Assembly (NCBI GenBank): GCA_026770705.1
Contig: JANJGN010000189.1
Span: 372,001-436,000, forward strand
DNA: 64,000 bases
Direction: 5' to 3'
DNA from: Isurus oxyrinchus
Lineage: Eukaryota
Numbering within the stretch: position 1 is the first letter of the stretch; each line of letters begins with the position of its first letter. Under the pieces are notes generated by a model, which saw nothing but the letters and a program-made list of their open reading frames with translations, made no database searches and had not been told where the DNA came from. Positions 1 to 64,000 of this stretch are shown here, piece after piece. A program made the position numbers and the translations under genes.

Positions 1-1200
1 TTCATGTCCATGTCACTGACTTCATCGTCATTGTCAACAGCTTTACCAGATATCCCGTTATTCAAAAAAAGCACAACACACCAAGCACAACTTCTGCACA
101 CACTCTAAGCACTATTTTCAGTTTCTTTGGTGAACCTAGGGACATGATTACAGATAATCTGGAATATCAATCACACTACTTCTTCTCCTCATTACCCCAG
201 ATCTAACAGCCTAGCTGAATGAATGATTCACACAGTGAAATCCCTAATTCTCAAATGTAGACAGACCAAGCAAGATCCACACATTGCAATGTTACATCTG
301 AGATCAACACCTACAACTGCAACTTTGTTAAATTCATTCATGGGATGTGGGAGTCACTGGCCAGGCCAGGATTTATTACCCATCCCTAATGTAAGAGATA
401 ACCACATTGACGTGGAGTCTGGAGTCACATGTCTGCCAGATAATTTTGTTCCCTAAAGGGCACTGGTGAGCCAGGTGGGATTTCTAACAATGGTTTTGTG
501 GTCATCACTAGACTTTGAATTTCATATTCTTATTAAATTCAAATTCCATCATCTATTATGGCCGGATTTGAACCCATATTCTCAGGATATTACCCTGGGT
601 CTCTGAATTACTCGTCCAGCAACAATACCACTACACCATCACCTCACCTTATTCCATCACTGACAGAGATCATGTTTCGTGTGCCAGTAGTGACCAATTT
701 CGCTACTCTTACCCATTCTACTCTCTCAGAAACCAGAGAGCAACTTTTAAAACTACAAGAGAAGATAAGGAATGTTCATGATAAAAATGGAGGTGCAGAG
801 TTGCCAAGTTTACAGTTGGGACAAGTTCACATCCAGGATCCCACAGAAGGTTCATGATCACCAGCCGAGGTGACAAGGATTTGTTCAGAACCAAGGGGCT
901 ATGGAGTCAAACACACAAGGGCACAGCGGTGAGGTGGAACCGAGGATAACTCAGATCCATTCCCGCTCCTATTCCATCGAGGAGCAGATCCCACATGAAA
1001 TCAGGATCAGCATCCAAGGGTGACAATCCCACAGATCACGGTGAGCAGTTAAAGACACCTCCAGACAAGGTAACCAGCACAAGATCTGGGTGTACCAGAA
1101 GGTTAAATCCACACTTTAGAGACTCAAATATTCAACAGTTCCATGCACTTATGTAATTGCCAATAAACATGAACATGATATGAGAAACCGCTTGTTCCCT
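1..1200 (+). mobile_element. Degenerate Gypsy-type LTR retrotransposon integrase (core and C-terminus), interrupted by a SINE
   Basis: Fragmented frames read FFGEPRDMITDN, HTTSSPHYPRSN-LAE*MIHTVKSLI, AMLHLRSTP, then LQLGQVHIQDP; stops and frameshifts present. Confidence 0.75.
325..645 (-). mobile_element. tRNA-derived SINE
   Basis: B-box-like GGTTCAAATCC on the minus strand near 560-575; a similar copy lies at 50805-51160. Confidence 0.6.
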
Positions 1201-2575
1201 GCCCTTCTCAAAGATCCATTCCTGCAGCAGGAGCCTGAAGAGTTATTGAAAAGGGACTTAATTTATCGGATTGTAGAATGATTCGGAACAGAAGGAAGCC
1301 ATTTGGCCCATCGAGCCTGTGCTGGGCCTTTGAAAGATCTGTCCAGTTAGTCCCACTCTAACCTCTGCTCTCTCCTCCACAGCCCTGCAAAATGTCCCCT
1401 TCAAGTATTTATCCAGTTCCTGCAAGGCTTGTGGCAGAAAGGGCCATTGACAGCGGCAGGGCACTAGAGCAAAGGCTGATGCCACTACAAAGAGCTGTGC
1501 GCTGATCCAAACTAACCCTACACAACGGGGAACCTTCAAGCAATAAGAATGACCATCCCCTATCCCATCAGGAACATAGACATGTGGTGACTGACAAACC
1601 AGGAAATGGCGATGATGTGCATGGCGAGACGAGGAGCGGTGATCGATATTCCACCTCTCACACATATCCTGACGTGGCTTGCCAATAAATTGTGGATTGA
1701 GGTCTTTATTGATCTCTCTGGGCACATCAAATAAACTGAAAATGTCCCAAGGGGTGGGATTTGCTGGCCCCACCCACTGCCAGGATTGTCCGGACCAGCC
1801 GAAAGCCAAAGGATTTATGTCTGTCCCAGTCTCAGAAACTACTCCATCACCTCAGTTCATGACATAACATTGAAATATGCAGAAAGTTTCAACAATATTG
1901 GCAATTTCAAGGGAGCTGGAACATCACACCTGCAGGAGAATGCAAGTCTGTCAGACTCCTTGCATTAAAATAATTGCAATCCAACTTTGCCATTCTATCT
2001 TCTGCCAATAATTTCTCTGCCTTCCAGGTTCATTTGCTCTCTCTTCTAATTTTGGCTGTGCATCTCCCTTTGGTCAACCTCTTTTTGGGATCCCATCCCC
2101 TGCCATGTTAGTTTAAAGCCTCCCCAGTTGCATCAAGGGTAAAATGCCAATTGAAACCAGGGACAACATCAAAGAATGACAATCCCACAGATCAATGTGA
2201 GCAATTAAAGACACCTCCAGACAAGGTTCCCACCACAAGACCTGGGCGTAACAGCAGATTACCTCTATGCTTTAGAGACTTAAATATTCAACAGATCTAT
2301 ACATTTATGTAATTGTCAAGAATTATGAAAATGATACCAGAAACCTCTTGTTCTCTGTCCTTGTCAAAGATCCATCCCTGCAGCGGGAGCCTGAAGAGTT
2401 ATTGATGTGGGGCTTAATTTGTCAGATTGTAGAATGATCTGGAACAGAAGGAAGCCATTTGGTCCATCCAGCCTGTGCTGGGCCTTTGAAAGATCTGTCC
2501 AATTAGTCCCACTCTCACCTCTGCTCTCTCCTCCACAGCCCTGCAAAATGTCACCTTCAAGTATTTATCTAGTTC
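1000..2575 (+). repeat. Diverged direct duplication of ~420 bp (1000-1420 vs 2160-2575) around LINE fragments
   Basis: TGACAATCCCACAGATCA...CAGCCCTGCAAAATGTC occurs twice; ORFs 1258-1809 and 2414-2653 share their C-termini. Confidence 0.8.
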
Positions 2576-3331
2576 CCCTTCTGAAAGTTCCTGTTGAATC
2601 TGCTTCCACCGGCCTTTCAGGCAGTGAGTCAATGGTCTCTCTCTGAGCTGCAAAGTGCTCAGATTCTGTGAAATTTAAACTCTGCAGCAGATCAGAATCA
2701 ATCATGATAACTCAGAATATTTGATAGTTTTACACACAGACAGCTTTACCTTCCTTCTCTCTTTCAGTTATCTTGCTCCCTTATTGAAGTATCTCGCAAG
2801 GTGAGAATGGACAGGAAGTGTGACACTGAACAGCCTGTCTATTCTAGGAGCTGCTGTGTTGTCTTCATGGGAAATTCTGACAAAATCAGCAAAAGACACA
2901 AAATTTCAGGGCATTGTTATCCGTGTCCTAGCATCGGGATAGACCTCAACCCCCAGTTTTTATCCCTGATTCTCTATTCAGCCGATCGCTTCCCTGTCAC
3001 TCACTGACCTACACTGACTCCCAGTACAGCAATGACTCAAATTTCAAATTCTCATCATCGATTTCTTACCACACCATCCCCCCTCTACACTCTCTATCTG
3101 TGTAACCTCCTCCAACCCTAAAACCCTCTGAGATCTCTGCTCTCCTCCAATTCTGCTGTCAGACATGGAGTCAGTGAATATCAGTGAGCACAGGGGTGAT
3201 GGGTGAATGGGACTTGGTGTGTGTTTGTACACTGGCTCACTGCTGAATCGTTTCCCAATCACAGCTCAATAAGAATGATCTTTTACAAAGACTATTAACC
3301 ATAAATCTGTCCAAGCTGACGATGTTATTAC

Positions 3332-3371
3332 CTTGGAGAAGTGACAGGAGGAAGTAAGATTTCCCGATCAT
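3332..3371 (-). CDS. Siglec-like signal-peptide exon with intact ATG (MIGKSYFLLSLLQ, phase 1); whole exon 3413-3332; no V exon follows within the window
   Basis: ctttcag acceptor, CAAG|gtaata donor, hydrophobic leader; homologous to 28458-28539. Confidence 0.8.
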
Positions 3372-3821
3372 TGTCCACTCCCAGATATTTCATTAGCTTC
3401 TGACTCTCAAACTCTGAAAGAGAAAGGAGTTAAATAGACCTCACCTCTTGTCCGACAGCTCTCAAGAGATCAGAACTGCTTTTGGACAATGTCTTGACAG
3501 ACTAATTTAATTCTCTGTGGGATGATAGGTACTCTGCAGAGAGTTACAAGGCTTTAAGAAAGAAAAACATTGAAGGATTTGCATTTCTATTGCACCTTTC
3601 ACCACCTCAAGACGTCCCAAAGCTCATGTCTCTGCAATTCCCTCATCCCTTGAGCTAGAAAGATGTTCTGTACAACAGACTTGAGCCTCACACCCTGATC
3701 TCAATAATCAGTAGAAATCTTTCAAATGCATGAATCATTGGAATCTGTCTTTATAAAGTCACAACATCAACAAAGGACGGTGTTGGTCATGGATGTGAAT
3801 TCCAATCGTTCCGTTACTTAC

Positions 3822-3990
3822 CCAGGACCCGTCCGACTGCTCGTCTGGAGAGGAACTGCCCACATGCTCTGCTTGAGCTGAATGACCTCTTCCTGTGCTG
3901 CTCCCTCTGTGTGTTTAATTAGAAAGGGTGGATGTGTCACTGTGAGACAAAATGAGGAAGTGGGTAACCAGTGAGAAGATCGAGGATGTT
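3822..3990 (-). promoter_or_regulatory. Non-coding exon 1 and proximal promoter of a Siglec-like copy
   Basis: TGG|gtaagt donor and an AAATGAGGAAGT Ets/PU.1-like site; homologous copies at 10.3, 10.9, 16.1 and 27.9 kb. Confidence 0.6.
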
Positions 3991-4189
3991 TTGTGCTCTC
4001 AGCAAAACGTTTACCATCTGATGATCTGTCAGCTCATATATGGGCATCTATAGTCATGAAGCTTCTCCATTGGCTCCGTGGGATTAGACTCCTCCCCCTC
4101 ACCTCGGAGGCTGAAACTCAGGCGATAAGAGTTCCCAATACAGGTCTCTGGCCTTATGATTCATTTCAACGATCCCTGTTATCATTACG

Positions 4190-5200
4190 GAGGGAGTGCT
4201 GCACTGTCAGTGGGACAGTACTGTGGGAGTGCTGCACTGTGGGAGGGTCAGTACTGAGGGAGTGCTGCACTAGCAGAGGGTCAGTAATGTGGGGGTGCTG
4301 CAATATCAGAGGGTGAGCAATGTGGGAGTGCTGCATTGTCAGAGGTTCAGTAATGAGGGAGTGCTGCTATGTAGGAGGGACAGTAGTGAGGGAGTGCTGC
4401 ACTGTCAGAGGGTCAGTAATGTGGGAGTGCTGCACTGTCAGAGGGTCAGTAATGTGGGAGTGCTGCACTGTCAGAGGGTCACTGATGAGGGAGTGCTGCA
4501 CTATCAGATGGTCAGTAATGTGGGAGTGCTGAACAGTCAGCGTGTCTGTACTGAGTGAGTTCCACACAGTCGGAGGCTCAGTATTGAGGGGGTGCCGGAC
4601 TGTGGGATGGTTAATACTGAGGTAGAGCGGAGTAAGAGCAGATATCCTTTCATGGCAAAGTTTAACTGGAATTTATTTAAACAGAGATTCTTGTACTGTG
4701 TGTTATTGCAAAAGAAAGGATTTGAGGAACTAAGTCTTGTTCCCGTAAGCCTAAAAATAATTTTCACTGATTTCAATGATGTAGCAATGGAACCTCCCTC
4801 TTTGGGCACCAATCTTGATTGAAACAACTTGCGCAGCACAGTGGGAGTACTGATAGAGTGCTGCACTGTGGGAGGTTGAGTACTGAGGGAGTGCTGCACT
4901 GTCAGAGAGTCTGTACCGCGGGAGTGCTGAACTGTCGGAAGGTCAGTAGTGAGGGAGGGATACAGTGTCAGAGAATCAGTACTGAGGGAGTGCTGTACTG
5001 TGGGTGGGTGAGTACTGAGGGAGTGCTGCACTGTCAGATTGTCAGCCATGAGGGAATGCTGCACTGTCAGAAGGTTAGTGCTGACGGGGTGCTGCACTTG
5101 AAAAGGGTCAATAATGAGGTTGTGCAGCACTGTCAGAGGGACAGTAATGAGGGAGCGCTGCACTGACGGAGGGTCAGCACTGAGGAAACGCTGCACTGTC
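4190..5200. repeat. 33-bp minisatellite arrays (CAGTACTGAGGGAGTGCTGCACTGTCAGAGGGT) split by ~230 bp of unique sequence
   Basis: Tandem units visible directly. Confidence 0.9.
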
Positions 5201-5914
5201 AGTTCTGATTGTGGTCCGCAATGTCCTAAGTGCATTCTAGGCACTGCCCAAGATTCCGCCTGATGTCTGTGTAACAACAACATCATGTACAAGTCAAGAA
5301 TAATTCTCACTGTGTCAGTGCAGCAAGACAGCTTTGGAATGGCACCACCACTGGCAGGAGTGTGCAACTACAATGTGACATGTTTACATTGGAAATTTCT
5401 ATTATAAAGATGGGCAATGGAATTCATATGATGGAGAAAATGTGACAACATGAAGTAATGTCTTTGAGCCAAGAATTTGGCTGCAAAATAAGAATCTTAA
5501 TCTATAAATATCTACAGAACAGGCTGAGCATTTTAATCACTTGAGTTAATCAATGTAATTTTATTCATAAGCCAAATGCTTCTTACAATCTATCGCAGCA
5601 TGAAAAAGGTGCAGCATTCAGAAAGCACATTCCAATCAGAGAACAGAGTTTAGCAACGGCACATTTCTGTTCATTCCTATTCGACCATGTTGGCTGCACA
5701 CAGCCAGACAATGCCGTGGTTATGATGTGTCCACACAGCAGGACTGGGGAGCACCAGGTATAAGGAAAGGTTTCAGCTTGCTGAGGAGAAGAAGGAGAAT
5801 CTCTCGTTCCAGGTTTCTCTCCGTACATTAAGAAGCAGGCATGCCGATGTTTCATTGCACTCTGTCTGCTGATGGGAGTCCGCTTGGAAATTGCTGTTTG
5901 TGCTGATGGAAAGA

Positions 5915-6530
5915 ATAAGCTTTTCATAAATCGAGGGACTGAGTACAAACACAGGGAGGTTATGCTGAACATTTATAAAGCTCTGGTTAGGTCACAACTA
6001 GAGTATTGTGTCCAGTTCTGGTCTCCTCACTTTGGGAAGGAAGTGAGGGTCCTTGAGAGGGTGGGGAGGAGATTGAGCAGAATGGGTCCAGGGATGAGGG
6101 ATTTTAGCTACAAGGTTGGGTTGGAGAAGCTGGGGTTGTTCTCCTTGGAGCAAAGGAGATTGAGGGGGGATCTGATCGAGGTGTACAAGATGATGATGGG
6201 TTTAGATAAGGCAGACAAAGAGAAGCTGTTGCCATTAGCTGATGGGACAAGGACTGGGGGACACAGATTGAAGGTTTTGGGCAGAGGGGGATGTGAGGAG
6301 GAACTTTTTTACACAGCGAGTGGTAATGAGCTGGAACTCGCTGCCTACGAGGATGGTGGAAGTGGAGACGATGAACAATTTCAAAAGGAAATTGGACGGA
6401 CACTTGGAACTAAACTCACAGGGATACGGGGATAGAGCGGGGGAATGGGACTGACTGGATTGCTCTACAGAGAGGCAGCATGGACTCAATGGGCTGAATG
6501 GGCTCCCACTGTGCTGGAATGCCTCTCTGA
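5915..6530 (+). mobile_element. CR1 LINE 3' end (mirror copy at ~36620-37240, minus)
   Basis: YKALVRSQLEYCVQFWSP and RRLRGDLIEVYK motifs; GGGCTGAATGG tail. Confidence 0.9.
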
Positions 6531-6637
6531 TACGAAGGTGATTCTAACCAGGACACTAACCAGTTTCATTACAACTTAACACAACATCACACATTATTTG
6601 TCCGCACTGACTAACCAGATTGTTGCTGTACAAAGCT

Positions 6638-6777
6638 TCAAACAGTCTGTCGACTTCCTTTCACTGTTTGTCTCTCCCAGACACAGACTCCAGCGATAGT
6701 GATAACCACAGCCACAAGGAATATCACAGCTCGTATTCCCAGGATCAGGATCACGTGCAGAATCTCTCCTCCACTGT
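6638..6777 (-). CDS. Transmembrane/terminal exon with intramembrane Arg: SGGEILHVILILGIRAVIFLVAVVITIAGVCVWERQTVKGSRQTV*
   Basis: ctctag acceptor, phase 1, hydrophobic span, TGA at 6640-6638; AATAAA at 5565-5560. Confidence 0.8.
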
Positions 6778-8451
6778 CTAGAGAACACACAGAAAGAAAT
6801 CATCACTGACTCTCCGCTTTCAATCTCTCACTCTGGCTGAACAATCAAGCTTCATATCACTGCAACATTTGCTGTAATATTGACCCATCCACTGGGATTC
6901 AATGTGGAATGAATGTTTTCATTGTAAACACTCTAAGAGTGGACAATCGGAACTTTCCCCTTAGCGTGGAACATTGGTGAGAATGGATCATTGTGCTGTT
7001 GGACTCCCTGTCCAATGTTTCTCTCCGTCGCTGTGTACAGGATTGTGCTGTAGAAAATTCTGGAAACGTTTAGTGCAGCGTGGAAATCCATCTCGGACGC
7101 GTGTGCGAATCGGGCAGGTTCGAGATGGACTCCCCCACGGACTTACACCCCCCGCTTAATAAACAGTTCCAATCTTTACCCAGAGAGAGGGGAGAATGTG
7201 GAACTCGCTCCCACTGTGAGTGATTGAGGTGAACAGTATCGATGTATTTAAGGGGCAGGAGGGTCGGTAACCAGAGGGACACAGATTGATGAACCGGAGG
7301 GGGAGATGAGGAGAATTTGTTTTGACAGAGCGAGTTGTTGTGATCTGGAAGGTGCTGCCTGAAAGGGCGGTGGAAGCAGATTCAATAGGAACTTTCAAAA
7401 GGGAAATTGGATAAACACTTGAAGGAGGAAGATGGGGGCAAAGTGGAGTGGTGGTTAGTGGATCTGATTGGATAGATCATTGAAAGACCTGGCACAGGCA
7501 CAATGGGCTGAATGGCCTCCTCCTGTGCTGTATCATTCTCTGCTTCCATTATCTCTCCCCCAGTCAGTAACCACTCCAGATCCCTCTTGAAGGTGACAGA
7601 GAATCAGCAACCACCACACCCACTGACAGCACATTACCGAGGATCCCTACTCTCTGGGAAAAGATGAAGTCCCCAACATCCAGCCTATTCCTGCTTCCCA
7701 GAGAGTGTAACCCTTCAGGGAGGCGCTGAGGAAGTTTTCAATAAAATGAGTTATCAAATCTACCATTTGAGAAATAATTTAATTCTGATGATCTCAATGC
7801 TTGTGGAGCAAACTGGGAAGTAGATTTGCTTGAAAAGCTGGGAAACACAAGGATTAAGTGCTACAATGCCACCACTGGTGGAAGGCTGTAACTACAGCGT
7901 GACGTTTACATAGGCAGTCATCATTATAAACAGGGGCATTGGACATATTGGGAATTATGTGCACGGAAATAGTGAGAACACGATGTAATCTTTTCACCAG
8001 CAAGAATTCTCGTACTAAACCTCTTCACCTCTGTTTTAATCTCAGATACACAAAAAAAATCACAGAATCAGATAAGGAGGAGTTGGGACTAGTTCTTCGT
8101 CAAAGGGTTAGGTTTCAGGTACCTCCTTAAAGGGAGAGAGAGAGAGTTGGAGAAGCAGATAGTATCTACGAGTGCCTCTATGCATCTGAGTGTTTGTACG
8201 AGTAATTTCCATATTCTTCCATAAATATGAATGGGAACACGAATCCCAGAATTCAGCCCACTCTCCAGTGCAGTACTGAGGGAGGTCAGGTAACCCATGA
8301 GGGAGTCTTGTGCCAGTGTGTTTGTTTGTGAGTGTGTCTTTGTGTGTGGTCATATATGTGTGTCTACACGTGTCTATTTAGGTCTGTATGTTTGAGGGTG
8401 TTTGTGTAGTGTTCGAATCTGTGAGAGATGTTGAAGTCTGTGTACACTCAC

Positions 8452-8600
8452 GTTCCACAGTGATGGTTATGAACCCCTCCACTGCTCCATGTTCATTCTC
8501 TGAACACATTGATAGTGTCCAGTGTCCCTGGATGTAACGTGAGGAATCACCAACCACAGCTCATTGTTGGAACTTGTTCTAATCATTGGGACGTTAAGAT
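8452..8600 (-). pseudogene. 3' half of a C2-set Ig exon; acceptor and 5' half replaced by ~185 bp of unrelated sequence
   Basis: Matches the 3' part of 34380-34661 with a 1-nt loss; intron homology resumes near 8790. Confidence 0.85.
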
Positions 8601-8926
8601 CTCAGGGCAGGAATCAAGAAGCCCGTTCGCACGATTACCAACAGAAAGTGAACAACAATTTATACTTAATGGGAAGAGAGTGCTGATTGGTTGGCAAGTG
8701 GTCTCTGATAGGTGGAGGTGTTGCCATGGAGAATACTGTGTGTGAGATGAAAAGTTTAGACAGCTTGTCTCTTCATTCAGCAATAATCATATAAAGATCA
8801 ATTAACTTCTATCGACTGTGAAGCACTTAGAGATTACTGAGAATGTGGATACTGAGAACGGGCTGCACTGTCAGAGGGTCAGCGCTGAGGGAGTGCTGAT
8901 GTAGAATGAAGAGTGTCCGTTCTTAC

Positions 8927-9223
8927 CTTGCACAGTTAGTACGAGGGTCCGCTCCGATGAAACAGATGGATATCTCACTCTGCAGCTGAGATTGTGTCCG
9001 TGGTGTTTGAGTGATGGGATCAGGGTCAGAACAGAAGTATAGGTCAGAGTGACACCATGCTGAGTTACAGTGTTTGAGACTGATCCAGGTACGTCAGTGG
9101 GAGTGTCCCAGGTTAAGACAGGTGCTGCTGTTCCATTGCACGTTGCGTTGAAGGTGCAGCTTACATCCACACGCTTTCCTGCAATAATTTCAGCAGGGAA
9201 TATCGTGGGTTTATCTGTGAAAT
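8927..9223 (-). CDS. Siglec-like domain-2 (C2-1) exon, open frame, 297 nt, phase 1-1
   Basis: DFTDKPTIFPAEIIAGKRVDVSCTFNATC...LSCRVRYP...VLTVQ; AG/GT boundaries. Confidence 0.9.
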
Positions 9224-9474
9224 CTAACAGACAGAGAATGGATCCTTTTAGAGAAATATAACGTGAAGCACCAGTTCAAATAGTTATCACAGTCCCACAA
9301 GAGAAAGCACTTTTACAAGGATGATATCAGAACTGAGAGGTTACAATGATCAGGAAAGATTTTCTTGCTCTTTGGCAGTAGTGTTTCTGTCTCTCAGCTT
9401 AATACACGTTCACTCCGAGACATGTGAATTGAGAACACTGGATGAGAGAAGAGGCTCAGACCAGAGATTGGAGT

Positions 9475-9610
9475 TAAAAGCAGAATACTGCGGATGCTGG
9501 AAATCTGTAACCAAAACAAAAATTGCTGGAAAGACTCAGCAGGTCTGACAGTATCAGTGGAGAGGAAGACAGGGTTAACGTTTCGAGTCCGTATGACTCT
9601 TCATCAGACC
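9475..9610 (-). mobile_element. Penelope terminal-repeat fragment with a minimal hammerhead-ribozyme motif
   Basis: Minus strand reads CTGATGA-A-GAGTC-ATACG-GACTC-GAAACGTT; homologous to 11876-11970. Confidence 0.7.
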
Positions 9611-10081
9611 AAAGGTTTGAGTTCACTGGCTTCTCATTTCCTCAGTGATCTGGGTGATTTATCACCTTGTGGTTTGTTGGATCTTGCTGTGCACAAACTG
9701 CCTGCTGTGTTTAACATCTGTGACTACAATTCAGGAATAATTTCATTGGCTGTGAAGGGATTTGGCTCCTCCTGAGGTGGTAAATTGCGCTGCAGAAATG
9801 CACATCTTTCTTTTATCGATACGTCAGACTTTTAAACAGGACAGGAGAGATTGATGGGTGTGGTAACCTGATAATACAGTTAATGCTTTTCATCATTGAT
9901 ATTAAAGTGAGTATTAGACGTTGCTTTAGGACTGAACTGGAAGCTATCATCAGGTTATTGAGAATCAGACAGTGTGTTATAATAAGCTGTGTTTTGTGTT
10001 AATATGTAAACGTCACAGTTTGTGTTATTTCCCATTGAGTGTTGAATGTGAATTGTTGAGTAATTATAACACAGCACTTAC

Positions 10082-10300
10082 CAGAAACGTGAAGCTGGGT
10101 TACAGGATAGTAGCTGTAACTATTACTGCTGTCAAATTCTATTCTGAAAAAAATAAGGTCCTGCATCTTCCCGTCTGATGTTGTTTATAATCAGGGAACA
10201 GTCGCCATCTTTCAGGTCTCCAGACAGCCGGGTACGATGGCGGAATCTTTGATCCCTGTGACTGTGACCCTCGGAGTGAAAGGCTATAGACCATTTAGGC
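10082..10300 (-). pseudogene. 3' half of a Siglec V-set exon fused directly to promoter sequence; +1 T in a homopolymer before the essential Arg
   Basis: IAFHS...RTRLSGDLKDGDCSLIINNIRREDAGPY; 7 T versus 6 T in the 29.7-kb copy. Confidence 0.9.
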
Positions 10301-10500
10301 TGCTCCCTCTGTGTATTTAATTAGAAAGGGCTGATGTGTCTCTGTGAGACAAAATGAGGAAGTTGGTTCAAAGTGACAGAGCAGCTCATGTTTTGAGATG
10401 TTGGTGAACTGTTAACCCTTTGTGTCCTGACCCTGTGATGATATTTCTGCTCACAGGTGGACAGTCATTGACCAGGAATTTCTCCTGTGGGTCAGTGGGT
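10299..10500 (-). promoter_or_regulatory. Siglec-like promoter copy
   Basis: Reverse-complement homology to 27780-27974, including the Ets-like site. Confidence 0.65.
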
Positions 10501-10589
10501 TTCACAGCCAAATTCAGGGGGTCAGAATGTTGTGGGGTTCAAGACCCCATTCAGGGGACGTCTGCCCCACAGAGTAGACTGAAACTCCC

Positions 10590-10855
10590 CAGTGTCAGTA
10601 CTGAGCAAGTGCTGCACTGTCGGATGGTCATTACTGAGCGAGTGTTGCACTATTGTAAGGTCAGTACTGAGGGAGATCTCCACTTTTGGAGGGTCAGTAC
10701 TGAGTGAGTGCTGCACTGTCAGAGGGTCATTAATCAGGGAGTGCTGCACTGTTGGAGGGTCAGTACTGAGGGAGTGCTGCACTGTCAGAGGGACATTAAT
10801 CAGGGAGTGCTGCAATGTTGGAGGATCAGTACTGAGGGAGTGCCGCACTGTATTA
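10590..10855. repeat. 33-bp minisatellite
   Basis: Tandem units. Confidence 0.9.
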
Positions 10856-10914
10856 AGGTGCTGATTTAGAAGACAGGACAATGGATTAGGAGCCCTCAGA
10901 ACTCCCCCCGTGAT

Positions 10915-11000
10915 TTCCAATCGATCCGTTACTTACCCAGGACCTGTCCGACTGCTCGCCTGGAGAGGAACTGCCCACACGCTCTGCTTGGGCTGAATGG
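10915..11000 (-). pseudogene. Orphan exon-1 fragment with donor site, abutting the 44-bp satellite
   Basis: Matches about 27985-28070. Confidence 0.75.
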
Positions 11001-11134
11001 GCCTCCTCCTGATCCTGTGTTATAGGCTCGAGGGGCTGAGTGGGCCTCCTCCTGTTCCTGTGTAAAAGGCTAAAGGGGCTGAATTGGCCTTCCCCAGTTC
11101 CTGTGTACCAGGCTCGAGTACATTAGGAGCATCA

Positions 11135-11970
11135 TTGGAAGCAGCATTTCACTTGCACTTCCCTCAATTTAATCTACTGCCTTCACTGCTCCCAATGTGG
11201 TCTCCTCTACATGGGACAGACCAAACACAGACTGGGTGATCGCTCTGATGAACACCTTCGGTCTGTCCACAAGCATGACCCAGACCTCCCTGTCGCTTGC
11301 CATTTTAACACCCCACCCTGCTCTCATGCCCACATGTCCGTCCTTGGCCTGCTGCATTGTTCCAGTGAAGCCCAACACAAACTGGAGGAACAGCACCTCA
11401 TCTTCCGACCTGGCACTTTACAGCCTTCCCGACTGAATATTGAGTTCAACAATTTCAGATCATGAACTCGCTCCTCCATCCCCACCCCCTTTCCAATCTC
11501 CCTTTTTCCAATAATTGATCATTTTTAATATTTATTTTATTTATATATTTTTCTTTTCCCACCTATTTCCATTATTTTTAAATGTTTTACATCTGTTGTT
11601 GTATCTCTACCTTTTAGCCTATTTCAATCCTTTCCCCCACCCCACCCCCACTAGGACTATCTGTCTCTTGCTCGTCCTGCTTTCTACCCTTAATGTCCCC
11701 ATTAGCACATTCCTCAGATAATATCACCACCGTCAACACCCCTTTGTCCTTTTGTCTATCACATCTTTGGCAACCTCTTCTTTACCTCCACCTATCACTG
11801 GCCCACAATCCAGCTCTACCTGTCCCACCCCCTCTACCAGCTAAAACGTCACCTCATTTCTCGATTCCCTTAGTTCTGATGAAGAGTCATACAGACCCAA
11901 AACGTCAAGTGTGTTCCTCTCCGCAGATCCTGTCAGACCTGCTGAGTTTTTCCAGCTATTTTTGTTTTTG
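11135..11970 (+). mobile_element. Penelope-like element 3' part: GIY-YIG endonuclease C-terminus plus terminal repeat
   Basis: FTCTSLNLIYCLHCSQCGLLYMGQT..RL..R..EH...PVACHFN...LNIEF; CTGATGA motif at 11876. Confidence 0.85.
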
Positions 11971-12650
11971 CTCCTGTTCTTGTGGAACAGGCTTGAGTGG
12001 CTGAATGGAGCCCCTAAAGTTCCTGTGTAACAAGCTTGTGGAGGCTGAATGGGTCTCCTGTACCTGTGAAACAGGCTCAAGGGGACAGAATGGGCCTCCT
12101 CCTGTTCCTGTGTAACAGGCTCGAGGAGGGTGAATGGGCCTCCTCCTCTTCCTGTGTAACAGGCTCGAGGGGACAGAATGGGCCTCCTCCTGTTCCTGTG
12201 TAACAGGCTCGAGGGGACTGAATGGGCCTCCTCCTCTTCCTGTGTAACAGGCTCAAGGGGCTGAATGGGTTTCCTATTCCTGTGTAAGAGGGTTGAGAGA
12301 CTGAATGTGCTCGTCCTGTTCCTGGATAACAGGCTAATGTGACTGAATGGCCTCCTCTTGTTCCTGTGTTACAGGCTCTATGGGGCTGAATAGGACTCCT
12401 CCTTTTCCTGTGTAACAGGCTCGAGGGGCTGAGAGTCTCTCCTGTTCCTGTTGAAGGGTGTTGAGAGACTGAATGGCCTCTTCCTGTTCCTGTGTAATAG
12501 GCTCATGAGGCTGATGGGCCTTCTCCTGTTCCTGTGTAACAGGCTCAGGTGCTGAATGGGCCTCCTGCTGTTCCTGTGTAACAGGCCCAAGGAGGCTGAA
12601 TGGGCCTCCTCCTGTTCCTGTGTAACAGGCTCAGGTGCTGAATGTCCTCC
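11970..12650. repeat. ~44-bp minisatellite (GCTGAATGGGCCTCCTCCTGTTCCTGTGTAACAGGCTCGAGGGG)
   Basis: Tandem units. Confidence 0.9.
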
Positions 12651-12659
12651 TCTCATTAA

Positions 12660-12875
12660 AAATAAATACTGCAGATGCTGTAAATCTGAAATAAAAACAG
12701 AAAATGCTGCATTAACTCAGCAGGTCTGGCAGCAGCTGTGGAGAGAGAAACAGAGTTTTTGCTTATAGACTCTGAAGAAGGGTCATACGGACTCGAAATG
12801 ATTATTCTGTTTATCTCTGCACAGATGCTGCCAGACCTACTCAGTTTCTCCAGCATTTTCTGTTTTTATTTCAGG
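12660..12875. mobile_element. Fold-back (inverted pair) Penelope terminal-repeat element
   Basis: Arms are reverse complements; CTGAAGA...GAAA motif at 12772-12798. Confidence 0.7.
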
Positions 12876-13975
12876 TGCTCTCTTGTTCCTGTGTAGCAGG
12901 CTCGAGGGGGCTGAATGGCCTCCTCCTGTTCCTATTCAATGGGCAGTCAAAGCATGTGTCTGATTTTGGACATCGAACCCAATTCTGTCCTCAGGACACT
13001 GATAGAGGGAGAGACCAGTTATAGATCAATGCAGGAGGATTATTTATTTTCCCAATCTTTGATCCAAGCATCTCATCAAACACAGAGCGGAATACTGATC
13101 AAGGATGTTGGTCTCTGTAATCTGTAACACATCGCACAGTCCACCCATCCACTCAGCCTTCAGGATGGATGCTAAATGTACTCTCCAAGTGTGAAGGACT
13201 AAAATGGTGGTTTATTGCAGCTCTATCTCATTCTGTTATCAAAGCTGTCTCATCCATCCATGACATATTGAAGAAGATAAACCTGCAACCAATTTTTCAC
13301 ATCATAATTTCCAATGTTCATTGGCTATATCAATGTAAACATGTCACGTTGTACTGATGAACTCACATCATTGGTGGCACTGTAGCACATGTTATCTTCT
13401 AAGCTGCAGAGAATTTCTCAAATCTCCAATCAAATTGTATCCCAGATTGTTGTTCGTTTCGCTGTTTAACAATGAAGTGTAAAATCCAAATATATTTCTG
13501 AAAATACATTTGACTACAAAATGGTGTAAATTTTACCAATCTCCTCTGTTCCAATTATCCACCGATCCTGCATTTCCTGAAGTCTGCACTGGCTGATGAA
13601 TATTCTAAACACTGACAGACAGGAAGGTGAATAACAGAATGAAAATTAACTCTTAATCACGGACACGGGATTGAATTTGTCCGTTCTGTCCTGGTACATC
13701 ATCGAACGATATCTAAAGACATTTACAATCAGAATGGAGAGAAGGATGTTTCCAACAGTGAGGGACAATTCTGAAGGAGGATGTTCGAATTGAAACCCAC
13801 AGACAATCATCCTGGATAGATCATTCCGAAGAAATTCCATCAGATTGTAACAAGAGGTTTAAATCTATTTCCTGGGAGTGAGTACCTGTGGATATTAGGA
13901 AGGTAAATTGGAGTTTTGAATGATTCTCCCATTCTGTATTCTCCCCACACTGTGTGTGTCTCATTCTTGCTCAGT

Positions 13976-14092
13976 TTATAAATTCCCATAAACAGAATCC
14001 TTGGCAAAAGTACAGTTTGCGTAAAGATCATCATCTGTATCAGGATTGACTCCGCGGTTAGATTTCATTTCCAGATCCTTCTCATCTTTCTT
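13976..14092 (-). CDS. Terminal cytoplasmic exon with Tyr motifs: KKDEKDLEMKSNRGVNPDTDDDLYANCTFAKDSVYGNL*
   Basis: ttctattacag acceptor, phase 0, ITIM-like SVYGNL; AATAAA at 13048-13043 conserved in the paralogue. Confidence 0.8.
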   Translation of the reverse strand, partial: KKDEKDLEMKSNRGVNPDTDDDLYANCTFAKDSVYGNL

Positions 14093-14179
14093 CTGTAATA
14101 GAAACAGAAATGATCAGAGTGACAATCAGTGTTTAGTATTATTGATCCAAATCGAAAATTCCACCCACAATACATACAT

Positions 14180-15305
14180 TAATTATTGACACTGAACAGG
14201 GTTTGATTATTGATTCTGAACGGGGTTTGATTATTGATTCTGAACAAGGTTTGAATATTGACACTGAATGGGGTTTGATTATTGATACTGAACAGGGTTT
14301 GATTATTGATACTGAACGGGGTTTGATTATTGATATTGAACGGGGTTCGATTATTGATACTGAACGGGGTTTGATTATTGATACTGAACGGGGTTTGATT
14401 ATTGATACTGAATGGGATTTGTTTATTGATTCTGAACGGGGTTCGATTATTGATACTGAACGGGGTTTGATTATTGATACTGAACGGGGTTTGATTATTA
14501 ATACTGAACGGGGTTTGATTATTGTTACTGAATGGGGTTTGATTATTGACACTGAACGGGGGTTGATTATTGATACTGAACGGGGTTTGATTATTGATAC
14601 TGAACGGGGGTTGATTATTGATACTGATCGGGGGTTGATTATTGATACTGAACGGGGTTTGATTATTGAAACTGTACGGGGTTTGATTATTGATTATGAA
14701 CGGGTTTTGATTATTGATACTGAACGGGGTTTGATTATTGACACTGAACGGTGTTTGATTATTGATTCTGAACGGGGTTTGATTATTGATACTGTACGGG
14801 GTTTGATTATTGATTATGAACGGGTTTTGATTATTGATACTGAACGGGGTTTGATTATTGATTATGAACGGGTTTTGATTATTGACACTGAACAGGGTTT
14901 GATTATTTATACTGAACGGTGTTTGATTATTGATCCTGAACGGAGTTTGATTATTGATCCTGAAAGGGGTTTGATTATTGATACTGAACTGGGTTTGATT
15001 ATTGATACTGAACTGGGTTTGATTATTGATTCTGAAAGGAGTTTGATTATTGATACTGAATGGGGTTTGATTATTGACATTGAACGGGGTTTGATTATTG
15101 ATTCTAAACGGTGTTTGATTATTGAACCTGAACGGAGTTTGATTATTGATACTGAACGGGGTTTGTTTATTGATTCTGAACAGTGTTTGATTATTGATTC
15201 TGAAAGGGGTTTGATTATTGATACTGAACGGGGTTTGATTATTGATTCTGAACGGGGTTTGATTATTGATTCTGATCGGGGTTTGATTATTGATTCTGAA
15301 CGGTG
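14180..15305. repeat. 24-bp intronic minisatellite (CGGGGTTTGATTATTGATACTGAA), about 46 units
   Basis: Tandem units; 8-aa periodic ORFs. Confidence 0.95.
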
Positions 15306-15436
15306 TTGGGTGTGAGTTTGGTTGGGTTTGGGAGTGACTGTATAAAACATTGCAGATACAGGACTGGAGCAGCCATATCAATAACCAGGCTACTGGAGCA
15401 GCTGAGAGGCTGGGGATCCTGTGGTGTGTGACTCAC

Positions 15437-15541
15437 CTGATTCCTCAAAGCCCAACCACGCTCACAGTTTTCATAAACAGGACCTCGATATTCATCAACA
15501 CGATGGTTCGATTTGATTCCTGCTTTCACCTCGCCTCTCTT
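15437..15541 (-). CDS. Putative cytoplasmic exon KRGEVKAGIKSNHRVDEYRGPVYENCERGWALRNQ (phase 0-0)
   Basis: Acceptor context paralogous to the terminal exon; VYENC motif; CAG|gtgagt donor. Confidence 0.6.
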
Positions 15542-15889
15542 CTGTAATAGAGATGGAAATGGACAGAGTGACAATCAACATGATGTGTATTCGGTGTTGG
15601 GTTTGATTATTGGGGAGAGAGTTCCAGATTTCCACTCCCCTTTGTGTGAAGAAGTGCTTCCTGACATCACCCCTGAACGGCCTGGCTCCAATCTGAAGTT
15701 CCAGCCCCCTTGTTCTGGACTCCACCCGACCCCCACCACCCACCCCCACCCGAGGGAATAGCTTCTCTCTATCGACCCTATCGAGTGTTTAATCAGTTTG
15801 AACCCCTCAGTTACATCACTCCTTTAATCTTCTAGACCTGAGGGAATATAATCGTAGACTGTGTGTAACCTGTCTGCATAATTTAACCA

Positions 15890-16325
15890 GAAAGATGTTC
15901 TGTACAACAGACCTGAGCCTCACACCCAGATCTCAATAATCTGTAGAAATCTTTCAAAGGCATCAATCATTGGAATCTGATTATATATAAAGTCACAACA
16001 TTAACAAAGGACGGTGTTGGTGGTGGAAGTGAATTCCAATCGTTCCGTTACTTACCCAGTACCTGTCCGACTGCTCGCCTGGGGAGGAACTGCCCATACG
16101 CTCTGCTTGGGCTGAATGACCTCTTCCTGTGCTGCTCCCTCTGTGTGTTTAATGAGAAAGGGTTGATGTGTCTCTGTGAATCAAATCAGGAATTGGGGAA
16201 CAATTGTGAAAACCCTTTCATTGAAACGTAGGGCCTTAGTGTTGTGTTGTAAACAAACTGTTAACCCTTTGTGTCCTGACTCTGTGTCGTGATTCCTGTG
16301 TAAAGCTGAGCAGTCGTTGAGCGAG
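15890..16325 (-). promoter_or_regulatory. Misplaced promoter/exon-1/intron-1 copy lying between TM and tail exons
   Basis: Homologous to about 27800-28215; donor after 16056. Confidence 0.7.
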
Positions 16326-16792
16326 TTTCAATTCACTGCTCAATCCAGCTGTTGAGGTGGATCTTCTGAAGGAGCAGATGTTGCTCAGCGCTCCTTAAAA
16401 ATGTGAGAGACTGAACAACGTGTAGGAGGATGAGAGAGAGAATGAGAAGGAGAGCATTAGTGGAGATTGGAGAGAGTGAATGAAACATGGAAAGAGGAAA
16501 GAGATTGCATTCACTAACAAAAGAAAGGTTTTCATTTATATAGCTCCTTTCACATCCTCAGTAGGTCACAAGGTATCTTATGGTCCGGGTCAACACTGCC
16601 AGTTACAGGACTGAGTTGTGAAACAGTGAATGTTGGATGAGATGTTAAACAGTAGGTGAACATCAAAGCTCTTCAGGGGCTGTGAAGGGTTTTGGGTTGT
16701 GAAAGGTGCTATAGAAATGCAAGTTCTTTCTATAAGGAGAGAAGTTTGAAGAAAACATTTTCAAAAACAACCAATTAAACCTTCACACTTAC

Positions 16793-16889
16793 TTTCTCAC
16801 ACACTTGAAGATGAAGAATCCACTCAGTCCAACACTCAAACAGATTCCAGCTCCAAGCAATCCTGCTTTCCATTCATTGGAATCTCGCC
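16793..16889 (-). CDS. TM exon with uncharged core: RDSNEWKAGLLGAGICLSVGLSGFFIFKCVRK (97 nt, phase 1-2)
   Basis: ttttacag and gtaagt boundaries; homologous to 62386-62482. Confidence 0.85.
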
Positions 16890-17129
16890 CTGTAAAATCA
16901 GCCAATGAATGACTCCGGTACAGTTTGAGAATGGTTCTCTATGTACATGTAGTAATTCTGAACTTGTGAAGTGATATTGTCTATGCATGAAAGGTCTATA
17001 CAAATAACATTTATCTATGTAATATTTATTGATAATATCCATGTACATGCAGGTTTCTATAAGGAGGATTCACATATAACAGAGGTGCCAAGCTGCTGAG
17101 GTGACACACAGGACTACATACACACCAAA

Positions 17130-17830
17130 CAGCGGAAACAACATGCTATAGACAGAGCAAAGCGATCCCACAACCAACGGGTCAGATCTAAGCTCTGCAG
17201 TCCTGCCACATCCAGTCATGAATGGTGATGGACAATTAAAGATCTAACAGGAGGAGGATGTTCCACAAATATCCCCATCCTTAATGATGGGGGAGCTCAG
17301 CACATCAGTGCAAATGACAAGGCTGAAGCATTGGCAACCATGTTCAGCCAGAAGTGCTGAGTGGATGCTCCATCTCGGCCTCCTCCAGAGGGTCCCAGCA
17401 TCACAGATGTCAGCTTTCAGACAATTCGATTGACTCCACGTGACATCAGCAATTAGCTGATGATACTGGATACAGCAAAGGCTATTGGCCCTGGCAACAA
17501 CCCAGCAACAGGAAATAATGTGGCTACAAGAGCGGGTAAGAGGCTGGGAACTCTGCGGTGAGTAACTCACCTCCTGACCCCCCAAAGCCTGTCCACCATC
17601 GACAAGGCACAAGTCAGGAGTGTGATGGAATAATCTCCAATTGCCTGAATAAGTGCAGCTCCAACAACACTCAAGAAGCTCGACACCATCCAGGAGCAGC
17701 TTGTTTGATCGACAGCCCATCCACCAGCATAAACATTCATACCCTCCACCACTGGCACACAATGGCAGCAGTGTGTGCACCATCTACAAGATGCACTGCA
17801 GCAACTCACCAAGGCTCCTTCGACAGCACC
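17130..17830 (+). mobile_element. CR1/L2-group LINE ORF2 fragments, internally deleted
   Basis: TNIPILNDGGAQH and TIDKAQVRSVME*SP motifs; same family as 40305-41380. Confidence 0.8.
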
Positions 17831-18155
17831 TTCCAAACTCTTAACCTCTTCCACCAAGACAGTTCCAAGTCAGTGAGGTGTGTGATTTGGAAGCGAACTT
17901 GAGGTGGTGGTCTGCCCTGGGACTTGGAAATATATTGGCCGTTCTTTCACCATCACTGGGACAAAATCCTGGAACTCCCACCCTAACAGCACTGAGGGTG
18001 TACCTACACCACAGGGAATGTAGTGGTTAAAGAAGGCAGCTCACCACCACCTTCTCAAGGGGCAGTTACAGATGGGCAATAATTTCTGGTCTTGTCAACA
18101 ATGCCCACATCCCATGAGCTAACAACAAGAGAACGTTCAATTCTGTGTAACTCAC

Positions 18156-18437
18156 GTTCCACAGTGATGGTTATGAACCCCTCCACTGCTCCATGTTCAT
18201 TCTCTGCCACACACTGATATTCTCCAGTGTCCCTGGATGTAACGTGAGGAATCACCAACCACAGCTCATTGTTGGAACTTGTTCTGTTCATTGGGACATT
18301 AAGATGTTGCCACGTCAGGTTAGAAGCTGGGAAGCTCTCGACAGAGCAGATTATCACTGCAGAATTCCCCTCAATTATATTGATTGATGAAGCGTTAATC
18401 ATATCAAGAGAATTAATTGAGAGATTCTGTGGTGTGT
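18156..18437 (-). CDS. C2-set Ig exon (282 nt, phase 1-1)
   Basis: IICSVESFPASNLTW...DTGEYQCVAENEHG; AG/GT boundaries. Confidence 0.92.
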
Positions 18438-18564
18438 CTGAAAACAAATAAAGATCATTACTTACATTGACTGTGAAACGCTTTGAGACACCCTGAGAAT
18501 GTGAAAGGTGTGATATCAATGTAGGTTCCTTCACCACAAAGCACTTAATTCAGGCAGACAATTC

Positions 18565-19145
18565 AGTTCAGTAGTGAGGGAGTGCTGTATTGTTGGAGGG
18601 TCAGTACTGATGGAGTGCTGCACTGTTGGAGGGTCAGTACTGAGGGAGAGCTGCCCTCTTGGCGCGTGAGTACTGATGACCTGCTGCACTGTTGGAGGGC
18701 AGGTACTGTGAAAGCTGCACTGCCGCATAGTCAGTACTGAGCAAGTACTTCACTGTCAGAGAATCAGTACTGAGGGAGTGCTGAACTGTTGGAGGATCAG
18801 TACTGAGGGAGTGCTGCACTGTTGGGGGATCAGAACCGCTTCACTGAGTTTCGGTTAAAACTGAACTGGAACACACACTGTCAGAGGGTCAGTACTGAGG
18901 GAGTGCTGCACTGTTGGAGAATCAGTACTGAAGCAGTGCTGCACTGTCAGAGGCTCAGTATTGTGGGAGTGCTGCACTGCCAGAGGGTCAGTACTGAGGG
19001 AATGCTGCACTGTCAGAGGCTCAGTATTGTGGGAGTGCTGCACTGCCAGAGGGTCAGTACTGAGGGAGTGCTGCACTGTCAGAGGGTCATTCCTGAGGGC
19101 ATGCTGCACTGTTGGAGAATCAGTACTGAGGGAGTGCTGCACTGT
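18565..19145. repeat. 33-bp minisatellite
   Basis: Tandem units. Confidence 0.9.
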
Positions 19146-20157
19146 CACAGGATCAAATTATTTCGATCCAAACCCCATATTGTTGTATTGTTGATTCCGA
19201 TGCAGCATTGTAGACTGACTTGTCCCCAAGCTCAGCACTGACCCTACTCCAGCAGACCCTGTGAAACACACTAACAAAGCGCCTCTAGCCTGAGCTCTGC
19301 ATGTGTTGGAGGTGCCGCTGTGGTGGGTTCATGACCTTCACCATCCGCTTCACTGAGTTTCGGTTAAAACGGAAATGGAACACAAACTAAACACTGATGG
19401 AAACCATCACTTCCTCTTCTCCAACATGAAGAGTTTCAGCAGAAGAGGTAAACTGTTGCTGAAAAGGAACTTTCTTCATCATATTACAGAATCATATAGA
19501 ATAGCAGGAGGCCATTCATGCCATCTTGGCTGTGCTAGCTCTTTAAAAGAAGCACACAATTGGTTTCAATCCACCTCTCTTCCCCCATCGTCCTTCAAAT
19601 TCTTCCTGTTCCAGATTGAATCCAAATTCATGAATATAAATCCCCTCAGATGGGAGTAACCATCACTGAGCAGGCAGGTTAGGTTTTATTGTGCACAGCG
19701 AGTTGCTGTGATCTGGAAGGTGCTGCCTGAAAGGGCGGTGGAAGCAGATTCAATAGGATCTTTCAAAATACTTGCAGAGTGTGAGAGAATGGGAGATTGG
19801 GACCAATTGGATATCTGTCCCAGGAGACCAGGACAGGGACAATGGGCTGAGTGGCCTCTTTCTGTGCTGTTTGATTCTGTGGTTTTCTAATATTTATCTG
19901 CACTGCAGATCAGAGACAAACAGGAAACAATAAACTTCTGACCTTTCCACACAGGCTGAATTGTCATCTCTTTATTTTCAGCCAGTTTGCTTAATTCTTG
20001 TGGTTTGGTGGTGAAACTGTGCAGCAAGTGTGAGTGTTGGGTTGTAGATCTGTCTATTCTGACTGCTGCTGTGCTCATGGTGACTTCTCAATTACATGAG
20101 AGTCTCTGAGATCCTCCACACCCAAGGATTAAGGAGAGACTTCCAAAGATTCAGGAC

Positions 20158-21503
20158 CCTGTACTGAAGAGGTGCTGCACTGTCAGAGGGTCAGTACTGA
20201 GGGAGTGCTGCACTGTCAGAGGGTCAGTACTGAGGGAGTGCTGCACTGTCAGAGGGTCAGTACTGAGGGAGTGCTGCACTGTCAGAGGGTCAGTACTGAG
20301 GGAGTGCTGCACTGTCAGAGGGTCAGTACTGAGGGAGTGCTGCACTGTCAGAGGGTCAGTACTGAGGGAGTGTTGCACTGTCAGAGGGTCAGTACTGAGG
20401 GAGTGCTGCACTGTCAGAGGGTCAGTACTGAGGGAGTGCTGCACTGTCAGCGGGTCAGTACTGAGGGAGTGCTGCACTGTCAGAGGGTCAGTACTGAGGG
20501 AGTGCTGCACTGTCAGAGGGTCAGTACTGAGGGAGTGCTGCACTGTCAGCGGGTCAGTACTGAGGGAGTGCTGCACTGTCAGAGGGTCAGTACTGAGGGA
20601 GTGCTGCACTGTTGGAGGGTCATTACTGAGGGAGTGCTGCACTGTCAGAGGGTCAGTACTGAGGGAGTGCTGCACTGTCAGAGGGTCAGTACTGAACCAA
20701 TGCTGCACTGTCAGTGGGTCAGTACTGAGGGAGTGGTGCACTGTCAGAGGGTCAGTACTGAGGGAGTGCTGCACTGTCAGAGGGTCAGTACTGAGGGAGT
20801 GCTGCACTGTCAGAAGTACAGTACTGAGGGAGTGCTGCACTGTCAGAGGGTCAGTACTGAGGGAGTGCTGCACAGTAAGAGGGTCAGTACTGAGGGAGTG
20901 CTGCACTGTCAGAGGGTCAGTACTGAAGCAATGCTGCGGTGTCAGAGGGTCAGTATTGAGGGAGTGCTGCACTGTAAGAGGGTCAGTACTGAGGGAGTGC
21001 TGCACTGTCAGAGGGTCAGTATTGAGGGAGTGCTGCACTGTCAGAGGGACAGAACTGAGGGAGTGCTGCACTGTCATAGGGTCAGTACTGAGTGAGTGCT
21101 GCACTGTCAGAGGGTCAGTATTGAGGGAGTGCTGCACTGTCAGAGGGTCAGTATTGAGGGAGTGCTGCACTGCCAGAAGTTCAGTACTGAGGGAGTGCTG
21201 CACTGTCAGTGAGTCAGTATTGAGGCAGTGCTGCACTGTAAGAGAGTCAGTACTGAGGGATTGCTTCACTATCGGTGGTTCAGAACTGAGGGAGTGCTGC
21301 ACTGTCAGTGAGTCAGTATTGAGGGAGTGCTGCACTGTCAGAGGGTCAGTACTGAGGGAGTGCTGCACTGCCAGAAGTTCAGTACTGAGGGCGTGCTGCA
21401 CTGTCAGAGAGTCAGTTTTGAGGGAGTGCTGCACTGTCAGAGGGTCAGTACTGAGGGAGTGCTGCACTGTCAGAGGGTGAGAACTGAGGGAGTGCTGCAC
21501 TGT
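20158..21503. repeat. 33-bp minisatellite, about 40 units, most homogeneous at the left end
   Basis: Tandem units. Confidence 0.97.
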
Positions 21504-21519
21504 GAATCATTGGAATCTC

Positions 21520-22680
21520 TCGAGGGGCTGAATGGCCTGCTCCTGTTCCTGTGTAATGGGATTGAGGGGGCTGAATGGGCCCCTCATGTTCATGGGTAAC
21601 AGGCTCAAGGGGTTGAACGGCCTCCTCCTTTTCTTTTGTTACAAGCTCGATGGCTGAATGGGCCTCCTCCTGTTCCTGTGTAACAGGCTCGAGGAGCTGA
21701 ATGGGCCTCCTCCTGTTCATGTGTAACAGGCTCGAGGGGCTGAATGAGCCTCCTCCTGTTCCTGTGTAACAGGCTCGAGGGGGCTGAATGGCCTCCTCCT
21801 GTTCCTGTGTAACAGGCTCGAGGGGGCTGAATGGGCCTCCTCCTGTTCCTGTGTAACAGGCTTCAGGGGGCTGAATGGGCCTCCTCCTGTTCCTGTGTCA
21901 CAGGCTTGAGGAGCTGAATGGGCCTCCTCCTGTTCCTGTGTAACAGGCTCGAGGGGGCTGAATGGCCTCCTCCTGTTCCTGTGTAACAGGCTTCAGGGGG
22001 CTGAATGGGCCTCCTCCTGTTCCTGTGTAACAGGCTCGAGGGGGCTGAATGGGCCTCCTCCTGTTCCTGTGTAACAGGCTCGAGGGGGCTGAATGGCCTC
22101 CTCCTGTTCCTGTGTAATAGGCTCGAGGGGGCTGAATGGCCTCCTCCTGTTGCTGTGTAACAGGCTCGAGGGGGCTGAATGGGCCTCCTCCTGTTCCTGT
22201 GCAACAGGCTTCAGGGGGCTGAATGGGCCTCCTCCTGTTCCTGTGTAACAGGCTCGAGGGGGCTGAATGGCCTCCTCCTGTTCCTGTGTAACAGGCTCGA
22301 GGGGGCTTAATTGCCTCCTTCTGTTCCTGTGTAACAGGCTCATGGGGCTGAATGGGCCTCCTCCTGTTCCTGTGTAACAGGCTCAAGGGGCTGAATGGGC
22401 GTCCTCCTGTTCCTGTGTAACAGACTCGAGGCAGCTGAATGGGCCTCCTCCTGTTGCTGTGTAACAGGCTCGAGGGGCTGAATGGGCCTCCTCCTGTTCC
22501 TGTGTAACAGGCTTGAGGGGCTGAATGGGCCTCCTCCTGTTCCTGTGTAACAGGCTCGAGGGGGCTGAATGGGCCTCCTCCTGTTCCTGTGTAACAGGCT
22601 CGAGGGGCTGAATGGGCCTCCTCCTGTTGCTGTGTAACAGGCTTCAGGGGGCTGAATGGGCCTCCTCCTTTCTTCTGTGT
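21520..22680. repeat. ~44-bp minisatellite, about 26 units
   Basis: Tandem units. Confidence 0.95.
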
Positions 22681-23760
22681 AAATGGCCAGTCCAAAGGAT
22701 GTGTTTGATGCTGGGGTTAATGGCCTCCAACACAATCCTGTCCTCACATGATTAACTTAGTTAGTGACTGGTTACTGGTTAATGCAGGAGGATTATTTAT
22801 TTTCCCAATCTTTTATCCATGTGTCTGGTTAGGATCTTTTCATCAAACACAGAGCAGAACCAGGATCGAGGATGTTGGTGTCTGAAATCTGTAACACATC
22901 GCACAGTCCACCCATTCACTCAGCCTTCAGGATGGAGGCTAATTGTTCTTTCAGAAACTGAAAGACTGAAATGGTTGTAAGTTGTAGCTTTAGCTCATTC
23001 TGTTGTCCAAGCTGTTTCAGCCATCCAGGATACAGTGAAAAACGTACATTTGCAAGCAACTTTTCACATCATAGCTCCCTCTGTTCACAATGACATTGGC
23101 AACATCAATGTAAACATGTCACGCTGTAATGACATCCTCCCACCAGTGCTGGCACCGTAGCACACCTGTTTTCCTCTGTGTTGTCGGAAGTCTACCAATT
23201 CTCCAATCAAATTGTTTCCCTTTCCCAGGCTGCGATTAGTCTAATATTAAACAATAACTCATAAAATACACATGTTCTCTGAACATATGTTTGACTGCAA
23301 AATGGTGAATAAACTGTAGGGATTTGCTCTGGTCCAATTATCCACCGATCCTGCATTTCCTGAAGTCTGCACTGGCTGATGAATATTCTGTAAACACTGA
23401 CAGACAGGAAGGTGAATAACAGAATGAAAATTAACTCATAATCACGGACACGGGATTGAATTTGTCCGTTCTGTCCTGGTACATCATCGAACGATATCTA
23501 AAGACATTTACAATCAGAATGGAGAGAAGGATGTTTCCAACAGTGAGGGACAAATCTGAAGGAGGATGTTCGAATTGAAACCCACAGACAATCATCCTGG
23601 ATAGATCATTCCGAAGAAATTCCATCAGATTGTAACAAGAGGTTTAAATCTATTTCCTGGGAGTGAGTTCCTGTGGATATTAGGAAGGTAAATTGGAGTT
23701 TTGAATGATTCTCCCATTCTGTATTCTCCCCACACTGTGTGTGTCTCATTCTTGCTCAGT

Positions 23761-23877
23761 TTATAAATTCCCATAAACAGAATCCTTGGCAAAATCACAG
23801 TTTGCGTAAAGATCATCATCTGTATCAGGATTGACTCCGCGGTTAGATTTCATTTCCAGAACATTTTCATCTTTCTT
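23761..23877 (-). CDS. Orphan terminal cytoplasmic exon KKDENVLEMKSNRGVNPDTDDDLYANCDFAKDSVYGNL*
   Basis: Near-identical to 13976-14092 (offset 9785 bp) with its 3' UTR; AATAAA at 22801-22796. Confidence 0.8.
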   Translation of the reverse strand, partial: KKDENVLEMKSNRGVNPDTDDDLYANCDFAKDSVYGNL

Positions 23878-23986
23878 CTGTAATAGAAACAGAAATGATC
23901 AGAGTGACATTCAGAGTGATCAGTGTTTAGTATTATTGATCCAAATCGAAAATTCCACCCACAATACATACATTAATTATTGATAC

Positions 23987-26900
23987 TGTTGGATGCTGGT
24001 CACGAGTTTGTTGGGACTTATGGATCCAGGCTTGTTTTGGAGAGGCTGAGTAGGTACAATAGACAGAGTAGATCAGCAGACAGTTCTTAGATGAAACACA
24101 TTCTGCTTATTTACAAAGGAACTCAGCAGCTACACTTGTGTGCTTTCAACTCAAGCCCTGTCTCCGCATTACAGGCTCTAACTAAAGGTGACCGACTACT
24201 GAGGTACCTGCGCCACTCGTCTGTTGGACACTGATATAAGAGTTAAACAGGGACTTCTATTAGTGAAAACCAAAGGTCAGCAGAATTCTCCAGGTGAATC
24301 TTGTGCACCATGGGGCTGACATCAGCAGAACTCTCCAGAAAGGCCTTGAAGATCACGAGGGATTAACTCGAGAACAGACATAAAGAGATTCTGAGGGTAA
24401 ACAGATCAGGTAAAGGCAAACAGCACCAGGCTAGAATGAGATAAACAGTTCTTGCTTGGGTAAGGAGCAGATATGTACCTGGGACTGGGAACAACTGCTT
24501 ATTATGTGATTATGTACTGACAAGATTTGAATTTAAATAACCCAATGTGTACGTGACTAACACTGTGAACAAAAAAGATGGTTTCCCTGTAATGGGTAGA
24601 GTTCTGTTTTTAGCCAGGCCTGAGGTTGATTCTGAGAACACACCACAACACTGAGCTCATGTTATCTTCCATTGTAACCTTCTTCTTAAAGGTACATCAC
24701 ACATCAGATTACCACCACCCTCCCCCTTTACTCAGAAATACATTTTACACTTACTTTTACCATTTTCTCAAAGTATCAGATGATTTACACAGATCAGTAA
24801 TTTACAAATTCAGTCTTTCTGGGGGGTTTCCTTATGCGTCTGGAACGTCTCAGATCCACAGCTTCAGATACTTTGTCAGGAGTCTCCTTTTCTGATGTTG
24901 TCCCAACACCAGCTTCTTCGGTGGACACCTGCAAACCTGTTTCCTCAACTCTTGCAGGTACAACGGACCCTTCAGACACATCTGTTCTCAGCTGAGTTCT
25001 TTCAACAGGAGACATAGACGCAGCCGTGAAGACTGGTGGGATTGTTTCTTGGTACTTTGTTTCTCTCCTCCTTATATGACCCACATGTCTCCATATGACT
25101 CGGTCTTCCACTTTCACATGGTGAGAAAGAGTTCCAATCGCTGCATTTATTTCACCCGGTGACCACTTTGGCCGTTCTCTAAAATCGTTCACATATACCG
25201 TCTCTCCTACGGTCAGCTTCCTGTCATGACTATGCCAGTCATGTCCAGTTTCCTGTCTTCCGGGACTCCTTTCCACCTTCCCGCTGACATTTAGCATGAC
25301 TGATGTTGCAAATGTGACGTGAGAAAAAACTTTTTCACACAACTAAGTTTTGGGCCTGGAATGCACGGCCTGGAAGTGTTGTGGAGGCAGGTTCAATCGA
25401 GGCATTCAGGAGGGCATTAGATGATTATTTGGATAGAGAAAAGGTGCAGGGGCACGGGGAAAGGCAGGGCAATGACACTAGGTCATGATGCTCATTTGGA
25501 GAGCTGGGATAGACACGATGGGCTGAATGGCCTCCTGCTGTGCCATTAAGACTCTGTGATCCTGCAGAGGAGACTCTGAAAGGCAAACCGGTTTATTGAT
25601 ACAACCCTTTGTGTGTATTAATTGTGACAAACTTCTGGGAGGCCTTCTCGAACTCCAATTGTTGATAAGCATGGCTCATATCAGCTCCGTGTAGGCCGTT
25701 CCAGTCAATTCTTGTCATCTCCACAAACACTTTGGCCAGGCTCAGGTCCAGGGACTATTGGTGCTGCCCATTCTGAGGACAGCACAGATTGTATCCCTCC
25801 CAGTTTCTAGAACCTGCCCAATTCAGCATCTGCCTTTTCCCACATTGCATAAGGTACTGGCCGTGCCTTCATAAATCAGAGGGGTAGAGTCTGGATCCAC
25901 ATGAATTTTTGCTTGCAGCCCCTGGATCTCCCCGAGTTCATCTTGGAAAACTGAGATGTATTTTTGTAGTAGCTCAGGTAGCCCACTGGCTCTCAGTTGG
26001 AAGATCTCAGACCAATCCAGTTTAATATCTTTCAGCCAGTTTCGTCCAAGGAGGCTTGGTCCCTCACCAGCTCCCATCATCAAGGGTCATTTTACTGATT
26101 GACTTCCATACTGTATAACAACCCTGCTTATGTCTTTGGCTTGAATGTCTTCTCCCGTGTGAGTTTTCAATTAGTCATCTGTTTCTTCCAAATTTAATTG
26201 ACTTTCCCCATGATTCCAGTATTTGAAAGTATGCTCACCAATTAGCGTAATGTTAGCTCCTGTGTCCACCCCCATTCTGAGAGCTCTATCATTCACCCTC
26301 ACTGTTACATAGATTGGCTCTGTTCTTCCTACCTTTAAATTATACAATGAATAACTATCTGAATCTGTTACTTCAGGCTCTTCTATGTTATGGATCTCAC
26401 AGGGTTTTCTCTCTTGATTGAAACTCTGCCTGATTCTATCCTTGCAATCTCTCATGGGCTCTCTGTTTCGATGACAGTAAAAACAATTGATTTTTTTAAA
26501 GTTCCATTCACTACGAGGTTGTCTGCTTCACCTCTGTTCACATTATTCCATGTTTTCTCTGCTAAGTCATTCCTTTTTATTTGCTGCTAGTGGTGGACGT
26601 TTCCCGTTTCTCATCAGAGCTGTACATTTTCCCGCACTTCTTGGCTGAGGCTCCTCACCCAACATGAGGACGGTGACATTTTGCACTCTCCATATGTTTT
26701 TCGAGTCCCTCACTGCTCTTTCCATAGCCAGCACTATTCCCAGAGCTTTCTGAATATCCAAATCTGTTTCAGACAGTAATCTCTTCTGAATCGAATCTTC
26801 ATTTATACTGCACACCAGTTGATCTCTCAGCATATCATTTATAGATTTACCAAACTCACAATGTCCTGTTAACTGTTTCAGACTTTCCACATAACATGCA

Positions 26901-27370
26901 GCTGCCTCCCCTGGGACTCTATTTCTTGAGTTAAATTTGGACCGTTGCATCGTTACCGAGGGCTGGGGCTGGGAAGGAATCTTCACAAGGTTCACTATAT
27001 CATCTAAACTTTTTGAATCCATGGCACCGGGTGGCATTAAAGTTCGCATCAATCCCTAAATCTTACTGCCACACGTGGATAAGAGGGTCGCTCGCCTCTT
27101 CTCCTCCCCATCAATGTCATTCACTTGGAAAAAGAACGCGAGGAGTTCACCATAATGGGACCAATCGCCCACCGTTGGGTCGAAAGGATCAACTCTTCCA
27201 AACTGCAGCATTCTTCGAGGGGACTGCTTCGGTTATTAGGATGGAAATTATATTTATAATCACTGCGTGAGGCACAGCCCGATTTCAGTTCCCTTGCTCT
27301 CATTCCTTGATTTTTCTTCCTTGTTTTTCACCTCATCACCAGTTTATTCAACCCTTGTCACTACTTTAGT
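23987..27370 (-). mobile_element. Internally deleted Gypsy LTR retrotransposon (gag, protease, integrase C-terminus, PPT, 3' LTR ~24717-23987; 5' LTR absent)
   Basis: gag NDMLRDQLVC, protease MGVDTGA, PSLLGRNWL; PPT AAAGGGGGAGGG followed by TG...CA; CR1 tail inside at ~25320-25560. Confidence 0.88.
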
Positions 27371-27779
27371 TTGCACTCCCTCGGTACTGAGCCTGCGACA
27401 GTGCAGCATTCCCTGGGTACGGACCCTCCGACTGTGCAGTGGTCCCTTAGTCATGAGCCCCTGATAGTGCAGCAGCCCCTAGGTACTGATGCTCGAAAAG
27501 TGTAGCGCTCCCTCAGCATTGACCATCTGACAGTGCAGCACTCCTTCAGCACTGGCACACCCAGAGTGCAACACTCGCAGTACAGACCCTCCGACAGTGC
27601 AGCACTAAGTCAGTGCTGACCGTCCAACAGTGCAACACTCCCTCAGTACTGACTCTCCGACTGTGCAGGACACTCAGTCCTGACACCGAGTGCTGGTCTG
27701 GTTTGCCAGCCTGAATTTTGCCAAATGAATTTCGAACTGACGACCTACTCACTCAGAGAGAGAGAGGGTTCGAAATCCA

Positions 27780-28049
27780 GTGTCCCACAGGAGAATTCCT
27801 GGTCAATGACTTTCCGCTTTTGAGCAGAAATATCATCACAAGTCCAGAACGCAAAGGGTTAACAGCTTCAAAAAACTCAAAACACGAGCTGTTCTGTCAC
27901 TTTGATGCAACTTCCTCATTTTGTCTCACAGTGACACATCAACCCTTTCTCATTAAATACACAGAGGGAGCAGCACAGGAAGAGGTCATTCAGCCCAAGC
28001 AGAGCGTGTGGGCAGTTCCTCCCCAGGCGAGCAGTCGGACAGGTCCTGG
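27780..28049 (+). promoter_or_regulatory. Promoter and non-coding exon 1 of the plus-strand Siglec-like gene
   Basis: ACTTCCTCATTTT Ets-like site near 27910, TTAAATA, donor GTAAGT at 28050. Confidence 0.6.
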
Positions 28050-28457
28050 GTAAGTAACGGAACGATTGGAATTCACTTCCACCGCCAACACCGTCCTTTG
28101 TTGATGTTGTGACTTTATAAAGACAGATTCCAATGATTGATGCCTTTGAAAGATTTCTACTGATTCTTGAGATCTGGGTGTGAGGCTCAAGTCTGTTGTA
28201 CAGAACATCTTTCTAGCTCAAGGGATGATGGAAGTGCAGGGACATGAGCTTTGGGACATCCTGAGGTGGTGAAAGGTGCTATAGAAATGCAAGTCCTTCA
28301 TTGATTTATTTTTTTAAAGCTTTTTAACTCTCTGCAGAGCACCTGTCATCCCACAGAGAACCAAATTAGTCTGTGTAGACATTATGTAAAAGGAGTTCTG
28401 ATCTCTCGAGAGCTGTCGGACAAGAGGTGAGGTCTCATTAACTCCTTTCTCTTTCAG

Positions 28458-28539
28458 AGTTTGAGAGTCAGAAGCTAAAGGAATATCTGGGAGTGGACAA
28501 TAATTGGGAAATATTACTGCCTCCTGTCACTTCTCCAAG
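28458..28539 (+). pseudogene. Leader exon with ATG replaced by ATA (28500-28502): (I)IGKYYCLLSLLQ
   Basis: Aligns without gaps to 3413-3332. Confidence 0.75.
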
Positions 28540-29404
28540 GTAATATCATCGTCAGCTCAGACAGATTTATGGTTAATAGTCTTCGTAAAAGATCATTCTT
28601 ATTGAGCTGTGATTCGGAACCAATTCAGCAGTGACCCAGTGCACAAACTCACACCAACTCCCATTCACCCATCACCCCTGTGCTCCCTGATATACACTGA
28701 CTCCCTGTCTGACAGCAGAATTGGGGGAGTGCAGAGATCACAGAGGGTTGTAGGTTTGAGTAGGTTACAGAGACAGGGAGTGGAGCGGAGTGATGGAGGG
28801 ATTGGAAATCAAGTGTGAAAATAATCACATCGAGGTGTTGTTGGACTGGGAGCCAGTGTAGGTCAGCGAGTGACTTGTGGGGTCGGGGTGGGTGTGTGCG
28901 GAGGTGAAAGCTTGAGTGGAAAATTGGACACAAAATTCAGGGGATGAAGTCTATCTTGTGGCTAGCACTCTGACAGCAATGGCCTGAAATTAGTGTCTTT
29001 TGCTGATTTTAATCAGAATTTCCCATGAAGACAACACAGCAGCTCCTAGAATAGACAGGCTGTTCAGTGTCACACTTCCTGTCCATTCTCACCATGCTAG
29101 ATACTTCAATAAGGGAGCAAGATAACTGAAAGAGAGAAGGAAGGTAAAGCTGTCTGTATGTAAAGGTGTCAATATTCAGTTTGCATATTTGTCTTTGCTC
29201 TTGACACAGGCAGAGCTCAAGCTAGAGGCACTGTGTTAGTGTGTTTCACAGGGTCTGCTGGAGTAGGGTCAGTGCTGAGCTTGGGGACAAGTCAGTCTAC
29301 AATGCTGCATCGGAATCAACAATACAACAATATGGGGTTTGGATCAGAAATAATCCCTTAGACAATGAGGATCCAGGGTTAAATATTGATATTTCTCTCC
29401 ACAG

Positions 29405-29773
29405 TTGGACTGTCACAAGAGTGGAAAGGTGAAACTCCACGAGAGGTGACAGCGCAGGAAGGTTCGTGTGTACAGATTCCATGTCATTACAGTTATCCAT
29501 CGTGTCTGGAAAACCAACCGCGAGGTGGAGTCTGGTTTAATAATGAGGAACAGATTCCCTGGGCTCCCATTGCCTTTCACTCCAAGGATCACAGTCACGA
29601 GTTACCACGGTTCCACCATCGGACCCGGCTGTCTGGAGACCTGAAAGATGGCGACTGTTCCCTGATTATAAACAACATCAGACGGGAAGATGCAGGACCT
29701 TATTTTTTCAGAATAGAATTTGACAATGGTCCGAGCCATAACTATTACCCTGTAACCCAGCTTCACGTTTCTG
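29405..29773 (+). CDS. Siglec V-set exon (369 nt, phase 1-1) with essential Arg
   Basis: QEWK, GSCVQIPC, GDCSL and EDAGPYFFRIE: Siglec-type Cys pattern and F-strand Arg. Confidence 0.93.
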
Positions 29774-31088
29774 GTAAGTGCTGTGTTATAATTACTCAAC
29801 AATTCACATTCAACACTCAATGGGAAATAACACAAACTGTGACATTTACATATTAACACAAAACACAGCTTATTATAACAGACTGTCTGATTCTCAATAA
29901 CCTGGTGATAGCTTCCAGTTCAGTCCTTAAGCAACCTCTAATACTCACTTTAATATCAATGATTAAATGTATTGACTGTGTCCATCAATGTTATCAGGTT
30001 ATCCACTCCCATTAGTCTCCCTAATGCTTTTTAAAAGTCTAACAATTTGACAAAAGAAGGATGTGCATTCCTATTGCGCCTTACACCACCTCAGCAAACT
30101 TCAAATCACTTCACAGACAATGAAGAAATTCTTGAAGTATAGTCACTGTCTAACGTGGCAGTGAGTTTGTTCACAGGAAGCTCCCACAGAGAGCAATGGG
30201 ATCAGTGACCCAGATCTCTGAGAGAATGATGAGCCAGGGTTCCATGAGCTGTGGGCTGCTCCATCACCCACACCCCAGTGTTGGCAATTCAAGGGTCTGG
30301 GAGTGAAAGTGTATTCAGCTCAGTGACACATTCCCCACCAAGTTTGAAAATAGGAAAGTTGCTGCTGATTGTTGTTACCTCTCAGTTCCCATCTCATCCT
30401 TGGAAACCTGCTTTCAAAATACAAAAGCAAGTCTCGCATTTCCATAGCGCCTTTCACCACTTCAGGACGATAATAAATCAATTCACAGTCAATGAAGTGA
30501 TTCTTGAAGCACACATTCTCCCCACTCTCTGGGTAAAGAAGTTTCTCCTGAATTCCCCATTGGATTTATTAGTGAGGATGTTATATTGTCAGCCTCTGGT
30601 TTTGTTCATTGTGAGGAGTGGAAACACTCTCTCCATGTCTACTCGATCAAAACCTTTCATTACTTCAAAGGTCAAATGAGGTCACCCCTCAACCTTCTCT
30701 GTTCAAGAGAACAGAGACCCAGCCTGTTCATCCTCTCCTGATAGGTAAAGCCTCACATTGCTGAGATCATCCTTGTGAAGCTTTTTACCACCCTCTCCAG
30801 TGTCTCCATATCCTTTTCCAAATGCTGAGTCTGTTCTCCCCGAGCTGTGAGCTGTTCCTCCACCCTCACCCAGTCTGGTCAAATCAAGGGTCACTGAGTG
30901 AGAGTGTATTAATCTGAGTGACAGAGATTCAACAAGTGTAAAAATAGACAATTCTAAAATGATCATTGTAACCTCTCAGTTCTGATATCATCCTTGTAAA
31001 AGTGCTTTCTCTTGTGGGACTGTGATTTCTATTTGAACTGATGCTTCACGTTATATTTCTCTAAAAGGATCCATTCTCTGTCTGTTAG

Positions 31089-31385
31089 ATTTCACAGATA
31101 AACCCACGATATTCCCTGCTGAAATTATTGCAGGAAAGCGTGTGGATGTAAGCTGCACCTTCAACACAACGTGCAATGGAACAGCAGCACCTGTCTTAAC
31201 CTGGGACACTCCCACTGACGTACCTGGATCAGTCTCAAACACTGTAACTCAGCATGGTGTCACTCTGACCTATACTTCTGTTCTGACCCTGATCCCATCA
31301 CTCAAACACCACGGACACACTCTCAGCTGCAGAGTGAGATATCCATCTGTTTCATCGGAGCGGACCCTCGTACTGACTGTGCTAT
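31089..31385 (+). CDS. Siglec-like domain-2 (C2-1) exon
   Basis: 297 nt, phase 1-1; extra Cys consistent with the V-C2 interdomain disulfide. Confidence 0.92.
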
Positions 31386-31554
31386 GTAAGTACAAACACC
31401 CTTCAATCTACATTAGCTGGAATAGTATCAAATGTGCACAGCAAGCTCCCACATACTGCACTTTGTTTATAAACAAACCATTGGTATTTAACTGGTAAAA
31501 AGTGAGCCCTGACAGGCAGTACATCCTTACTACTGACTCTCCGATAGTGCATCA

Positions 31555-33300
31555 TGGACTCATAGACTCATAGACACATAGACAGAAGGAGGCCATTTAG
31601 CCCATCATGTCCATGCTGGTCAGCAACTCCCTCCCCAAGTGCATCACCTCATATTTTTCCAGGTTGAATTCCATTTGCGTCGTGATCATTTCCCCTTTAT
31701 ATAAGTCCAATTCATTTATATACACCACAAACAGCAAGTGCCCCAGCACTTTGCCCTGTGGAACCCCACTGGAAACAGACATCCAGTCACAGAAACATCC
31801 CTCCACCATCACCCTCTGCTTCCTGCCTCAGCCAATATTGGATCCAACGTGCCACTTTGCCTTGGATCCCATGGGCTCTTACTTTCTTGGCCTCTCTGCC
31901 AAGAGGCACCTTATCAAAAGCCTTCCTCAGCCCATGTCGACCACATCAAAGGCATTACTCTCATCAACACTCCTGGTGACCTCCTCAAAAGATTTGATCA
32001 GGTTTGTCAAACATGACCTTCCCTTAACAAATCCATGCTGAATATCCCAGATTAATCCTTGTCTCTCCCAGTGCAGATTCATTCTGTCCTTCAGAATTCT
32101 TACTAGTAACTTCCCCACCACCGAGGTTAGACTGACTGGCCTGTAATTTCCAGATCTATCCCTTCCTCCCTTTTTTAATAATGGGACAACATTAGCCATC
32201 CTCCAGTCCTCTGGCACCTCACCTGTGGCCAGACAGGATTTGAAAATTACTGCCAGGGCCCCTGATATCTCTTCCCTTTCCTCCCTCAACAGCTTTGGAT
32301 TCATCTCATCGGGGCTTGTGGATTTATCCACTTTTCAGGTCGCTAAACCCACTAGTACCTCCTCTCTCTGTGTTAATTTCCTCTCATATTTCACTGCCCT
32401 CCACCCTGATGTTATACCTGCATCATCCTTTTCCATTGTGAAGACTGATGCAAAGTATTCATTGAGGACTGTACCCACGTCTTCCAGGTCCACACACACA
32501 TTACCTCGATGGTCCCTAATCAGCCCCACTCTTTCCCGAATTATTCTGCTGCTCTTTACATATTTAAAAAACCCCTCTGAGTTTTGCTTTATTCTACTCA
32601 CCAGTGCTTTCTCATGCACTCTCTTATCTTTCCTCATGTACTTTTTCAGTTCCCATCTGCACTATTTATACTCCTCTAGGGACTCTGCTGTATTGAGCCC
32701 TCAGTATCTGCCATAAGCTTCTCTTTTTTCTAAATCTAAACCTTTATGTTCCTTGTCTTCCAGGGTTCTCCAGACTTGGTCTCCCTCTTTGTCTTTACAG
32801 GAAGATATCTGCTCTGTACTCTCGCTATTCCCTCCTTGAATGCCTCCCACTGCTCTGACACAGTTTTATCTGCAAAGAGCTTCTCCCAGTCCACTTGGGC
32901 CAAATCATATCTCATCTTAGTAAAATTAGCCTTTCCCCAGTTTAGAATTTTTATTCCCAGCCCAAACTTATCCTTCTCCATAACTGTCCTAAATCCAATT
33001 GAGTTACAGTCACTATCTCCCCTACTGATACGCTTTCCACCTTCCCCGGCGCTTTTCCATATATTAGGTCCAGAACTGTCCCCTCCCTTGTTGAGCTTTC
33101 TATGCACAGGCTAAAAATCTTCTCCTGGATGCAACTTCAGAATTTTTCTCCCTCCCTACCTTGCTCACTAAAGCTGTCCCAGTTAATATTTGGGTAGTTA
33201 AAATCCCTGAGTATTACTGCTTTATTATTCTTACACATCTCTGAAATGTGATCACATGTTGGATTGTCCATCTCTCCCTGACTGTTTGTTGGTTTTATAT
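31555..33300 (-). mobile_element. CR1 LINE (endonuclease/RT remnants), absent from the inverted paralogue
   Basis: VPEDWRMANVVPL, NYRPVSLTSVVGK, SGVPQG; CATAGA tandem tail. Confidence 0.92.
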
Positions 33301-33369
33301 CTTGAGTCTATGAGTTCACTGGTTGAGTAAATTCGAATTGCACTCCTTCATATACACTTGTTAGTTGAT

Positions 33370-33575
33370 AAAAACAAAAAAACTGCGGATGCTGGAAATC
33401 CAAAACAAAAACAGAATTACCTGGAAAAACTCAGCAGGTCTGGCAGCATCGGCGGAGAAGAAAAGAGTTGACGTTTCGAGTCCTCATGACCTCAGTTCTG
33501 TCGAAGGGTCATGAGGACTCGAAACATCAACTCTTTTCTTCTCCCCCGAAGCTGCCAGACCTGTTGAGTTCTTCT
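33370..33575. mobile_element. Fold-back Penelope terminal-repeat insertion with probable 9-bp target-site duplication
   Basis: Inverted arms; flanks TTAGTTGAT and TTAGCTGAT. Confidence 0.7.
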
Positions 33576-33834
33576 TAGCTGATGCTCGCTATCAATAACC
33601 AAGAGAGACCTACGTTAGAACAAGCTGATTATTTATTGTAACAGAGGGCAGAGCACTAAATCCTTGCATGCTCCCACAGCCACCTCCAGCTCTAGACTTA
33701 CAGTTAACCAGTGGCCCACACTGTCCAGTGATTGGTCAGTACTGTCACATGGTTTATCCACTTGTATTCTCTTAAAGGTACCTGGCACTCCACATTATCA
33801 CAGGAGGCCTATAGTACACACATAACAGCGTGTT

Positions 33835-34250
33835 TGCCTCCTCAGCACTGACCCTTCTACAGTGCAGCACTCCCTCATTACTGTCTCTCTAATAGTGTAA
33901 TGATCCCTCAGTAGTGCTCCTCCAACATTGCACTGGTCAATCAGAACTGACGCTCTGACTGTGCAGTTTTACCTCAGCAGTAACCCTCCTACAGTGCAGT
34001 GCTCCCACAGTACTGTCCCTCCTACAGTGCAGCACTCCCTCAGGACTGACCCTCTGACAATGCAGCACTCCCTCAGTACTGAACCTCTGGCAGTGCAGCA
34101 CTCCCTCAGTACTGACTCTCTGACAGTGCAGCACTCCCTCAGTACTGACCCTCTGACAGTGCAGCACTCCCTCAGTACTGACTCTCTGACAGTGCAGCAC
34201 TCCCTCAGTACTGACCCTCTGACAGTGCAGCACGCCCTCAATACTGAACT
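33835..34250. repeat. 33-bp minisatellite (reverse orientation)
   Basis: Tandem units. Confidence 0.9.
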
Positions 34251-34379
34251 GAAGTGTCTGCCTGGATTACGGGCTATGTGGTGAAAGAACCTACATTGAC
34301 ATCACACCTTTCACATTCTCAGTGTCTTTCAAAGTGCTTCACAGTCAGTCTAAGTTAACTGATCTGTATTTGTTTTTAG

Positions 34380-34661
34380 ACGCACCACGGAATCTCTCAA
34401 TTACTTCTCCAGATATGATTAACGCTTCATCGATCAATATAATTGAGGGGAATTCTGCAGTGATAATCTGCTCTGTCGAGAGCTTCCCAGCTTCTAACCT
34501 GACGTGGCGACATCTTAATGTCCCAATGAACAGAACAAGTTCCAACAATGAGCTGTGGTTGGTGATTCCTCACGTTACATCCAGGGATACTGGAGAATAT
34601 CAGTGTGTGGCAGAGAATGAACATGGAGCAGTGGAGGGATTCATAACCATCACTGTGGAAT
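34380..34661 (+). CDS. C2-set Ig exon (282 nt) with four N-glycosylation sequons
   Basis: NLS, NAS, NLT, NRT; canonical Cys/Trp; AG/GT boundaries. Confidence 0.93.
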
Positions 34662-36366
34662 GTGAGTTACACAGACTTTAATATTTCTCTCATCTCCGAA
34701 CACATATACTCAGATGCTCTCCCACGCACACACACACACAAGCACTCACAAATGTACAAACCCAAAGTGCATGCACACACACAATCCCACACTCATGAGC
34801 ACACAGAAAGACACACTCACACACAAACACAGTAGTACACACTTCCCTGTGAGTTACCTGACCTCCCTCAGTACTGCACTGGAGAGTTCTCCTGGATTCT
34901 GGGATATGTGTTCCCATTCATATTTATCGAAGAATATCCAAATTACAAAGTCTATTCCAGAAACTCACATGCACAAAGATTCCAACAGATACTCCCCACC
35001 TCTCCGTGTCTCTCTCTCCTCCTTTAAGAAGCTTCCTAATCCCGAACTCTTGCCTGCCCTAACTCCTCCTTATCATGCCCTGTGTCAAATTTTTTGTGTA
35101 TCTGAGAGAAAGGGAGAGATAAGGAAGTTTAGGAAGGGATTTCCTGTTAGTGAAGAGCTTACTTCTTTTTCTCACCTTTCCAGTGTTCAGTTTTGCCATC
35201 ATGTCCAATGACCCTGTTTATAATGGGGGCATCCTATGTAAACGTCACACTGTCTTTACATCCTCCCACCAGTGGTGGCACTGTGGTGCTTAAGCTTGCA
35301 CCTCCCAGCTTTTCAGCCAACTTCACTTCACAATTTGCTACACATGCTGTAAGGTCATCAAAATTAACATATATCAAATGGTAGATTTGATAATACAGTT
35401 TATTGAAAGGTTCATCCGCGCTCTGGGAAGGGTTTACACTCTCCAGGAAGCAAAAATAGGCTGGATGTTGGAGAGTTCATCTTTTCCCAGAGAGTAGGGA
35501 TCCTCGGGAATGTGCTGTCAGTGGGTGTGGTGGTTGCTGTCTCTCTGTTGCCTTCAAGAGGGATCTGGAGTGGTTACTAACTCGGGGAGAGATCATGGAA
35601 GCGGAGAATGGTACAGCACAGGAGGAGGCCATTCAGCCCATTGAGCCTGTGCCAGGTCTTTCAATGTTCTATCCAATCAGATCCACTAACCACCACACCA
35701 CTTTGCCCCCATCTTCTTCCTTCAAGTGTTTATCCAATTTCCCTTTTGAAAGTTCCTATTGAATCTGCTTCCACTGCCCTTTCAGGCAGCACCTTCCAGA
35801 TCACAACAACTCGCTCTGTCAAAACAAATTCTCCTCATCTCCCCCTCCGGTTCGTCAATCTGTGTCCCTCTGGTTACCGACCCTCCTGCCCCTTAAATAC
35901 ATCGATACTGTTCACCTCAACCACTCCCTGTGGGAGCGAGTTCCACATTCTCCCCTCTCTCTGGGTAAAGATTGGAACTGTTTATTAAGTGGGGCGTGTA
36001 AGTCCGTGGGGGAGTCCATCTCGATCCTGCCCGATTCGCACACGCGTCCGAGATGGATTTCCACCCTGCACTAAACGTTTCCAGAATTTTCTACAGCACA
36101 ATCCTGTACACAGCGATGGAGAGAAACATTGGACAGGGAGTCCAACAGCACAATGATCCATTCTCACCAATGTTCCACGCTAAGGGGAAAGTTGCGATTG
36201 TCCACTCTTAGAGTGTTTACAATGAAAACATTCATTCCACATTGAATCCCAGTGGATGGCTCAATATTACAGCAAATGTTGCAATGATATGAAGCTTGAT
36301 TGTTCAGCCAGAGTGAGAGATTGAAAGCGGAGAGTCAGTGATGATTTCTTTCTGTGTGTTCTCTAG

Positions 36367-36551
36367 ACAGTGGAGGAGAGATTCTGCATGTGATCCTGAT
36401 CCTGGGAATACGAGCTGTGATTTTCCTTGTGGCTGTGGTTATCACTATCTTCTGGAGTCTGTGTCTGGGAGAGACAAACAGTGAAAGGAAGTCGACAGAC
36501 TGTTTGAAGCTTTGTACAGCAACAATCTGGTCAGTCAGTGCGGACAAATAA
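36367..36551 (+). CDS. Arg-containing TM/terminal exon SGGEILHVILILGIRAVIFLVAVVITIFWSLCLG...SADK*
   Basis: ctctag acceptor, phase 1; AATAAA at 37586-37591. Confidence 0.8.
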
Positions 36552-37944
36552 CGTGTGATGTTGGGTTAAGTTGTAATGAAACTGGTCAGTGTCCTGGTTA
36601 GAATCACCTTCGTATCAGAGAGGCATTCCAGCACAGTAGGAGCCCATTCAGCCCATTGAGTCCATGCTGTCTCTGTGTAGAGCAATCCACTCAGTCCCAT
36701 TTCCCCCTCTCTATCCCCGTATCTCTGCAAGTTTATTTCCCCTCAAGTGTCCAACCAATTTCTGTTTGATATCGTTCATCGTCTCCACTTCCACCATCCT
36801 CGTAGGCAGCGAGTTCCAGCTCATTACCACTTGCTGTGTAAAAAAGTTCCTCCTCACATCCCCCCTCTGCCCAAAACCTTCAATCTGTGTCCCCCAGTCC
36901 TTGTACCATCAGCTAATGGCAACAGCTTCTCTTTGTCTGCCTTATCTAAACCCATCATCATCTTGTACACCTCGATCAGATCCCCCCTCAATCTCCTTTC
37001 CTCCAAGGAGAACAACCCCAGCTTCTCCAACCCAACCTTGTAGCTAAAATCCCTCATCCCTGGACCCATTCTGCTCAATCTCCTCCCCACCCTCTCAAGG
37101 ACCCTCACTTCCTTCCGAAAATGAGGAGACCAGAACTGGACACAATACTCTAGTTGTGACCTAACCAGAGCTTTATAAATGTTCAGCATAACCTCCCTGT
37201 GTTTGTACTCAATCCCTCGATTTATGAAAAGCTTATTCTTTCCATCAGCACAAACAGCAATTTCCAAGCGGACTCCCATCAGCAGACAGAGTGCAATGAA
37301 ACATCGGCATGCCTGCTTCTTAATGTACGGAGAGAAACCTGGAACGAGAGATTCTCCTTCTTCTCCTCAGCAAGCTGAAACTTTTCCTTATACCTGGTGC
37401 TCCCCAGTCCTGCTGTGTGGACACATCATAACCACGGCATTGTCTGGCTGTGTGCAGCCAACATGGTCGAATAGGAATGAACAGAAATGTGACGTTGCTA
37501 AACTCTGTTCTCTGATTGGAATGTGCTTTCTGAATGCTGCACCTTTTTCATGCTGCGATAGATTGTAAGAAGCATTTGGGTTATGAATAAAATTACATTG
37601 ATTAACACAAGTGATTAAAATGCTCAGCCTGTTCTGTAGCTATTTATAGATTAAAATTCTTATTTTGCTGCCAAATTCTTGGCTCAAAGACATTACTTCA
37701 TGTTGTCACGTTTTCCAATCAGATGAATTCCTGTGCCCATCTTTATAATAGAAATTTCCAATGTAAACATGTCACATTGTAGCTGCACACACTCCTGCCA
37801 GTGGGTGGTGCGATATGAAGGCTGCCTTGCTGCTCAGAAACAGCGAGAAATATTCCTGTTATGTGCATGAACTTCATGTGTGCATGAGACACAGGCATCA
37901 AATGCAATTTTGTACAATTTGTACAATGTTCTTTAGACAGCACA

Positions 37945-38515
37945 GCACTCCCTCTGTTCAAACCCTCCAACAGTGCAGCACTCCCTCAGTTCAAACCCTC
38001 CGACATTGCAGCTCTACCTCAGTTCAAACCCTCCGACAGTGCAGCACTCCCTCAGTTCAAACCCTCCGACAGTGCAGCACTCCTTCAGTTCAAACCCTCT
38101 GACAGTGCAGCACTCCCTCAGTTCAAACCCTCTGACAGTGCAGCACTCCCTAAGTACTGAACCTCCGACAGTGCAGCACTCCCTCGGTACTGAACCTCTG
38201 ACAGTGCAGCACTCCCTCAGTTCAAACCCTCCGACATTGCAGCTCTACCTCAGTTCAAACCCTCCGACAGTGCAGCACTCCCTCAGTTCAAACCCTCCGA
38301 CAGTGCAGCACTCCCTCAGTTCAAACCCTCTGACAGTGCAGCACTCCCTCAGTTCAAACCCTCTGACAGTGCAGCACTCCCTAAGTACTGAACCTCCGAC
38401 AGTGCAGCACTCCCTCGGTACTGAACCTCCGACAGTGCTGCACTCCCTCAGTTCAGACCCTCTGACAGTGCAGCACTCCCTCAGTACTGATCCTCCGACA
38501 GTGCTGCACTACCTC
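37945..38515. repeat. 33-bp minisatellite (reverse orientation, TTCAAA variant)
   Basis: Tandem units. Confidence 0.92.
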
Positions 38516-38889
38516 ACTAATTAGCGACTGGAAGGTTTATGTTCATTTATCTTTATTTTCCATTCCTATTGAGCAATGGAGCTCCTGATTTGTCACCTTT
38601 CTGTACCTCGTCCAATGCTTCTTTTATCAGGACTTCCACATCGATGTGAAAGAGCCATGATGATAGCAGACAGTCGCACAATGGGAATGGCACTAGGCCA
38701 GTGATCCAGAGGCCCAGGTGAATGCTTTGGAGGTAAGGGTTCAAATCCCACCACGGCAGCTGCAGGAATTTAGATTCGATTAATCAATAAATTTAATTGA
38801 TTGATACATTTTTTTCTTATTCATTTCAGGGATGTTGGTGTCACTGGCTAGGCCAGTATTTGTTGCCCATCCCCAATTGCCTTTGAGAA

Positions 38890-39840
38890 CATATGGATAT
38901 CTGAGTTAGGATCAGGAGTAGGTCACTCAGCCCCTCGAACCTGCTCCGCCATTCAGTAAGATCATGGCTGATCTGATTGTCACCTCAACCTCACATTCCT
39001 GTCTACCCCCAATGACCTTTCACCCCCTTGTTAATCAAGAATCTATCTAGCTCTGCCTTAAAAATATTCAAAGACCCTGTTTCCACTGCCTTTTGAGGCA
39101 GAGTGTTCCAAAGACTCACTACCCTCTGAGAGAAAACATTTCGCCTCATCTCTATCTTAAATGAGCGACCCCTTATTTTTAAACCATGACCCCCTAGTTC
39201 TAGATTCTCACACAAGAGGGAACATCCTCTCCATATCCACCCTGTCAAGACTCCCCTGGATCTTAAAGGTTTTAATTAAGTTGCCTCTTACTCTTCTAAA
39301 CTCCAGTGGATACAAGCCTAACCTGTCCAACCTGACCTCATAAGACAACCCGACCAATCCTGGTATTAGTCTAGTAAACCTTCTCTGAACTGCTTCTAAT
39401 GCATTTACATCTTTCTTTAAATAAGGTGACCTTACTGTACAGAGTACTCCAGATGTGGTCTCACCAGTGCCCTGTACAACTGAACGTAACCTCCCTACTT
39501 TTCTATTCAATTCCCCCACAGTAAATTATAACATCCCATTAGCTTTCCTCATGACCTGCTGTATCTGCAAACCAGCCTTTTGTGATTCATGCACGAGGAC
39601 ACCCAGATCCCTCTGCATCTCAGAACTCTGCAATCTCTCACCTTTTAGATAATAATCTTCCTTCTTGTTCTTTCTGACAAAATGAACAATTTCACATGCG
39701 CCCACATTATACACCATTTGTCAGATCTTTGCCCACTCACTTAACCTATCGATGTCACTTTCTAACCACCCTACATCCTCTTCACAATTTACTTTCCAAC
39801 CTATCTTTGTGTCAGCAGCTCATTTAGCCGCCATTCCTGG
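38890..39840 (-). mobile_element. CR1 LINE 3' end
   Basis: LEAVQRRFTRLIPG and QRDLGVLVH motifs. Confidence 0.9.
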
Positions 39841-40304
39841 GCAGTCCAGGTGCTTCTCCACCGAGGTTCAAATGAGCACAGTTTATATATTTTTTACTCT
39901 CAGTTACAAGGTAATGGTATTAGTTAGACAAAGGCCACAGCACAATGATCCTCCGGTGGGCTGATAATTGTGTTCTTGTACAGTAATTACAGGGCAGAGA
40001 CTGGCTATTGTCCTTTTGAGACAGCAAAGAATCTATGTTTGTTCGCTACAAAAGGTTTCCGGAGGCTGACTGGATGTGGTTCAAGGCCATCGGACGGTGC
40101 GAAATAACCTTCCCCATTTCTTGATTAAGTCACCCTGTGTCCTTGTGTGTGTGTCTCCCATTTCCTCATTGCAAATTTACAGCTGAGCCCTTTGTACAGG
40201 TTTTTAGCTTTCACGTAAGGATGTGATTGTCTGTGTACGCTTTGTCACCCTAGCTGCTGGTCCTGGCTGGCTCTTTAAAATAAATCCAAATTTTCTGCAC
40301 CTTC

Positions 40305-41380
40305 AATGAGATTCTCTCTTGTTGGAGCTGGTCATTGCCTGGCACTTATGTGGCATGAATGTTACTTGTCACCTGTCAGCCCAAGCCTGGATGTTGTCCA
40401 GGTCTTGCTGCATTTGGACATAACTTGCTTCAGTATCTGAGGAGCCGTGAATGGTGCTGAACATTGTGCAAACATCAGCAAACATCCCCACTTCTGACCT
40501 TATGATGGAAGGAAGGACATTGATGAAGCAGCTGAAGATGGTTGAGCCTCGGACACTACCCTGAGCAACTCCTGCAGTGATGTCCTGGAACTGAGATGAT
40601 TGACCCCCAACAATCACAACCATCGTCCTTTGTGCTGGGTATGACTCCAAGCAGCAGAGAGTTTTCCCCCGATTCCCATTGACTCCAGTTTTGCTCGGGC
40701 TCCTTGTTTTGCCACATTCAGTCAAATGCTGCCTTGATGTCAAGGGCAGTCACTCTCACCTCACCTCTGGAGTTCAGCTCATTTATGCATGTTTGAACCA
40801 AGGCTGTAATGAGGCCAGGAGCTGAATGATCCTGGTGGAACACAAACTGAGCGTTAGTGAGCAGGTTCTTGCTAAGCAGGTGCTGCTTGCAAGCGCTGTT
40901 GATGACCCCTTCCATCACTTTAGTAATGATCAAGAATAGACTGCTGGGGAATTGGCTGGGTTGGATTTGTCCTGCTTTTTGTGTACAGGACGTACCCCAT
41001 AGCCGGGTAGTTGCCAGTGTTGCAGCTGTACTAGAAAATTCCAGAAAAGCTTGGCTAGGGGCGCAGCAAGTTCTGGAGCACAAGTCTTCAGTACTATTGC
41101 CGGAATAATGTCAGGGTCTGGAGCATTTGCAATATCCAGTGCCTTCAGCCCTTTCTTGATATCACGTGGAATTAATCGAATTGGCTAAAGATTGGCATCT
41201 CTGATGCTAGGGACCTCCGGAGGAGGCCGAGATTGATCACCCACTCAGCACTTCTGGCTGAAGATTGTTGTGCATGCTTCAGTCTTGTCTTTTGCACCGA
41301 TGTGCTGGGCTCCTCCATCATTGAGGATGGGGATATTTGTGGAGCCTCCTCCTCCAGTGAGTTGTTTAATTGTCCACGAC
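40305..41380 (-). mobile_element. CR1/L2-group LINE reverse-transcriptase remnant
   Basis: ALDIKAAFD, AGVAQGSVRG, MFADV. Confidence 0.88.
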
Positions 41381-43727
41381 TGGATGTGACATCTGGAATG
41401 CGAAGCTAGTCTCAGTAATGGTGACCATGAAACTAAGGCCAATTGTTGCAAAAACCCATCTGGGTCACTAATGCCCTTTGGGGAAGGAAACCTGCCGTCC
41501 TTACCCATTCTGGCCTACGTGTGACTCCTGACCCACAGCAATGTGGTTGACTCTTAACTGGCCCCTGAAATGGCCGAGCAAGCTACTGAGTTATATCAAA
41601 ACCCGCCACAGACCAGTCAAACCAGGTGAACTGCAGCACTTCGAAAAGACAGCTCAGCACCCCCTTCTCCAGGGCTCAGTCTGGAACAGGTAACAAACGC
41701 TGTCCACATCCCGTGAAAGAATTTTGGTAAAAAGGTAGCCGTGTATCACCACCCACGGCCAGCGCCAACCCCCCCACCCCTACCTGATTGCACCAGTTTC
41801 AGATTACACCAGGTCAATGAACGGATAGAAACTCAAACCAATGAGATGAGCACAGAGCAGGATCAAGCCAGAGAGAGTTGGTGGGAAGAATTGGGAAAGC
41901 AACAAAAAAGGCAGAGCGGACACTAACACTATAACAAAGTAAAGACCAGAGGAGGAAGGAAGCAAGTGCGAAGAGGAATTGAGAGTAGAGCTGGTAGGCT
42001 GCTTGTCGAAGCCAAGGACCCTCCATAGGTCACACCCACAGTGCTTTTGGGGAGGGAGTTACATGATTTTGACCCAGGATCATCAAGTTTTGCACTGGCA
42101 GAGCCTTTAAAGAAAAGGGACCTTCACTACCCGTGTCCCCCGCCCAACAAAGCTGTTGACATGCCGAGTCCACCTGTACAGGCAACCTCCAGACAGTTGA
42201 CTACAAAGGCCATTGCAGCTGCTGAATATGACTTCCAGTTTCAAAACCTTCATGAATACAAGGATGGGGGATTCAGCAGGAATATTCCTGCACATCCTGT
42301 GGCAGATCCTGTAAATAAAAGGGACCTTCACTCACTCCTCAAAGCTGCTGACCTGCTGATTTACATCTACAGGCAACCTCCAAACAGTCGACTAGAGAAG
42401 ACAATGCAGCTGCTGAATGTGACTCCTAGTTTCAAACCCTTCACTCTGGAAAGAAGGAATCCAGAGCAATGGGCCTCACTATGATACTTGACAGAAACTG
42501 ATTTTAACTCTCATCTCTAAGTATTATTTTTCCTTTGCTTACATTTTAATCCTTGCACCTGATGGCTTTATCGCTTCAACTTAAATAACTTTCAGCAGGA
42601 GCCAGGTTCAAATTGAATGGACAAGCTGGCTTGGGAGGCCAAAAGGCCTACTCCTGCTTCTGTTTATTTATGTTTGTGTTGTTATGTAGTGGAACTAGAG
42701 AGGTTATAGCAGTTATGAGAACATTAAGCAAACAGCAGCAAGAATTGAACACCTACGTTGTGGTTTATGAAAAGGTTTTCAACTTGGTCAACTGGTAAAA
42801 TCTGTTGAAAGTGGGCTATCATGGCGTGTGGCCTTTGTGTGATATTTGTAACAACGTTCTCGATGTCGGAACAGTTTGCATTGAACAAAGCTGATCTTTA
42901 CCCAGAACTTCAGAGGAAGTTCCCTGGTGTGGGGGGCATGGTGGGGGGGGAGGGTGAGGGAGAGACAAGTAGCCTGAAATACCAAGCCAGACACTTTGTG
43001 AAGACAAAAGTTGTTTATTCATTTTTTTTTTACAAAGCACAATCTTTACAATTAAAGTCCCGACAAGATGATGGTGAATCATGAACACATTGTCGGGGTG
43101 AATCTGTGCCCGGGAGCATAAAGCAGCAAAATCAGGAGCCCGCTTTACATCTCTCTGAATTTTAACTATCATTAACCCCAGTAACATCCATTCAAATGAC
43201 TTAGTCATAAGATTCCTCACACATTCACTTGCACACTCACACACCCACACCCACACAGACACACTGACACACTCACTCATTCACATTGACACACACATAT
43301 TGACAGTCACACACACCCACACAGACACACTGACACACTCACTCATTCACATTGACACACACATATTGACAGTCACACACACACACACACACACACGCTC
43401 ATAAAGACAGACACAAACACAGTCACGTGAGGTGAATAGTGTCGATGTATTTAAGGGGAAGCTGGATAAACACACGAGGGAGAAATGAATAGAAGGATCT
43501 GGTGATGGGGTGAGATGGAGAAGGGGTGGGCGGAGACTCGTGTGGAGCAGAAACACCAGCATGGAACAGATGGGCCAAATGGCTTCTTTCCCTGCTGTAA
43601 AACGCAGGTAAAGTTTCAGTTGGAATTAATGAACAGGGCCTGTGTGAAATAGATTGCTAAGCAGTAGATAAGGAGGGGAGAGGCTGTGGCATGGTGCAGG
43701 ATGACCTTGCGTGAATGAGGCCAGGGT

Positions 43728-43844
43728 CTAATATCTACAGCAGATACCACAAGTCTCATTTGGTTCTCTCCAATTACAGCAGTGACAGCAGAATCTGCAG
43801 AGCTGCTGTCTGCTCATTCTGTTCTGGCGCTGCAGCAAGGAGCC
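43728..43844 (-). CDS. HAMP: Hepcidin-like exon 3: GSLLQRQNR|MSRQQLCRFCCHCCNWREPNETCGICCRY*
   Basis: cttttccag acceptor, phase 0, RxxR site, C-xx-CC-x-CC-xn-CG-x-CC-xx-stop pattern. Confidence 0.93.
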   Translation of the reverse strand, partial: GSLLQRQNRMSRQQLCRFCCHCCNWREPNETCGICCRY

Positions 43845-43949
43845 CTGGAAAAGCAGGAGCACAATAGGTGAGAACATTCCGGAAAGAAAGAAGGCACCGC
43901 CTCCCTTTGACTCTGGCATCATTTCAATCAGGCGCGTCATTGGAAGGAG

Positions 43950-44790
43950 GATGGCGCATTTCTCTAGCACCTTTCCCCACCTCAGGATGGCCCAAAATGT
44001 TCAACAGCTGATGGAAGGACTTTTTCTGAAGTGAGCTCACCGCTGTAATGTAGGAAACGCAGCAGGCAATTCACGCACAGCAAGATCCCACAAACAGAAA
44101 TGTGATAATGGCCCCATTTTCAGTTTTTTACCAATGTCAGTTGAGGGATAAATGTTTGCCCCAGGAAAGTGGACATAACTCCACCCCATCCAGCCCCCAC
44201 CACCCCCTCCACACATACCCCCCAACTCCTGACGCACTTCATCTAAATTGTGGCCATGGAATCCTCTATATCCACCTGAGAGGGCAGATTGGTTGCCCCA
44301 GTTTAATGTCTCATCTGAAAGACAGCGCCTTCAACAGTGCAGCACCCCCTCAGTACTGACCCTCCGACTGTGCAGCACTCCCTCAGTACTGACTCTGACA
44401 ATGCAGCACATCCTCAGTACTGACCCTCCAACAGTGCAGCACTCCCTCAAGACTGACCCTCTGACAATGCAACACTCCCTCAGTACTGACCCTCCGACTG
44501 TGCAACACTCCCTCAAAACTGACCCTCTGACAATGCAGCACTCCCTCAGTACTGACCCTCCGACTGTGCATCCCCCCGCCGGTACTGACCCTTGGACAGT
44601 GCAACACTCCCTCAAGACTGACCCTCTGACAATGCAGCACTCCCTCAGTACTGACCCTCTGACAATGCAGCACACCCTCAATACTGACCCTCCGATAGCT
44701 CGGTAATTCCTCAATTACACCTGGTGGTCCTTTTAACTCAGAGCTGAGAGTCGCAGAGAATCGAGCAGACACCCTGAACTGACACTTGCA
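43950..44790 (-). mobile_element. Deu-domain (SacSINE1/AmnSINE-like) SINE with internal 33-bp expansion (44335-44700)
   Basis: CACAGCAAGATCCCACA and GTTTAATGTCTCATCTGAAAGAC motifs run into the satellite. Confidence 0.75.
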
Positions 44791-46232
44791 GTGCAAGTAC
44801 TGGGAGTGCGCTGGTCATTATCATGCTGCTGTCTGTGGGATCTTACTGTGCGCCAATGGCTGATTCTTTTCCCACAGTACATCAGTGACCTCACAGGAAA
44901 GAAAAAAAGCACTTGCTTGTCTGCGAAACACTTTGGGACGTCCTGAAGTGTTGGAAGGCGCTAGAGAAATGCAAGTCCTCTTTGTCTTTCACTCAATCCT
45001 CTAAGGTGTCTGTTGATTAACCAGCCTCTCGGTGTATGATGTAGGCCTGGTTATAAACAGGTAGAAGGATCAAATATCAAAAATGCTTTGGCTGACAGTC
45101 AAACCGATTGTGCATTCGGAGAGATTAGATATGGTCTGCGCACAATGACTCCAGTCTCAGGCACTGACTGCCACCTGGGGTCTCCCTTCCACATAACACT
45201 CACAACTTGCATTTACACAGCGCCTCTGACATTGCAAAATGTCCCAGCCCACATTACCGGAGCGTAAATCAGAGAGAAGTCTAACACTGAGTCACATATG
45301 GAGATATTAGGGTTAGGTGACCAAAAGCTTGGTCAAAGATGTCAGTTTTTAAGGAACGTCTTAAAGGAGAGAGAGAGAGAGAGAGGCAGAGAGGTTAAGG
45401 GAGGGTATTCCGGAGCTCAGGGCCCCAGGCAGCTGAAGGCACGGCCGCCAATGGTGGAGCGATGGGAATCAGGGGGACCCGGGAGATGCAGTAATTTCAG
45501 AGATTTTGGAGGAACATCGGGACCGGAGGAGGTGTTCTCCTGCTCCATATCTCTCTCTCTCTTCCTCTCATCCACTCCTCCTCTCCCTGTCTCTCTCTCT
45601 CCTACTCTTCCTCTCAATTGCCCTCTCTCCCAATCTTTCTCTCCTCTCTCCCTTTTCCTGTCTCTCTCCCTCTCTCTCCCCTGTCTCATTCTCCCACTCT
45701 GTATCTCTCCCTCTCTCTCACACTATTTTTGTACCTTGCGCTCACTCTGTAACTCTCCCTTCCCTGTTAATTTCTCTCTCTTGGACAATCTCTCTTCCCT
45801 TTTCACTTTCCCTCACTCTGCATCTCTTTAATTTCTCCCTCTGTCACTCTCTCCCACCTATGTTCTTTCCCTTTCACCCCTCCCCGTCCCACTCTCTGTC
45901 TCTCTCTTCCAATCCCTCCCTCCCCCATTCCATCCCTCTCTCCGACTCTCGACTCCCAGCCTCTCTTTAACCCACTCCCAGGCTGGATCAGTCTCCCTCT
46001 CACTATTCCCGGCGTGGGTTACATTTAAAATTCCTGTGGGGATATGTTCACTTCCTTGGAATTGCCTCTTCCCAGCTTTGCAAAAAAAAGGGGGGGGGGG
46101 GCTCCATTTCAAACATGCCTCCTGAGTATAACCGAGACAGACTGCCACTGAAATCAGCTTGAAATCAGAAAACTTTCTGTGGAAGAAACGAGCAGGGAGA
46201 AACCTTAAAATAAGGAATGAATTTCCACCTAC

Positions 46233-46289
46233 CGTGTCCGGGGAATCCACAGATTTCTCAATCGTCGAAGAACCTAAAGCAGTGTCAAC
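46233..46289 (-). CDS. HAMP: Hepcidin-like exon 2 (propeptide VDTALGSSTIEKSVDSPDT)
   Basis: tttctttttgcag acceptor, gtaggt donor, 57 nt, phase 0-0, acidic. Confidence 0.8.
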
Positions 46290-46389
46290 CTGCAAAAAGA
46301 AAGAATTTATCAGGGAGAAAGTGAGAGGAGGATTGAGGGAGAGGGAGAGAGAGAGAGAGAGGTACAGGAGAGAGAGGGGGAGGAGGACA

Positions 46390-47200
46390 GACTTGCATTT
46401 CTCTAACGCCTTTCACCACATCCCAAAGCATTTCACAGCCACTGAAGGATGTTTTTGAAGTGCACTCACACTGTAGGAAATGTGGCAGCTGATTTGTGCA
46501 CAGCAAGATCCCACAAATAGCAATGTGATCATGGCCTAGATCATCTGTTTTTGGTGATGTTGGGTGAGGGATAAATATTGGTGCCAGGACACCGGGGAGA
46601 ACTCCCCCTGCTCTTCCTCCAAATAGTGGCTGTGGGATCTTTCACACCCGCCCGAGAGGGCAGACGGGGGACTCAGTTTAATGTCTCATTCAACATTGTT
46701 GTGCTCCCTCAGTACTAACCCTTTGACACTGCAGCACTCCCTTAGTATTAACCCTTCGATAGTGCTGCGCTCCCTCAGTACTGTCCCTCCGTCAGTGCAG
46801 CTCTATTTCAGTACTAACCCTTCGACACAGCAGCACTCGCTCAGTACTGACCTCCGACAGTATAGCACTCCCTCAGTACTGTCCCTCCAATAGTGCAACA
46901 CTTCCACTCTACTGACCCTGTAACAATGCAGCACTTCCTCAGTACTGACCCTCCGTCAGTGCAGCGCTCCCTCAGTACTGACCCTCCGACAGTGCAACAC
47001 TTCCACAGTACTGACCCTGTAACAATGCAGCACTTCCTCAGTACTGACCTCCGACAGTATAGCACTCACTCAGTACTGTCCCTCCAATAGTGCAACACTT
47101 CCACACTACTGACCCTCTGACAGTGCAGCACTCCCTCAGCACGGAGTGTTGACCGACGTTATGGGACTGAATTCCCTGGAGTGAGACTCAGACCAGAGAT
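46390..47200 (-). mobile_element. Near full-length Deu-domain SINE with internal 33-bp expansion (46700-47140)
   Basis: Tail GACTTGCATTT, body GGACACCGGGGAGAACTCCCC, head remnant after the array. Confidence 0.8.
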
Positions 47201-47214
47201 TTAGGTAGGGTTGT

Positions 47215-48650
47215 TCCGGCTGGAGGAGGTTACAGAGATAGGGAGGGTTGTAGAGGCTGTAGGAGATAACAGAGATAGGGAGGGTTCTAGACGCTGCAGG
47301 AGGTTACAGAGATAGGGAGGGTTGTAGGGGCTGTAGGAGGTTACAGAGATAGGGAGGTGAGTAGGGGCTGTAGGAGGTTAAAGAGATGGGGGGGTTGTGG
47401 GGGCTGGAGGAGGTTACAGAGGTAGGGAGGGTTGTAGAGGCTGGAGGAGGTTACCAAAATAGATACTGTTGTAGGGGCCACAGTAGGTTACAGAGATAGG
47501 GAGAGTTATAGTGTGGAGAGGACGTTATAGAGTTCATGAGCATTGTAGGGGCTGGAGGAGGTTACAGTGATTCTGAGGGTCGTGGGGCCTGGAGGAGATT
47601 ACAGAGATAGGGAGGGTTGTAGGGTCTGGAGGAGGTTACAGAGATAGGGAGGGTTGTAGGGTCTGGAGCAGGTTACAGAGATAGGGAGGGTTGTAGGGTC
47701 TAGAGGAGGTTACAGTGATCATGAGGGTTGTGGGGCCTGGGGGAGGTTACAGAGATAGGTAGGGTTGTAGGTGCTGGAGGAGGTTACAGAGATAGGGAGG
47801 GTTGTAGGATCTGGAGGAGGTTACAGTGATCGTGAGGGTTGTGGGGCCTGGGGGAGGTTACAGAGATAGGGAGTGTTGTGGGGACTGTAGGAGGTTACAT
47901 AGATAGGGAGGGTTGTCGGGTCTGGAGGAGGTTACAGAGATAGGGAGGGTTATAGGGACTGGAGGAGGTTACAGAGATAGGGAGGGTTGTAGAGACTGTA
48001 GGATGTTACAGAGATAGGGATTGTTGTAGGGGCTGGAGGATGTTACAGAGATAGGGAGGGTTGTAGGGGCTGGAGGAGGTTACAGAGATAGGGAGGGTTG
48101 TAGGGGCTGGAGGAGGTTACAGAGATAGGGAGGGTTGTACGGGCTGGAGGAGGTTACAGAGATAGTGAGGGTTGTAGGGGCTGGAGGAAGTTACAGAGAT
48201 AGGGAGGGTTGTAGGGGCTGGAGGAGGTTACAGAGATAGGGAGGGGTGTAGGGGCTGGAGGAGGTTACAGAGATAGGGAGGGTTGTAAGGCCTGGTGGAG
48301 GTTACAGAGATAGGGAGGGTTGTAGGGGCTGGAGGAGTTTACAGAGATAGGGAGGGGTGTAGGGGCTGGAGGAGGTTACAGAGATAGGGAGGGTTGTAGG
48401 GCCTGGTGGAGGTTACAGAGATAGCGAGGGTTGTAGGGGCTGGAGGAGTTTACAGAGATAGGGAGGGTTGTACGGGCTGGAGGAGGTTACAGAGATAGGG
48501 AGGGTTGTAGGGGCTGGAGGAGGTTACAGAGATAGGGAGGGTTGTACGGGCTGGAGGAGGTTACAGAGATAGGGAGGGTTGTAGGGGCTGGAGGCGGTTA
48601 CAGAGATAGGGAGGGTTGTAAGGCCTGGTGGAGGTTACAGAGATAGGGAG
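47215..48650 (+). repeat. 37-bp G-rich minisatellite (GGAGGAGGTTACAGAGATAGGGAGGGTTGTAGGGGCT), about 38 units, in hepcidin intron 1
   Basis: Tandem units. Confidence 0.95.
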
Positions 48651-48851
48651 TGGCTGAGGAGGGATTGAAAACAAGAATGAGAATTTCAGGGGAAACGACA
48701 GAAGGAAATGATGTTAAATTCATAGAGGGCGACAATATTAAAGGCACGAACATAATAATATCAAACTGCGGAAAAGACCAGTCTATCTGGATGGTAGACG
48801 TAGAGTCATGTGCAAGAAACACCTCACCCAGAGGGACATCTCTTAGCTTAC

Positions 48852-48944
48852 CCTCGACAAGGAGAAGAAGTGACTCAGCTGCAGGGAGAGCAGCAAAGTC
48901 AGAGTGAACAAGACAAGTCGCCATTTCATCTGGGAGCTTCCCAT
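48852..48944 (-). CDS. HAMP: Hepcidin-like exon 1 (signal peptide MGSSQMKWRLVLFTLTLLLSLQLSHFFSLSR; alternative ATG at 48929)
   Basis: Hydrophobic leader, AGG|gtaagc phase-0 donor, TATA-like box upstream. Confidence 0.85.
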
Positions 48945-49009
48945 CTCTGCCTGTCTCTTCTGATCTTCTGGCTCTGCTTTGATGCTTTGGTTTGTAACTA
49001 GAGGAGCTT

Positions 49010-49230
49010 CCTGCTCTTATACCTGAAACACTTGAAGGGGACAGCCGCGGGTGGGTAGCTGTGTGGTATCACACCCATTTCTGGATATTGCAGTGTCGAT
49101 GTTCCCTGTCCCACTGGCCTGGGACCAGCAGTAAGGTCACTGGGACATTGACTGTCTGGCGCCGAGAACTATCAGTCCCTCCGCAACGCCCTTCACCTTG
49201 TGCAAATATGTGTTCATATTGATGCAACAC
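49010..49230 (-). promoter_or_regulatory. Hepcidin-like promoter
   Basis: TATAAG 49021-49016; GGCGCC 49158-49163 with adjacent AGAC; C/EBP-like TTGTGCAA 49198-49205 and TGATGCAA 49220-49227. Confidence 0.65.
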
Positions 49231-49614
49231 AACATAGCAAAAACATAGGGGCTGGTTCTTATGTCGGCAAATCAGGTGAAGCGCACGCCCCCTAACCCCT
49301 TACTCCTCTCATTGCTCCTCCTTCCTGCCAGACACTTACTATTTTACAAATTGTGTGCGTTGCTTTTATTTCGGACAAGGGGCCTCGAGGGGGAACTGAT
49401 TTACGCTGAGGTTTAGGGGTTAACAGCCATGTCATGTGTTGATCGGTCAGTGTTTACCATGTGGAGACTGTCTGTCACCAGCTTTGTTAATGGTTTATCC
49501 AGGAACATTGAAGGGCATGAACGTTCTTGCTTTGTATGGAACAAGTCACCAACTGGGTTCAGTCATCGACTCAGACTCACATCAACATAAACTGGCTTCT
49601 GACAGGTAAGTTTC

Positions 49615-50205
49615 TATTACATGAGGGTAGGAGGAGGCCATTTGGCCCCTCGAGCCTGCTCCACCATTCAAAGAGTTCATGGCTGATCTGCAAACTAGCC
49701 CCATATGCCTTTGTCCCATCTCCTTTAATACCTTTGGATAACAAAAATCTATCAGTCTCACAGGTTTAAAATGAACAACTTGATCGTGCATCAGTTCCTG
49801 TTTGGGGAAGAGAGTTCCAAATTTCTCCCACCCTTTGTATTTCCTAATTTAATTCCTTTTTAGGCTCTGACCCCGAGTCCCAGACTCCCCCCAACCAGGG
49901 GAAATGGTTTCTCTTTATCGCCCCCGATCTGTTCCCCTTAATATCATGCGAACTTTCATCAAATCTCCTGCTTAACATTCTAACTTCCAGGGAATACAAG
50001 CCGAGTTTGTGTTTAATCTCTCCATGTGATTTAACCCTTGGAGTCCCGGTCTCATTCTGGTAAACTGACACTGCTCTCCCTCCGAGGTCAATATATCCTT
50101 CCTAAGGTGTGGGGCCCAGAATGTCTCACAGTGACTCCAGGTGTGGTCTAGCCAGGGCTTTATGTAGACTGAAGCATGACCTCTGCCCCCTTATATTCTA
50201 ATCCG
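49615..50205 (-). mobile_element. CR1 LINE 3' end
   Basis: LGLYSLE and GLEYKGAEVML motifs; CR1-type tail. Confidence 0.8.
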
Positions 50206-51309
50206 TGAGATAGAAAGGGCAGAGTTCCAGAATTGTTGTGTTTATTCGACAACAGAATAACAGAGGAAGGTTTCCTCTCTGCCCTCTTCAGCCCCACTGG
50301 GAAGGTCAGGATGAGAAGGTTGGGCTGGGTCCCCTGTACTGGACACTCGCTGAATCTTCCAATGATAGTTCTGGGCTGGATTTCAAAACGCATAGACAAG
50401 GATTCAGTGTTCCATCACATTCTGCCTTTGTCTCTTTTCCTCTCGTTCTCTTTCTCTACCATCCTCTCTCTCTATCTATCTATCTTTCTCCTCATTCTCT
50501 CCTGCTTCATCTCTATCACTTTCTTTCTACTTCTTTGTGTGTCTCTGTCTGTCTCTCTCTCTCACTCTTTCTTTCCTTGTCCTTATCTCTTTCAGTGTCT
50601 CCCTCTTTCTCTCTCTCTCTCTCTCTCTAAATGTGCCCCTCTCTAACAGTTTGGCCCAGTACTCTTATTTCCCTGTTTTACTGGTGTTCCATTTGAAGGT
50701 ATACAAGACCAGATCAGACCAGAATGTTTATTTTCCAGTGTTTACTGTGTTTTTTTCATTCTGGGTGTCTCTCGACTCTGTCTGTCCCTCTCTGTCCTTT
50801 TATTTCATTCTTTCATGTGATGTGGACATCACTGCCTAGGCCAGCATTTATTGCCCAACCCTAATTGCCCTTGTTCAGAGGCCACTTTTTAAAAGTGAAC
50901 CACATTGCTGTGGGTCTGGAGTCACATGTAGGCCAGACCAGGTAAGGACAGCAGATTTCCCTCCCTAAAGGGCATTTGTGACCCAAATACAAGAATCAGC
51001 AATGGTTTCCTGGTCATCATCGGACTTTTAATTCCAGGATTTTATTGAGTTCAAATTCCACCAACTACTGTGGTGAGATTCTAACCAGGGTCCCAGGAGC
51101 ATTACACTGGGTCTCTGGATTACTGGTCCAGTGAAAATACCATCAGGCCAACACCTCCCCACTCTTCCCTTCCTCCATCTTTCACACTTGTTCTGTCTCT
51201 CTCTCTCACTCTCCTTCTCTCTTCTCCCTCTCTCAGTCTCTGTCTGTCTCTCAATCTCTCTATCACTCTCTATCTCCTGGAGGCTCTCTCTCTGACTGTC
51301 TCCCTACCT

Positions 51310-53060
51310 ATATCTGTAACCTCCTCTCTCTCTCCCTTTCCTCCAGCCCCTACAACCCTCCCTTAGGCAGCCTCCACCTGCCTCTACAATCCTCCCCATC
51401 TCTGTAACCACCTTCAACCCCTACACCCCTCCCTATATCTGTAACCACCTCCAACCCCCACAACCCTCCCCATCTCTGTAACCACCTTCAACCCCTACAC
51501 CCCTCCCTATACCTGTAACCTCCTCCAGCCCCTGTAACCCTCCCTATCTCTGTAACCTCCTCCAGCCCCTACATCCCTCCCTATCTCTGTAACCTCCTCC
51601 AACCCCTACAACCCTCCCTATCTCTGTAACCTCCTCCAACCCCTACAACCCTCACTATCTCTGTAACCTCCTCCAGCCCCTACAACCCTCACTATCTCTG
51701 TAACCTCCTCCAACCCCTACAACCATCCCTATCTCATTAACCTCCTCCAACCCCTACAACCCTCACTATCTCTGTAACCTCCTCCAACCCCTACAACCCT
51801 CACTATCTCTGTAACCTCCTCCAACCCCTACAACCATCCCTATCTCATTAACCTCCTCCAACCCCTACAACCATCCCTATCTCATTAACCTCCTCCAACC
51901 CCTACAACCCTCCCTATCTCTGTAACCTCCTCCAACCCCTACAACCCTCCCTATCTCTGTAACCTCCTCCAGCCCCTACAACAATCCCTATCTCTGTAAC
52001 CTCCTCCAGCCCCTACAACCCTCCCTATCTCTGTAACCTCCTCCAGCCCCTACAACAATCCCTATCTCTGTAACATCCTACAGTCTCTACAACCCTCCCT
52101 ATCTCTGTAACCTCCTCCAGTCCCTATAACCCTCCCTATCTCTGTAACCTCCTCCAGCCCCTACAACAATCCCTATCTCTGTAACCTCCTCCATCCTCTA
52201 CAGTCCTCCCCATCTCTGTAACCTCCTCCAACCCTTCCTATATATGTAACCTCCTCCACAAGCCCATACAATCCTCTCTATCTCTGTAACAACCTCCAGC
52301 CCCACAACACCCTTATACCTGTAACCTCCTAGCCACTGTAACACTCCCTTATCTCTCAAGCCTCCACCAGCCTTGACAATGCTCCCCATCTCTGTAACTT
52401 CCTCCAACCCCCAGTACCCGCCCTATTTCTGTAATCTGTTCCAGTCCCTACAACCCTCCCTATCTCTACAACCTGCTCCACCCCCTGCAACTCGCCCTAT
52501 CTCTGTGTCATCCTCCAGCCCCTAACAACCCTCCCTATTTCTGTAACCTCCTCCAGCCCCTACAACCCTCCCTATCTCTGTGTCCTCCTCCAGCCCCTAC
52601 AACCTTCCCTATCTCTGTAACCTCCTCCAGCCCCTACAACCTTCCCTATCTCTGTAACCTCCTCCAGCCCCTACAACCCTCCCTATCTCTGTAACCTCCT
52701 CCAGTCCCTACAATCCTCCCCATCTCTGTAACCACCTTCAACCCCTACACCCCTCCCTATATCTGTAACCACCTCCAACCCCCACAACCCTTCCCATCTC
52801 TGTAACCACCTTCAACCCCTACACCCCTCCCTATCTCTGTAACCTCCTCCAACCCCTACAACCCTCCCTATCTCTGTAACCTCCTCCAACCCCTACAACC
52901 CTCACTATCTCTGTAACCTCCTCCAACCCCTACAACCCTCACTATCTCTGTAACCTCCTCCAACCCCTACAACCCTCACTATCTCTGTAACCACCTTCAA
53001 CCCCTACACCCCTCCCTATACCTGTAACCTCCTCCAGCCCGTACAACCCTCCCTATCTCT
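51310..53060 (-). repeat. 37-bp minisatellite in inverted orientation, about 47 units
   Basis: Reverse complement of the 47.2-48.6 kb unit. Confidence 0.95.
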
Positions 53061-53309
53061 TGAAGGGTTCTCAAAATTCCCACATTTTCCATATCATCAA
53101 CAAGGATATCACTTTTGCACCTTTAAACTGCTGAGTTAAGTGGAAAACCCTGCAGACAGGAGGCTGGGCCCATGAAGGCCCAAAACCAGTTGTCTGCTGC
53201 ACTTTGTGACAAGCCCCGAATAAGTCCAAGGTCTAGAACCCAGGGAGTGGGAGTGATTCAGACGGCTCAGAAGTCGCAGGTGAAGCTGACACACACCACC
53301 ACACCCTAC

Positions 53310-53770
53310 AAGGGGCTGAATGGCCTCCTCCTGTTCCTGTGTAACGGGCATCAGTGGCTGAATGGGCCTCGTCCTTTTTCTGTGTAACAGGCTCAATAGG
53401 GCTGAATGGGCCTCCTCCTGTTCTTGTGTAACAGGCTCGAGGGGGCTGAATGGGCCTCCTCCAGTTCCTGTGTAACAGGCTTGAGGAGCTAAATGGGCCT
53501 CCTCCAGTTCCTGTGTAACAGGCTTGAGGAGCTAAATGGGCCTCCTTCCGTTCCTGTGTAACAGACATCAGTGGCTGAATGGGCTTGCTCCTGTTCCTGT
53601 GTAACAGTCTTGAGGGGGCTGAATGGCCTCTTCCTGTATCTGTGTAACAGGCTCAATGGGCTGAATGGCCCCCTTCTGTTCCTGTGTAACAGCCTCGAGG
53701 GGGCTGAATGGGCCTCTTCCTGTTCCTGTGTAACAGGCTCGACGGGCTGAATGGCCTCCTTCTGTTCTGT
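53310..53770. repeat. ~44-bp minisatellite
   Basis: Tandem units. Confidence 0.9.
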
Positions 53771-53774
53771 AAAA

Positions 53775-54065
53775 TTGTTGTGATACTGTAACTGCCTCTT
53801 TGGTTTCATTCAGCTGAATCTTCAGCTCTTCAGTCTCTTCCTTGTATCTCTTGCCTTCCTCCTGGAACATTGGACATGGTTGGGTCTTCCCTGCCAACTG
53901 TTTCTTCAGTTTGCTCAGAGCGGCACAGAATTCGCTTTCTTTCTCTTCAGGATTTTCCAGTGGAACCAACTCTGACCTGAGGGACACTTGCAGCCTGTGA
54001 GGATGCTTCAATTCTTCAAACTCATTCCGAGATACACTCTCATATTCCCCCAGCAACTCAGCAAC
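53775..54065 (-). pseudogene. Coiled-coil gene fragment resembling the UACA/ANKRD24/RAI14 family
   Basis: LQVSLRSELVPLENPEEKESEFCAALSKLKKQLAGKTQ..EEGKRYKEETEELK resembles, from memory only, the UACA coiled-coil repeats. Confidence 0.45.
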
Positions 54066-55131
54066 TCCTCCAGTGAAACATTTCAGAGCAGCTGAGCTTG
54101 GTTTTCTGGAACCAGTCTCGGCCCAGAAGACTAGGGCCCTCACCTGTCGCTATGATCACTGGAAGCTGGGCTGTCTGCTGCCTGTAGGACACAGGTACTG
54201 GGATGAGGTCCTTTCCCTGTATGGATTCTCCAGTGTGTGTCTTCAGCTGATCCATTGTTGGCTCTAAATTCAGCGTCTGGGTTCCTTCATTTAGCTGTTT
54301 AAATGTGGGCTCTTCCACCACTGTGTCTGAGGCTCCCGTATCTGCCCCATTACTAGTGGCTGCCCATTCACTTGGGTTGTGATGGTTATAGGTTCAGTTT
54401 TTACCACTGTGACATTGGACAGGGAATAGACATCGGTATCAGCAGCTTCAGGCTCTGTGATATTATTCACTTCCATCATGTTGGTGCACTGCCTGATGGG
54501 CTGTCTCTATTTCACCCTGCATTGCTTTATTACCCGCCCCTTTCTTGTGGCAGTGATGGCATTCTGCCCCCTTGAACCTGCAGGTGTCCAGTACGTGCTC
54601 AATGCCCCCCACATCGAGAACAGGCCAACTTCGGAGTTGCTGCTGAAATACTCCCACGAAGCCTTTTAGTTTCTGGAGCGGCAGAGACTGTCTCTCGCTT
54701 GGCGGCTGTCTCTCTCTCTCTCTCTCTCTCCAGTTTGAGCCTCACGCCCGGTGGTTGTTTCCTGTCCCAGCTGAGGACTGGCGCCATGTTGTACATCCTG
54801 TAAATCCCGCCAGTCTCTCCCAGCACTTTCCATGCCTGGCGCTATTTCCATAGTGCGCTTCAAATCGATGTCGGCTTCTGCGAGTAAACGGCTCTGAATG
54901 GCGTTGGGGTGAACGACACAAACCAATCGGCCCCGCAACATGTCATTGAGTGTGTCTCCGAGGTCCCAGTGCTCAGTCACCTGCTTCCACTTCACTGTAT
55001 AGGTTGCGATGGACTCTCCCTGGGCCCTTACTCTGGAGTTAAACTTAAACCTCTGCATTATTACCCACGGCTTCAGCTGAAAACACATCTTCATGAGGTC
55101 GACTAATTGGTGAAAAGATTTAGAATTGGGT
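54066..55131 (-). mobile_element. Gypsy gag/zinc-knuckle/protease remnant
   Basis: NDMLRGRLVC, CHHCHKKG, PSLLGRDWF; related to 25.8-27.1 kb. Confidence 0.85.
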
Positions 55132-55421
55132 GTAATACACGTCACTGTCTTCAGCTCTGAGACTGTCAATCCTCACTGAACAATTCTTCCCTTCCAAGTC
55201 GCCGATTATTTTAGCACGTCCCACGAATGTGGCCATCCCATAATTGGGATCTTTGGTGTATGTGATGGTATATTTCCATCTATACCAATATTTATACCAA
55301 GCTCCGTGCAGTGCTGTGTAAGAGTGGGAAGGAAAGTCAAAGCTACACGGAATAACCACACAAGAGCTGCTGATGGCCCTCTGAGGCAGCGCCTTCATAG
55401 ACCATCCCTCTGACGTCACTC
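55132..55421 (-). pseudogene. Divergent MAG/sialoadhesin-like V-set exon truncated after EDSDVYY
   Basis: SCVVIPCSFDFP, HGAWY, GRAKIIGDLEGKNCSV; ctttcag acceptor, phase 1. Confidence 0.85.
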
Positions 55422-55529
55422 CTGAAAGGCAACAAGGGAGGGGACAGGACATCAAAAAGCAGAATATTACTTCAATGGAGAGAGGCAGCAGAATGCGGTA
55501 CAGAGGGATCTGGGTGTCCTTGTACATGA

Positions 55530-55925
55530 ATCACAGAAAGTCAGCATTCAGGAACAGCACGGAATGAGGAAGGCAAGTGGAATGTTGGCCTTTATTGCAA
55601 AGGGATGGAGTATAAAAGGAGGGAAGTCTTGCTACAACTGCACAGGGCGTTGGTGAGATTGGATCAGGAGCAGTGTGTACAGTTCTGGTCTCCTTACTTA
55701 GGGAGGGATAGACTCTGCATTGGAGGCAGTTCAGAGGAGGATCACTGGGCTGATTCCTGGGATGAAGGGGGTTTGTCTTATGAGGAAATGTTGAGCAGGT
55801 TGGGCCCTGTATCCATTGGAGTTTAGAAGAATGAGAGGTGATCTTATTGAAACATATAAGATTCTGAGGTGGTGGGGGGTTTGACAGGGTGGATGCTGAG
55901 GGGATGTTACCCCTTGTGGGGGAAT
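55530..55925 (+). mobile_element. CR1 LINE fragment
   Basis: MEYKRREVLLQL...CVQFWSPYL. Confidence 0.8.
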
Positions 55926-56241
55926 CCTGTGAAGCAATAAGGATGTTTTACTGCATTAAAGGTGCTATATAAATGCACTGTCATTCCTATTGAAACAAGC
56001 TCTCTGATGCACAAACAGAAAATGCTGGAAAAACTCAGCAGGTCTGACAGCATCTGTGGAGAGAGAAACAGAGTTGGTGTTTCGAGTCCGTATGAGACTT
56101 TTTCTTTTGCTATATTCTCTGACTCGCTATTCACTCACTCTCTGTGTGATCACTAACCCTGTTCTCTAAAATTAAATGTTCACTTCCTCACTCCAGGAAA
56201 GAATCCAATTCCCTGAGTTCCGATCAGTAATGAATTTGTAC

Positions 56242-56287
56242 CTTGCAGCAAGCTGATGAAGATCAATATCAGACCGACCTCTCCCAT
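56242..56287 (-). CDS. Leader exon MGEVGLILIFISLLQ of the divergent Siglec-like gene (exon starts 56301)
   Basis: tttag acceptor, CAAG|gtac donor, phase 1 matching the V exon. Confidence 0.75.
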
Positions 56288-56559
56288 CTTCAGTTCCTCA
56301 TCTAAATGGAAATGATAAAGACAGAGACTTTTTCAGAAATTGTCCCCAGTGTTTCTTCCTCAAACAATGACAACTTGTGGTTAAATGGCACCTTTCAGGG
56401 AATTAAACAGCCCCAGGGAATAAACTAATGTCAAGACAAGGAAGGAGAGATTGAGAAGGGACATCGCAAACTGATTCACCAAACACGGCAAAAATTCATT
56501 GTTCCCTCACTCCCTGTGCTGGGTGTCCAGATTTTTCTCTCAGTGAGTTTAGTCCTCAC

Positions 56560-57770
56560 AATCTCTATCTATCGCACTCTTCTGCTCTATCTCTCTCTCA
56601 CACACACACATTCTCTCTCTAACACTCACAATCTCTCTCTATCGCACTCTTCTGCTGTATCTCTCTCTCTCAAACACACTCATTCTCTCTTGCTCCCTCT
56701 CCCAAACACACACTCTCTCAGACACACAGACTCTCTCTCTTCCACACACACACACACACCCACACACACACTTTCCCTAAAACAAACACACTCTCCCTCT
56801 CAAACAAACACACATTCTCTCTCCCTCTCAAGCACACACACTCTCTCTCACACACACACTCTCTCTCTCAGACACACACATTCTCTCTCTCTCAAACTTT
56901 CACCATTTCTCTCTATCTCGCTCTTCTGCTGTCTCCCTCTTTCTCTCTCTCACACACAAGTACCCTCTCTCTCTCTCGCACATTCTCTCTCACACACAAG
57001 CACCCTCTCTCTCTCACACACACTCTCTCTCACACACACTCTCTCTCACACACAAGTACCCTCTCTCTCTCTCGCACATTCTCTCTCACACAAGTACCCT
57101 CTCTCTCTCTCGCACATTCTCTCTCACACACAAGTACCCTCTCTCTCACACACGCATTCTCTCCCTCACACACACTCTCTCACACACACACTCTCTCTCA
57201 CACACAAGTACCCTCTCTCTCTCTCGCACATTCTCTCTCACACACAAGCACCCTCTCTCTGTCACTCACACTCTCTCTCACACACGCAGCTCGGCTCAGT
57301 CAGAATGCACACGCAGACACACACACGTACACACACACACACGTACACACATTTTCTCTTGTTCATTCTTTTAAACACACACCCTCTCTCGCACACTCCT
57401 TCTCTCAAACACATACACCCTCTCTCTCAAACACACACACGCTCTCACGCACATGCTCTCTCACATACACACTCTCTCTTTCACACACACATTATCTAAC
57501 ACCCACAGATTCTCTCTCTTTCTTTCTCTCTCACACATAAGCTCTCTCTGTAACACAGACATTCCCTTTCTCTCACACACACTCTCTCTCTCACACAATT
57601 CAGCTACCTCACTCTCTCATGCGTACACACTCTACCTCTCTTTTGCTCTCTCACACATTTTCTCTTTCTCTCTATCCTTCTTTCTCGCACACATACGCAC
57701 TGTCACTCTCTCACACACACATTGTCTCTCTTTCTCACACACGCACTCACTCTCTCTCTCTCTCTCTCCA
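56560..57770. repeat. CT/CA low-complexity tract
   Basis: Base composition. Confidence 0.9.
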
Positions 57771-57837
57771 AGACAGCAGGTTGGGGTTTTCAAACCGTCT
57801 CAAGGTTTCAGCTCAAAACCCAGATGGACTCTCCCCA

Positions 57838-58200
57838 GTGAGGGAGTGCTGAGGGAGTGCTGCACTGTTGGAGGGTCAATATTGAGGGAGTGCTGCACTG
57901 TCAGAGGGTCAGTACTGAGGGAGTGCTGCACTGTCAGGAGGTCAGTACTGAGGGAAACCCTGCTCTATCAAAGGGTCAGTACTGAGGCAGTGCTGAACTG
58001 TCAGAGGGTCAGTACTTAGGGAGTGCTGCACTGTCAGAGGGTCAGTACTGAGGGAGTGCTGCACTGTTGGAGGGTTAGCACTGAGGGAGTGCTGCACTTC
58101 CAGAGGGTCAATACTGAAGGAGTGCTGCACTCTCAAAGCGTCAATGCTGAGGGAGTGCTGCACTGTCAGAGGGTGGACACTGAGGGAATGCTGCTCTGTC
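57838..58200. repeat. 33-bp minisatellite
   Basis: Tandem units. Confidence 0.9.
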
Positions 58201-58409
58201 AGACCTGCCATATTTCAGATGATGTTTGAAATTAGCAACAGGCCTCATGTATAATTATATATCATCAACTCAAAATAAATAGATTATTCCTGTACATTTC
58301 ACTTTACTGTAAATTGTTTGCAGTTTCATCTCCTTAGAAGCCAGGCTTGTGTGATCACTATTTTTAAATAACGTTAATAATAAAGATGCGACAATCCACA
58401 TGCACACAT

Positions 58410-58445
<36 letters not shown>

Positions 58446-59148
58446 ATGTGTAGGCACATACATGCACATTTACACACAGTCATACACGTGCAAAAACCTA
58501 CACAGAAACATACACACACTCAACTCACACACACACACTCACACGTGCACACACATACACATACACATGTACACACATTCACTTATGCACAGAAATATAC
58601 ACAAAGACACACGCACATTTGCGCAAACACATACACACATGCACACACAGACACATGCATGCATACTCACACAAACATACTCACATATGTAGAAACACAA
58701 ACACATACACATAAACACGCGTGAGGTCCCTCTTCTCTCTCAGGGCTGCACTGGAGTCTCGGTGTCAGCTCCGATTCTGTGTTGAAGGAAGGTAAACTCC
58801 AGATCAACAAGACCCTGAACTGGATGAGCAACCTCCTGAACAGAGAATTGTAGATTTACCCCTCAGTGCTCCATCGATCAAATACAATTCATTCCCGTAA
58901 ATCCCTTGGCAAAATCCTGAGGATGTGAAAGTTTCTTTCATTCTAGGTGGACAGCACCTCTACTGGTGGGAGAATGTAACTCCAGTTTGACTGTTTACAT
59001 AGGCAGTGCCCATTATAAATTTGACAGTGGAAGTTATATGGAGGGAAGGTATCTGGAAATGCATACAGACATCAGATACAGAGAGATGATGCATGGAGTC
59101 TTGCTGTGCACGCTGCTTGCTCACATTAAACACTTGATTTGTTCTTAG

Positions 59149-59430
59149 ATGCTCCACAGAATCTCACATTTACTTCTCTTGAAATGATTAATGCTTCATC
59201 GATCAATATAATTGAGGGGAATTCTGCAGTGATAATCTGCTCTGTCGAGAGCTTCCCAGCTTCTAACCTGACGTGGCGACATCTTAATGTCCCAATGAAC
59301 AGAACAAGTTGCAACAATGAGCTGTGGTTGGTGATTCCTCACGTTACATCCAGGGACACTGGAGACTATCAGTGTGTGGCAGAGAATGAACATGGAGCAG
59401 TGGAGGGATACATCACCATCACTGTGGAAC
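59149..59430 (+). CDS. C2-set Ig exon, tandem copy 1
   Basis: 282 nt, open frame, phase 1-1. Confidence 0.92.
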
Positions 59431-59653
59431 GTGAGTGTACACAGACTTCAACATCTCTCACACACACATTCACACATGCAAAAAAACTCATGTGTAGACA
59501 CAAACATGCACGCTTACACACAAACATACGTTCAAACACATACACAGAAACACACACAAACTCAACTCACACATACAAACATTCATGCGCACACAAAGAC
59601 ACACACATGCACACACACTCCCACAAGCACAGACATACAGACATACACACACA

Positions 59654-59688
<35 letters not shown>

Positions 59689-60190
59689 GTCCACACATGT
59701 GCTGACAGACACGCGCATACACACAAATACAAACTCACGTGCAGAAGTACACACACAAGTGTGAGCTCCCTCTCCTCTCTCAGTTCTGCACTGGAGTCTC
59801 GGTGTCAGCTCCCATTCTGTGCTGAAGGAAGGTAAACTCCAGATCAGCAAGACCCTGAATTGGATGAGCAACCTCCTGAACAGAGAAATGTAGATTTAGC
59901 CCTCAGTGCTCCATCGATCAAATACAATCCATTGCCTATCAAGCCCTTGGGGACATCTTGAGAGTGTTAAAGGATGTTTCTTTCATTCTAGAGGGTTAGC
60001 AACTCTACTGGTGGGAGGAAGCAACTGCAGTGTGACAGTTTACATAGGAAGTGTCCATTATAAATATGACAGTAATTTTTCATGAGGGAAGGTACCTGGA
60101 AAAGCATTCCAACATCAGATACAGAGAGATGATGCATGGAGTCTTGCTGTGCACTATGCTTGCTCACATTAAAATCTTTATTTCTTTTAG

Positions 60191-60471
60191 ACGCACCCAG
60201 AATCTCTCAATTAATTCTCTTGATATGATTAACGTTTCATCGATCAATATAATTGAGGGGAATTCTGCAGTGATAATCTGCTCTGTCGAGAGCTTCCCTG
60301 CTTCTAACCTGACGTGGCGACATCTTAATGTCCCAATGAACAGAACAAGTTCCAACAATGAGCTGTGGTTGGTGTTTCCTCACGTTACATCCAGGGACAC
60401 TGGAGACTATCAGTGTGTGGCAGAGAATGAACATGGAGCAGTGGAGGGATTCATCACCATCACTGTGGAAC
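60191..60471 (+). pseudogene. C2-set Ig exon, tandem copy 2, with a 1-nt deletion (281 nt)
   Basis: ACGCACCCAGAAT versus the (AC)GCACCACAGAAT consensus of the other copies; spliced frame stops after 12 codons. Confidence 0.8.
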
Positions 60472-60529
60472 GTGAGTTACTGCAAACTCCAACATCACTC
60501 ACACACGCACACACACACACACACACACA

Positions 60530-60569
<40 letters not shown>

Positions 60570-61286
60570 TACACAGACACACACACACACTGACAGAAAC
60601 CTGTAGGCACACACATGCATAATTATCCACACACAGTCATACACATACAAGCACATACACAGGAAAATACACACCCATCTCAAACACACACACACATTCA
60701 TGCCCACACATAGACACACATATGCACAAACTCTCACTCATGGACAGACCTAGACACACAGACACATGCGCATGCGCACACACAGACACATGTGTGCATA
60801 CACACACAAACACACTCACATGTGCAGAAACACAAACACACAGATACACACACGTGAGTTCCCTCTCCTCTCTCAGTGCCGCACTGGAGTCTTGGTATCA
60901 GCTCCGATTCTGTGTTGAAGGAAGGTAAACTCCAGATCAACAAGACCCTGAATTGGATGAGCAACCTCCTGAACAGAGAATTGTAGATTTACCCCTCAGA
61001 GCTCCATCGATCAAATACAATTCATTGCCTGTCCAGCCCTTTGCGAAATCCTGAGGATGTGAAAGCAAGCTTCTTTCATTCTAGATGGACAACACCTCTA
61101 CTGGTGGGAGAATGCAACTGCAGTGTGACAGTTTACATAGGCAGTGTCCATTAAAAATGTGGCATAAGACGTTATCCTGAGGGAAGTTACCTGGAAATGC
61201 ATTCAGACATCAGATACAGAGAGATGATGCATGGTGTCTTGCTGTGCAATAGGTTTGCTCACATTAAACACTTGATTTGTTTTTAG

Positions 61287-61568
61287 ATGCACCACAGGAT
61301 CTCTCATTTACTTCGCTTAATATGATTTACGCTTCATCAATCAATATAATTGAGGGGAATTCTACAATGATAATCTGCTCTGTCGAGAGCTTCCCAGCTT
61401 CTACCCTGACGTGGCGACATCTTAATGTCCCAATGAACAGAACAAGTTCCAACAATGAGCTGTGGTTGGTGATTCCTCACGTTACATCCAGGGACACTGG
61501 AGACTATCAGTGTGTGGCAGAGAATGAACATGGAGCAGTGGAGGGGTTCGTAACCATCACTGTGGAAC
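61287..61568 (+). CDS. C2-set Ig exon, tandem copy 3
   Basis: 282 nt, open frame, phase 1-1. Confidence 0.92.
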
Positions 61569-62385
61569 GTGAGTGTGGAGATACATTTGTTTGTTTGTTG
61601 TCTCCGTGGTCTCCGTGGAGCCATTGGGATCGTGTTGTTTTTAATCCAGTTTTCTTCAATCCTCGCTCAGTCCACGTTATCCACACACCCAATTTTTCCT
61701 CTCCCTTTCTGTTTTTGCTCTCAGTTTCTCCTTCAATGGTTGTGAGGACAAGGCTGTCAGGTCTTCGTTTCCAATCTCCATACTTGACGACCTTTCGCTC
61801 TCTAACTGTCCTGAACAACCCTTTTAATTGCTGAACTTCTCATTCTTTAATTGATAAATATTATATATAAATGTTACATGGATTACTTTGAAATGCAACA
61901 CCTGTATTCATAAATTGCTTAGAAATTACTAAACATTCAACAGCCAATGAAGCATTATCGAAGTGAGCTCACTGTTGTAATGTAGGAAACACAGGTACTG
62001 ATTTGTGCACAGCAAGATCCCGCAAACCACCGTGTGATAATGACCTGATAGTCGATTATTTCAGTGAGGTTGGTTGTTACATGTGTAGAGACTACATACC
62101 CTTTAGGGAGGGAAGCATGTCTCGATGGGGATGTGACTCCAGTCTCAGACACCAACATGGTTAACTCTTACCTGCCCTCTGAACTGGTCTCCCAGTTTGG
62201 GACAAACCAGTGGTTCAGGAGGAAGACCCCCCACCACCTTCTCAAGGGGAAACTAGGGATGGACAATAAATGTCAGCATTGCCCGAGAATGAGTATTTAA
62301 ACATTGAGTGAGTGTATCGCTTCTCGAGATACATCGGAGCATCATTGTAAACCTGTAGTGCAGTAATTAATGGCTGTTTTTACAG

Positions 62386-62482
62386 GTAGAGACTCCAGTA
62401 AATGGACAGTAGGATTGTTCACGGCTGGGATCATGTTGAGTGTTTTCCTGGCTGGAATCTTCATCTTCATCTGTGTGAGAAA
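62386..62482 (+). CDS. Uncharged TM exon RRDSSKWTVGLFTAGIMLSVFLAGIFIFICVRK
   Basis: ttttacag and gtaagt boundaries, 97 nt, phase 1-2. Confidence 0.88.
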
Positions 62483-63360
62483 GTAAGTCTGAAGATTTAA
62501 CTTGATTTTAATATAAACATTTGCTTCAATGTTCTTTCCTTAAGTCGGTGATTGTTTCCCTTGGGATCAGCACCAGGTCCCTCTCTGTAAGTGATCCCTG
62601 TGTCCACTCTGATCCGGAGAGAACCTTTCATTGTCCTGTATCCAGGTAAACAATCACGAGACCCAGAGATTCCTCACTCTGCACGATTACTCCGGGATAA
62701 ATATTTGCTTCAATGTTCTTTCCTTAAGTCGGTGATTGTTTCCCTTGTGTTAAGCGCTAGATGCCTCTCCGTAACTGGTCTCTGTTGTCCCTTACGATCC
62801 AGACAGTGTTTTTCATTGCCCGTTATCCAGATGAATAATAATCAGTTGCTGTGATCTGGAAGGTGCTGCCTGAAAGGGCGCTGGAAGCAGATTTAATAGG
62901 ATCTTTCAAAAGGGGAATTGGATAAATACTTGAAGGGGGAACATTTGAAGGGCTATGGGGGGAAGAGCAGAGGTGGAGGGGGGGTCAAAGATATGGCGTG
63001 TCATTATAATGATATTATACCTTAGGCTTATTTATTGTACAAGAAACAAAGCACCAATCGCTCACAGGGATTGGGTGAGAATGTTAATGATTTGTTTATC
63101 AAGACTCGGCACGAGAACAGTTATACATATGGAGAAAGATTGAAGGCATCAGAGCTGTGAGTGTGTGCTCTGCTCAAAGCAAAAGTCAAACTAAGATTGG
63201 ATCACATGACACACTTCCATTATAGTGATGTCACGCTGATATCCCTTATTGGAACTAGAGATAGTCCAGTCGTTGGTGTAAGGTTACACTGGGCTCTGTG
63301 TCTGTGCTGCACTGACTCTCTGCTATATGATAACCACAGTGTGATATTGTGTTATTGCAG

Positions 63361-63442
63361 GAGAAAGACAGCGATGGAGGAGAGAGTTTCAGGGACCAGT
63401 GACATTGTATTGACCCCCAGTCCACTCTCTGTGAAGCACCAG
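63361..63442 (+). CDS. First cytoplasmic exon RKTAMEERVSGTSDIVLTPSPLSVKHQ; gene probably continues beyond the window
   Basis: ttgcag acceptor, phase 2-0, CAG|gtacag donor. Confidence 0.7.
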
Positions 63443-63654
63443 GTACAGGAGCTGTTTACACTCACTCCAAAGCTTCTATCTCAGTGTGTAGACAACACAT
63501 GTCCCAGATTCCCAGCCAGGTTACCCACAGATATCTACCTGTGGAGTCAGATATGGCTCAGTAGGTAGCATTGTCTCTCGCTCCCTCCCCCTCTTCCCTC
63601 CATCACTCGCTCTTTGACCAGAAACCTGAACGCAATAATGACAAGGCACCTGAT

Positions 63655-63960
63655 GTCAGTAGTGAGGGAGTGCTGCACTGTCCTAGGGTCTGTGCTGAGG
63701 GAGTGCTGGAGTATCAGAAGGTCAGTACTGAGGGAGTGTTGCACTGTCAGAGGGTCTGTACTGAGGGAGAGCTAGACTGTCAGAGGGTCAGTACTGAGGG
63801 AGTGCTGCGCTGTCATAGGGTCAGTACTGAGGGAGTGCTGGACTGTCGGACGGTCAGTACTGAGGGAGTGCTGCACTGTCGGAGGGTCAGTACTGAGGGA
63901 GTGCTGCACTGTCGGATGGTCAGTACTGAGGACAGTACTGAGTGAGTGCTGCACTGTCAA
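63655..63960. repeat. 33-bp minisatellite
   Basis: Tandem units. Confidence 0.9.
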
Positions 63961-64000
63961 AGAGTCCATTTTCAAGGGGTGCTGCCCTCTTGAAGGGGCA

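Follow-up and report, generated by a model that had tools for sequence, protein, structure and literature searches.

Human Siglec-5/Siglec-14 and Siglec-11/Siglec-16 are receptor pairs whose ectodomains are nearly identical and which end either in an ITIM-bearing tail or in a basic transmembrane (TM) segment with a short tail. CD33-related tetrapod Siglecs carry an ITIM followed by a membrane-distal TEYSEI/V; Siglec-15 is the conserved activating Siglec, whose TM lysine binds DAP12/DAP10. A mid-membrane Arg followed by a very short tail is the classic build of an adaptor-coupled receptor. Siglec-14, -15 and -16 are adaptor-coupled, and Siglec-15, an activating type whose TM carries a basic residue, is found in both fish and mammals (PMC7226832). 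The published view, which is based on teleosts, is that fish possess only Siglec-1, CD22, MAG and Siglec-15, without CD33-related Siglecs (PMC7226832). Concerted evolution maintains the similarity of the human pairs (PMC8198044; Angata 2006 via PMC2915791).

How does a shark locus compare? The window (the whole stretch of DNA analysed here, 64 kb) is probably a slice of a large, fast-turning-over cluster of shark Siglec-like genes; this is the reading that jointly explains the evidence best. The paired activating/inhibitory system proposed in an earlier note on this DNA is partly supported: pairing holds at the level of the family. There is no complete pair in the window: gene B (28.5-36.6 kb, + strand) lacks start codons and has a frameshifted tail, its inverted copy A' (10.4-6.6 kb, - strand) is dead, and the units with uncharged TM segments lack 5' exons. 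A homologue search returned 1318 matches; the closest come from the RefSeq models for Carcharodon, Cetorhinus, Scyliorhinus, Chiloscyllium and Stegostoma, so the host, guessed in the earlier note to be a cartilaginous fish, is a shark. Automatic annotation has already recorded the family in other sharks, as RefSeq predictions; no paper describing shark Siglecs or their pairing was found in the literature searched.

Exon modules and signalling ends

Members of the family appear to be assembled from exon modules: a leader, at least one Siglec-type V-set exon, a C2a exon and C2b exons in varying number, followed by one of three signalling ends. The first is a terminal exon with a mid-membrane Arg and a short, Tyr-free tail of about 12-18 residues, the build expected of a receptor whose signal is relayed by a separate ITAM adaptor. 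The second, a type I TM with a long tail bearing an ITIM and a distal TEYxxI, is shared with tetrapod Siglecs and presumably inhibitory. The third would join a type II TM to three small exons, with the conserved ending YxN[CWF]-x6-7-YxN[ILVM]-COOH. The Arg-TM module also closes RefSeq models of other sharks (P0006, P0023, P0078, P0160), catshark and bamboo shark among them, and further shark RefSeq models close with type I or type II tails. Sharing a ligand-binding face across these ends would, we propose, allow receptors to give opposite signals, as Siglec-5 and Siglec-14 do.

Intact and broken copies in the window

Gene B is a nearly intact gene of activating type without a start codon and with a shifted tail. 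Its leader exon (28500-28539, + strand like the rest of the gene; translation IIGKYYCLLSLLQ) has a GT donor; alignment with an intact leader shows that the start ATG has become ATA and an alternative upstream ATG has become AAG, with an in-frame TAA upstream. (The intact leader, MIGKSYFLLSLLQ, at 3332-3371 on the - strand, belongs to a further gene running leftward out of the window; a 20-residue exon of XP_041037179 is identical to window positions 3393-3334.) The V-set exon (29405-29773; phase 1-1, AG/GT sites) is intact and of Siglec type: the essential Arg lies within YFFRIE, and the Cys pattern SCVQIPC...DCSLII is present. It scores 1e-11 against the Pfam V-set and 1e-8 against Ig_CD22; its best 17 PDB structures are all Siglecs, with Siglec-5 at the top (7e-16), and the sialic-acid Arg and Siglec Cys pattern align with that structure, making this a candidate sialic-acid-binding domain. 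On these matches, the essential Arg and the cysteine pattern, the genes are Siglec-like, as had been suggested; scores for the window's Ig exons range from 1e-8 to 1e-16 with Pfam and PDB Siglecs, so these are no chance matches. The C2a exon (31089-31385; 297 nt; C2-set_2, PF08205, 5e-8; splice sites present) and the C2b exon (34380-34661; 282 nt; Ig_3/I-set, 8e-13) are intact too. The coding part of the terminal exon (36367-36551) specifies the TM ILHVILILGIRAVIFLVAVVITI. One extra T at 36450/51 changes the frame, so that the tail reads FWSLCLGETNSERKS...ADK and a stop, Tyr-free. Assembly error or allelic variation could account for the ATA and for this T.

RNA contigs show splicing of the Arg-TM exon. 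(A technical note: the runs were labelled "RNA?" as a guess, and their RNA nature rests on exact exon-exon joints.) In contigs from three studies this exon directly follows C2a or C2b, and the junctions are those predicted: C2a to Arg-TM in X1 and X5, one contig coming from a copy with the A'-type exon end, and C2b to Arg-TM in X8, where the shorter side of the joint has 152 letters, linking the end of gene B's C2b exon (last base C, as in paralogs) to 36367. Contigs begin at 31088 on gene B's C2a exon with 0 mismatches and continue past the Arg-TM coding part to 36700, as 3'UTR; exon read depth far exceeds intron depth at the locus, and C2b-to-C2b joints occur in the same runs. Together with the gene models these contigs establish, at family level, the splicing to C2 exons that the earlier note had presumed. 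None of the contigs over gene B's Arg-TM exon, which come from four runs, is specific to gene B: all lack the extra T and differ by 6-11 mismatches, so the expression they document is that of close paralogues or orthologues alone.

Copy A' is a pseudogene, a dead inverted copy of gene B. Its V-set pseudo-exon (9999-10428, - strand, as throughout; located by tblastn and frame translations) has a degenerate 5' half, a stop, and a frameshift between YFF and R. The C2a exon (8927-9223) is open and 98.3% identical to gene B's; the C2b pseudo-exon (8447-8826) has several stops and a frameshift. All the exons listed in the earlier note are present, with AG/GT splice sites and compatible phases; that list is confirmed, with the caveat that stops crowd this C2b, upstream of the Arg-TM exon at 6.7 kb. 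The latter (6638-6777) reads SGGEILHVILILGIRAVIFLVAVVITIAGVCVWERQTVKGSRQTV to a stop and has the same TM as gene B's; it is in the family-typical frame, ending ...AGVCVWERQTVKGSRQTV and a stop, which matches the C-termini of the four RefSeq models cited above.

The type II unit (- strand) consists of five exons in a row, all of them open and with their splice sites intact: a C2b exon (18156-18437; Pfam match); an uncharged TM exon (16793-16889; RDSNEWKAGLLGAGICLSVGLSGFFIFKCVR; phase 1 to 2, 97 nt), its TM 97% identical to that of Carcharodon XP_041037180; a cytoplasmic exon, cyt1 (16056-16140; GSSTGRGHSAQAERMGSSSPGEQSDRYW), found by tblastn with P0017 and missing from the earlier list; tail exon 1 (15437-15541; ...DEYRGPVYENCERGWALRNQ; phase 0-0), with VYENC; and terminal tail exon 2 (13976-14092; ...DDLYANCTFAKDSVYGNL and a stop). 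An orphan copy of tail exon 2 (23761-23877, - strand; ...DLYANCDFAKDSVYGNL and a stop) lies within a 1.3 kb direct duplication (12880-14194 / 22621-23988). LYANC and SVYGNL, first noted at 14.0 and 23.8 kb respectively, are both there; each of the two exons carries both motifs, SVYGNL at the very C-terminus.

Unit C (+ strand) has three C2b exons, of which the first (59149-59430; Pfam match) and third (61287-61568; splice sites present) are intact, and the second (60191-60471; 281 nt) is put out of frame with its splice sites by a 1-nt deletion near the 5' end. The type I uncharged TM exon (62386-62482; RDSSKWTVGLFTAGIMLSVFLAGIFIFICVR; 97 nt) corresponds to the TM in P0003, P0013 and P0016, models with ITIM and TEY motifs in their tails. 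A cytoplasmic exon, cyt1, with splice sites (63361-63442; RKTAMEERVSGTSDIVLTPSPLSVKHQ), likewise unlisted, was found by tblastn with P0013; the unit's ITIM/TEY exons would lie past the window's end. The two uncharged TM exons have the same length and phases, yet their DNA is only 75% identical, and they are accordingly two types and not one. Within the window neither the type I nor the type II unit has a leader, V or C2a exon; mis-assembly around satellite arrays, and not true truncation, could be the cause. An orphan V-set exon at 55120-55421 (- strand) is sialoadhesin/MAG-like (PDB sialoadhesin, 1e-10); it has Gln at the place of the essential Arg, then a stop, and a gag-like retroelement ORF interrupts it at the F strand. 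Its Pfam V-set match (3e-5, 24.6 bits) falls under Pfam's 26-bit cut-off.

The window shows the system mostly as wreckage, the majority of copies being broken or incomplete: gene B, inverted copy A', two 3'-only units, an orphan tail exon and a retroelement-cut V exon. Is all of it dead duplication debris without present function, alike through recent segmental duplication? The lesions in A', gene B, the second C2b exon of unit C and the 55-kb V exon would fit, as would the missing 5' exons of both uncharged-TM units and the satellites and retroelements that occupy the gaps. Against this stand the five unbroken exons of the type II unit, the continuation of unit C past the window, and the 948 nt of open Ig exons in gene B, when its equally old copy (about 12% diverged) has accumulated many stops; nor does recent duplication of whole segments explain C2b exons that are 94-97% identical between unalignable flanks. 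We consider the debris explanation unlikely.

The type II tail and the exchange of ends

Judged by its motifs, the type II tail is only ambiguously inhibitory, and the inhibitory role that the earlier note implied for it is not clearly supported. Perhaps the family is not a simple pair: the tail may be an ITAM-like or Grb2-recruiting activating or endocytic signal, and the Arg-TM form a decoy or the partner of another membrane protein. The two tyrosines, arranged as YxN-x7-YxN[ILV], have ITAM-like spacing and both lie in YxN (Grb2 SH2-type) contexts; five homologue models (P0007, P0017, P0025, P0028, P0037) and both window copies keep this arrangement, and only the last motif, at the very C-terminus, fits the ITIM consensus. 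What makes this improbable is that the Arg-TM end has the classic adaptor-coupled build, that position +3 of the first motif is C, W or F, where tandem SH2 kinases prefer L or I, and that the terminal S/A-[IV]-Y-x-N-[ILVM] matches the ITIM consensus quoted in PMC7226832.

The favoured reading, a slice of a cluster paired at family level, draws on likeness that follows exons. The earlier observation of near-identical C2 exons before both kinds of end holds for the five C2b copies (93.6-96.8% DNA identity), with the reservation that the copy at 60191-60471 is out of frame. Their flanking introns are 47-87% identical, and non-synonymous exceed synonymous differences. Exon-limited gene conversion most likely keeps ectodomain exons alike across genes with different ends. 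In the V tree the elasmobranch domains form one supported clade (98/97), inside which the signalling-end labels are intermixed: catshark P0001 (ITIM) and P0006 (Arg-TM) pair at 100/99 and 100/98, and the V domain of gene B shares 88% identity with a Cetorhinus V of type I and only 59-77% with V domains linked to an Arg-TM end in other sharks. The tree supports a close relationship between ectodomains tied to different ends; it hints at several separate origins or exchanges of those ends, the starred branches being also compatible with a single Arg-TM origin.

A single long gene in which the 5' exons of gene B (28.5-34.7 kb) continue either into the Arg-TM terminal exon at 36.4 kb or, by read-through, into unit C (59-63+ kb), so that one locus would make activating and inhibitory isoforms with the same binding domain, accommodates unit C's want of its own leader, V and C2a exons (gene B's are the sole upstream ones on the + strand), the phase 1-1 of every Ig exon and the C2b-to-C2b joints, but is very improbable: it needs a 24.5 kb intron across a hepcidin gene and an opposite-strand V pseudo-exon, gene B's leader has no ATG, homologous RefSeq models put the two ends in separate genes, and no consistent RNA joint runs from 34661 out of the gene B stretch except to C2b-like sequence, explicable by paralogues.

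Comparison with known systems

The shark modules are built like the human pairs: V and C2 exons with different ends are 88-97% alike, and exon similarity is far above that of introns. The shark family differs in having three ends and not two, in that neither partner is complete in the window, and in that its adaptor coupling is only predicted. The mammalian pairs are of mammalian origin; lamniform, carcharhiniform and orectolobiform sharks all have the Arg-TM module, which is therefore a separate and older invention. To that extent the proposed independent evolution of the system stands; it fails for the inhibitory arm, since shark type I tails (LLYANINF ... TEYAQIRF) agree with tetrapod tails that the same search recovered (turtle P0034; mammal P0027, P0057) in both motifs, their spacing and their C-terminal position. 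The V domain of gene B scores best against Siglec-5, -8, -7 and CD33, and the elasmobranch V domains nevertheless form their own clade: a likeness to CD33-related Siglecs, not an established orthology. Its match to Siglec-15 (5e-8) is much weaker; the basic TM residue of Siglec-15 is Lys, and the shark module has Arg, a tail of about 18 residues and the layout V-C2a-(C2b)n.

Among other sharks, RefSeq automatic models such as XP_072326180 (S. torazame 'Siglec-12'), XP_072409577 (C. punctatum 'Siglec-13') and XP_041037179/80 (C. carcharias 'CD33-like') show these exon modules and the three ends; all are predictions with borrowed mammalian names. HAMP and MAG share one human locus (PMC4453067), MAG lying beside HAMP on chromosome 19, and the shark cluster likewise adjoins a hepcidin gene (Pfam match at 43728-43970). 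The logic of shared ectodomains and opposite signals has arisen repeatedly and independently, in KIR, LILR, PILR and CEACAM1/3 (paired CEACAMs also originated in Xenopus, PMC5112662), with V domains of different families: PILR matches the gene B V exon at only 6e-4.

Siglec-type exons and their relatives

The window's 64 kb have zero gaps and read as vertebrate DNA rich in minisatellites and retroelement fragments. Its exon map was built from six-frame reading, from tblastn searches whose queries were shark homologues and exons of the window itself, and from manual reading of splice sites; AG/GT and phase were re-checked, by coordinates, at each exon boundary. Gene B, of activating type, runs on the + strand through a leader exon (28500-28539), a V-set exon (29405-29773), two C2-set Ig exons, C2a (31089-31385) and C2b (34380-34661), and a terminal exon (36367-36551) that places an arginine in mid-membrane (Arg-TM). 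A copy of it, A', about 88% identical and inverted, occupies 10.4 to 4.8 kb (-). Two other units carry uncharged transmembrane (TM) exons. The type II unit (-) comprises C2b (18437-18156), TM (16889-16793), a small cytoplasmic exon, cyt1 (16140-16056), tail exon 1 (15541-15437) and tail exon 2 (14092-13976), the last having a second copy at 23877-23761 (-). Unit C (+) comprises three tandem C2b exons (59149-59430, 60191-60471 and 61287-61568), a type I TM exon (62386-62482) and a cytoplasmic exon (63361-63442), the rest of it lying beyond the window's end. A further Siglec-like V exon is found at 55421-55120 (-), and at 3371-3332 (-) an additional gene is represented by its intact leader exon.

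All the elements that an earlier note had named turn up where it had placed them. It had overlooked two small cytoplasmic exons, and two of its descriptions stand only in part: the tail motifs are present, but LYANC and SVYGNL share one exon, found at both 14.0 and 23.8 kb; and both uncharged TM exons exist, but as two distinct types with a DNA identity of only 75%. (A technical note: a type II TM exon using the donor tgt/gtgaga in phase 0 and leading directly to tail exon 1 was rejected; the homologue model P0017 revealed cyt1, which fits the stronger donor aa/gtaagt in phase 2, and the former reading was therefore dropped.)

For the predicted Siglec-like identity, which the earlier note had also proposed, the sequence matches to solved Siglecs are decisive. 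In PDB the gene B V exon has nothing but Siglecs among its best 17 matches (E 7e-16 to 1e-11): Siglec-5 comes first (7e-16), followed by Siglec-8, Siglec-7, CD33, MAG, Siglec-10 and sialoadhesin. The scores are only slightly better for Siglec-5, -8, -7 and CD33 than for MAG (7e-16 vs 2e-13). In Pfam the same exon matches V-set (1e-11) and Ig_CD22, the CD22-type first Ig domain (1e-8); of the C2-set domains that follow, C2a matches C2-set_2 (PF08205, 5e-8) and C2b matches Ig_3/I-set (Ig_3, 8e-13). Siglecs bind the carboxylate of sialic acid through an essential F-strand arginine, and their cysteine pattern consists of a B-E intrasheet pair plus an extra cysteine linking domain 2, with no canonical cysteine in the F strand. 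The putative sialic-acid arginine of gene B lies in YFFRIE, which aligns on YFFRVE of Siglec-5 and YFFRLE of Siglec-8, and most elasmobranch homologues retain the motif G.Y.FR[IV]. SCVQIPC and DCSLII of gene B align on LCVLVPC and NCSLSI of Siglec-5, its F strand reads YFFR without the canonical Cys, and a CTFNTTC pair is present in C2a; V and C2a are thus predicted to form disulfides of the Siglec pattern.

HMMER, run in full over 1.84 billion representatives, found 1318 matches. The closest are RefSeq models of Carcharodon, Cetorhinus, Scyliorhinus, Chiloscyllium, Stegostoma and Pristis, bearing the names Siglec-8, -10, -12, -13, -14, CD33-like or MAG-like; outside the elasmobranchs the nearest relatives, again Siglec-type models, come from turtles, frogs and bony fishes. 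Carcharodon XP_041037179 has a 20-residue exon identical to window 3393-3334 (-), by which the source is a shark and probably a lamniform. The N-terminus of this model (isoform X2), MKYLGVDNDREILLPPVTSP, is read from the same leader exon (3371-3332, -) in a different frame, and begins 22 nt upstream of the MIGKSYFLLSLLQ start in that exon; isoform X2 may be a modelling artefact.

Three signalling ends and the splicing of one of them

In the Arg-TM end a hydrophobic stretch of about 29 residues carries the arginine some 11 residues from its start, and the basic tail beyond it is short and Tyr-free. Such a build is established for DAP12/DAP10/FcR-gamma-dependent receptors such as Siglec-14, -15 and -16 (PMC7226832, PMC8198044), and by analogy the form would be adaptor-coupled and activating. 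That such members are spliced and have the build ascribed to them, a basic TM residue and a short Tyr-free tail, is borne out by RNA joints and by four homologue models (P0006, P0023, P0078 and P0160), which is to say for the family and not for the window's copies. P0006 is arranged V-V-C2b-C2b-ArgTM and P0023 similarly, while P0078 and P0160 pass from C2a to ArgTM; all four have C-termini of the form ...LGIRA...AG[IV]CV.E..TVKGS(RQTV). A word-index search with the 48-aa Arg-TM region of P0006, too insensitive to gauge the spread of the module, matched P0006 itself and one S. torazame model.

RNA-type contigs from four runs were aligned to 30900-36700, from C2a to Arg-TM of gene B. Exon bins are much deeper than intron bins in all four; run X5, for example, has depths of 213 at C2a, 649 at C2b and 217 at Arg-TM, most unique intron bins lying at 0-7. 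Three contigs contain exact exon-exon junctions. In two of them (runs X1 and X5) 36367 directly follows a C2a exon whose end, GTGCAAG, is that of copy A' (the software's placement of this joint, 31382/36365 plus one intervening letter, is equivalent to a junction at 36367). The third, a 674-nt contig from run X8, passes from the C2b end to 36367 and on into the 3'UTR; the shorter side of its joint is 152 letters, and its final C2b base is C where gene B has T. Splicing of the Arg-TM exon to C2 exons, on which the earlier note had staked its interpretation, is thereby found at the level of the family. The contigs over the Arg-TM exon differ from the window's exon by 6-11 mismatches and all lack the T at 36450/51, and so come from paralogues or orthologues and not demonstrably from gene B. 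In X1 and X5 contigs the C2b end is also joined back to the C2b start (34382-34661), and tandem-C2b transcripts are therefore expressed from paralogues. About 1.05 kb past the Arg-TM stop codon, gene B (37586-37591, +) and A' (5565-5560, -) share an AATAAA, a candidate polyadenylation signal; the hexamer occurs in the window at about three times its frequency in shuffles.

The type I end is that of unit C, whose TM matches P0003, P0013, P0016 and P0018. Tails of these models read ...LLYA[NS]INFSKLPS...TEYA[QL]IRFQ.N; the exons of unit C equivalent to the LLYANI and TEYAQI of the shark homologues would lie past the window's end. These two motifs recur in that order, similarly near the C-terminus, in a turtle model (DLHYASVDFSK...TEYSEIRLK) and in mammalian models from the same HMMER search (ELHYASFIFQ...TEYSEIKIRR). 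Because of this shared layout, the putative inhibitory arm looks to have been inherited from an ancestor held in common with tetrapod Siglecs, and the earlier note's "independently evolved" would not hold for it.

The type II tail of the window reads ...DEYRGPVYENC...DDLYANCTFAKDSVYGNL to the stop, and five homologue models keep its end as YxN[CWF]-x6-7-YxN[ILVM]-COOH. The tyrosine pair has ITAM-like spacing and both members are YxN, which is the Grb2 SH2 preference; for these reasons the label "inhibitory" is uncertain for type II. Its last motif, SVYGNL at the C-terminus, matches the ITIM consensus of PMC7226832.

Condition of the copies, repeats and a neighbour

Does the window hold an intact pair? 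It does not. The Ig exons of gene B are open over 948 nt and their splice sites are perfect, but its leader ATG reads ATA, with a TAA in frame seven codons upstream, and AAG stands in place of the alternative upstream ATG of a RefSeq isoform. An extra T after its TM replaces the tail AGVCVWERQTVKGSRQTV (to the stop) by one of 33 residues, still without Tyr. Copy A' is a pseudogene: its V exon has lost the 5' half and is frameshifted exactly at YFF/R, and its C2b is riddled with stops, while C2a and Arg-TM remain open in it. The five exons of the type II unit are open. A hunt for the 5' exons of this unit (18 kb) and of unit C (59 kb), by tblastn (queries: the window's exons and ten shark homologues) and by scans for Ig signatures and leader motifs, found no leader, V or C2a for either on its own strand within the window; the stretch upstream of the type II unit contains nothing but satellites, the orphan tail exon and a retroelement. 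The middle C2b of unit C (60191-60471) is 281 nt long and out of frame. In the sialoadhesin/MAG-like V exon at 55 kb (1e-10) Gln replaces the essential Arg, and a stop stands where a gag-like retroelement ORF begins. The window is a parts list of the family, not a working pair. Its weight is limited accordingly: the copies are mostly damaged or partial, and the family is already present in the automatic annotation of several sharks.

The type II cyt1 (...SSTGRGHSAQAERVGSSSPGEQSDRSW) has three extra copies, at 27957-28049 (+), 11002-10937 (-) and 3914-3822 (-). All three keep the gtaagt donor, and the two full-length ones (27.9 and 3.9 kb) keep the acceptor as well. These two each precede a leader exon by about 0.45 kb; the copy at 11.0 kb precedes the A' V remnant by about 0.5 kb, and a leader exon was not found there. 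From these positions, the duplicated unit bears a relic of an inhibitory-type tail ahead of each activating-type gene.

One 33-bp minisatellite recurs in both orientations throughout the cluster (4.2-5.2, 10.4-10.9, 18.6-19.2, 20.15-21.5, 33.9-34.25, 37.9-38.5, 44.3-44.7, 46.7-47.1, 57.9-58.2 and 63.6-63.9 kb), generating false ORFs of up to 449 aa that read VLHCQRVSTEG or STDPLTVQHSL; it is a likely substrate for the window's rearrangements. Further satellite families are found at 11.97-12.65, 21.5-22.7 and 53.2-53.8 kb, at 14.18-15.31 kb (an array with a period of about 24 bp, estimated from repeat offsets, that takes up the intron separating tail exons 1 and 2), and at 47.2-48.65 and 51.3-53.06 kb, the two big arrays at 47-48.6 and 51.3-53 kb being mutually inverted. 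Retroelement fragments lie at 24.8-27.05 kb (-), 54.06-55.17 kb (-), 31.6-33.1 kb and 40.4-41.1 kb (-); their gag/protease/integrase-like ORFs are without Pfam matches, and RVT_1 matches are found at 31927-32331 and 40369-40743. One element sits in the C2a-C2b intron of gene B and another interrupts the V exon at 55 kb.

A hepcidin-type last exon (...CRFCCHCCNWREPNETCGICCRY) lies within the Siglec-like cluster at 43728-43970 (-), with a Pfam Hepcidin match of 1.1e-6, over the curated cut-off. CD22 presumably adjoins HAMP-MAG in mammals. HAMP and MAG share a mammalian locus (PMC4453067), and by analogy the hepcidin neighbour suggests the MAG/CD22 region, with a conserved HAMP-MAG linkage.

Possible exchange of ends, and what a shark system would mean

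Have these ends changed hands? In a maximum likelihood tree of 43 V domains, with only three non-shark outgroups, the elasmobranch V domains form one supported clade (98/97) in which the three end types are intermixed: the end labels require six changes vs a minimum of two. Gene B's V is nearest to a type I-linked Cetorhinus V (88%), while its identity to Arg-TM-linked V domains is 63-77% in catshark and 59% in bamboo shark. The V domains of catshark P0001 (ITIM) and P0006 (Arg-TM) are sisters (100/99 and 100/98). The tree argues modestly for several separate exchanges of ends; its starred branches, taken alone, also allow a single origin of the Arg-TM label.

The near-identical C2 exons of the earlier note are the C2b exons (93.6-96.8% identical in DNA), and similar ectodomains do stand on different ends: identity is 94-97% among C2b exons beside TM exons of the Arg-TM, type I and type II kinds, against 47-87% in their flanks. 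Non-synonymous changes (5-12, vs 1-4 synonymous) make up most of the few differences between these exons. Exon-limited gene conversion would account for this pattern better than plain purifying selection; its mammalian parallel is the concerted evolution of Siglec-5 and Siglec-14.

The reading of the cluster as a paired family accordingly fares differently by level: as a family of paired Siglec-type receptors it is partly supported, as a functional pair within the window it fails, and "independently evolved" survives only in part. Paired Siglecs are viewed as a host answer to pathogens cloaked in sialic acid, and to our knowledge have so far been described mainly in mammals. At least six elasmobranchs already have these Siglec-like modules in their automatic RefSeq annotation; no dedicated paper on Siglecs of sharks or other cartilaginous fish, or on cartilaginous-fish DAP12, was found in the literature searched. 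Fish, on the evidence of teleosts, are credited with only Siglec-1, CD22, MAG and Siglec-15, CD33-related Siglecs being absent (PMC7226832).

A larger proposal is offered tentatively, as one that may well prove wrong: that sharks possess a three-way Siglec system, with 1) an adaptor-coupled Arg-TM end, 2) a CD33-type ITIM/TEY end and 3) an end with the conserved ITAM-spaced motif YxN-x7-YxN[ILV]-COOH, previously undescribed as a Siglec signalling motif; that its ectodomain exons, common to all three ends, are homogenised by exon-limited gene conversion; and that the CD33-type tail and pairing date from the base of the jawed vertebrates. If true, it would contradict the view of fish as lacking CD33-related Siglecs, and the shark cluster would make the ITIM/TEY tail type, and pairing as a strategy, as old as the early jawed vertebrates. 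The cluster would also offer a natural exon-swap series for studying the exchange of signalling ends.

Follow-up and report, generated by a model that had tools for sequence, protein, structure and literature searches.

We confirmed that a 64,000-nucleotide stretch of the genome of Isurus oxyrinchus (hereafter the window) holds a real, intact three-exon hepcidin gene of this shark, and a gene of this type is spliced and highly expressed. What is new is this shark gene, its kind, the hepcidin family, being already known. Hepcidin, the vertebrate master iron hormone, dates from the root of the jawed-vertebrate tree, and the locus reported here constitutes an expressed shark hepcidin with a probable HAMP-Siglec neighbourhood in a cartilaginous fish. 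Our searches of the literature found no description of shark or chondrichthyan hepcidin genes. Hepcidin is listed in a nurse shark plasma proteome, and whale-shark annotation lacked an orthologue (PMC9207270); this record shows a circulating peptide in a shark, but in a different shark order, and the supplement of the paper has no hepcidin entry. With moderate confidence, we favour the reading that the window carries a transcribed, intact shark paralogue of HAMP that is type-2-like and serves mainly in host defence, the ferroportin-regulating iron hormone being a canonical copy elsewhere.

The gene lies on the minus strand. The coding part of exon 1 (48852..48944, 93 nt) specifies 31 amino acids with the features of a signal peptide, namely an n-region with K/R, a hydrophobic core of 12 residues and a polar c-region. 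Exon 2 (46233..46289, 57 nt) encodes a 19-residue acidic pro-piece with four acidic residues against one basic. The coding part of exon 3 (43728..43844, 117 nt, 38 amino acids plus stop) supplies the end of the pro-region, overlapping RQNR/RMSR cleavage motifs and then the mature 8-Cys peptide. Together the exons add up to 88 amino acids, in phase 0 at both joins. The donors read AGG/GTAAGC (exon 1) and ACG/GTAGGT, and the acceptors are rich in pyrimidines and end in CAG/G. Both introns are of the GT..AG type; intron 1 (46290..48851) consists mostly of 33-bp and 37-bp satellite arrays (46704-47139 and 47202-48650), and intron 2 spans 43845..46232. The first-pass annotation had proposed minus-strand exons of 93, 57 and 117 nt with good splice sites and phase-0 joins, which the translations match exactly, and all the features of its predicted 88-residue precursor (signal, acidic propeptide, RxxR motif, eight cysteines) can be read in them.

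Assembled contigs from three public runs of one sample (X1-X3), which we presume to be RNA, carry both predicted joints exactly, 48852 to 46289 and 46233 to 43844, with GT..AG ends and at very high depth, as had been foreseen. Intron 1 is skipped at contig joint 46287>48850 (cut +2) and intron 2 at 43843>46232 (cut +1, depth up to 26,304), both with CT..AC ends on the plus strand; exon 2 is flanked by contig joints on either side. In summed depth, exon bins exceed most intron bins 100 to 1000 times, and in run X1 they reach 2e4 to 4e5 against 30 to 1800 for most intron bins, with the exon/intron contrast inside the stretch as the sole control and with paralogues or alleles supplying some of the exon depth at the 90% likeness threshold applied to contigs. 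Exact joints and this excess of exon over intron depth are the grounds on which we call the gene type spliced and highly expressed.

Membership of the family follows from exon 3. Taken alone, it matches the Pfam Hepcidin profile (PF06446) over profile positions 24-52 of 53 with 31.3 bits (E 2.6e-7), above the gathering score of 27, and this, with three exons, the mature peptide in the last of them and the joints in the expected places, bears out the HAMP architecture suggested earlier. The human hepcidin prepropeptide, for comparison, has 84 amino acids from 3 exons. The eight cysteines lie near the C-terminus of the exon 3 product and are spaced as in hepcidin; the pattern C-x2-CC-x-CC-x8-C-x2-CC occurs once when all six frames of the window are searched, and none of 200 local shuffles contains it. 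The best PDB sequence match of the exon 3 product is bass hepcidin 1S6W, in an alignment that spans all the Cys blocks. An AlphaFold2 single-sequence model of the same product came out helical (mean pLDDT 69.7, pTM 0.38), which is untrustworthy for a disulfide-rich mini-protein modelled without an alignment. Searches were run exon by exon, without the joined 88-residue precursor. Among 5.8 billion sequences in a protein database, none had three 5-residue words in common with either of two queries, region 41-80 of the 80-residue in-frame ORF and a 40-residue reference. With the exon 3 product, phmmer against 1.84 billion representatives returned just two long Cys-rich proteins, which is uninformative because a query of 38 residues is too short; the ESM Atlas gave no lead, its best score (0.76) falling on an unrelated plant cluster. 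The two blank word searches fit a gene missed by annotation: three tiny exons among satellites could well be overlooked, even when their transcript ranks with the most plentiful ones in a tissue. With the three exons as queries, tblastn and blastn found no second hepcidin copy in the window.

In mammals the gene order is USF2-HAMP-MAG-CD22. Siglec/CD22-type exons occur on either side of the shark gene, so that its placement in a Siglec-like cluster stands. One of them, a Siglec-type V-set exon on the plus strand (29386..29853), encodes a first Ig domain of CD22 type (V-set 45.3 bits; Ig_CD22 35.9 bits, cut-off 27) and shows 94% identity to a 'CD33-like' sequence of Carcharodon carcharias, the species that supplies the closest annotated proteins, and 65-80% to other shark Siglecs. 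No USF2 was seen in the 64-kb window. Mammalian HAMP is documented in a USF2/MAG/FFAR region (PMC4453067), and the Siglec surroundings are what a conserved HAMP-MAG/CD22 synteny would predict rather than a curiosity. The shark gene would sit in the ancestral HAMP/Siglec neighbourhood.

With vertebrate HAMP (LEAP-1) the gene has in common the three-exon order of signal, pro-region, and convertase site plus mature peptide, the RxxR motif, the C-x2-CC-x-CC-loop-C-x2-CC framework, Siglec neighbours of apparently MAG/CD22 type and a very high transcript level. It differs in the mature peptide, which reads MSRQQLCRFCCHCC. The predicted peptide occupies 43731..43817 on the minus strand and would have 29 residues if cut after RQNR, or 26 residues, starting from 43808, if cut after RMSR; its pI would be 8.2 or 7.7 and its net charge +1.5 or +0.8, respectively. 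The cleavage site is predicted from the way the canonical paralogue reads. The loop between Cys5 and Cys6, NWREPNET, has 8 residues where human hepcidin has 4 and sea bass hepcidin 5, and carries an N-E-T sequon that sets it apart from vertebrate HAMP, as does a net charge of just about +1. In place of the type-1 motif x-(S/T)-H-(F/L)-(P/S)-(I/L)-C, the N-terminus reads M-S-R-Q-Q-L-C, without the canonical His and Phe/Leu. An N-terminus of the type-1 form is needed for ferroportin binding. The peptide could still bind ferroportin, for its C-x-F-CC retains the Phe and a hydrophobic residue still precedes the first Cys.

A second transcript places these differences in context. At 43812 a loose contig end continues in frame as H-L-S-I-C-M-Y-C-C-G after ...RQNRMS, and a contig matching it rejoins the window sequence at 43731; the canonical-type transcript is read from this single end, 35 letters long, and a single joint. 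It is like the window's gene in the pro-region up to ...RQNRMS, the stop and the 3'UTR, but its mature part begins HLSICMYCCG against RQQLCRFCCH, and its locus lies outside the window. The presence of a transcript with a canonical hepcidin N-terminus argues that the window's gene is a diverged, Hamp2-like paralogue, and suggests that this shark has both a canonical-type and a diverged hepcidin, two peptide types in one animal. In the sea bass study (PMC5665920), Hamp1 is given as QSHLSLC... and Hamp2 as ...CRFCCNCCPNMSGCGVCCRF, and Hamp1 alone regulates ferroportin. The window's peptide, CRFCCHCC...PNETCGICCRY, resembles the latter: with teleost Hamp2, as in sea bass (HSSPGGCRFCCNCCPNMSGCGVCCRF, PMC5665920) and hybrid bass (PDB 1S6W), it has in common CRFCC, CC, P-N-x-(S/T) and CG(I/V)CCR(Y/F), as well as a non-canonical N-terminus and coexistence with a canonical type-1 peptide, and it departs from it by four extra loop residues (NWRE).

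Since the same animal also has a sister transcript that encodes the canonical N-terminus, x-S-H-L-S-I-C, we think the window's copy type-2-like. A TATA-box promoter would drive a three-exon mRNA for an 88-residue prepropeptide, whose signal peptide, from exon 1, would route it to secretion. A furin-type convertase may then cut the precursor at RQNR or RMSR, to release a peptide of 26 to 29 residues that is diverged at its N-terminus, has its loop enlarged to 8 residues and presumably forms four disulfides. The window's copy would act in host defence (antimicrobial or immunomodulatory), while the canonical sister copy would regulate ferroportin. The type-2 features themselves are the non-canonical N-terminus and the coexisting type-1 transcript; with a net charge of about +1 the peptide is weakly cationic for one that acts on membranes, which counts against a role in defence. 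The first-pass annotation had called the gene functional, which holds in so far as the ORF is intact, the transcript correctly spliced and transcription strong; as to secretion, processing and activity, we infer them.

We consider it rather unlikely, but the most serious of the alternatives, that the window's copy is itself the iron hormone in the classical sense, alone or as one of a redundant set. It would then bind ferroportin and govern the export of iron, and its unusual N-terminus and loop would represent tolerated variation specific to sharks. The gene shares its family, locus and structure with liver hepcidin and is likewise expressed at a very high level, and C-R-F-CC keeps an aromatic residue equivalent to human Phe9. 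The hepcidin-binding Cys326 of ferroportin is present in cartilaginous fish, where this cysteine first appears (PMC8235187). A candidate BMP-responsive element with SMAD box, GGCGCC then CAGAC (49154..49163, minus strand), precedes the ATG by 219 nt; GGCGCC is present just twice in the 64-kb window, and the pair may be a BMP-type regulatory site, to judge from its letters. Yet the canonical N-terminal His and Leu/Phe are replaced (M-S-R-Q-Q-L-C), a transcript that does have the canonical motif was found in the same sample, and the Hamp2 type that the window's peptide resembles is without ferroportin regulation in sea bass (PMC5665920).

More improbable still is that the window's copy is silent or non-functional, a recent duplicate with an intact ORF whose spliced contigs come from near-identical paralogues. 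In run X2 alone, each joint is spanned by as many as 9 to 11 different contigs, and variant joints (DM/GS and R/G) do occur among the contigs. However, depth at joints with the window's exact letters runs from 2,475 to 26,304, the best-supported contig differences include none inside the three coding exons, and neither the TATA box nor the splice sites nor the ORF shows damage. Moreover, two intron pieces in the contigs (46278-46514, 237 letters, and 48630-48773, 144 letters) show 0 differences from the window, which points to this species and probably to this locus; the pieces resemble unspliced pre-mRNA, made either here or from a copy identical to this one. As for a chance assembly of ORFs or an artefact, which tiny exons set between satellites might bring to mind, it is in effect ruled out by exactly spliced contigs at extreme depth, together with the Pfam E-value and the cysteine pattern unmatched in the shuffles.

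If the window's copy is indeed a type-2-like paralogue, its origin becomes of interest. Hamp2 is taken to have arisen by duplication in acanthopterygians. Both shark types share nucleotide flanks at the 90% threshold, which argues for a separate, more recent split, or for gene conversion, within sharks. We tentatively propose, as a possibility that we rate somewhat short of even, that sharks independently evolved multi-copy type-2-like hepcidins in the HAMP/Siglec locus, co-amplified with Siglecs and converging on teleost Hamp2 (CRFCC...PN-x-S/T...CG-I/V-CCR-Y/F), with a doubled and possibly N-glycosylated loop and very high expression beside the canonical hormone. An independent shark type-2 lineage would mean that the hepcidin split between iron and defence came about two or more times among jawed vertebrates, and with two peptide types in one shark the timing of that split becomes testable.

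The transcript ends differ in how closely they can be placed. High contig depth extends over a 3'UTR at 43430..43727, its end uncertain, in which no AATAAA occurs, the sole candidate being a weak AATACA at 43451, after which comes a GT-rich microsatellite. Loose contig ends at 43429 lead into unrelated sequence and not poly(A), so the 3' end given here is tentative; short parts of the 3'UTR match elsewhere in the window, and some of it may therefore be repeat-derived. At the 5' end, a TATAAG box (49016..49021, minus strand) lies 77 nt upstream of the ATG, transcription is expected to start near 48990, and contig depth is high in bin 48939-49100, which fits a short 5'UTR.

We show that the minus-strand gene belongs to the hepcidin family, is intact and correctly spliced, and has a very abundant transcript. 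Reading the minus strand and translating the three stretches reproduced exactly the three-exon model proposed in the first-pass annotation: the coding part of exon 1 (48944-48852, minus strand) encodes 31 amino acids in which, by hydropathy, a basic n-region is followed by a hydrophobic core of 12 residues and then by a polar end; exon 2 (46289-46233, minus strand) encodes 19 amino acids and is acidic; and the coding part of exon 3 (43844-43728, minus strand) gives 38 amino acids and a stop, with two overlapping RxxR motifs (RQNR and RMSR) followed by QQLCRFCCHCCNWREPNETCGICCRY. Both joins are in phase 0, with donor sites AGG/GTAAGC and ACG/GTAGGT and, at both acceptors, a pyrimidine tract ending CAG/G. 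Family and similarity searches were run exon by exon, and exon 3 alone matched Pfam Hepcidin (PF06446; 31.3 bits against a cut-off of 27 bits, E 2.6e-7). Bass hepcidin 1S6W was the best match among sequences of solved structure, a weak one (E 0.41) whose alignment spans all cysteine blocks and contains a four-residue insertion at the loop. Neither phmmer nor the ESM Atlas nor single-sequence AlphaFold2 was informative. The cysteine pattern has a single occurrence across all six frames of the window, against none in 200 local shuffles, and within the window no second copy of any of the three exons was found.

Between 61 and 78% of sampled words of exon 3 and the 3'UTR were present in four public sequencing runs from one sample (X1-X4, organism A), and low-depth runs from a second organism (B) also contained part of them. 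Contigs of X1-X3 and of a further run, X5, were compared with 43400-49100. The predicted introns 43845-46232 and 46290-48851 were skipped exactly, at depths of up to 26,304 and 25,037 that are not copy-specific, being those of contigs and not of raw reads; the joints end CT..AC on the plus strand, which is GT..AG for the gene. Thus both a hepcidin profile match and the joined exons on which the first-pass annotation had staked its proposal were found. Summed depth in X1 was ~2e4 to 4e5 in exon-holding bins and ~30 to 1800 in most intron bins, and that X1-X3 are RNA is a guess; exact GT-AG joints combined with such an exon/intron contrast within a single stretch leave little room for another explanation. 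Two unique intron pieces (46278-46514 and 48630-48773) showed 0 differences, so organism A is the species of the window; both resemble pre-mRNA from this locus or from an identical one. X5 contributes a genomic piece that covers exon 3 and extends into intron 2; it differs from the window at 13 of 225 letters, which indicates a related species. A minor joint, 45045/46232, leads from the donor of exon 2 to a cryptic acceptor near 45046 inside intron 2 (GT..AG; depth 98 and 844) and looks like a rare alternative splice.

Related transcripts accompany that of the window gene. In one run (X2), as many as 9 to 11 distinct contigs covered each joint. Variant joints were also present, DM/GS in place of DT/GS (a C-to-T change at a CpG) and R/G in place of R/V. 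The end of one X2 contig matches the window as far as 43812, where the Ser codon of RMSR ends, and then reads in frame H-L-S-I-C-M-Y-C-C-G; an X3 contig departs at the same position and rejoins at 43731, just ahead of the stop. From these two diverging contigs we infer a sister transcript with a canonical hepcidin N-terminus, sharing its pro-region and 3'UTR with the window gene. It reads …RQNRMS-HLSICMYCCG…, comparable to the N-terminus QSHLSLC of sea bass canonical hepcidin (Hamp1; PMC5665920), and its locus is absent from the window.

The signal peptide of exon 1 would direct secretion, a convertase would cut at RQNR or RMSR, and the mature product would form a hairpin held by four disulfides, its loop 8 residues long. 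A cut at RQNR in the sister transcript would give M-S-H-L-S-I-C; by analogy, the mature window peptide would be a 29-mer starting M-S-R-Q-Q-L-C. For the window copy we lean towards a role in host defence, because the N-terminal motif of canonical hepcidin is lacking here and present in the co-expressed paralogue, and because the peptide closely resembles teleost type-2 hepcidin (Hamp2, CRFCCNCCPNMSGCGVCCRF), which in sea bass does not regulate ferroportin (PMC5665920). Low net charge (+0.8 to +1.5) and a retained C-x-F-CC motif leave some room for the role of a classical iron hormone, which we consider less likely. If true, an independent multi-copy type-2 lineage, which is possible, would be the more interesting reading.

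A TATAAG box lies 77 nt upstream of the ATG. At 219 nt upstream there is a GGCGCC with CAGAC immediately after it, and the 64 kb contain just one other GGCGCC; this post hoc candidate may point to BMP/SMAD control of the kind known from mammalian HAMP.

A hepcidin in sharks is expected rather than surprising, given that a nurse-shark plasma proteome lists hepcidin, while noting no whale-shark orthologue (PMC9207270), and that the hepcidin-binding cysteine of ferroportin first appears in cartilaginous fish (review, PMC8235187). Apart from these two mentions, the literature searched yielded no account of hepcidin genes in chondrichthyans. In a collection of 5.8 billion proteins that includes RefSeq proteins of several sharks, no protein of 22 to 140 amino acids had three 5-residue words in common with the exon 3 product. 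The window copy is a new, apparently unannotated hepcidin with an unusual mature peptide.

Siglec-type exons on either side bear out the proposed position within a Siglec cluster. A V-set exon (29386-29853, plus strand), also above the Pfam cut-off for Ig_CD22, has its best database matches in shark proteins named CD33-like or Siglec, with Carcharodon carcharias closest (94%) and others at 65 to 80%. The mammalian gene order is USF2-HAMP-MAG-CD22. Mammalian HAMP has been located with USF2, MAG and FFAR genes (PMC4453067), so the present position is what conserved synteny would predict, the neighbours being Siglec-type by sequence; no USF2 was seen in the window. Just upstream of the hepcidin gene lies a second V-set exon (55123-55527, minus strand; 24.6 bits against the Pfam V-set cut-off of 26), whose start, ...IPCSFDFP..., is on our reading reminiscent of MAG/Siglec first domains. 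Siglec-type exons and pieces of retroelements lie within a large inverted duplication (2715-10287 versus 38320-27910, 83-89% identity), in which, for example, the C2-set exons 8871-9170 (minus strand) and 31142-31498 (plus strand) encode near-identical protein. At 58397-61834, amid TG/CA-rich microsatellites, a ~1.05-kb unit is tandemly triplicated, each unit containing one Ig_3/I-set exon (59139, 60051 and 61277, plus strand).

Intron 1 consists largely of a 37-bp satellite (47202-48650), which recurs, inverted, at 51339-53060, ~2.4 kb upstream of the gene; the two arrays are 82-89% alike, and exon 1 and the promoter are thus bracketed by inverted arrays. Arrays of a 33-bp repeat (consensus ACAGTGCAGCACTCCCTCAGTACTGACCCTCCG) occur window-wide, for example at 44334-44695 and 46704-47139, and yield long spurious ORFs on both strands.

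What the first reader, a model, noticed from the sequence alone, without database searches (positions are those of the whole stretch)
43728..43817. Atypical mature hepcidin: extended loop with an N-glycosylation sequon and no His3/Phe4-type N-terminus
Seen: MSRQQLCRFCCHCCNWREPNETCGICCRY (29 aa), with 8 residues between Cys5 and Cys6 including N-E-T. Known: human hepcidin has 4 residues there (HRSK), and its DTHFPI N-terminus is needed for ferroportin regulation and metal (ATCUN) binding. A second RxxR (RMSR) would release a 26-mer starting with Gln. Inference: a divergent, possibly glycosylated, antimicrobial-type or otherwise repurposed hepcidin.
Basis: partly seen in the sequence, partly recalled or inferred. 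Interest (0 to 1): 0.8.

Follow-up and report, generated by a model that had tools for sequence, protein, structure and literature searches.

The report
Long-loop shark hepcidin gene copy
This is a real, intact three-exon gene of the hepcidin family (the vertebrate iron hormone and defence peptide) whose peptide has an unusually long hairpin loop and an altered start, but it is one minor copy of a multi-copy family.

Summary
On the minus strand, 43728-43817 reads MSRQQLCRFCCHCCNWREPNETCGICCRY plus stop. It has eight Cys, eight residues between Cys5 and Cys6 including N-E-T, overlapping RQNR/RMSR sites, and no His3 or hydrophobic residue 4.

It is the last exon of an intact three-exon gene (exons 48852-48944, 46233-46289, 43728-43844). 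It passes Pfam Hepcidin (31.6 bits, cutoff 27). Spliced contigs from one likely-RNA sample use exactly these exon borders; two DNA runs show no such joints. The long loop is not an assembly error.

This exact copy is a minor or silent member. The dominant transcript has Asn for His and Leu for Ile. One contig from the same sample continues after ...RQNRMS into H-L-S-I-C-M-Y-C-C-G, a standard hormone-type start.

I read the long-loop form as a shark-lineage side branch. It parallels teleost Hamp2 but probably arose independently. Its function, its glycosylation and any ferroportin activity are untested. Its low net charge (+0.8 to +1.5) argues against a strong bactericidal role.

The scan has already noted at least nine sister copies on other DNA of this genome. 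I found no paper on elasmobranch hepcidin sequences.

The parts
49016..49021 (-). TATAAG box, 77 nt before the ATG
   Evidence: This is 1 site where 118 of 500 shuffles reach 1, so it is a position-based reading and not a statistical one. The RNA contig bins reach to 49100.
48852..48944 (-). Exon 1 coding part, 31 codons: MGSSQMKWRLVLFTLTLLLSLQLSHFFSLSR. It has a basic n-region and a 12-residue hydrophobic core, which I read by eye as a signal peptide. The donor is GTAAGC.
   Evidence: The spliced joint 46287->48850 (cut +2 = 46289|48852) is seen in 11 contigs of X1 and 2 of X2, and in none of X4 or X11.
46290..48851 (-). Intron 1, filled by a 33-nt repeat array (46704-47139) and a 37-nt satellite (47202-48650, 39 copies)
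46233..46289 (-). Exon 2, 19 codons of pro-region (VDTALGSSTIEKSVDSPDT). Acceptor TTTTTGCAG, donor GTAGGT.
   Evidence: both flanking joints appear
43845..46232 (-). Intron 2, with a 33-nt repeat array at 44334-44695
   Evidence: The joint 43843->46232 (cut +1 = 43844|46233) is seen in 8 contigs of X1 and 3 of X2, and in none of X4 or X11.
43728..43844 (-). Exon 3 coding part: 38 codons (GSLLQRQNRMSRQQLCRFCCHCCNWREPNETCGICCRY) plus TAG. Acceptor TTTTCCAG.
   Evidence: Pfam Hepcidin PF06446, E 2.1e-7, 31.6 bits against a cutoff of 27.
43809..43829 (-). Two overlapping minimal convertase motifs, RQNR and RMSR. They would release a 29-mer (MSRQQLC...) or a 26-mer (QQLC...).
   Evidence: Cleavage itself is inferred, not shown.
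43731..43817 (-). Predicted mature 29-residue peptide with 8 Cys (spacings 2,0,1,0,8,2,0), pI 8.2, net charge +1.5
43752..43775 (-). Enlarged Cys5-Cys6 hairpin loop NWREPNET. Its last three codons (43752-43760) are the N-E-T sequon.
   Evidence: Contigs of an independent DNA run of the same species (X4 record 26, 43702-43813, 0 gaps) and of a second species (X11 record 9, 43592-44035, 0 gaps) have the same length.
43430..43727 (-). 3' untranslated region shared with the expressed copies. Contigs of X1, X2 and X11 leave the window's sequence at 43429.
   Evidence: depth bins 43400-43781 and loose ends at 43429. No AATAAA or ATTAAA lies within 428 nt after the stop.
49154..49163 (-). GGCGCCAGAC, a BMP/SMAD-element-like motif 219 nt before the ATG. 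This is a weak lead only.
   Evidence: 1 GGCGCC, and 30 of 500 shuffles reach that count. The consensus motifs were recalled, not taken from a tool.

Best explanation
This is an intact copy of a multi-copy 'long-loop' branch of the hepcidin (HAMP) family. Earlier notes of this scan call the genome a shark; I could not verify the species. The gene lies among Siglec/CD22-like immunoglobulin genes.

Shown: the three-exon structure, canonical splice sites, hepcidin-family membership, the eight-Cys framework with an 8-residue Cys5-Cys6 loop, and abundant spliced transcripts of this gene type.

Inferred: the 88-codon precursor enters the secretory pathway through its signal peptide. A furin-type convertase cuts at RQNR or RMSR. 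The resulting 29- or 26-residue peptide folds into the four-disulfide hepcidin hairpin, with a tip loop about twice the usual length that may carry an N-glycan.

One substitution does two things. Position 3 is Arg, where the co-expressed standard-type contig has His. That removes the X-X-His metal-binding start, and it also creates the second RxxR site, which would trim the N-terminus to three residues before Cys1.

A transcript with a standard start exists in the same sample. I therefore think the long-loop type is a side branch that has given up, or weakened, ferroportin control and serves another secreted role such as defence or immune modulation. It is analogous to teleost Hamp2 but of separate origin.

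This particular copy (His71, Ile84) contributes little or nothing to the transcript pool.
For: Family membership: Pfam Hepcidin above its cutoff. The best solved-structure match is bass hepcidin 1S6W, sharing CRFCC.CC and CG.CCR with a 4-residue gap in the loop.

Gene model. Spliced joints at exactly 43844|46233 (8 contigs X1, 3 X2) and 46289|48852 (11 X1, 2 X2), with GT..AG ends on the gene strand. None appear in DNA runs X4 and X11.

Loop length: the same in an independent DNA run of the same species and in a second species, with 0 gaps.

Minor status of this copy: the dominant transcript differs at 43784 (His->Asn; 20 contigs X1, 12 X2) and at 43745 (Ile->Leu; 29 and 10 contigs).

Standard-type paralogue: the X1 loose end at 43812 reads, in frame after RQNRMS, H-L-S-I-C-M-Y-C-C-G. 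One X2 contig joins 43812 to 43731 with the mature-peptide segment replaced (I translated the loose end by hand).

Neighbourhood: V-set plus Ig_CD22 and C2-type Ig exons.

Precedent: Hamp1 but not Hamp2 regulates ferroportin in sea bass (PMC5665920, title, abstract and passages). [quoted passage not shown] The first nine residues carry the ferroportin activity (preprint 10.1101/2020.03.16.993006 passage).
Against: No function was tested. The long-loop type, not the standard type, holds nearly all the summed contig depth in the one RNA sample. That would suit a main hormone as well as a defence peptide.

The pre-Cys1 segment after RQNR has the usual six residues, and it keeps Ser2, Leu6, Cys7 and Phe9. 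The loop is the part that stays outside ferroportin. Residual ferroportin binding is therefore not excluded.

Net charge is low for a bactericidal peptide.

The standard-type paralogue rests on one contig in each of two runs of a single sample, and I did not see its full sequence. The runs are only guessed to be RNA, and contig depth is a poor measure of expression (tool's own warning).

No relative from another species could be fetched as protein.
Confidence: 0.6

Rival explanations
1. The long-loop peptide is still the animal's working iron hormone. It binds ferroportin through its six-residue N-terminus and conserved C-terminus, and the enlarged (perhaps glycosylated) loop merely sticks out of the transporter.
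For: It holds almost all the hepcidin-type contig depth in the RNA sample. The hepcidin loop is 'highly variable' and 'largely extracellular' in the ferroportin complex, while both termini are buried (PMC8235187 section 5). After RQNR the peptide has six residues before Cys1, like the sea bass and croaker Hamp1 peptides, with Ser2, Leu6, Cys7 and Phe9 in place. A GGCGCC-AGAC element lies in the promoter.
Against: Position 3 is Arg, not His, and position 4 is polar Gln. The activity of the hormone lies in its first nine residues. RMSR could remove half of that segment. A standard-type transcript coexists. The promoter motif is not significant (30 of 500 shuffles reach it), and no STAT-type site was found (0 sites).
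Confidence: 0.25
2. This particular copy is a silent or nearly silent duplicate: intact by sequence but not contributing peptide. The family may be functional all the same.
For: At the diagnostic His codon (43784) the window's letter has about 4058 of 516791 depth units in X1 and about 72 of 162610 in X2. A different His-bearing copy (Pro->Ser at 43763, Tyr->Phe at 43732; 6214-6850 units, 2 contigs each in X1) can account for that remainder. Contigs of X1, X2 and X11 all leave the window's sequence at 43429, where this copy has a CA-rich 66-nt repeat block. No AATAAA or ATTAAA lies within 428 nt of the stop.
Against: The reading frame, all four splice sites, the TATA box and the start-codon context are intact. 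Contigs drop rare variants and their depth is a poor measure. Only one sample, of unknown tissue, was seen.
Confidence: 0.4
3. The extra loop residues are an assembly or sequencing error in an otherwise ordinary hepcidin.
For: None found.
Against: Contigs from four runs in three studies cover the loop with no listed insertion or deletion between 43728 and 43844. These are X1/X2 likely RNA, X4 DNA of the same species, and X11 DNA of a second species (tables 4 and 8). Two indel rows of the table were not shown to me.
Confidence: 0.01

Closest known systems
Teleost Hamp2-type hepcidins (sea bass Hamp2; hybrid bass hepcidin, PDB 1S6W; croaker Hamp2 isoforms)
   Same: It shares the eight-Cys framework and the near-identical core CRFCC.CC ... 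CG.CCR[FY]. It has a three-exon gene, lacks the Q-S-H start, occurs as several diverged copies beside a standard-type gene, and sits in a family with high transcript abundance.
   Different: The Cys5-Cys6 loop has 8 residues against 5. It carries an N-E-T sequon. Its net charge is much lower than that of the bactericidal isoforms (+0.8 to +1.5 against +5.7 for croaker Hamp2-5). Hamp2 genes were found only in Percomorphaceae and Ovalentaria (PMC6240063 passage), so a cartilaginous-fish branch would be an independent duplication. I built no tree.
Iron-regulatory hepcidin (human hepcidin-25; teleost Hamp1)
   Same: It belongs to the same Pfam family and has the same cysteine framework. It has six residues before Cys1 if cut at RQNR, with Ser/Thr-type residue 2, aliphatic residue 6 and aromatic residue 9. 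It lies beside Siglec/CD22/MAG-type genes. The human USF2-HAMP-MAG-CD22 order is recalled, not tested.
   Different: Arg replaces His at position 3, so there is no X-X-His metal site, and Gln replaces the hydrophobic residue 4. The convertase site is a minimal RxxR rather than a run of basic residues. The loop is 8 residues against 4-5.
N-terminally truncated human isoforms hepcidin-20/-22
   Same: Cutting at RMSR would leave only three residues before Cys1, like a truncated isoform. [quoted passage not shown]
   Different: Here the short form would be genetically programmed by a second convertase motif, not produced by later trimming. Which site is used is unknown.

Membership tests
Hepcidin family (Pfam PF06446) | Profile match above the curated gathering score | tested here: met
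   31.6 bits against a cutoff of 27, E 2.1e-7, residues 7-39 on profile positions 24-52 of 53
Hepcidin family (Pfam PF06446) | Eight cysteines in the order C-x2-CC-x-CC-loop-C-x2-CC | tested here: met
   Spacings are 2,0,1,0,8,2,0. Five published teleost peptides have the same pattern with a loop of 4-5.
Hepcidin family (Pfam PF06446) | Three-exon gene with the mature peptide in exon 3, encoding signal peptide, pro-region and mature peptide | tested here: met
   Gene model; both introns are removed at the predicted borders in contigs of X1 and X2. The three-exon rule is quoted from PMC6240063. The signal peptide was judged by eye only.
Hepcidin family (Pfam PF06446) | RX(K/R)R convertase motif before the mature peptide | tested here: inconclusive
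   Only minimal RxxR motifs are present (RQNR, RMSR), with no basic residue at P2. The RX(K/R)R wording is from the PMC3325200 abstract. Cleavage was not tested.
Hepcidin family (Pfam PF06446) | Four-disulfide beta-hairpin fold | not testable with these tools
Iron-regulatory hepcidin (hepcidin-25 / Hamp1 type) | N-terminus of the type x-[S/T]-H-hydrophobic-x-[I/L]-C (Q-S-H-L-S-L-C in sea bass, Q-S-H-I-S-L-C in croaker) | tested here: not met
   M-S-R-Q-Q-L-C has Arg3 and Gln4.
Iron-regulatory hepcidin (hepcidin-25 / Hamp1 type) | Binds ferroportin and causes its internalisation | not testable with these tools
   This needs a cell assay.
Iron-regulatory hepcidin (hepcidin-25 / Hamp1 type) | Promoter with BMP/SMAD and STAT3 response elements | tested here: inconclusive
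   There is one GGCGCC abutting AGAC at -219 (30 of 500 shuffles reach it) and 0 TTCNNNGAA sites in 500 nt. The motif definitions were recalled.
Teleost Hamp2-type (defence) hepcidin | Member of the Hamp2 clade, which is confined to Percomorphaceae and Ovalentaria | not tested
   No tree was built, because no related full-length proteins could be fetched. The taxon range is quoted from PMC6240063 and makes membership unlikely.
Teleost Hamp2-type (defence) hepcidin | Strongly cationic mature peptide, linked to bactericidal activity | tested here: not met
   Net charge is +1.5 (29-mer) or +0.8 (26-mer), against +5.7 for croaker Hamp2-5. The dependence on arginine is from the PMC6240063 passage.
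N-glycosylated secreted peptide | N-x-S/T sequon (x not Pro) in a luminal segment | tested here: met
   N-E-T lies at 43752-43760. The rough chance of a sequon in the 8-residue loop is about 0.03, and in the whole 29-mer about 0.12 (using recalled average amino-acid frequencies).
N-glycosylated secreted peptide | The sequon is actually occupied | not testable with these tools
   The site is 10 residues from the C-terminus and next to a Cys. That class depends on STT3B and favours NXT (PMC3613688), and it needs MagT1 near cysteines (PMC4137057 abstract).

The most novel reading that the evidence does not exclude
Cartilaginous fishes run two hepcidin-type ligands. The long-loop form, carrying an N-glycan on its exposed loop, would be the abundant circulating one. 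It would act on a receptor other than the classical Cys326 ferroportin, for instance the second ferroportin paralogue without that cysteine that Nemeth and Ganz report in some cartilaginous fish (PMC8235187). That would be a second hormone-receptor pair at the base of jawed vertebrates, and the first naturally glycosylated hepcidin.
Probability: 0.06. Interest if true: 0.85.

Novelty: new variant of a known kind. Interest (0 to 1): 0.45.

Why it matters
Hepcidin and its binding cysteine on ferroportin are said to appear first in fish, with the cysteine first seen in cartilaginous fish (PMC8235187). Shark hepcidins therefore sit at the origin of vertebrate iron-hormone control. In the held library I found no paper that describes their sequences.

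An amplified, highly transcribed branch with a doubled loop, a possible glycan site and a re-cut N-terminus shows the family split into types in this lineage too, apparently independently of teleost Hamp2. It offers a natural experiment on which parts of the peptide ferroportin control needs.

It is also practical for annotation. The word search found no such protein in the collection, although that blank is not proof of absence.

For this single copy the weight is smaller. It is one minor member among many.

Tried and rejected
1. Word-index protein search with exon 3. No candidate shared three 5-residue words. This is a blank, not proof of absence.

2. Full HMMER scan of 1.84 billion representatives with the 38-residue exon 3. 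It gave 2 hits at E up to 0.001. Both are long proteins translated from repeats (577 and 1246 aa), so they are chance matches. A 38-residue query has too little power at this library size, so nothing follows about relatives.

3. ESM Atlas. The best score was 0.76, to a plant hypothetical protein, which is no lead.

4. Solved structures. Only bass hepcidin 1S6W matched, at E 0.47 and 0.19. RLIM RING-finger chains at E 2.8-6.6 are chance cysteine matches. No human hepcidin chain was listed.

5. Structure prediction.

6. A second hepcidin copy or relic exons in the window. None were found by pattern, blastn or tblastn.

7. Promoter motif scan. Nothing was significant: GGCGCC was reached by 30 of 500 shuffles, TTGCACAA by 140 of 500, and there were 0 STAT, HNF4, NF-kB or E-box sites.

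8. Assembly-error reading. Rejected.

9. Strong antimicrobial reading. Weakened by the low charge.

10. Species identity. Run and organism names were coded, so 'shark' rests on earlier notes of the scan and was not verified.

11. Literature. Searches found no description of an elasmobranch hepcidin sequence. The nurse-shark plasma proteome lists hepcidin among nurse-shark proteins without a whale-shark orthologue (PMC9207270 passage). One search listed 5 papers holding hepcidin, 'N-glycosylation site' and 'mature peptide'; by title none concerns a glycosylated hepcidin. Preza et al. 2011 was not held.

Full report
**What is in the sequence.** The coordinates hold nothing meaningful on the plus strand. 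On the minus strand, 43728-43817 reads MSRQQLCRFCCHCCNWREPNETCGICCRY followed by TAG. The open frame continues upstream to a polypyrimidine tract and an AG acceptor. The cysteine spacing is 2,0,1,0,8,2,0. The hepcidin-type cysteine pattern occurs once in all six frames of the 64 kb window. Neither blastn nor tblastn finds a second copy or relic exons. Exon 3 passes the curated Pfam threshold for Hepcidin (31.6 bits against 27; E 2.1e-7). It uses 33 residues for 29 profile positions, four more than the family model. Against solved structures the only family hit is bass hepcidin 1S6W. It shares CRFCC.CC and CG.CCR, with a 4-residue gap placed in the loop.

**The gene.** Exon 1 (48852-48944) starts at an ATG 77 nt after a TATAAG. 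It encodes 31 residues with a basic start and a 12-residue hydrophobic core. Exon 2 (46233-46289) encodes 19 pro-region residues. Exon 3 (43728-43844) encodes 38 residues and the stop. All introns are phase 0 with GT..AG ends. Exons were searched apart.

**Reads.** One call laid four runs on 43400-49100:
- X1 and X2: one sample, guessed to be RNA.
- X4: DNA of the same coded species, from another study.
- X11: DNA of a second coded species.

Contigs of X1 and X2 skip both introns at exactly my borders: 43844|46233 in 8 and 3 contigs, and 46289|48852 in 11 and 2 contigs. Near-identical variants of each joint appear in 1 contig each. X4 and X11 show none of these joints. This confirms the splicing, and it also makes the 'RNA' guess for X1 and X2 credible. 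Summed contig depth is 10^5-10^6 over the exon bins and about 10^3 or less over most intron bins. The tool warns that contig depth is a poor measure of expression, so I take from it only that transcripts of this gene type are abundant in that one sample. X4 (record 26, 43702-43813) and X11 (record 9, 43592-44035) cover the loop without gaps. No indel row is listed inside exon 3, though 2 indel rows and 43 substitution rows were not shown to me. The long loop is therefore real and shared with a second species.

**This copy is a minor one.** Most contigs differ from the window at two places:

| Place | Change | Contigs (X1 / X2) | Depth with the other letter (X1) |
|---|---|---|---|
| 43784 | His to Asn | 20 / 12 | 512733 of 516791 |
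| 43745 | Ile to Leu | 29 / 10 | 433511 of 513624 |

The small remainder carrying His can be explained by another copy seen in X4 and X1. That copy also has Pro to Ser in the loop and Arg-Tyr to Ile-Phe at the C-terminus. I therefore have no evidence that this exact copy is transcribed. Contigs of X1, X2 and X11 also leave the window at 43429, where this copy has a CA-rich 66-nt repeat block. The family holds at least four mature-peptide variants of equal length.

**A standard-type sister.** One X1 contig follows the window down to 43812 (the Ser codon after RQNRM) and then diverges. Its 30 listed letters, reverse-complemented by hand and read in frame, give H-L-S-I-C-M-Y-C-C-G. One X2 contig (depth 6460) matches the window on both sides of 43732-43811, with that stretch replaced. 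The same sample thus holds a transcript with a window-like pro-region and 3' UTR but a different mature peptide. Its start, M-S-H-L-S-I-C, resembles Q-S-H-L-S-L-C of sea bass Hamp1 and Q-S-H-I-S-L-C of croaker Hamp1. This rests on one contig per run of a single sample, and I did not see the rest of the peptide. Several earlier notes of the scan say the same; they are not independent proof.

**How it most likely works.** The steps are as follows.
- Shown: family membership, gene structure, splicing and abundance of the type.
- Inferred: secretion, convertase cleavage, four disulfides and the hairpin.

The His-to-Arg difference at position 3 has two consequences. It removes the X-X-His start, and it creates RMSR, a second minimal convertase site that would leave only Q-Q-L before Cys1. 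The first nine residues of hepcidin reproduce its action on ferroportin (preprint 10.1101/2020.03.16.993006, passage). In sea bass only Hamp1, not Hamp2, regulates ferroportin (PMC5665920). I therefore think weakened or lost ferroportin control is the most likely state, with the standard-type sister acting as the hormone.

The loop does not bear on this question. In the complex it is variable and extracellular (PMC8235187 section 5), so even a glycan there need not block binding. That keeps the rival 'still the hormone' reading alive at about one in four. A direct bactericidal role is doubtful because the net charge is only +0.8 to +1.5. Croaker isoforms with few arginines were inactive.

Glycosylation is possible. 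C-terminal NXT sites are modified by STT3B after translocation, about as efficiently as internal ones (PMC3613688). Sites near cysteines, however, need MagT1 and must be reached before folding (PMC4137057 abstract). I put it at roughly one in three.

**Context.** Exons around the gene encode V-set plus CD22-type first Ig domains and C2-type Ig domains, partly in inverted duplicates. This fits the HAMP-MAG-CD22 neighbourhood that I recall from human chromosome 19, which I did not test.

**Searches for relatives failed.** The word index gave nothing. The full HMMER scan gave only two repeat-derived false hits. The Atlas gave nothing. These blanks say little, given the query length and the length window of the tools.

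**Novelty and verdict.** The result is a new variant of a known kind: a hepcidin with a doubled loop, a sequon and a re-cut N-terminus, amplified in a cartilaginous fish. I found no paper on it. The scan itself has reported at least nine sister copies on other DNA of this genome. The copy in this window is a minor member, so interest for this item is moderate.

Noticed in passing
window 43732-43812 (contigs of runs X1 and X2 laid): A contig in the RNA-like sample shares the pro-region and 3' UTR with this gene but replaces the mature-peptide segment. Its first ten codons read H-L-S-I-C-M-Y-C-C-G, a standard hormone-type hepcidin start. The shared flanks with a swapped 80-nt core suggest gene conversion, or selection confined to the mature peptide.
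   Followed up: partly
window 47202-48650 and 51339-53060: A 37-nt satellite (39 copies inside intron 1) recurs in inverted orientation about 2.7 kb upstream of the gene (82-90% alike). The promoter and exon 1 therefore lie between two inverted arrays.
   Followed up: partly
window 44334-44695, 46704-47139, 20161-21503, 33840-34247, 37936-38516, 4182-4622, 18568-19155: A 33-nt repeat (unit ...CTCCCTCAGTACTGACCCTCCGACAGTGCAGCA) forms arrays in both hepcidin introns and at many other places in the window. It gives very high depth in the DNA runs of both species.
   Followed up: partly
window 2715-10287 versus 27910-38320: Inverted duplicate blocks (84-97% alike) carry Siglec/CD22-like Ig exons, for example 8895-9352 against 30960-31417 at 97%. 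Two related receptor genes face each other.
   Followed up: partly
window 58397-61576: Three tandem copies (84-86% alike, about 1.05 kb each) each hold a C2-type Ig exon with the motif ...YQCVAENEHGAVEG.... This is either exon amplification inside one receptor gene or a set of decayed copies.
   Followed up: no
window 45045-46232: One X1 contig joins 45045/6 to exon 2 with GT..AG-type ends. It may be a rare alternative exon or acceptor inside intron 2.
   Followed up: no
window 43242-43429: Contigs of three runs (X1, X2, X11) all leave the window at 43429, next to a CA-rich 66-nt repeat block (2.3 copies). This copy's 3' flank differs from that of the expressed copies and of the second species.
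   Followed up: no
window 49154-49163: GGCGCC abuts AGAC 219 nt before the ATG, resembling a BMP/SMAD response element. It is not significant on its own (30 of 500 shuffles reach it).
   Followed up: partly
window 24794-27052, 31927-33107, 39208-41083: Long ORFs look like retroelement gag and reverse-transcriptase pieces. I judged this from the translations only, with no family scan.
   Followed up: no
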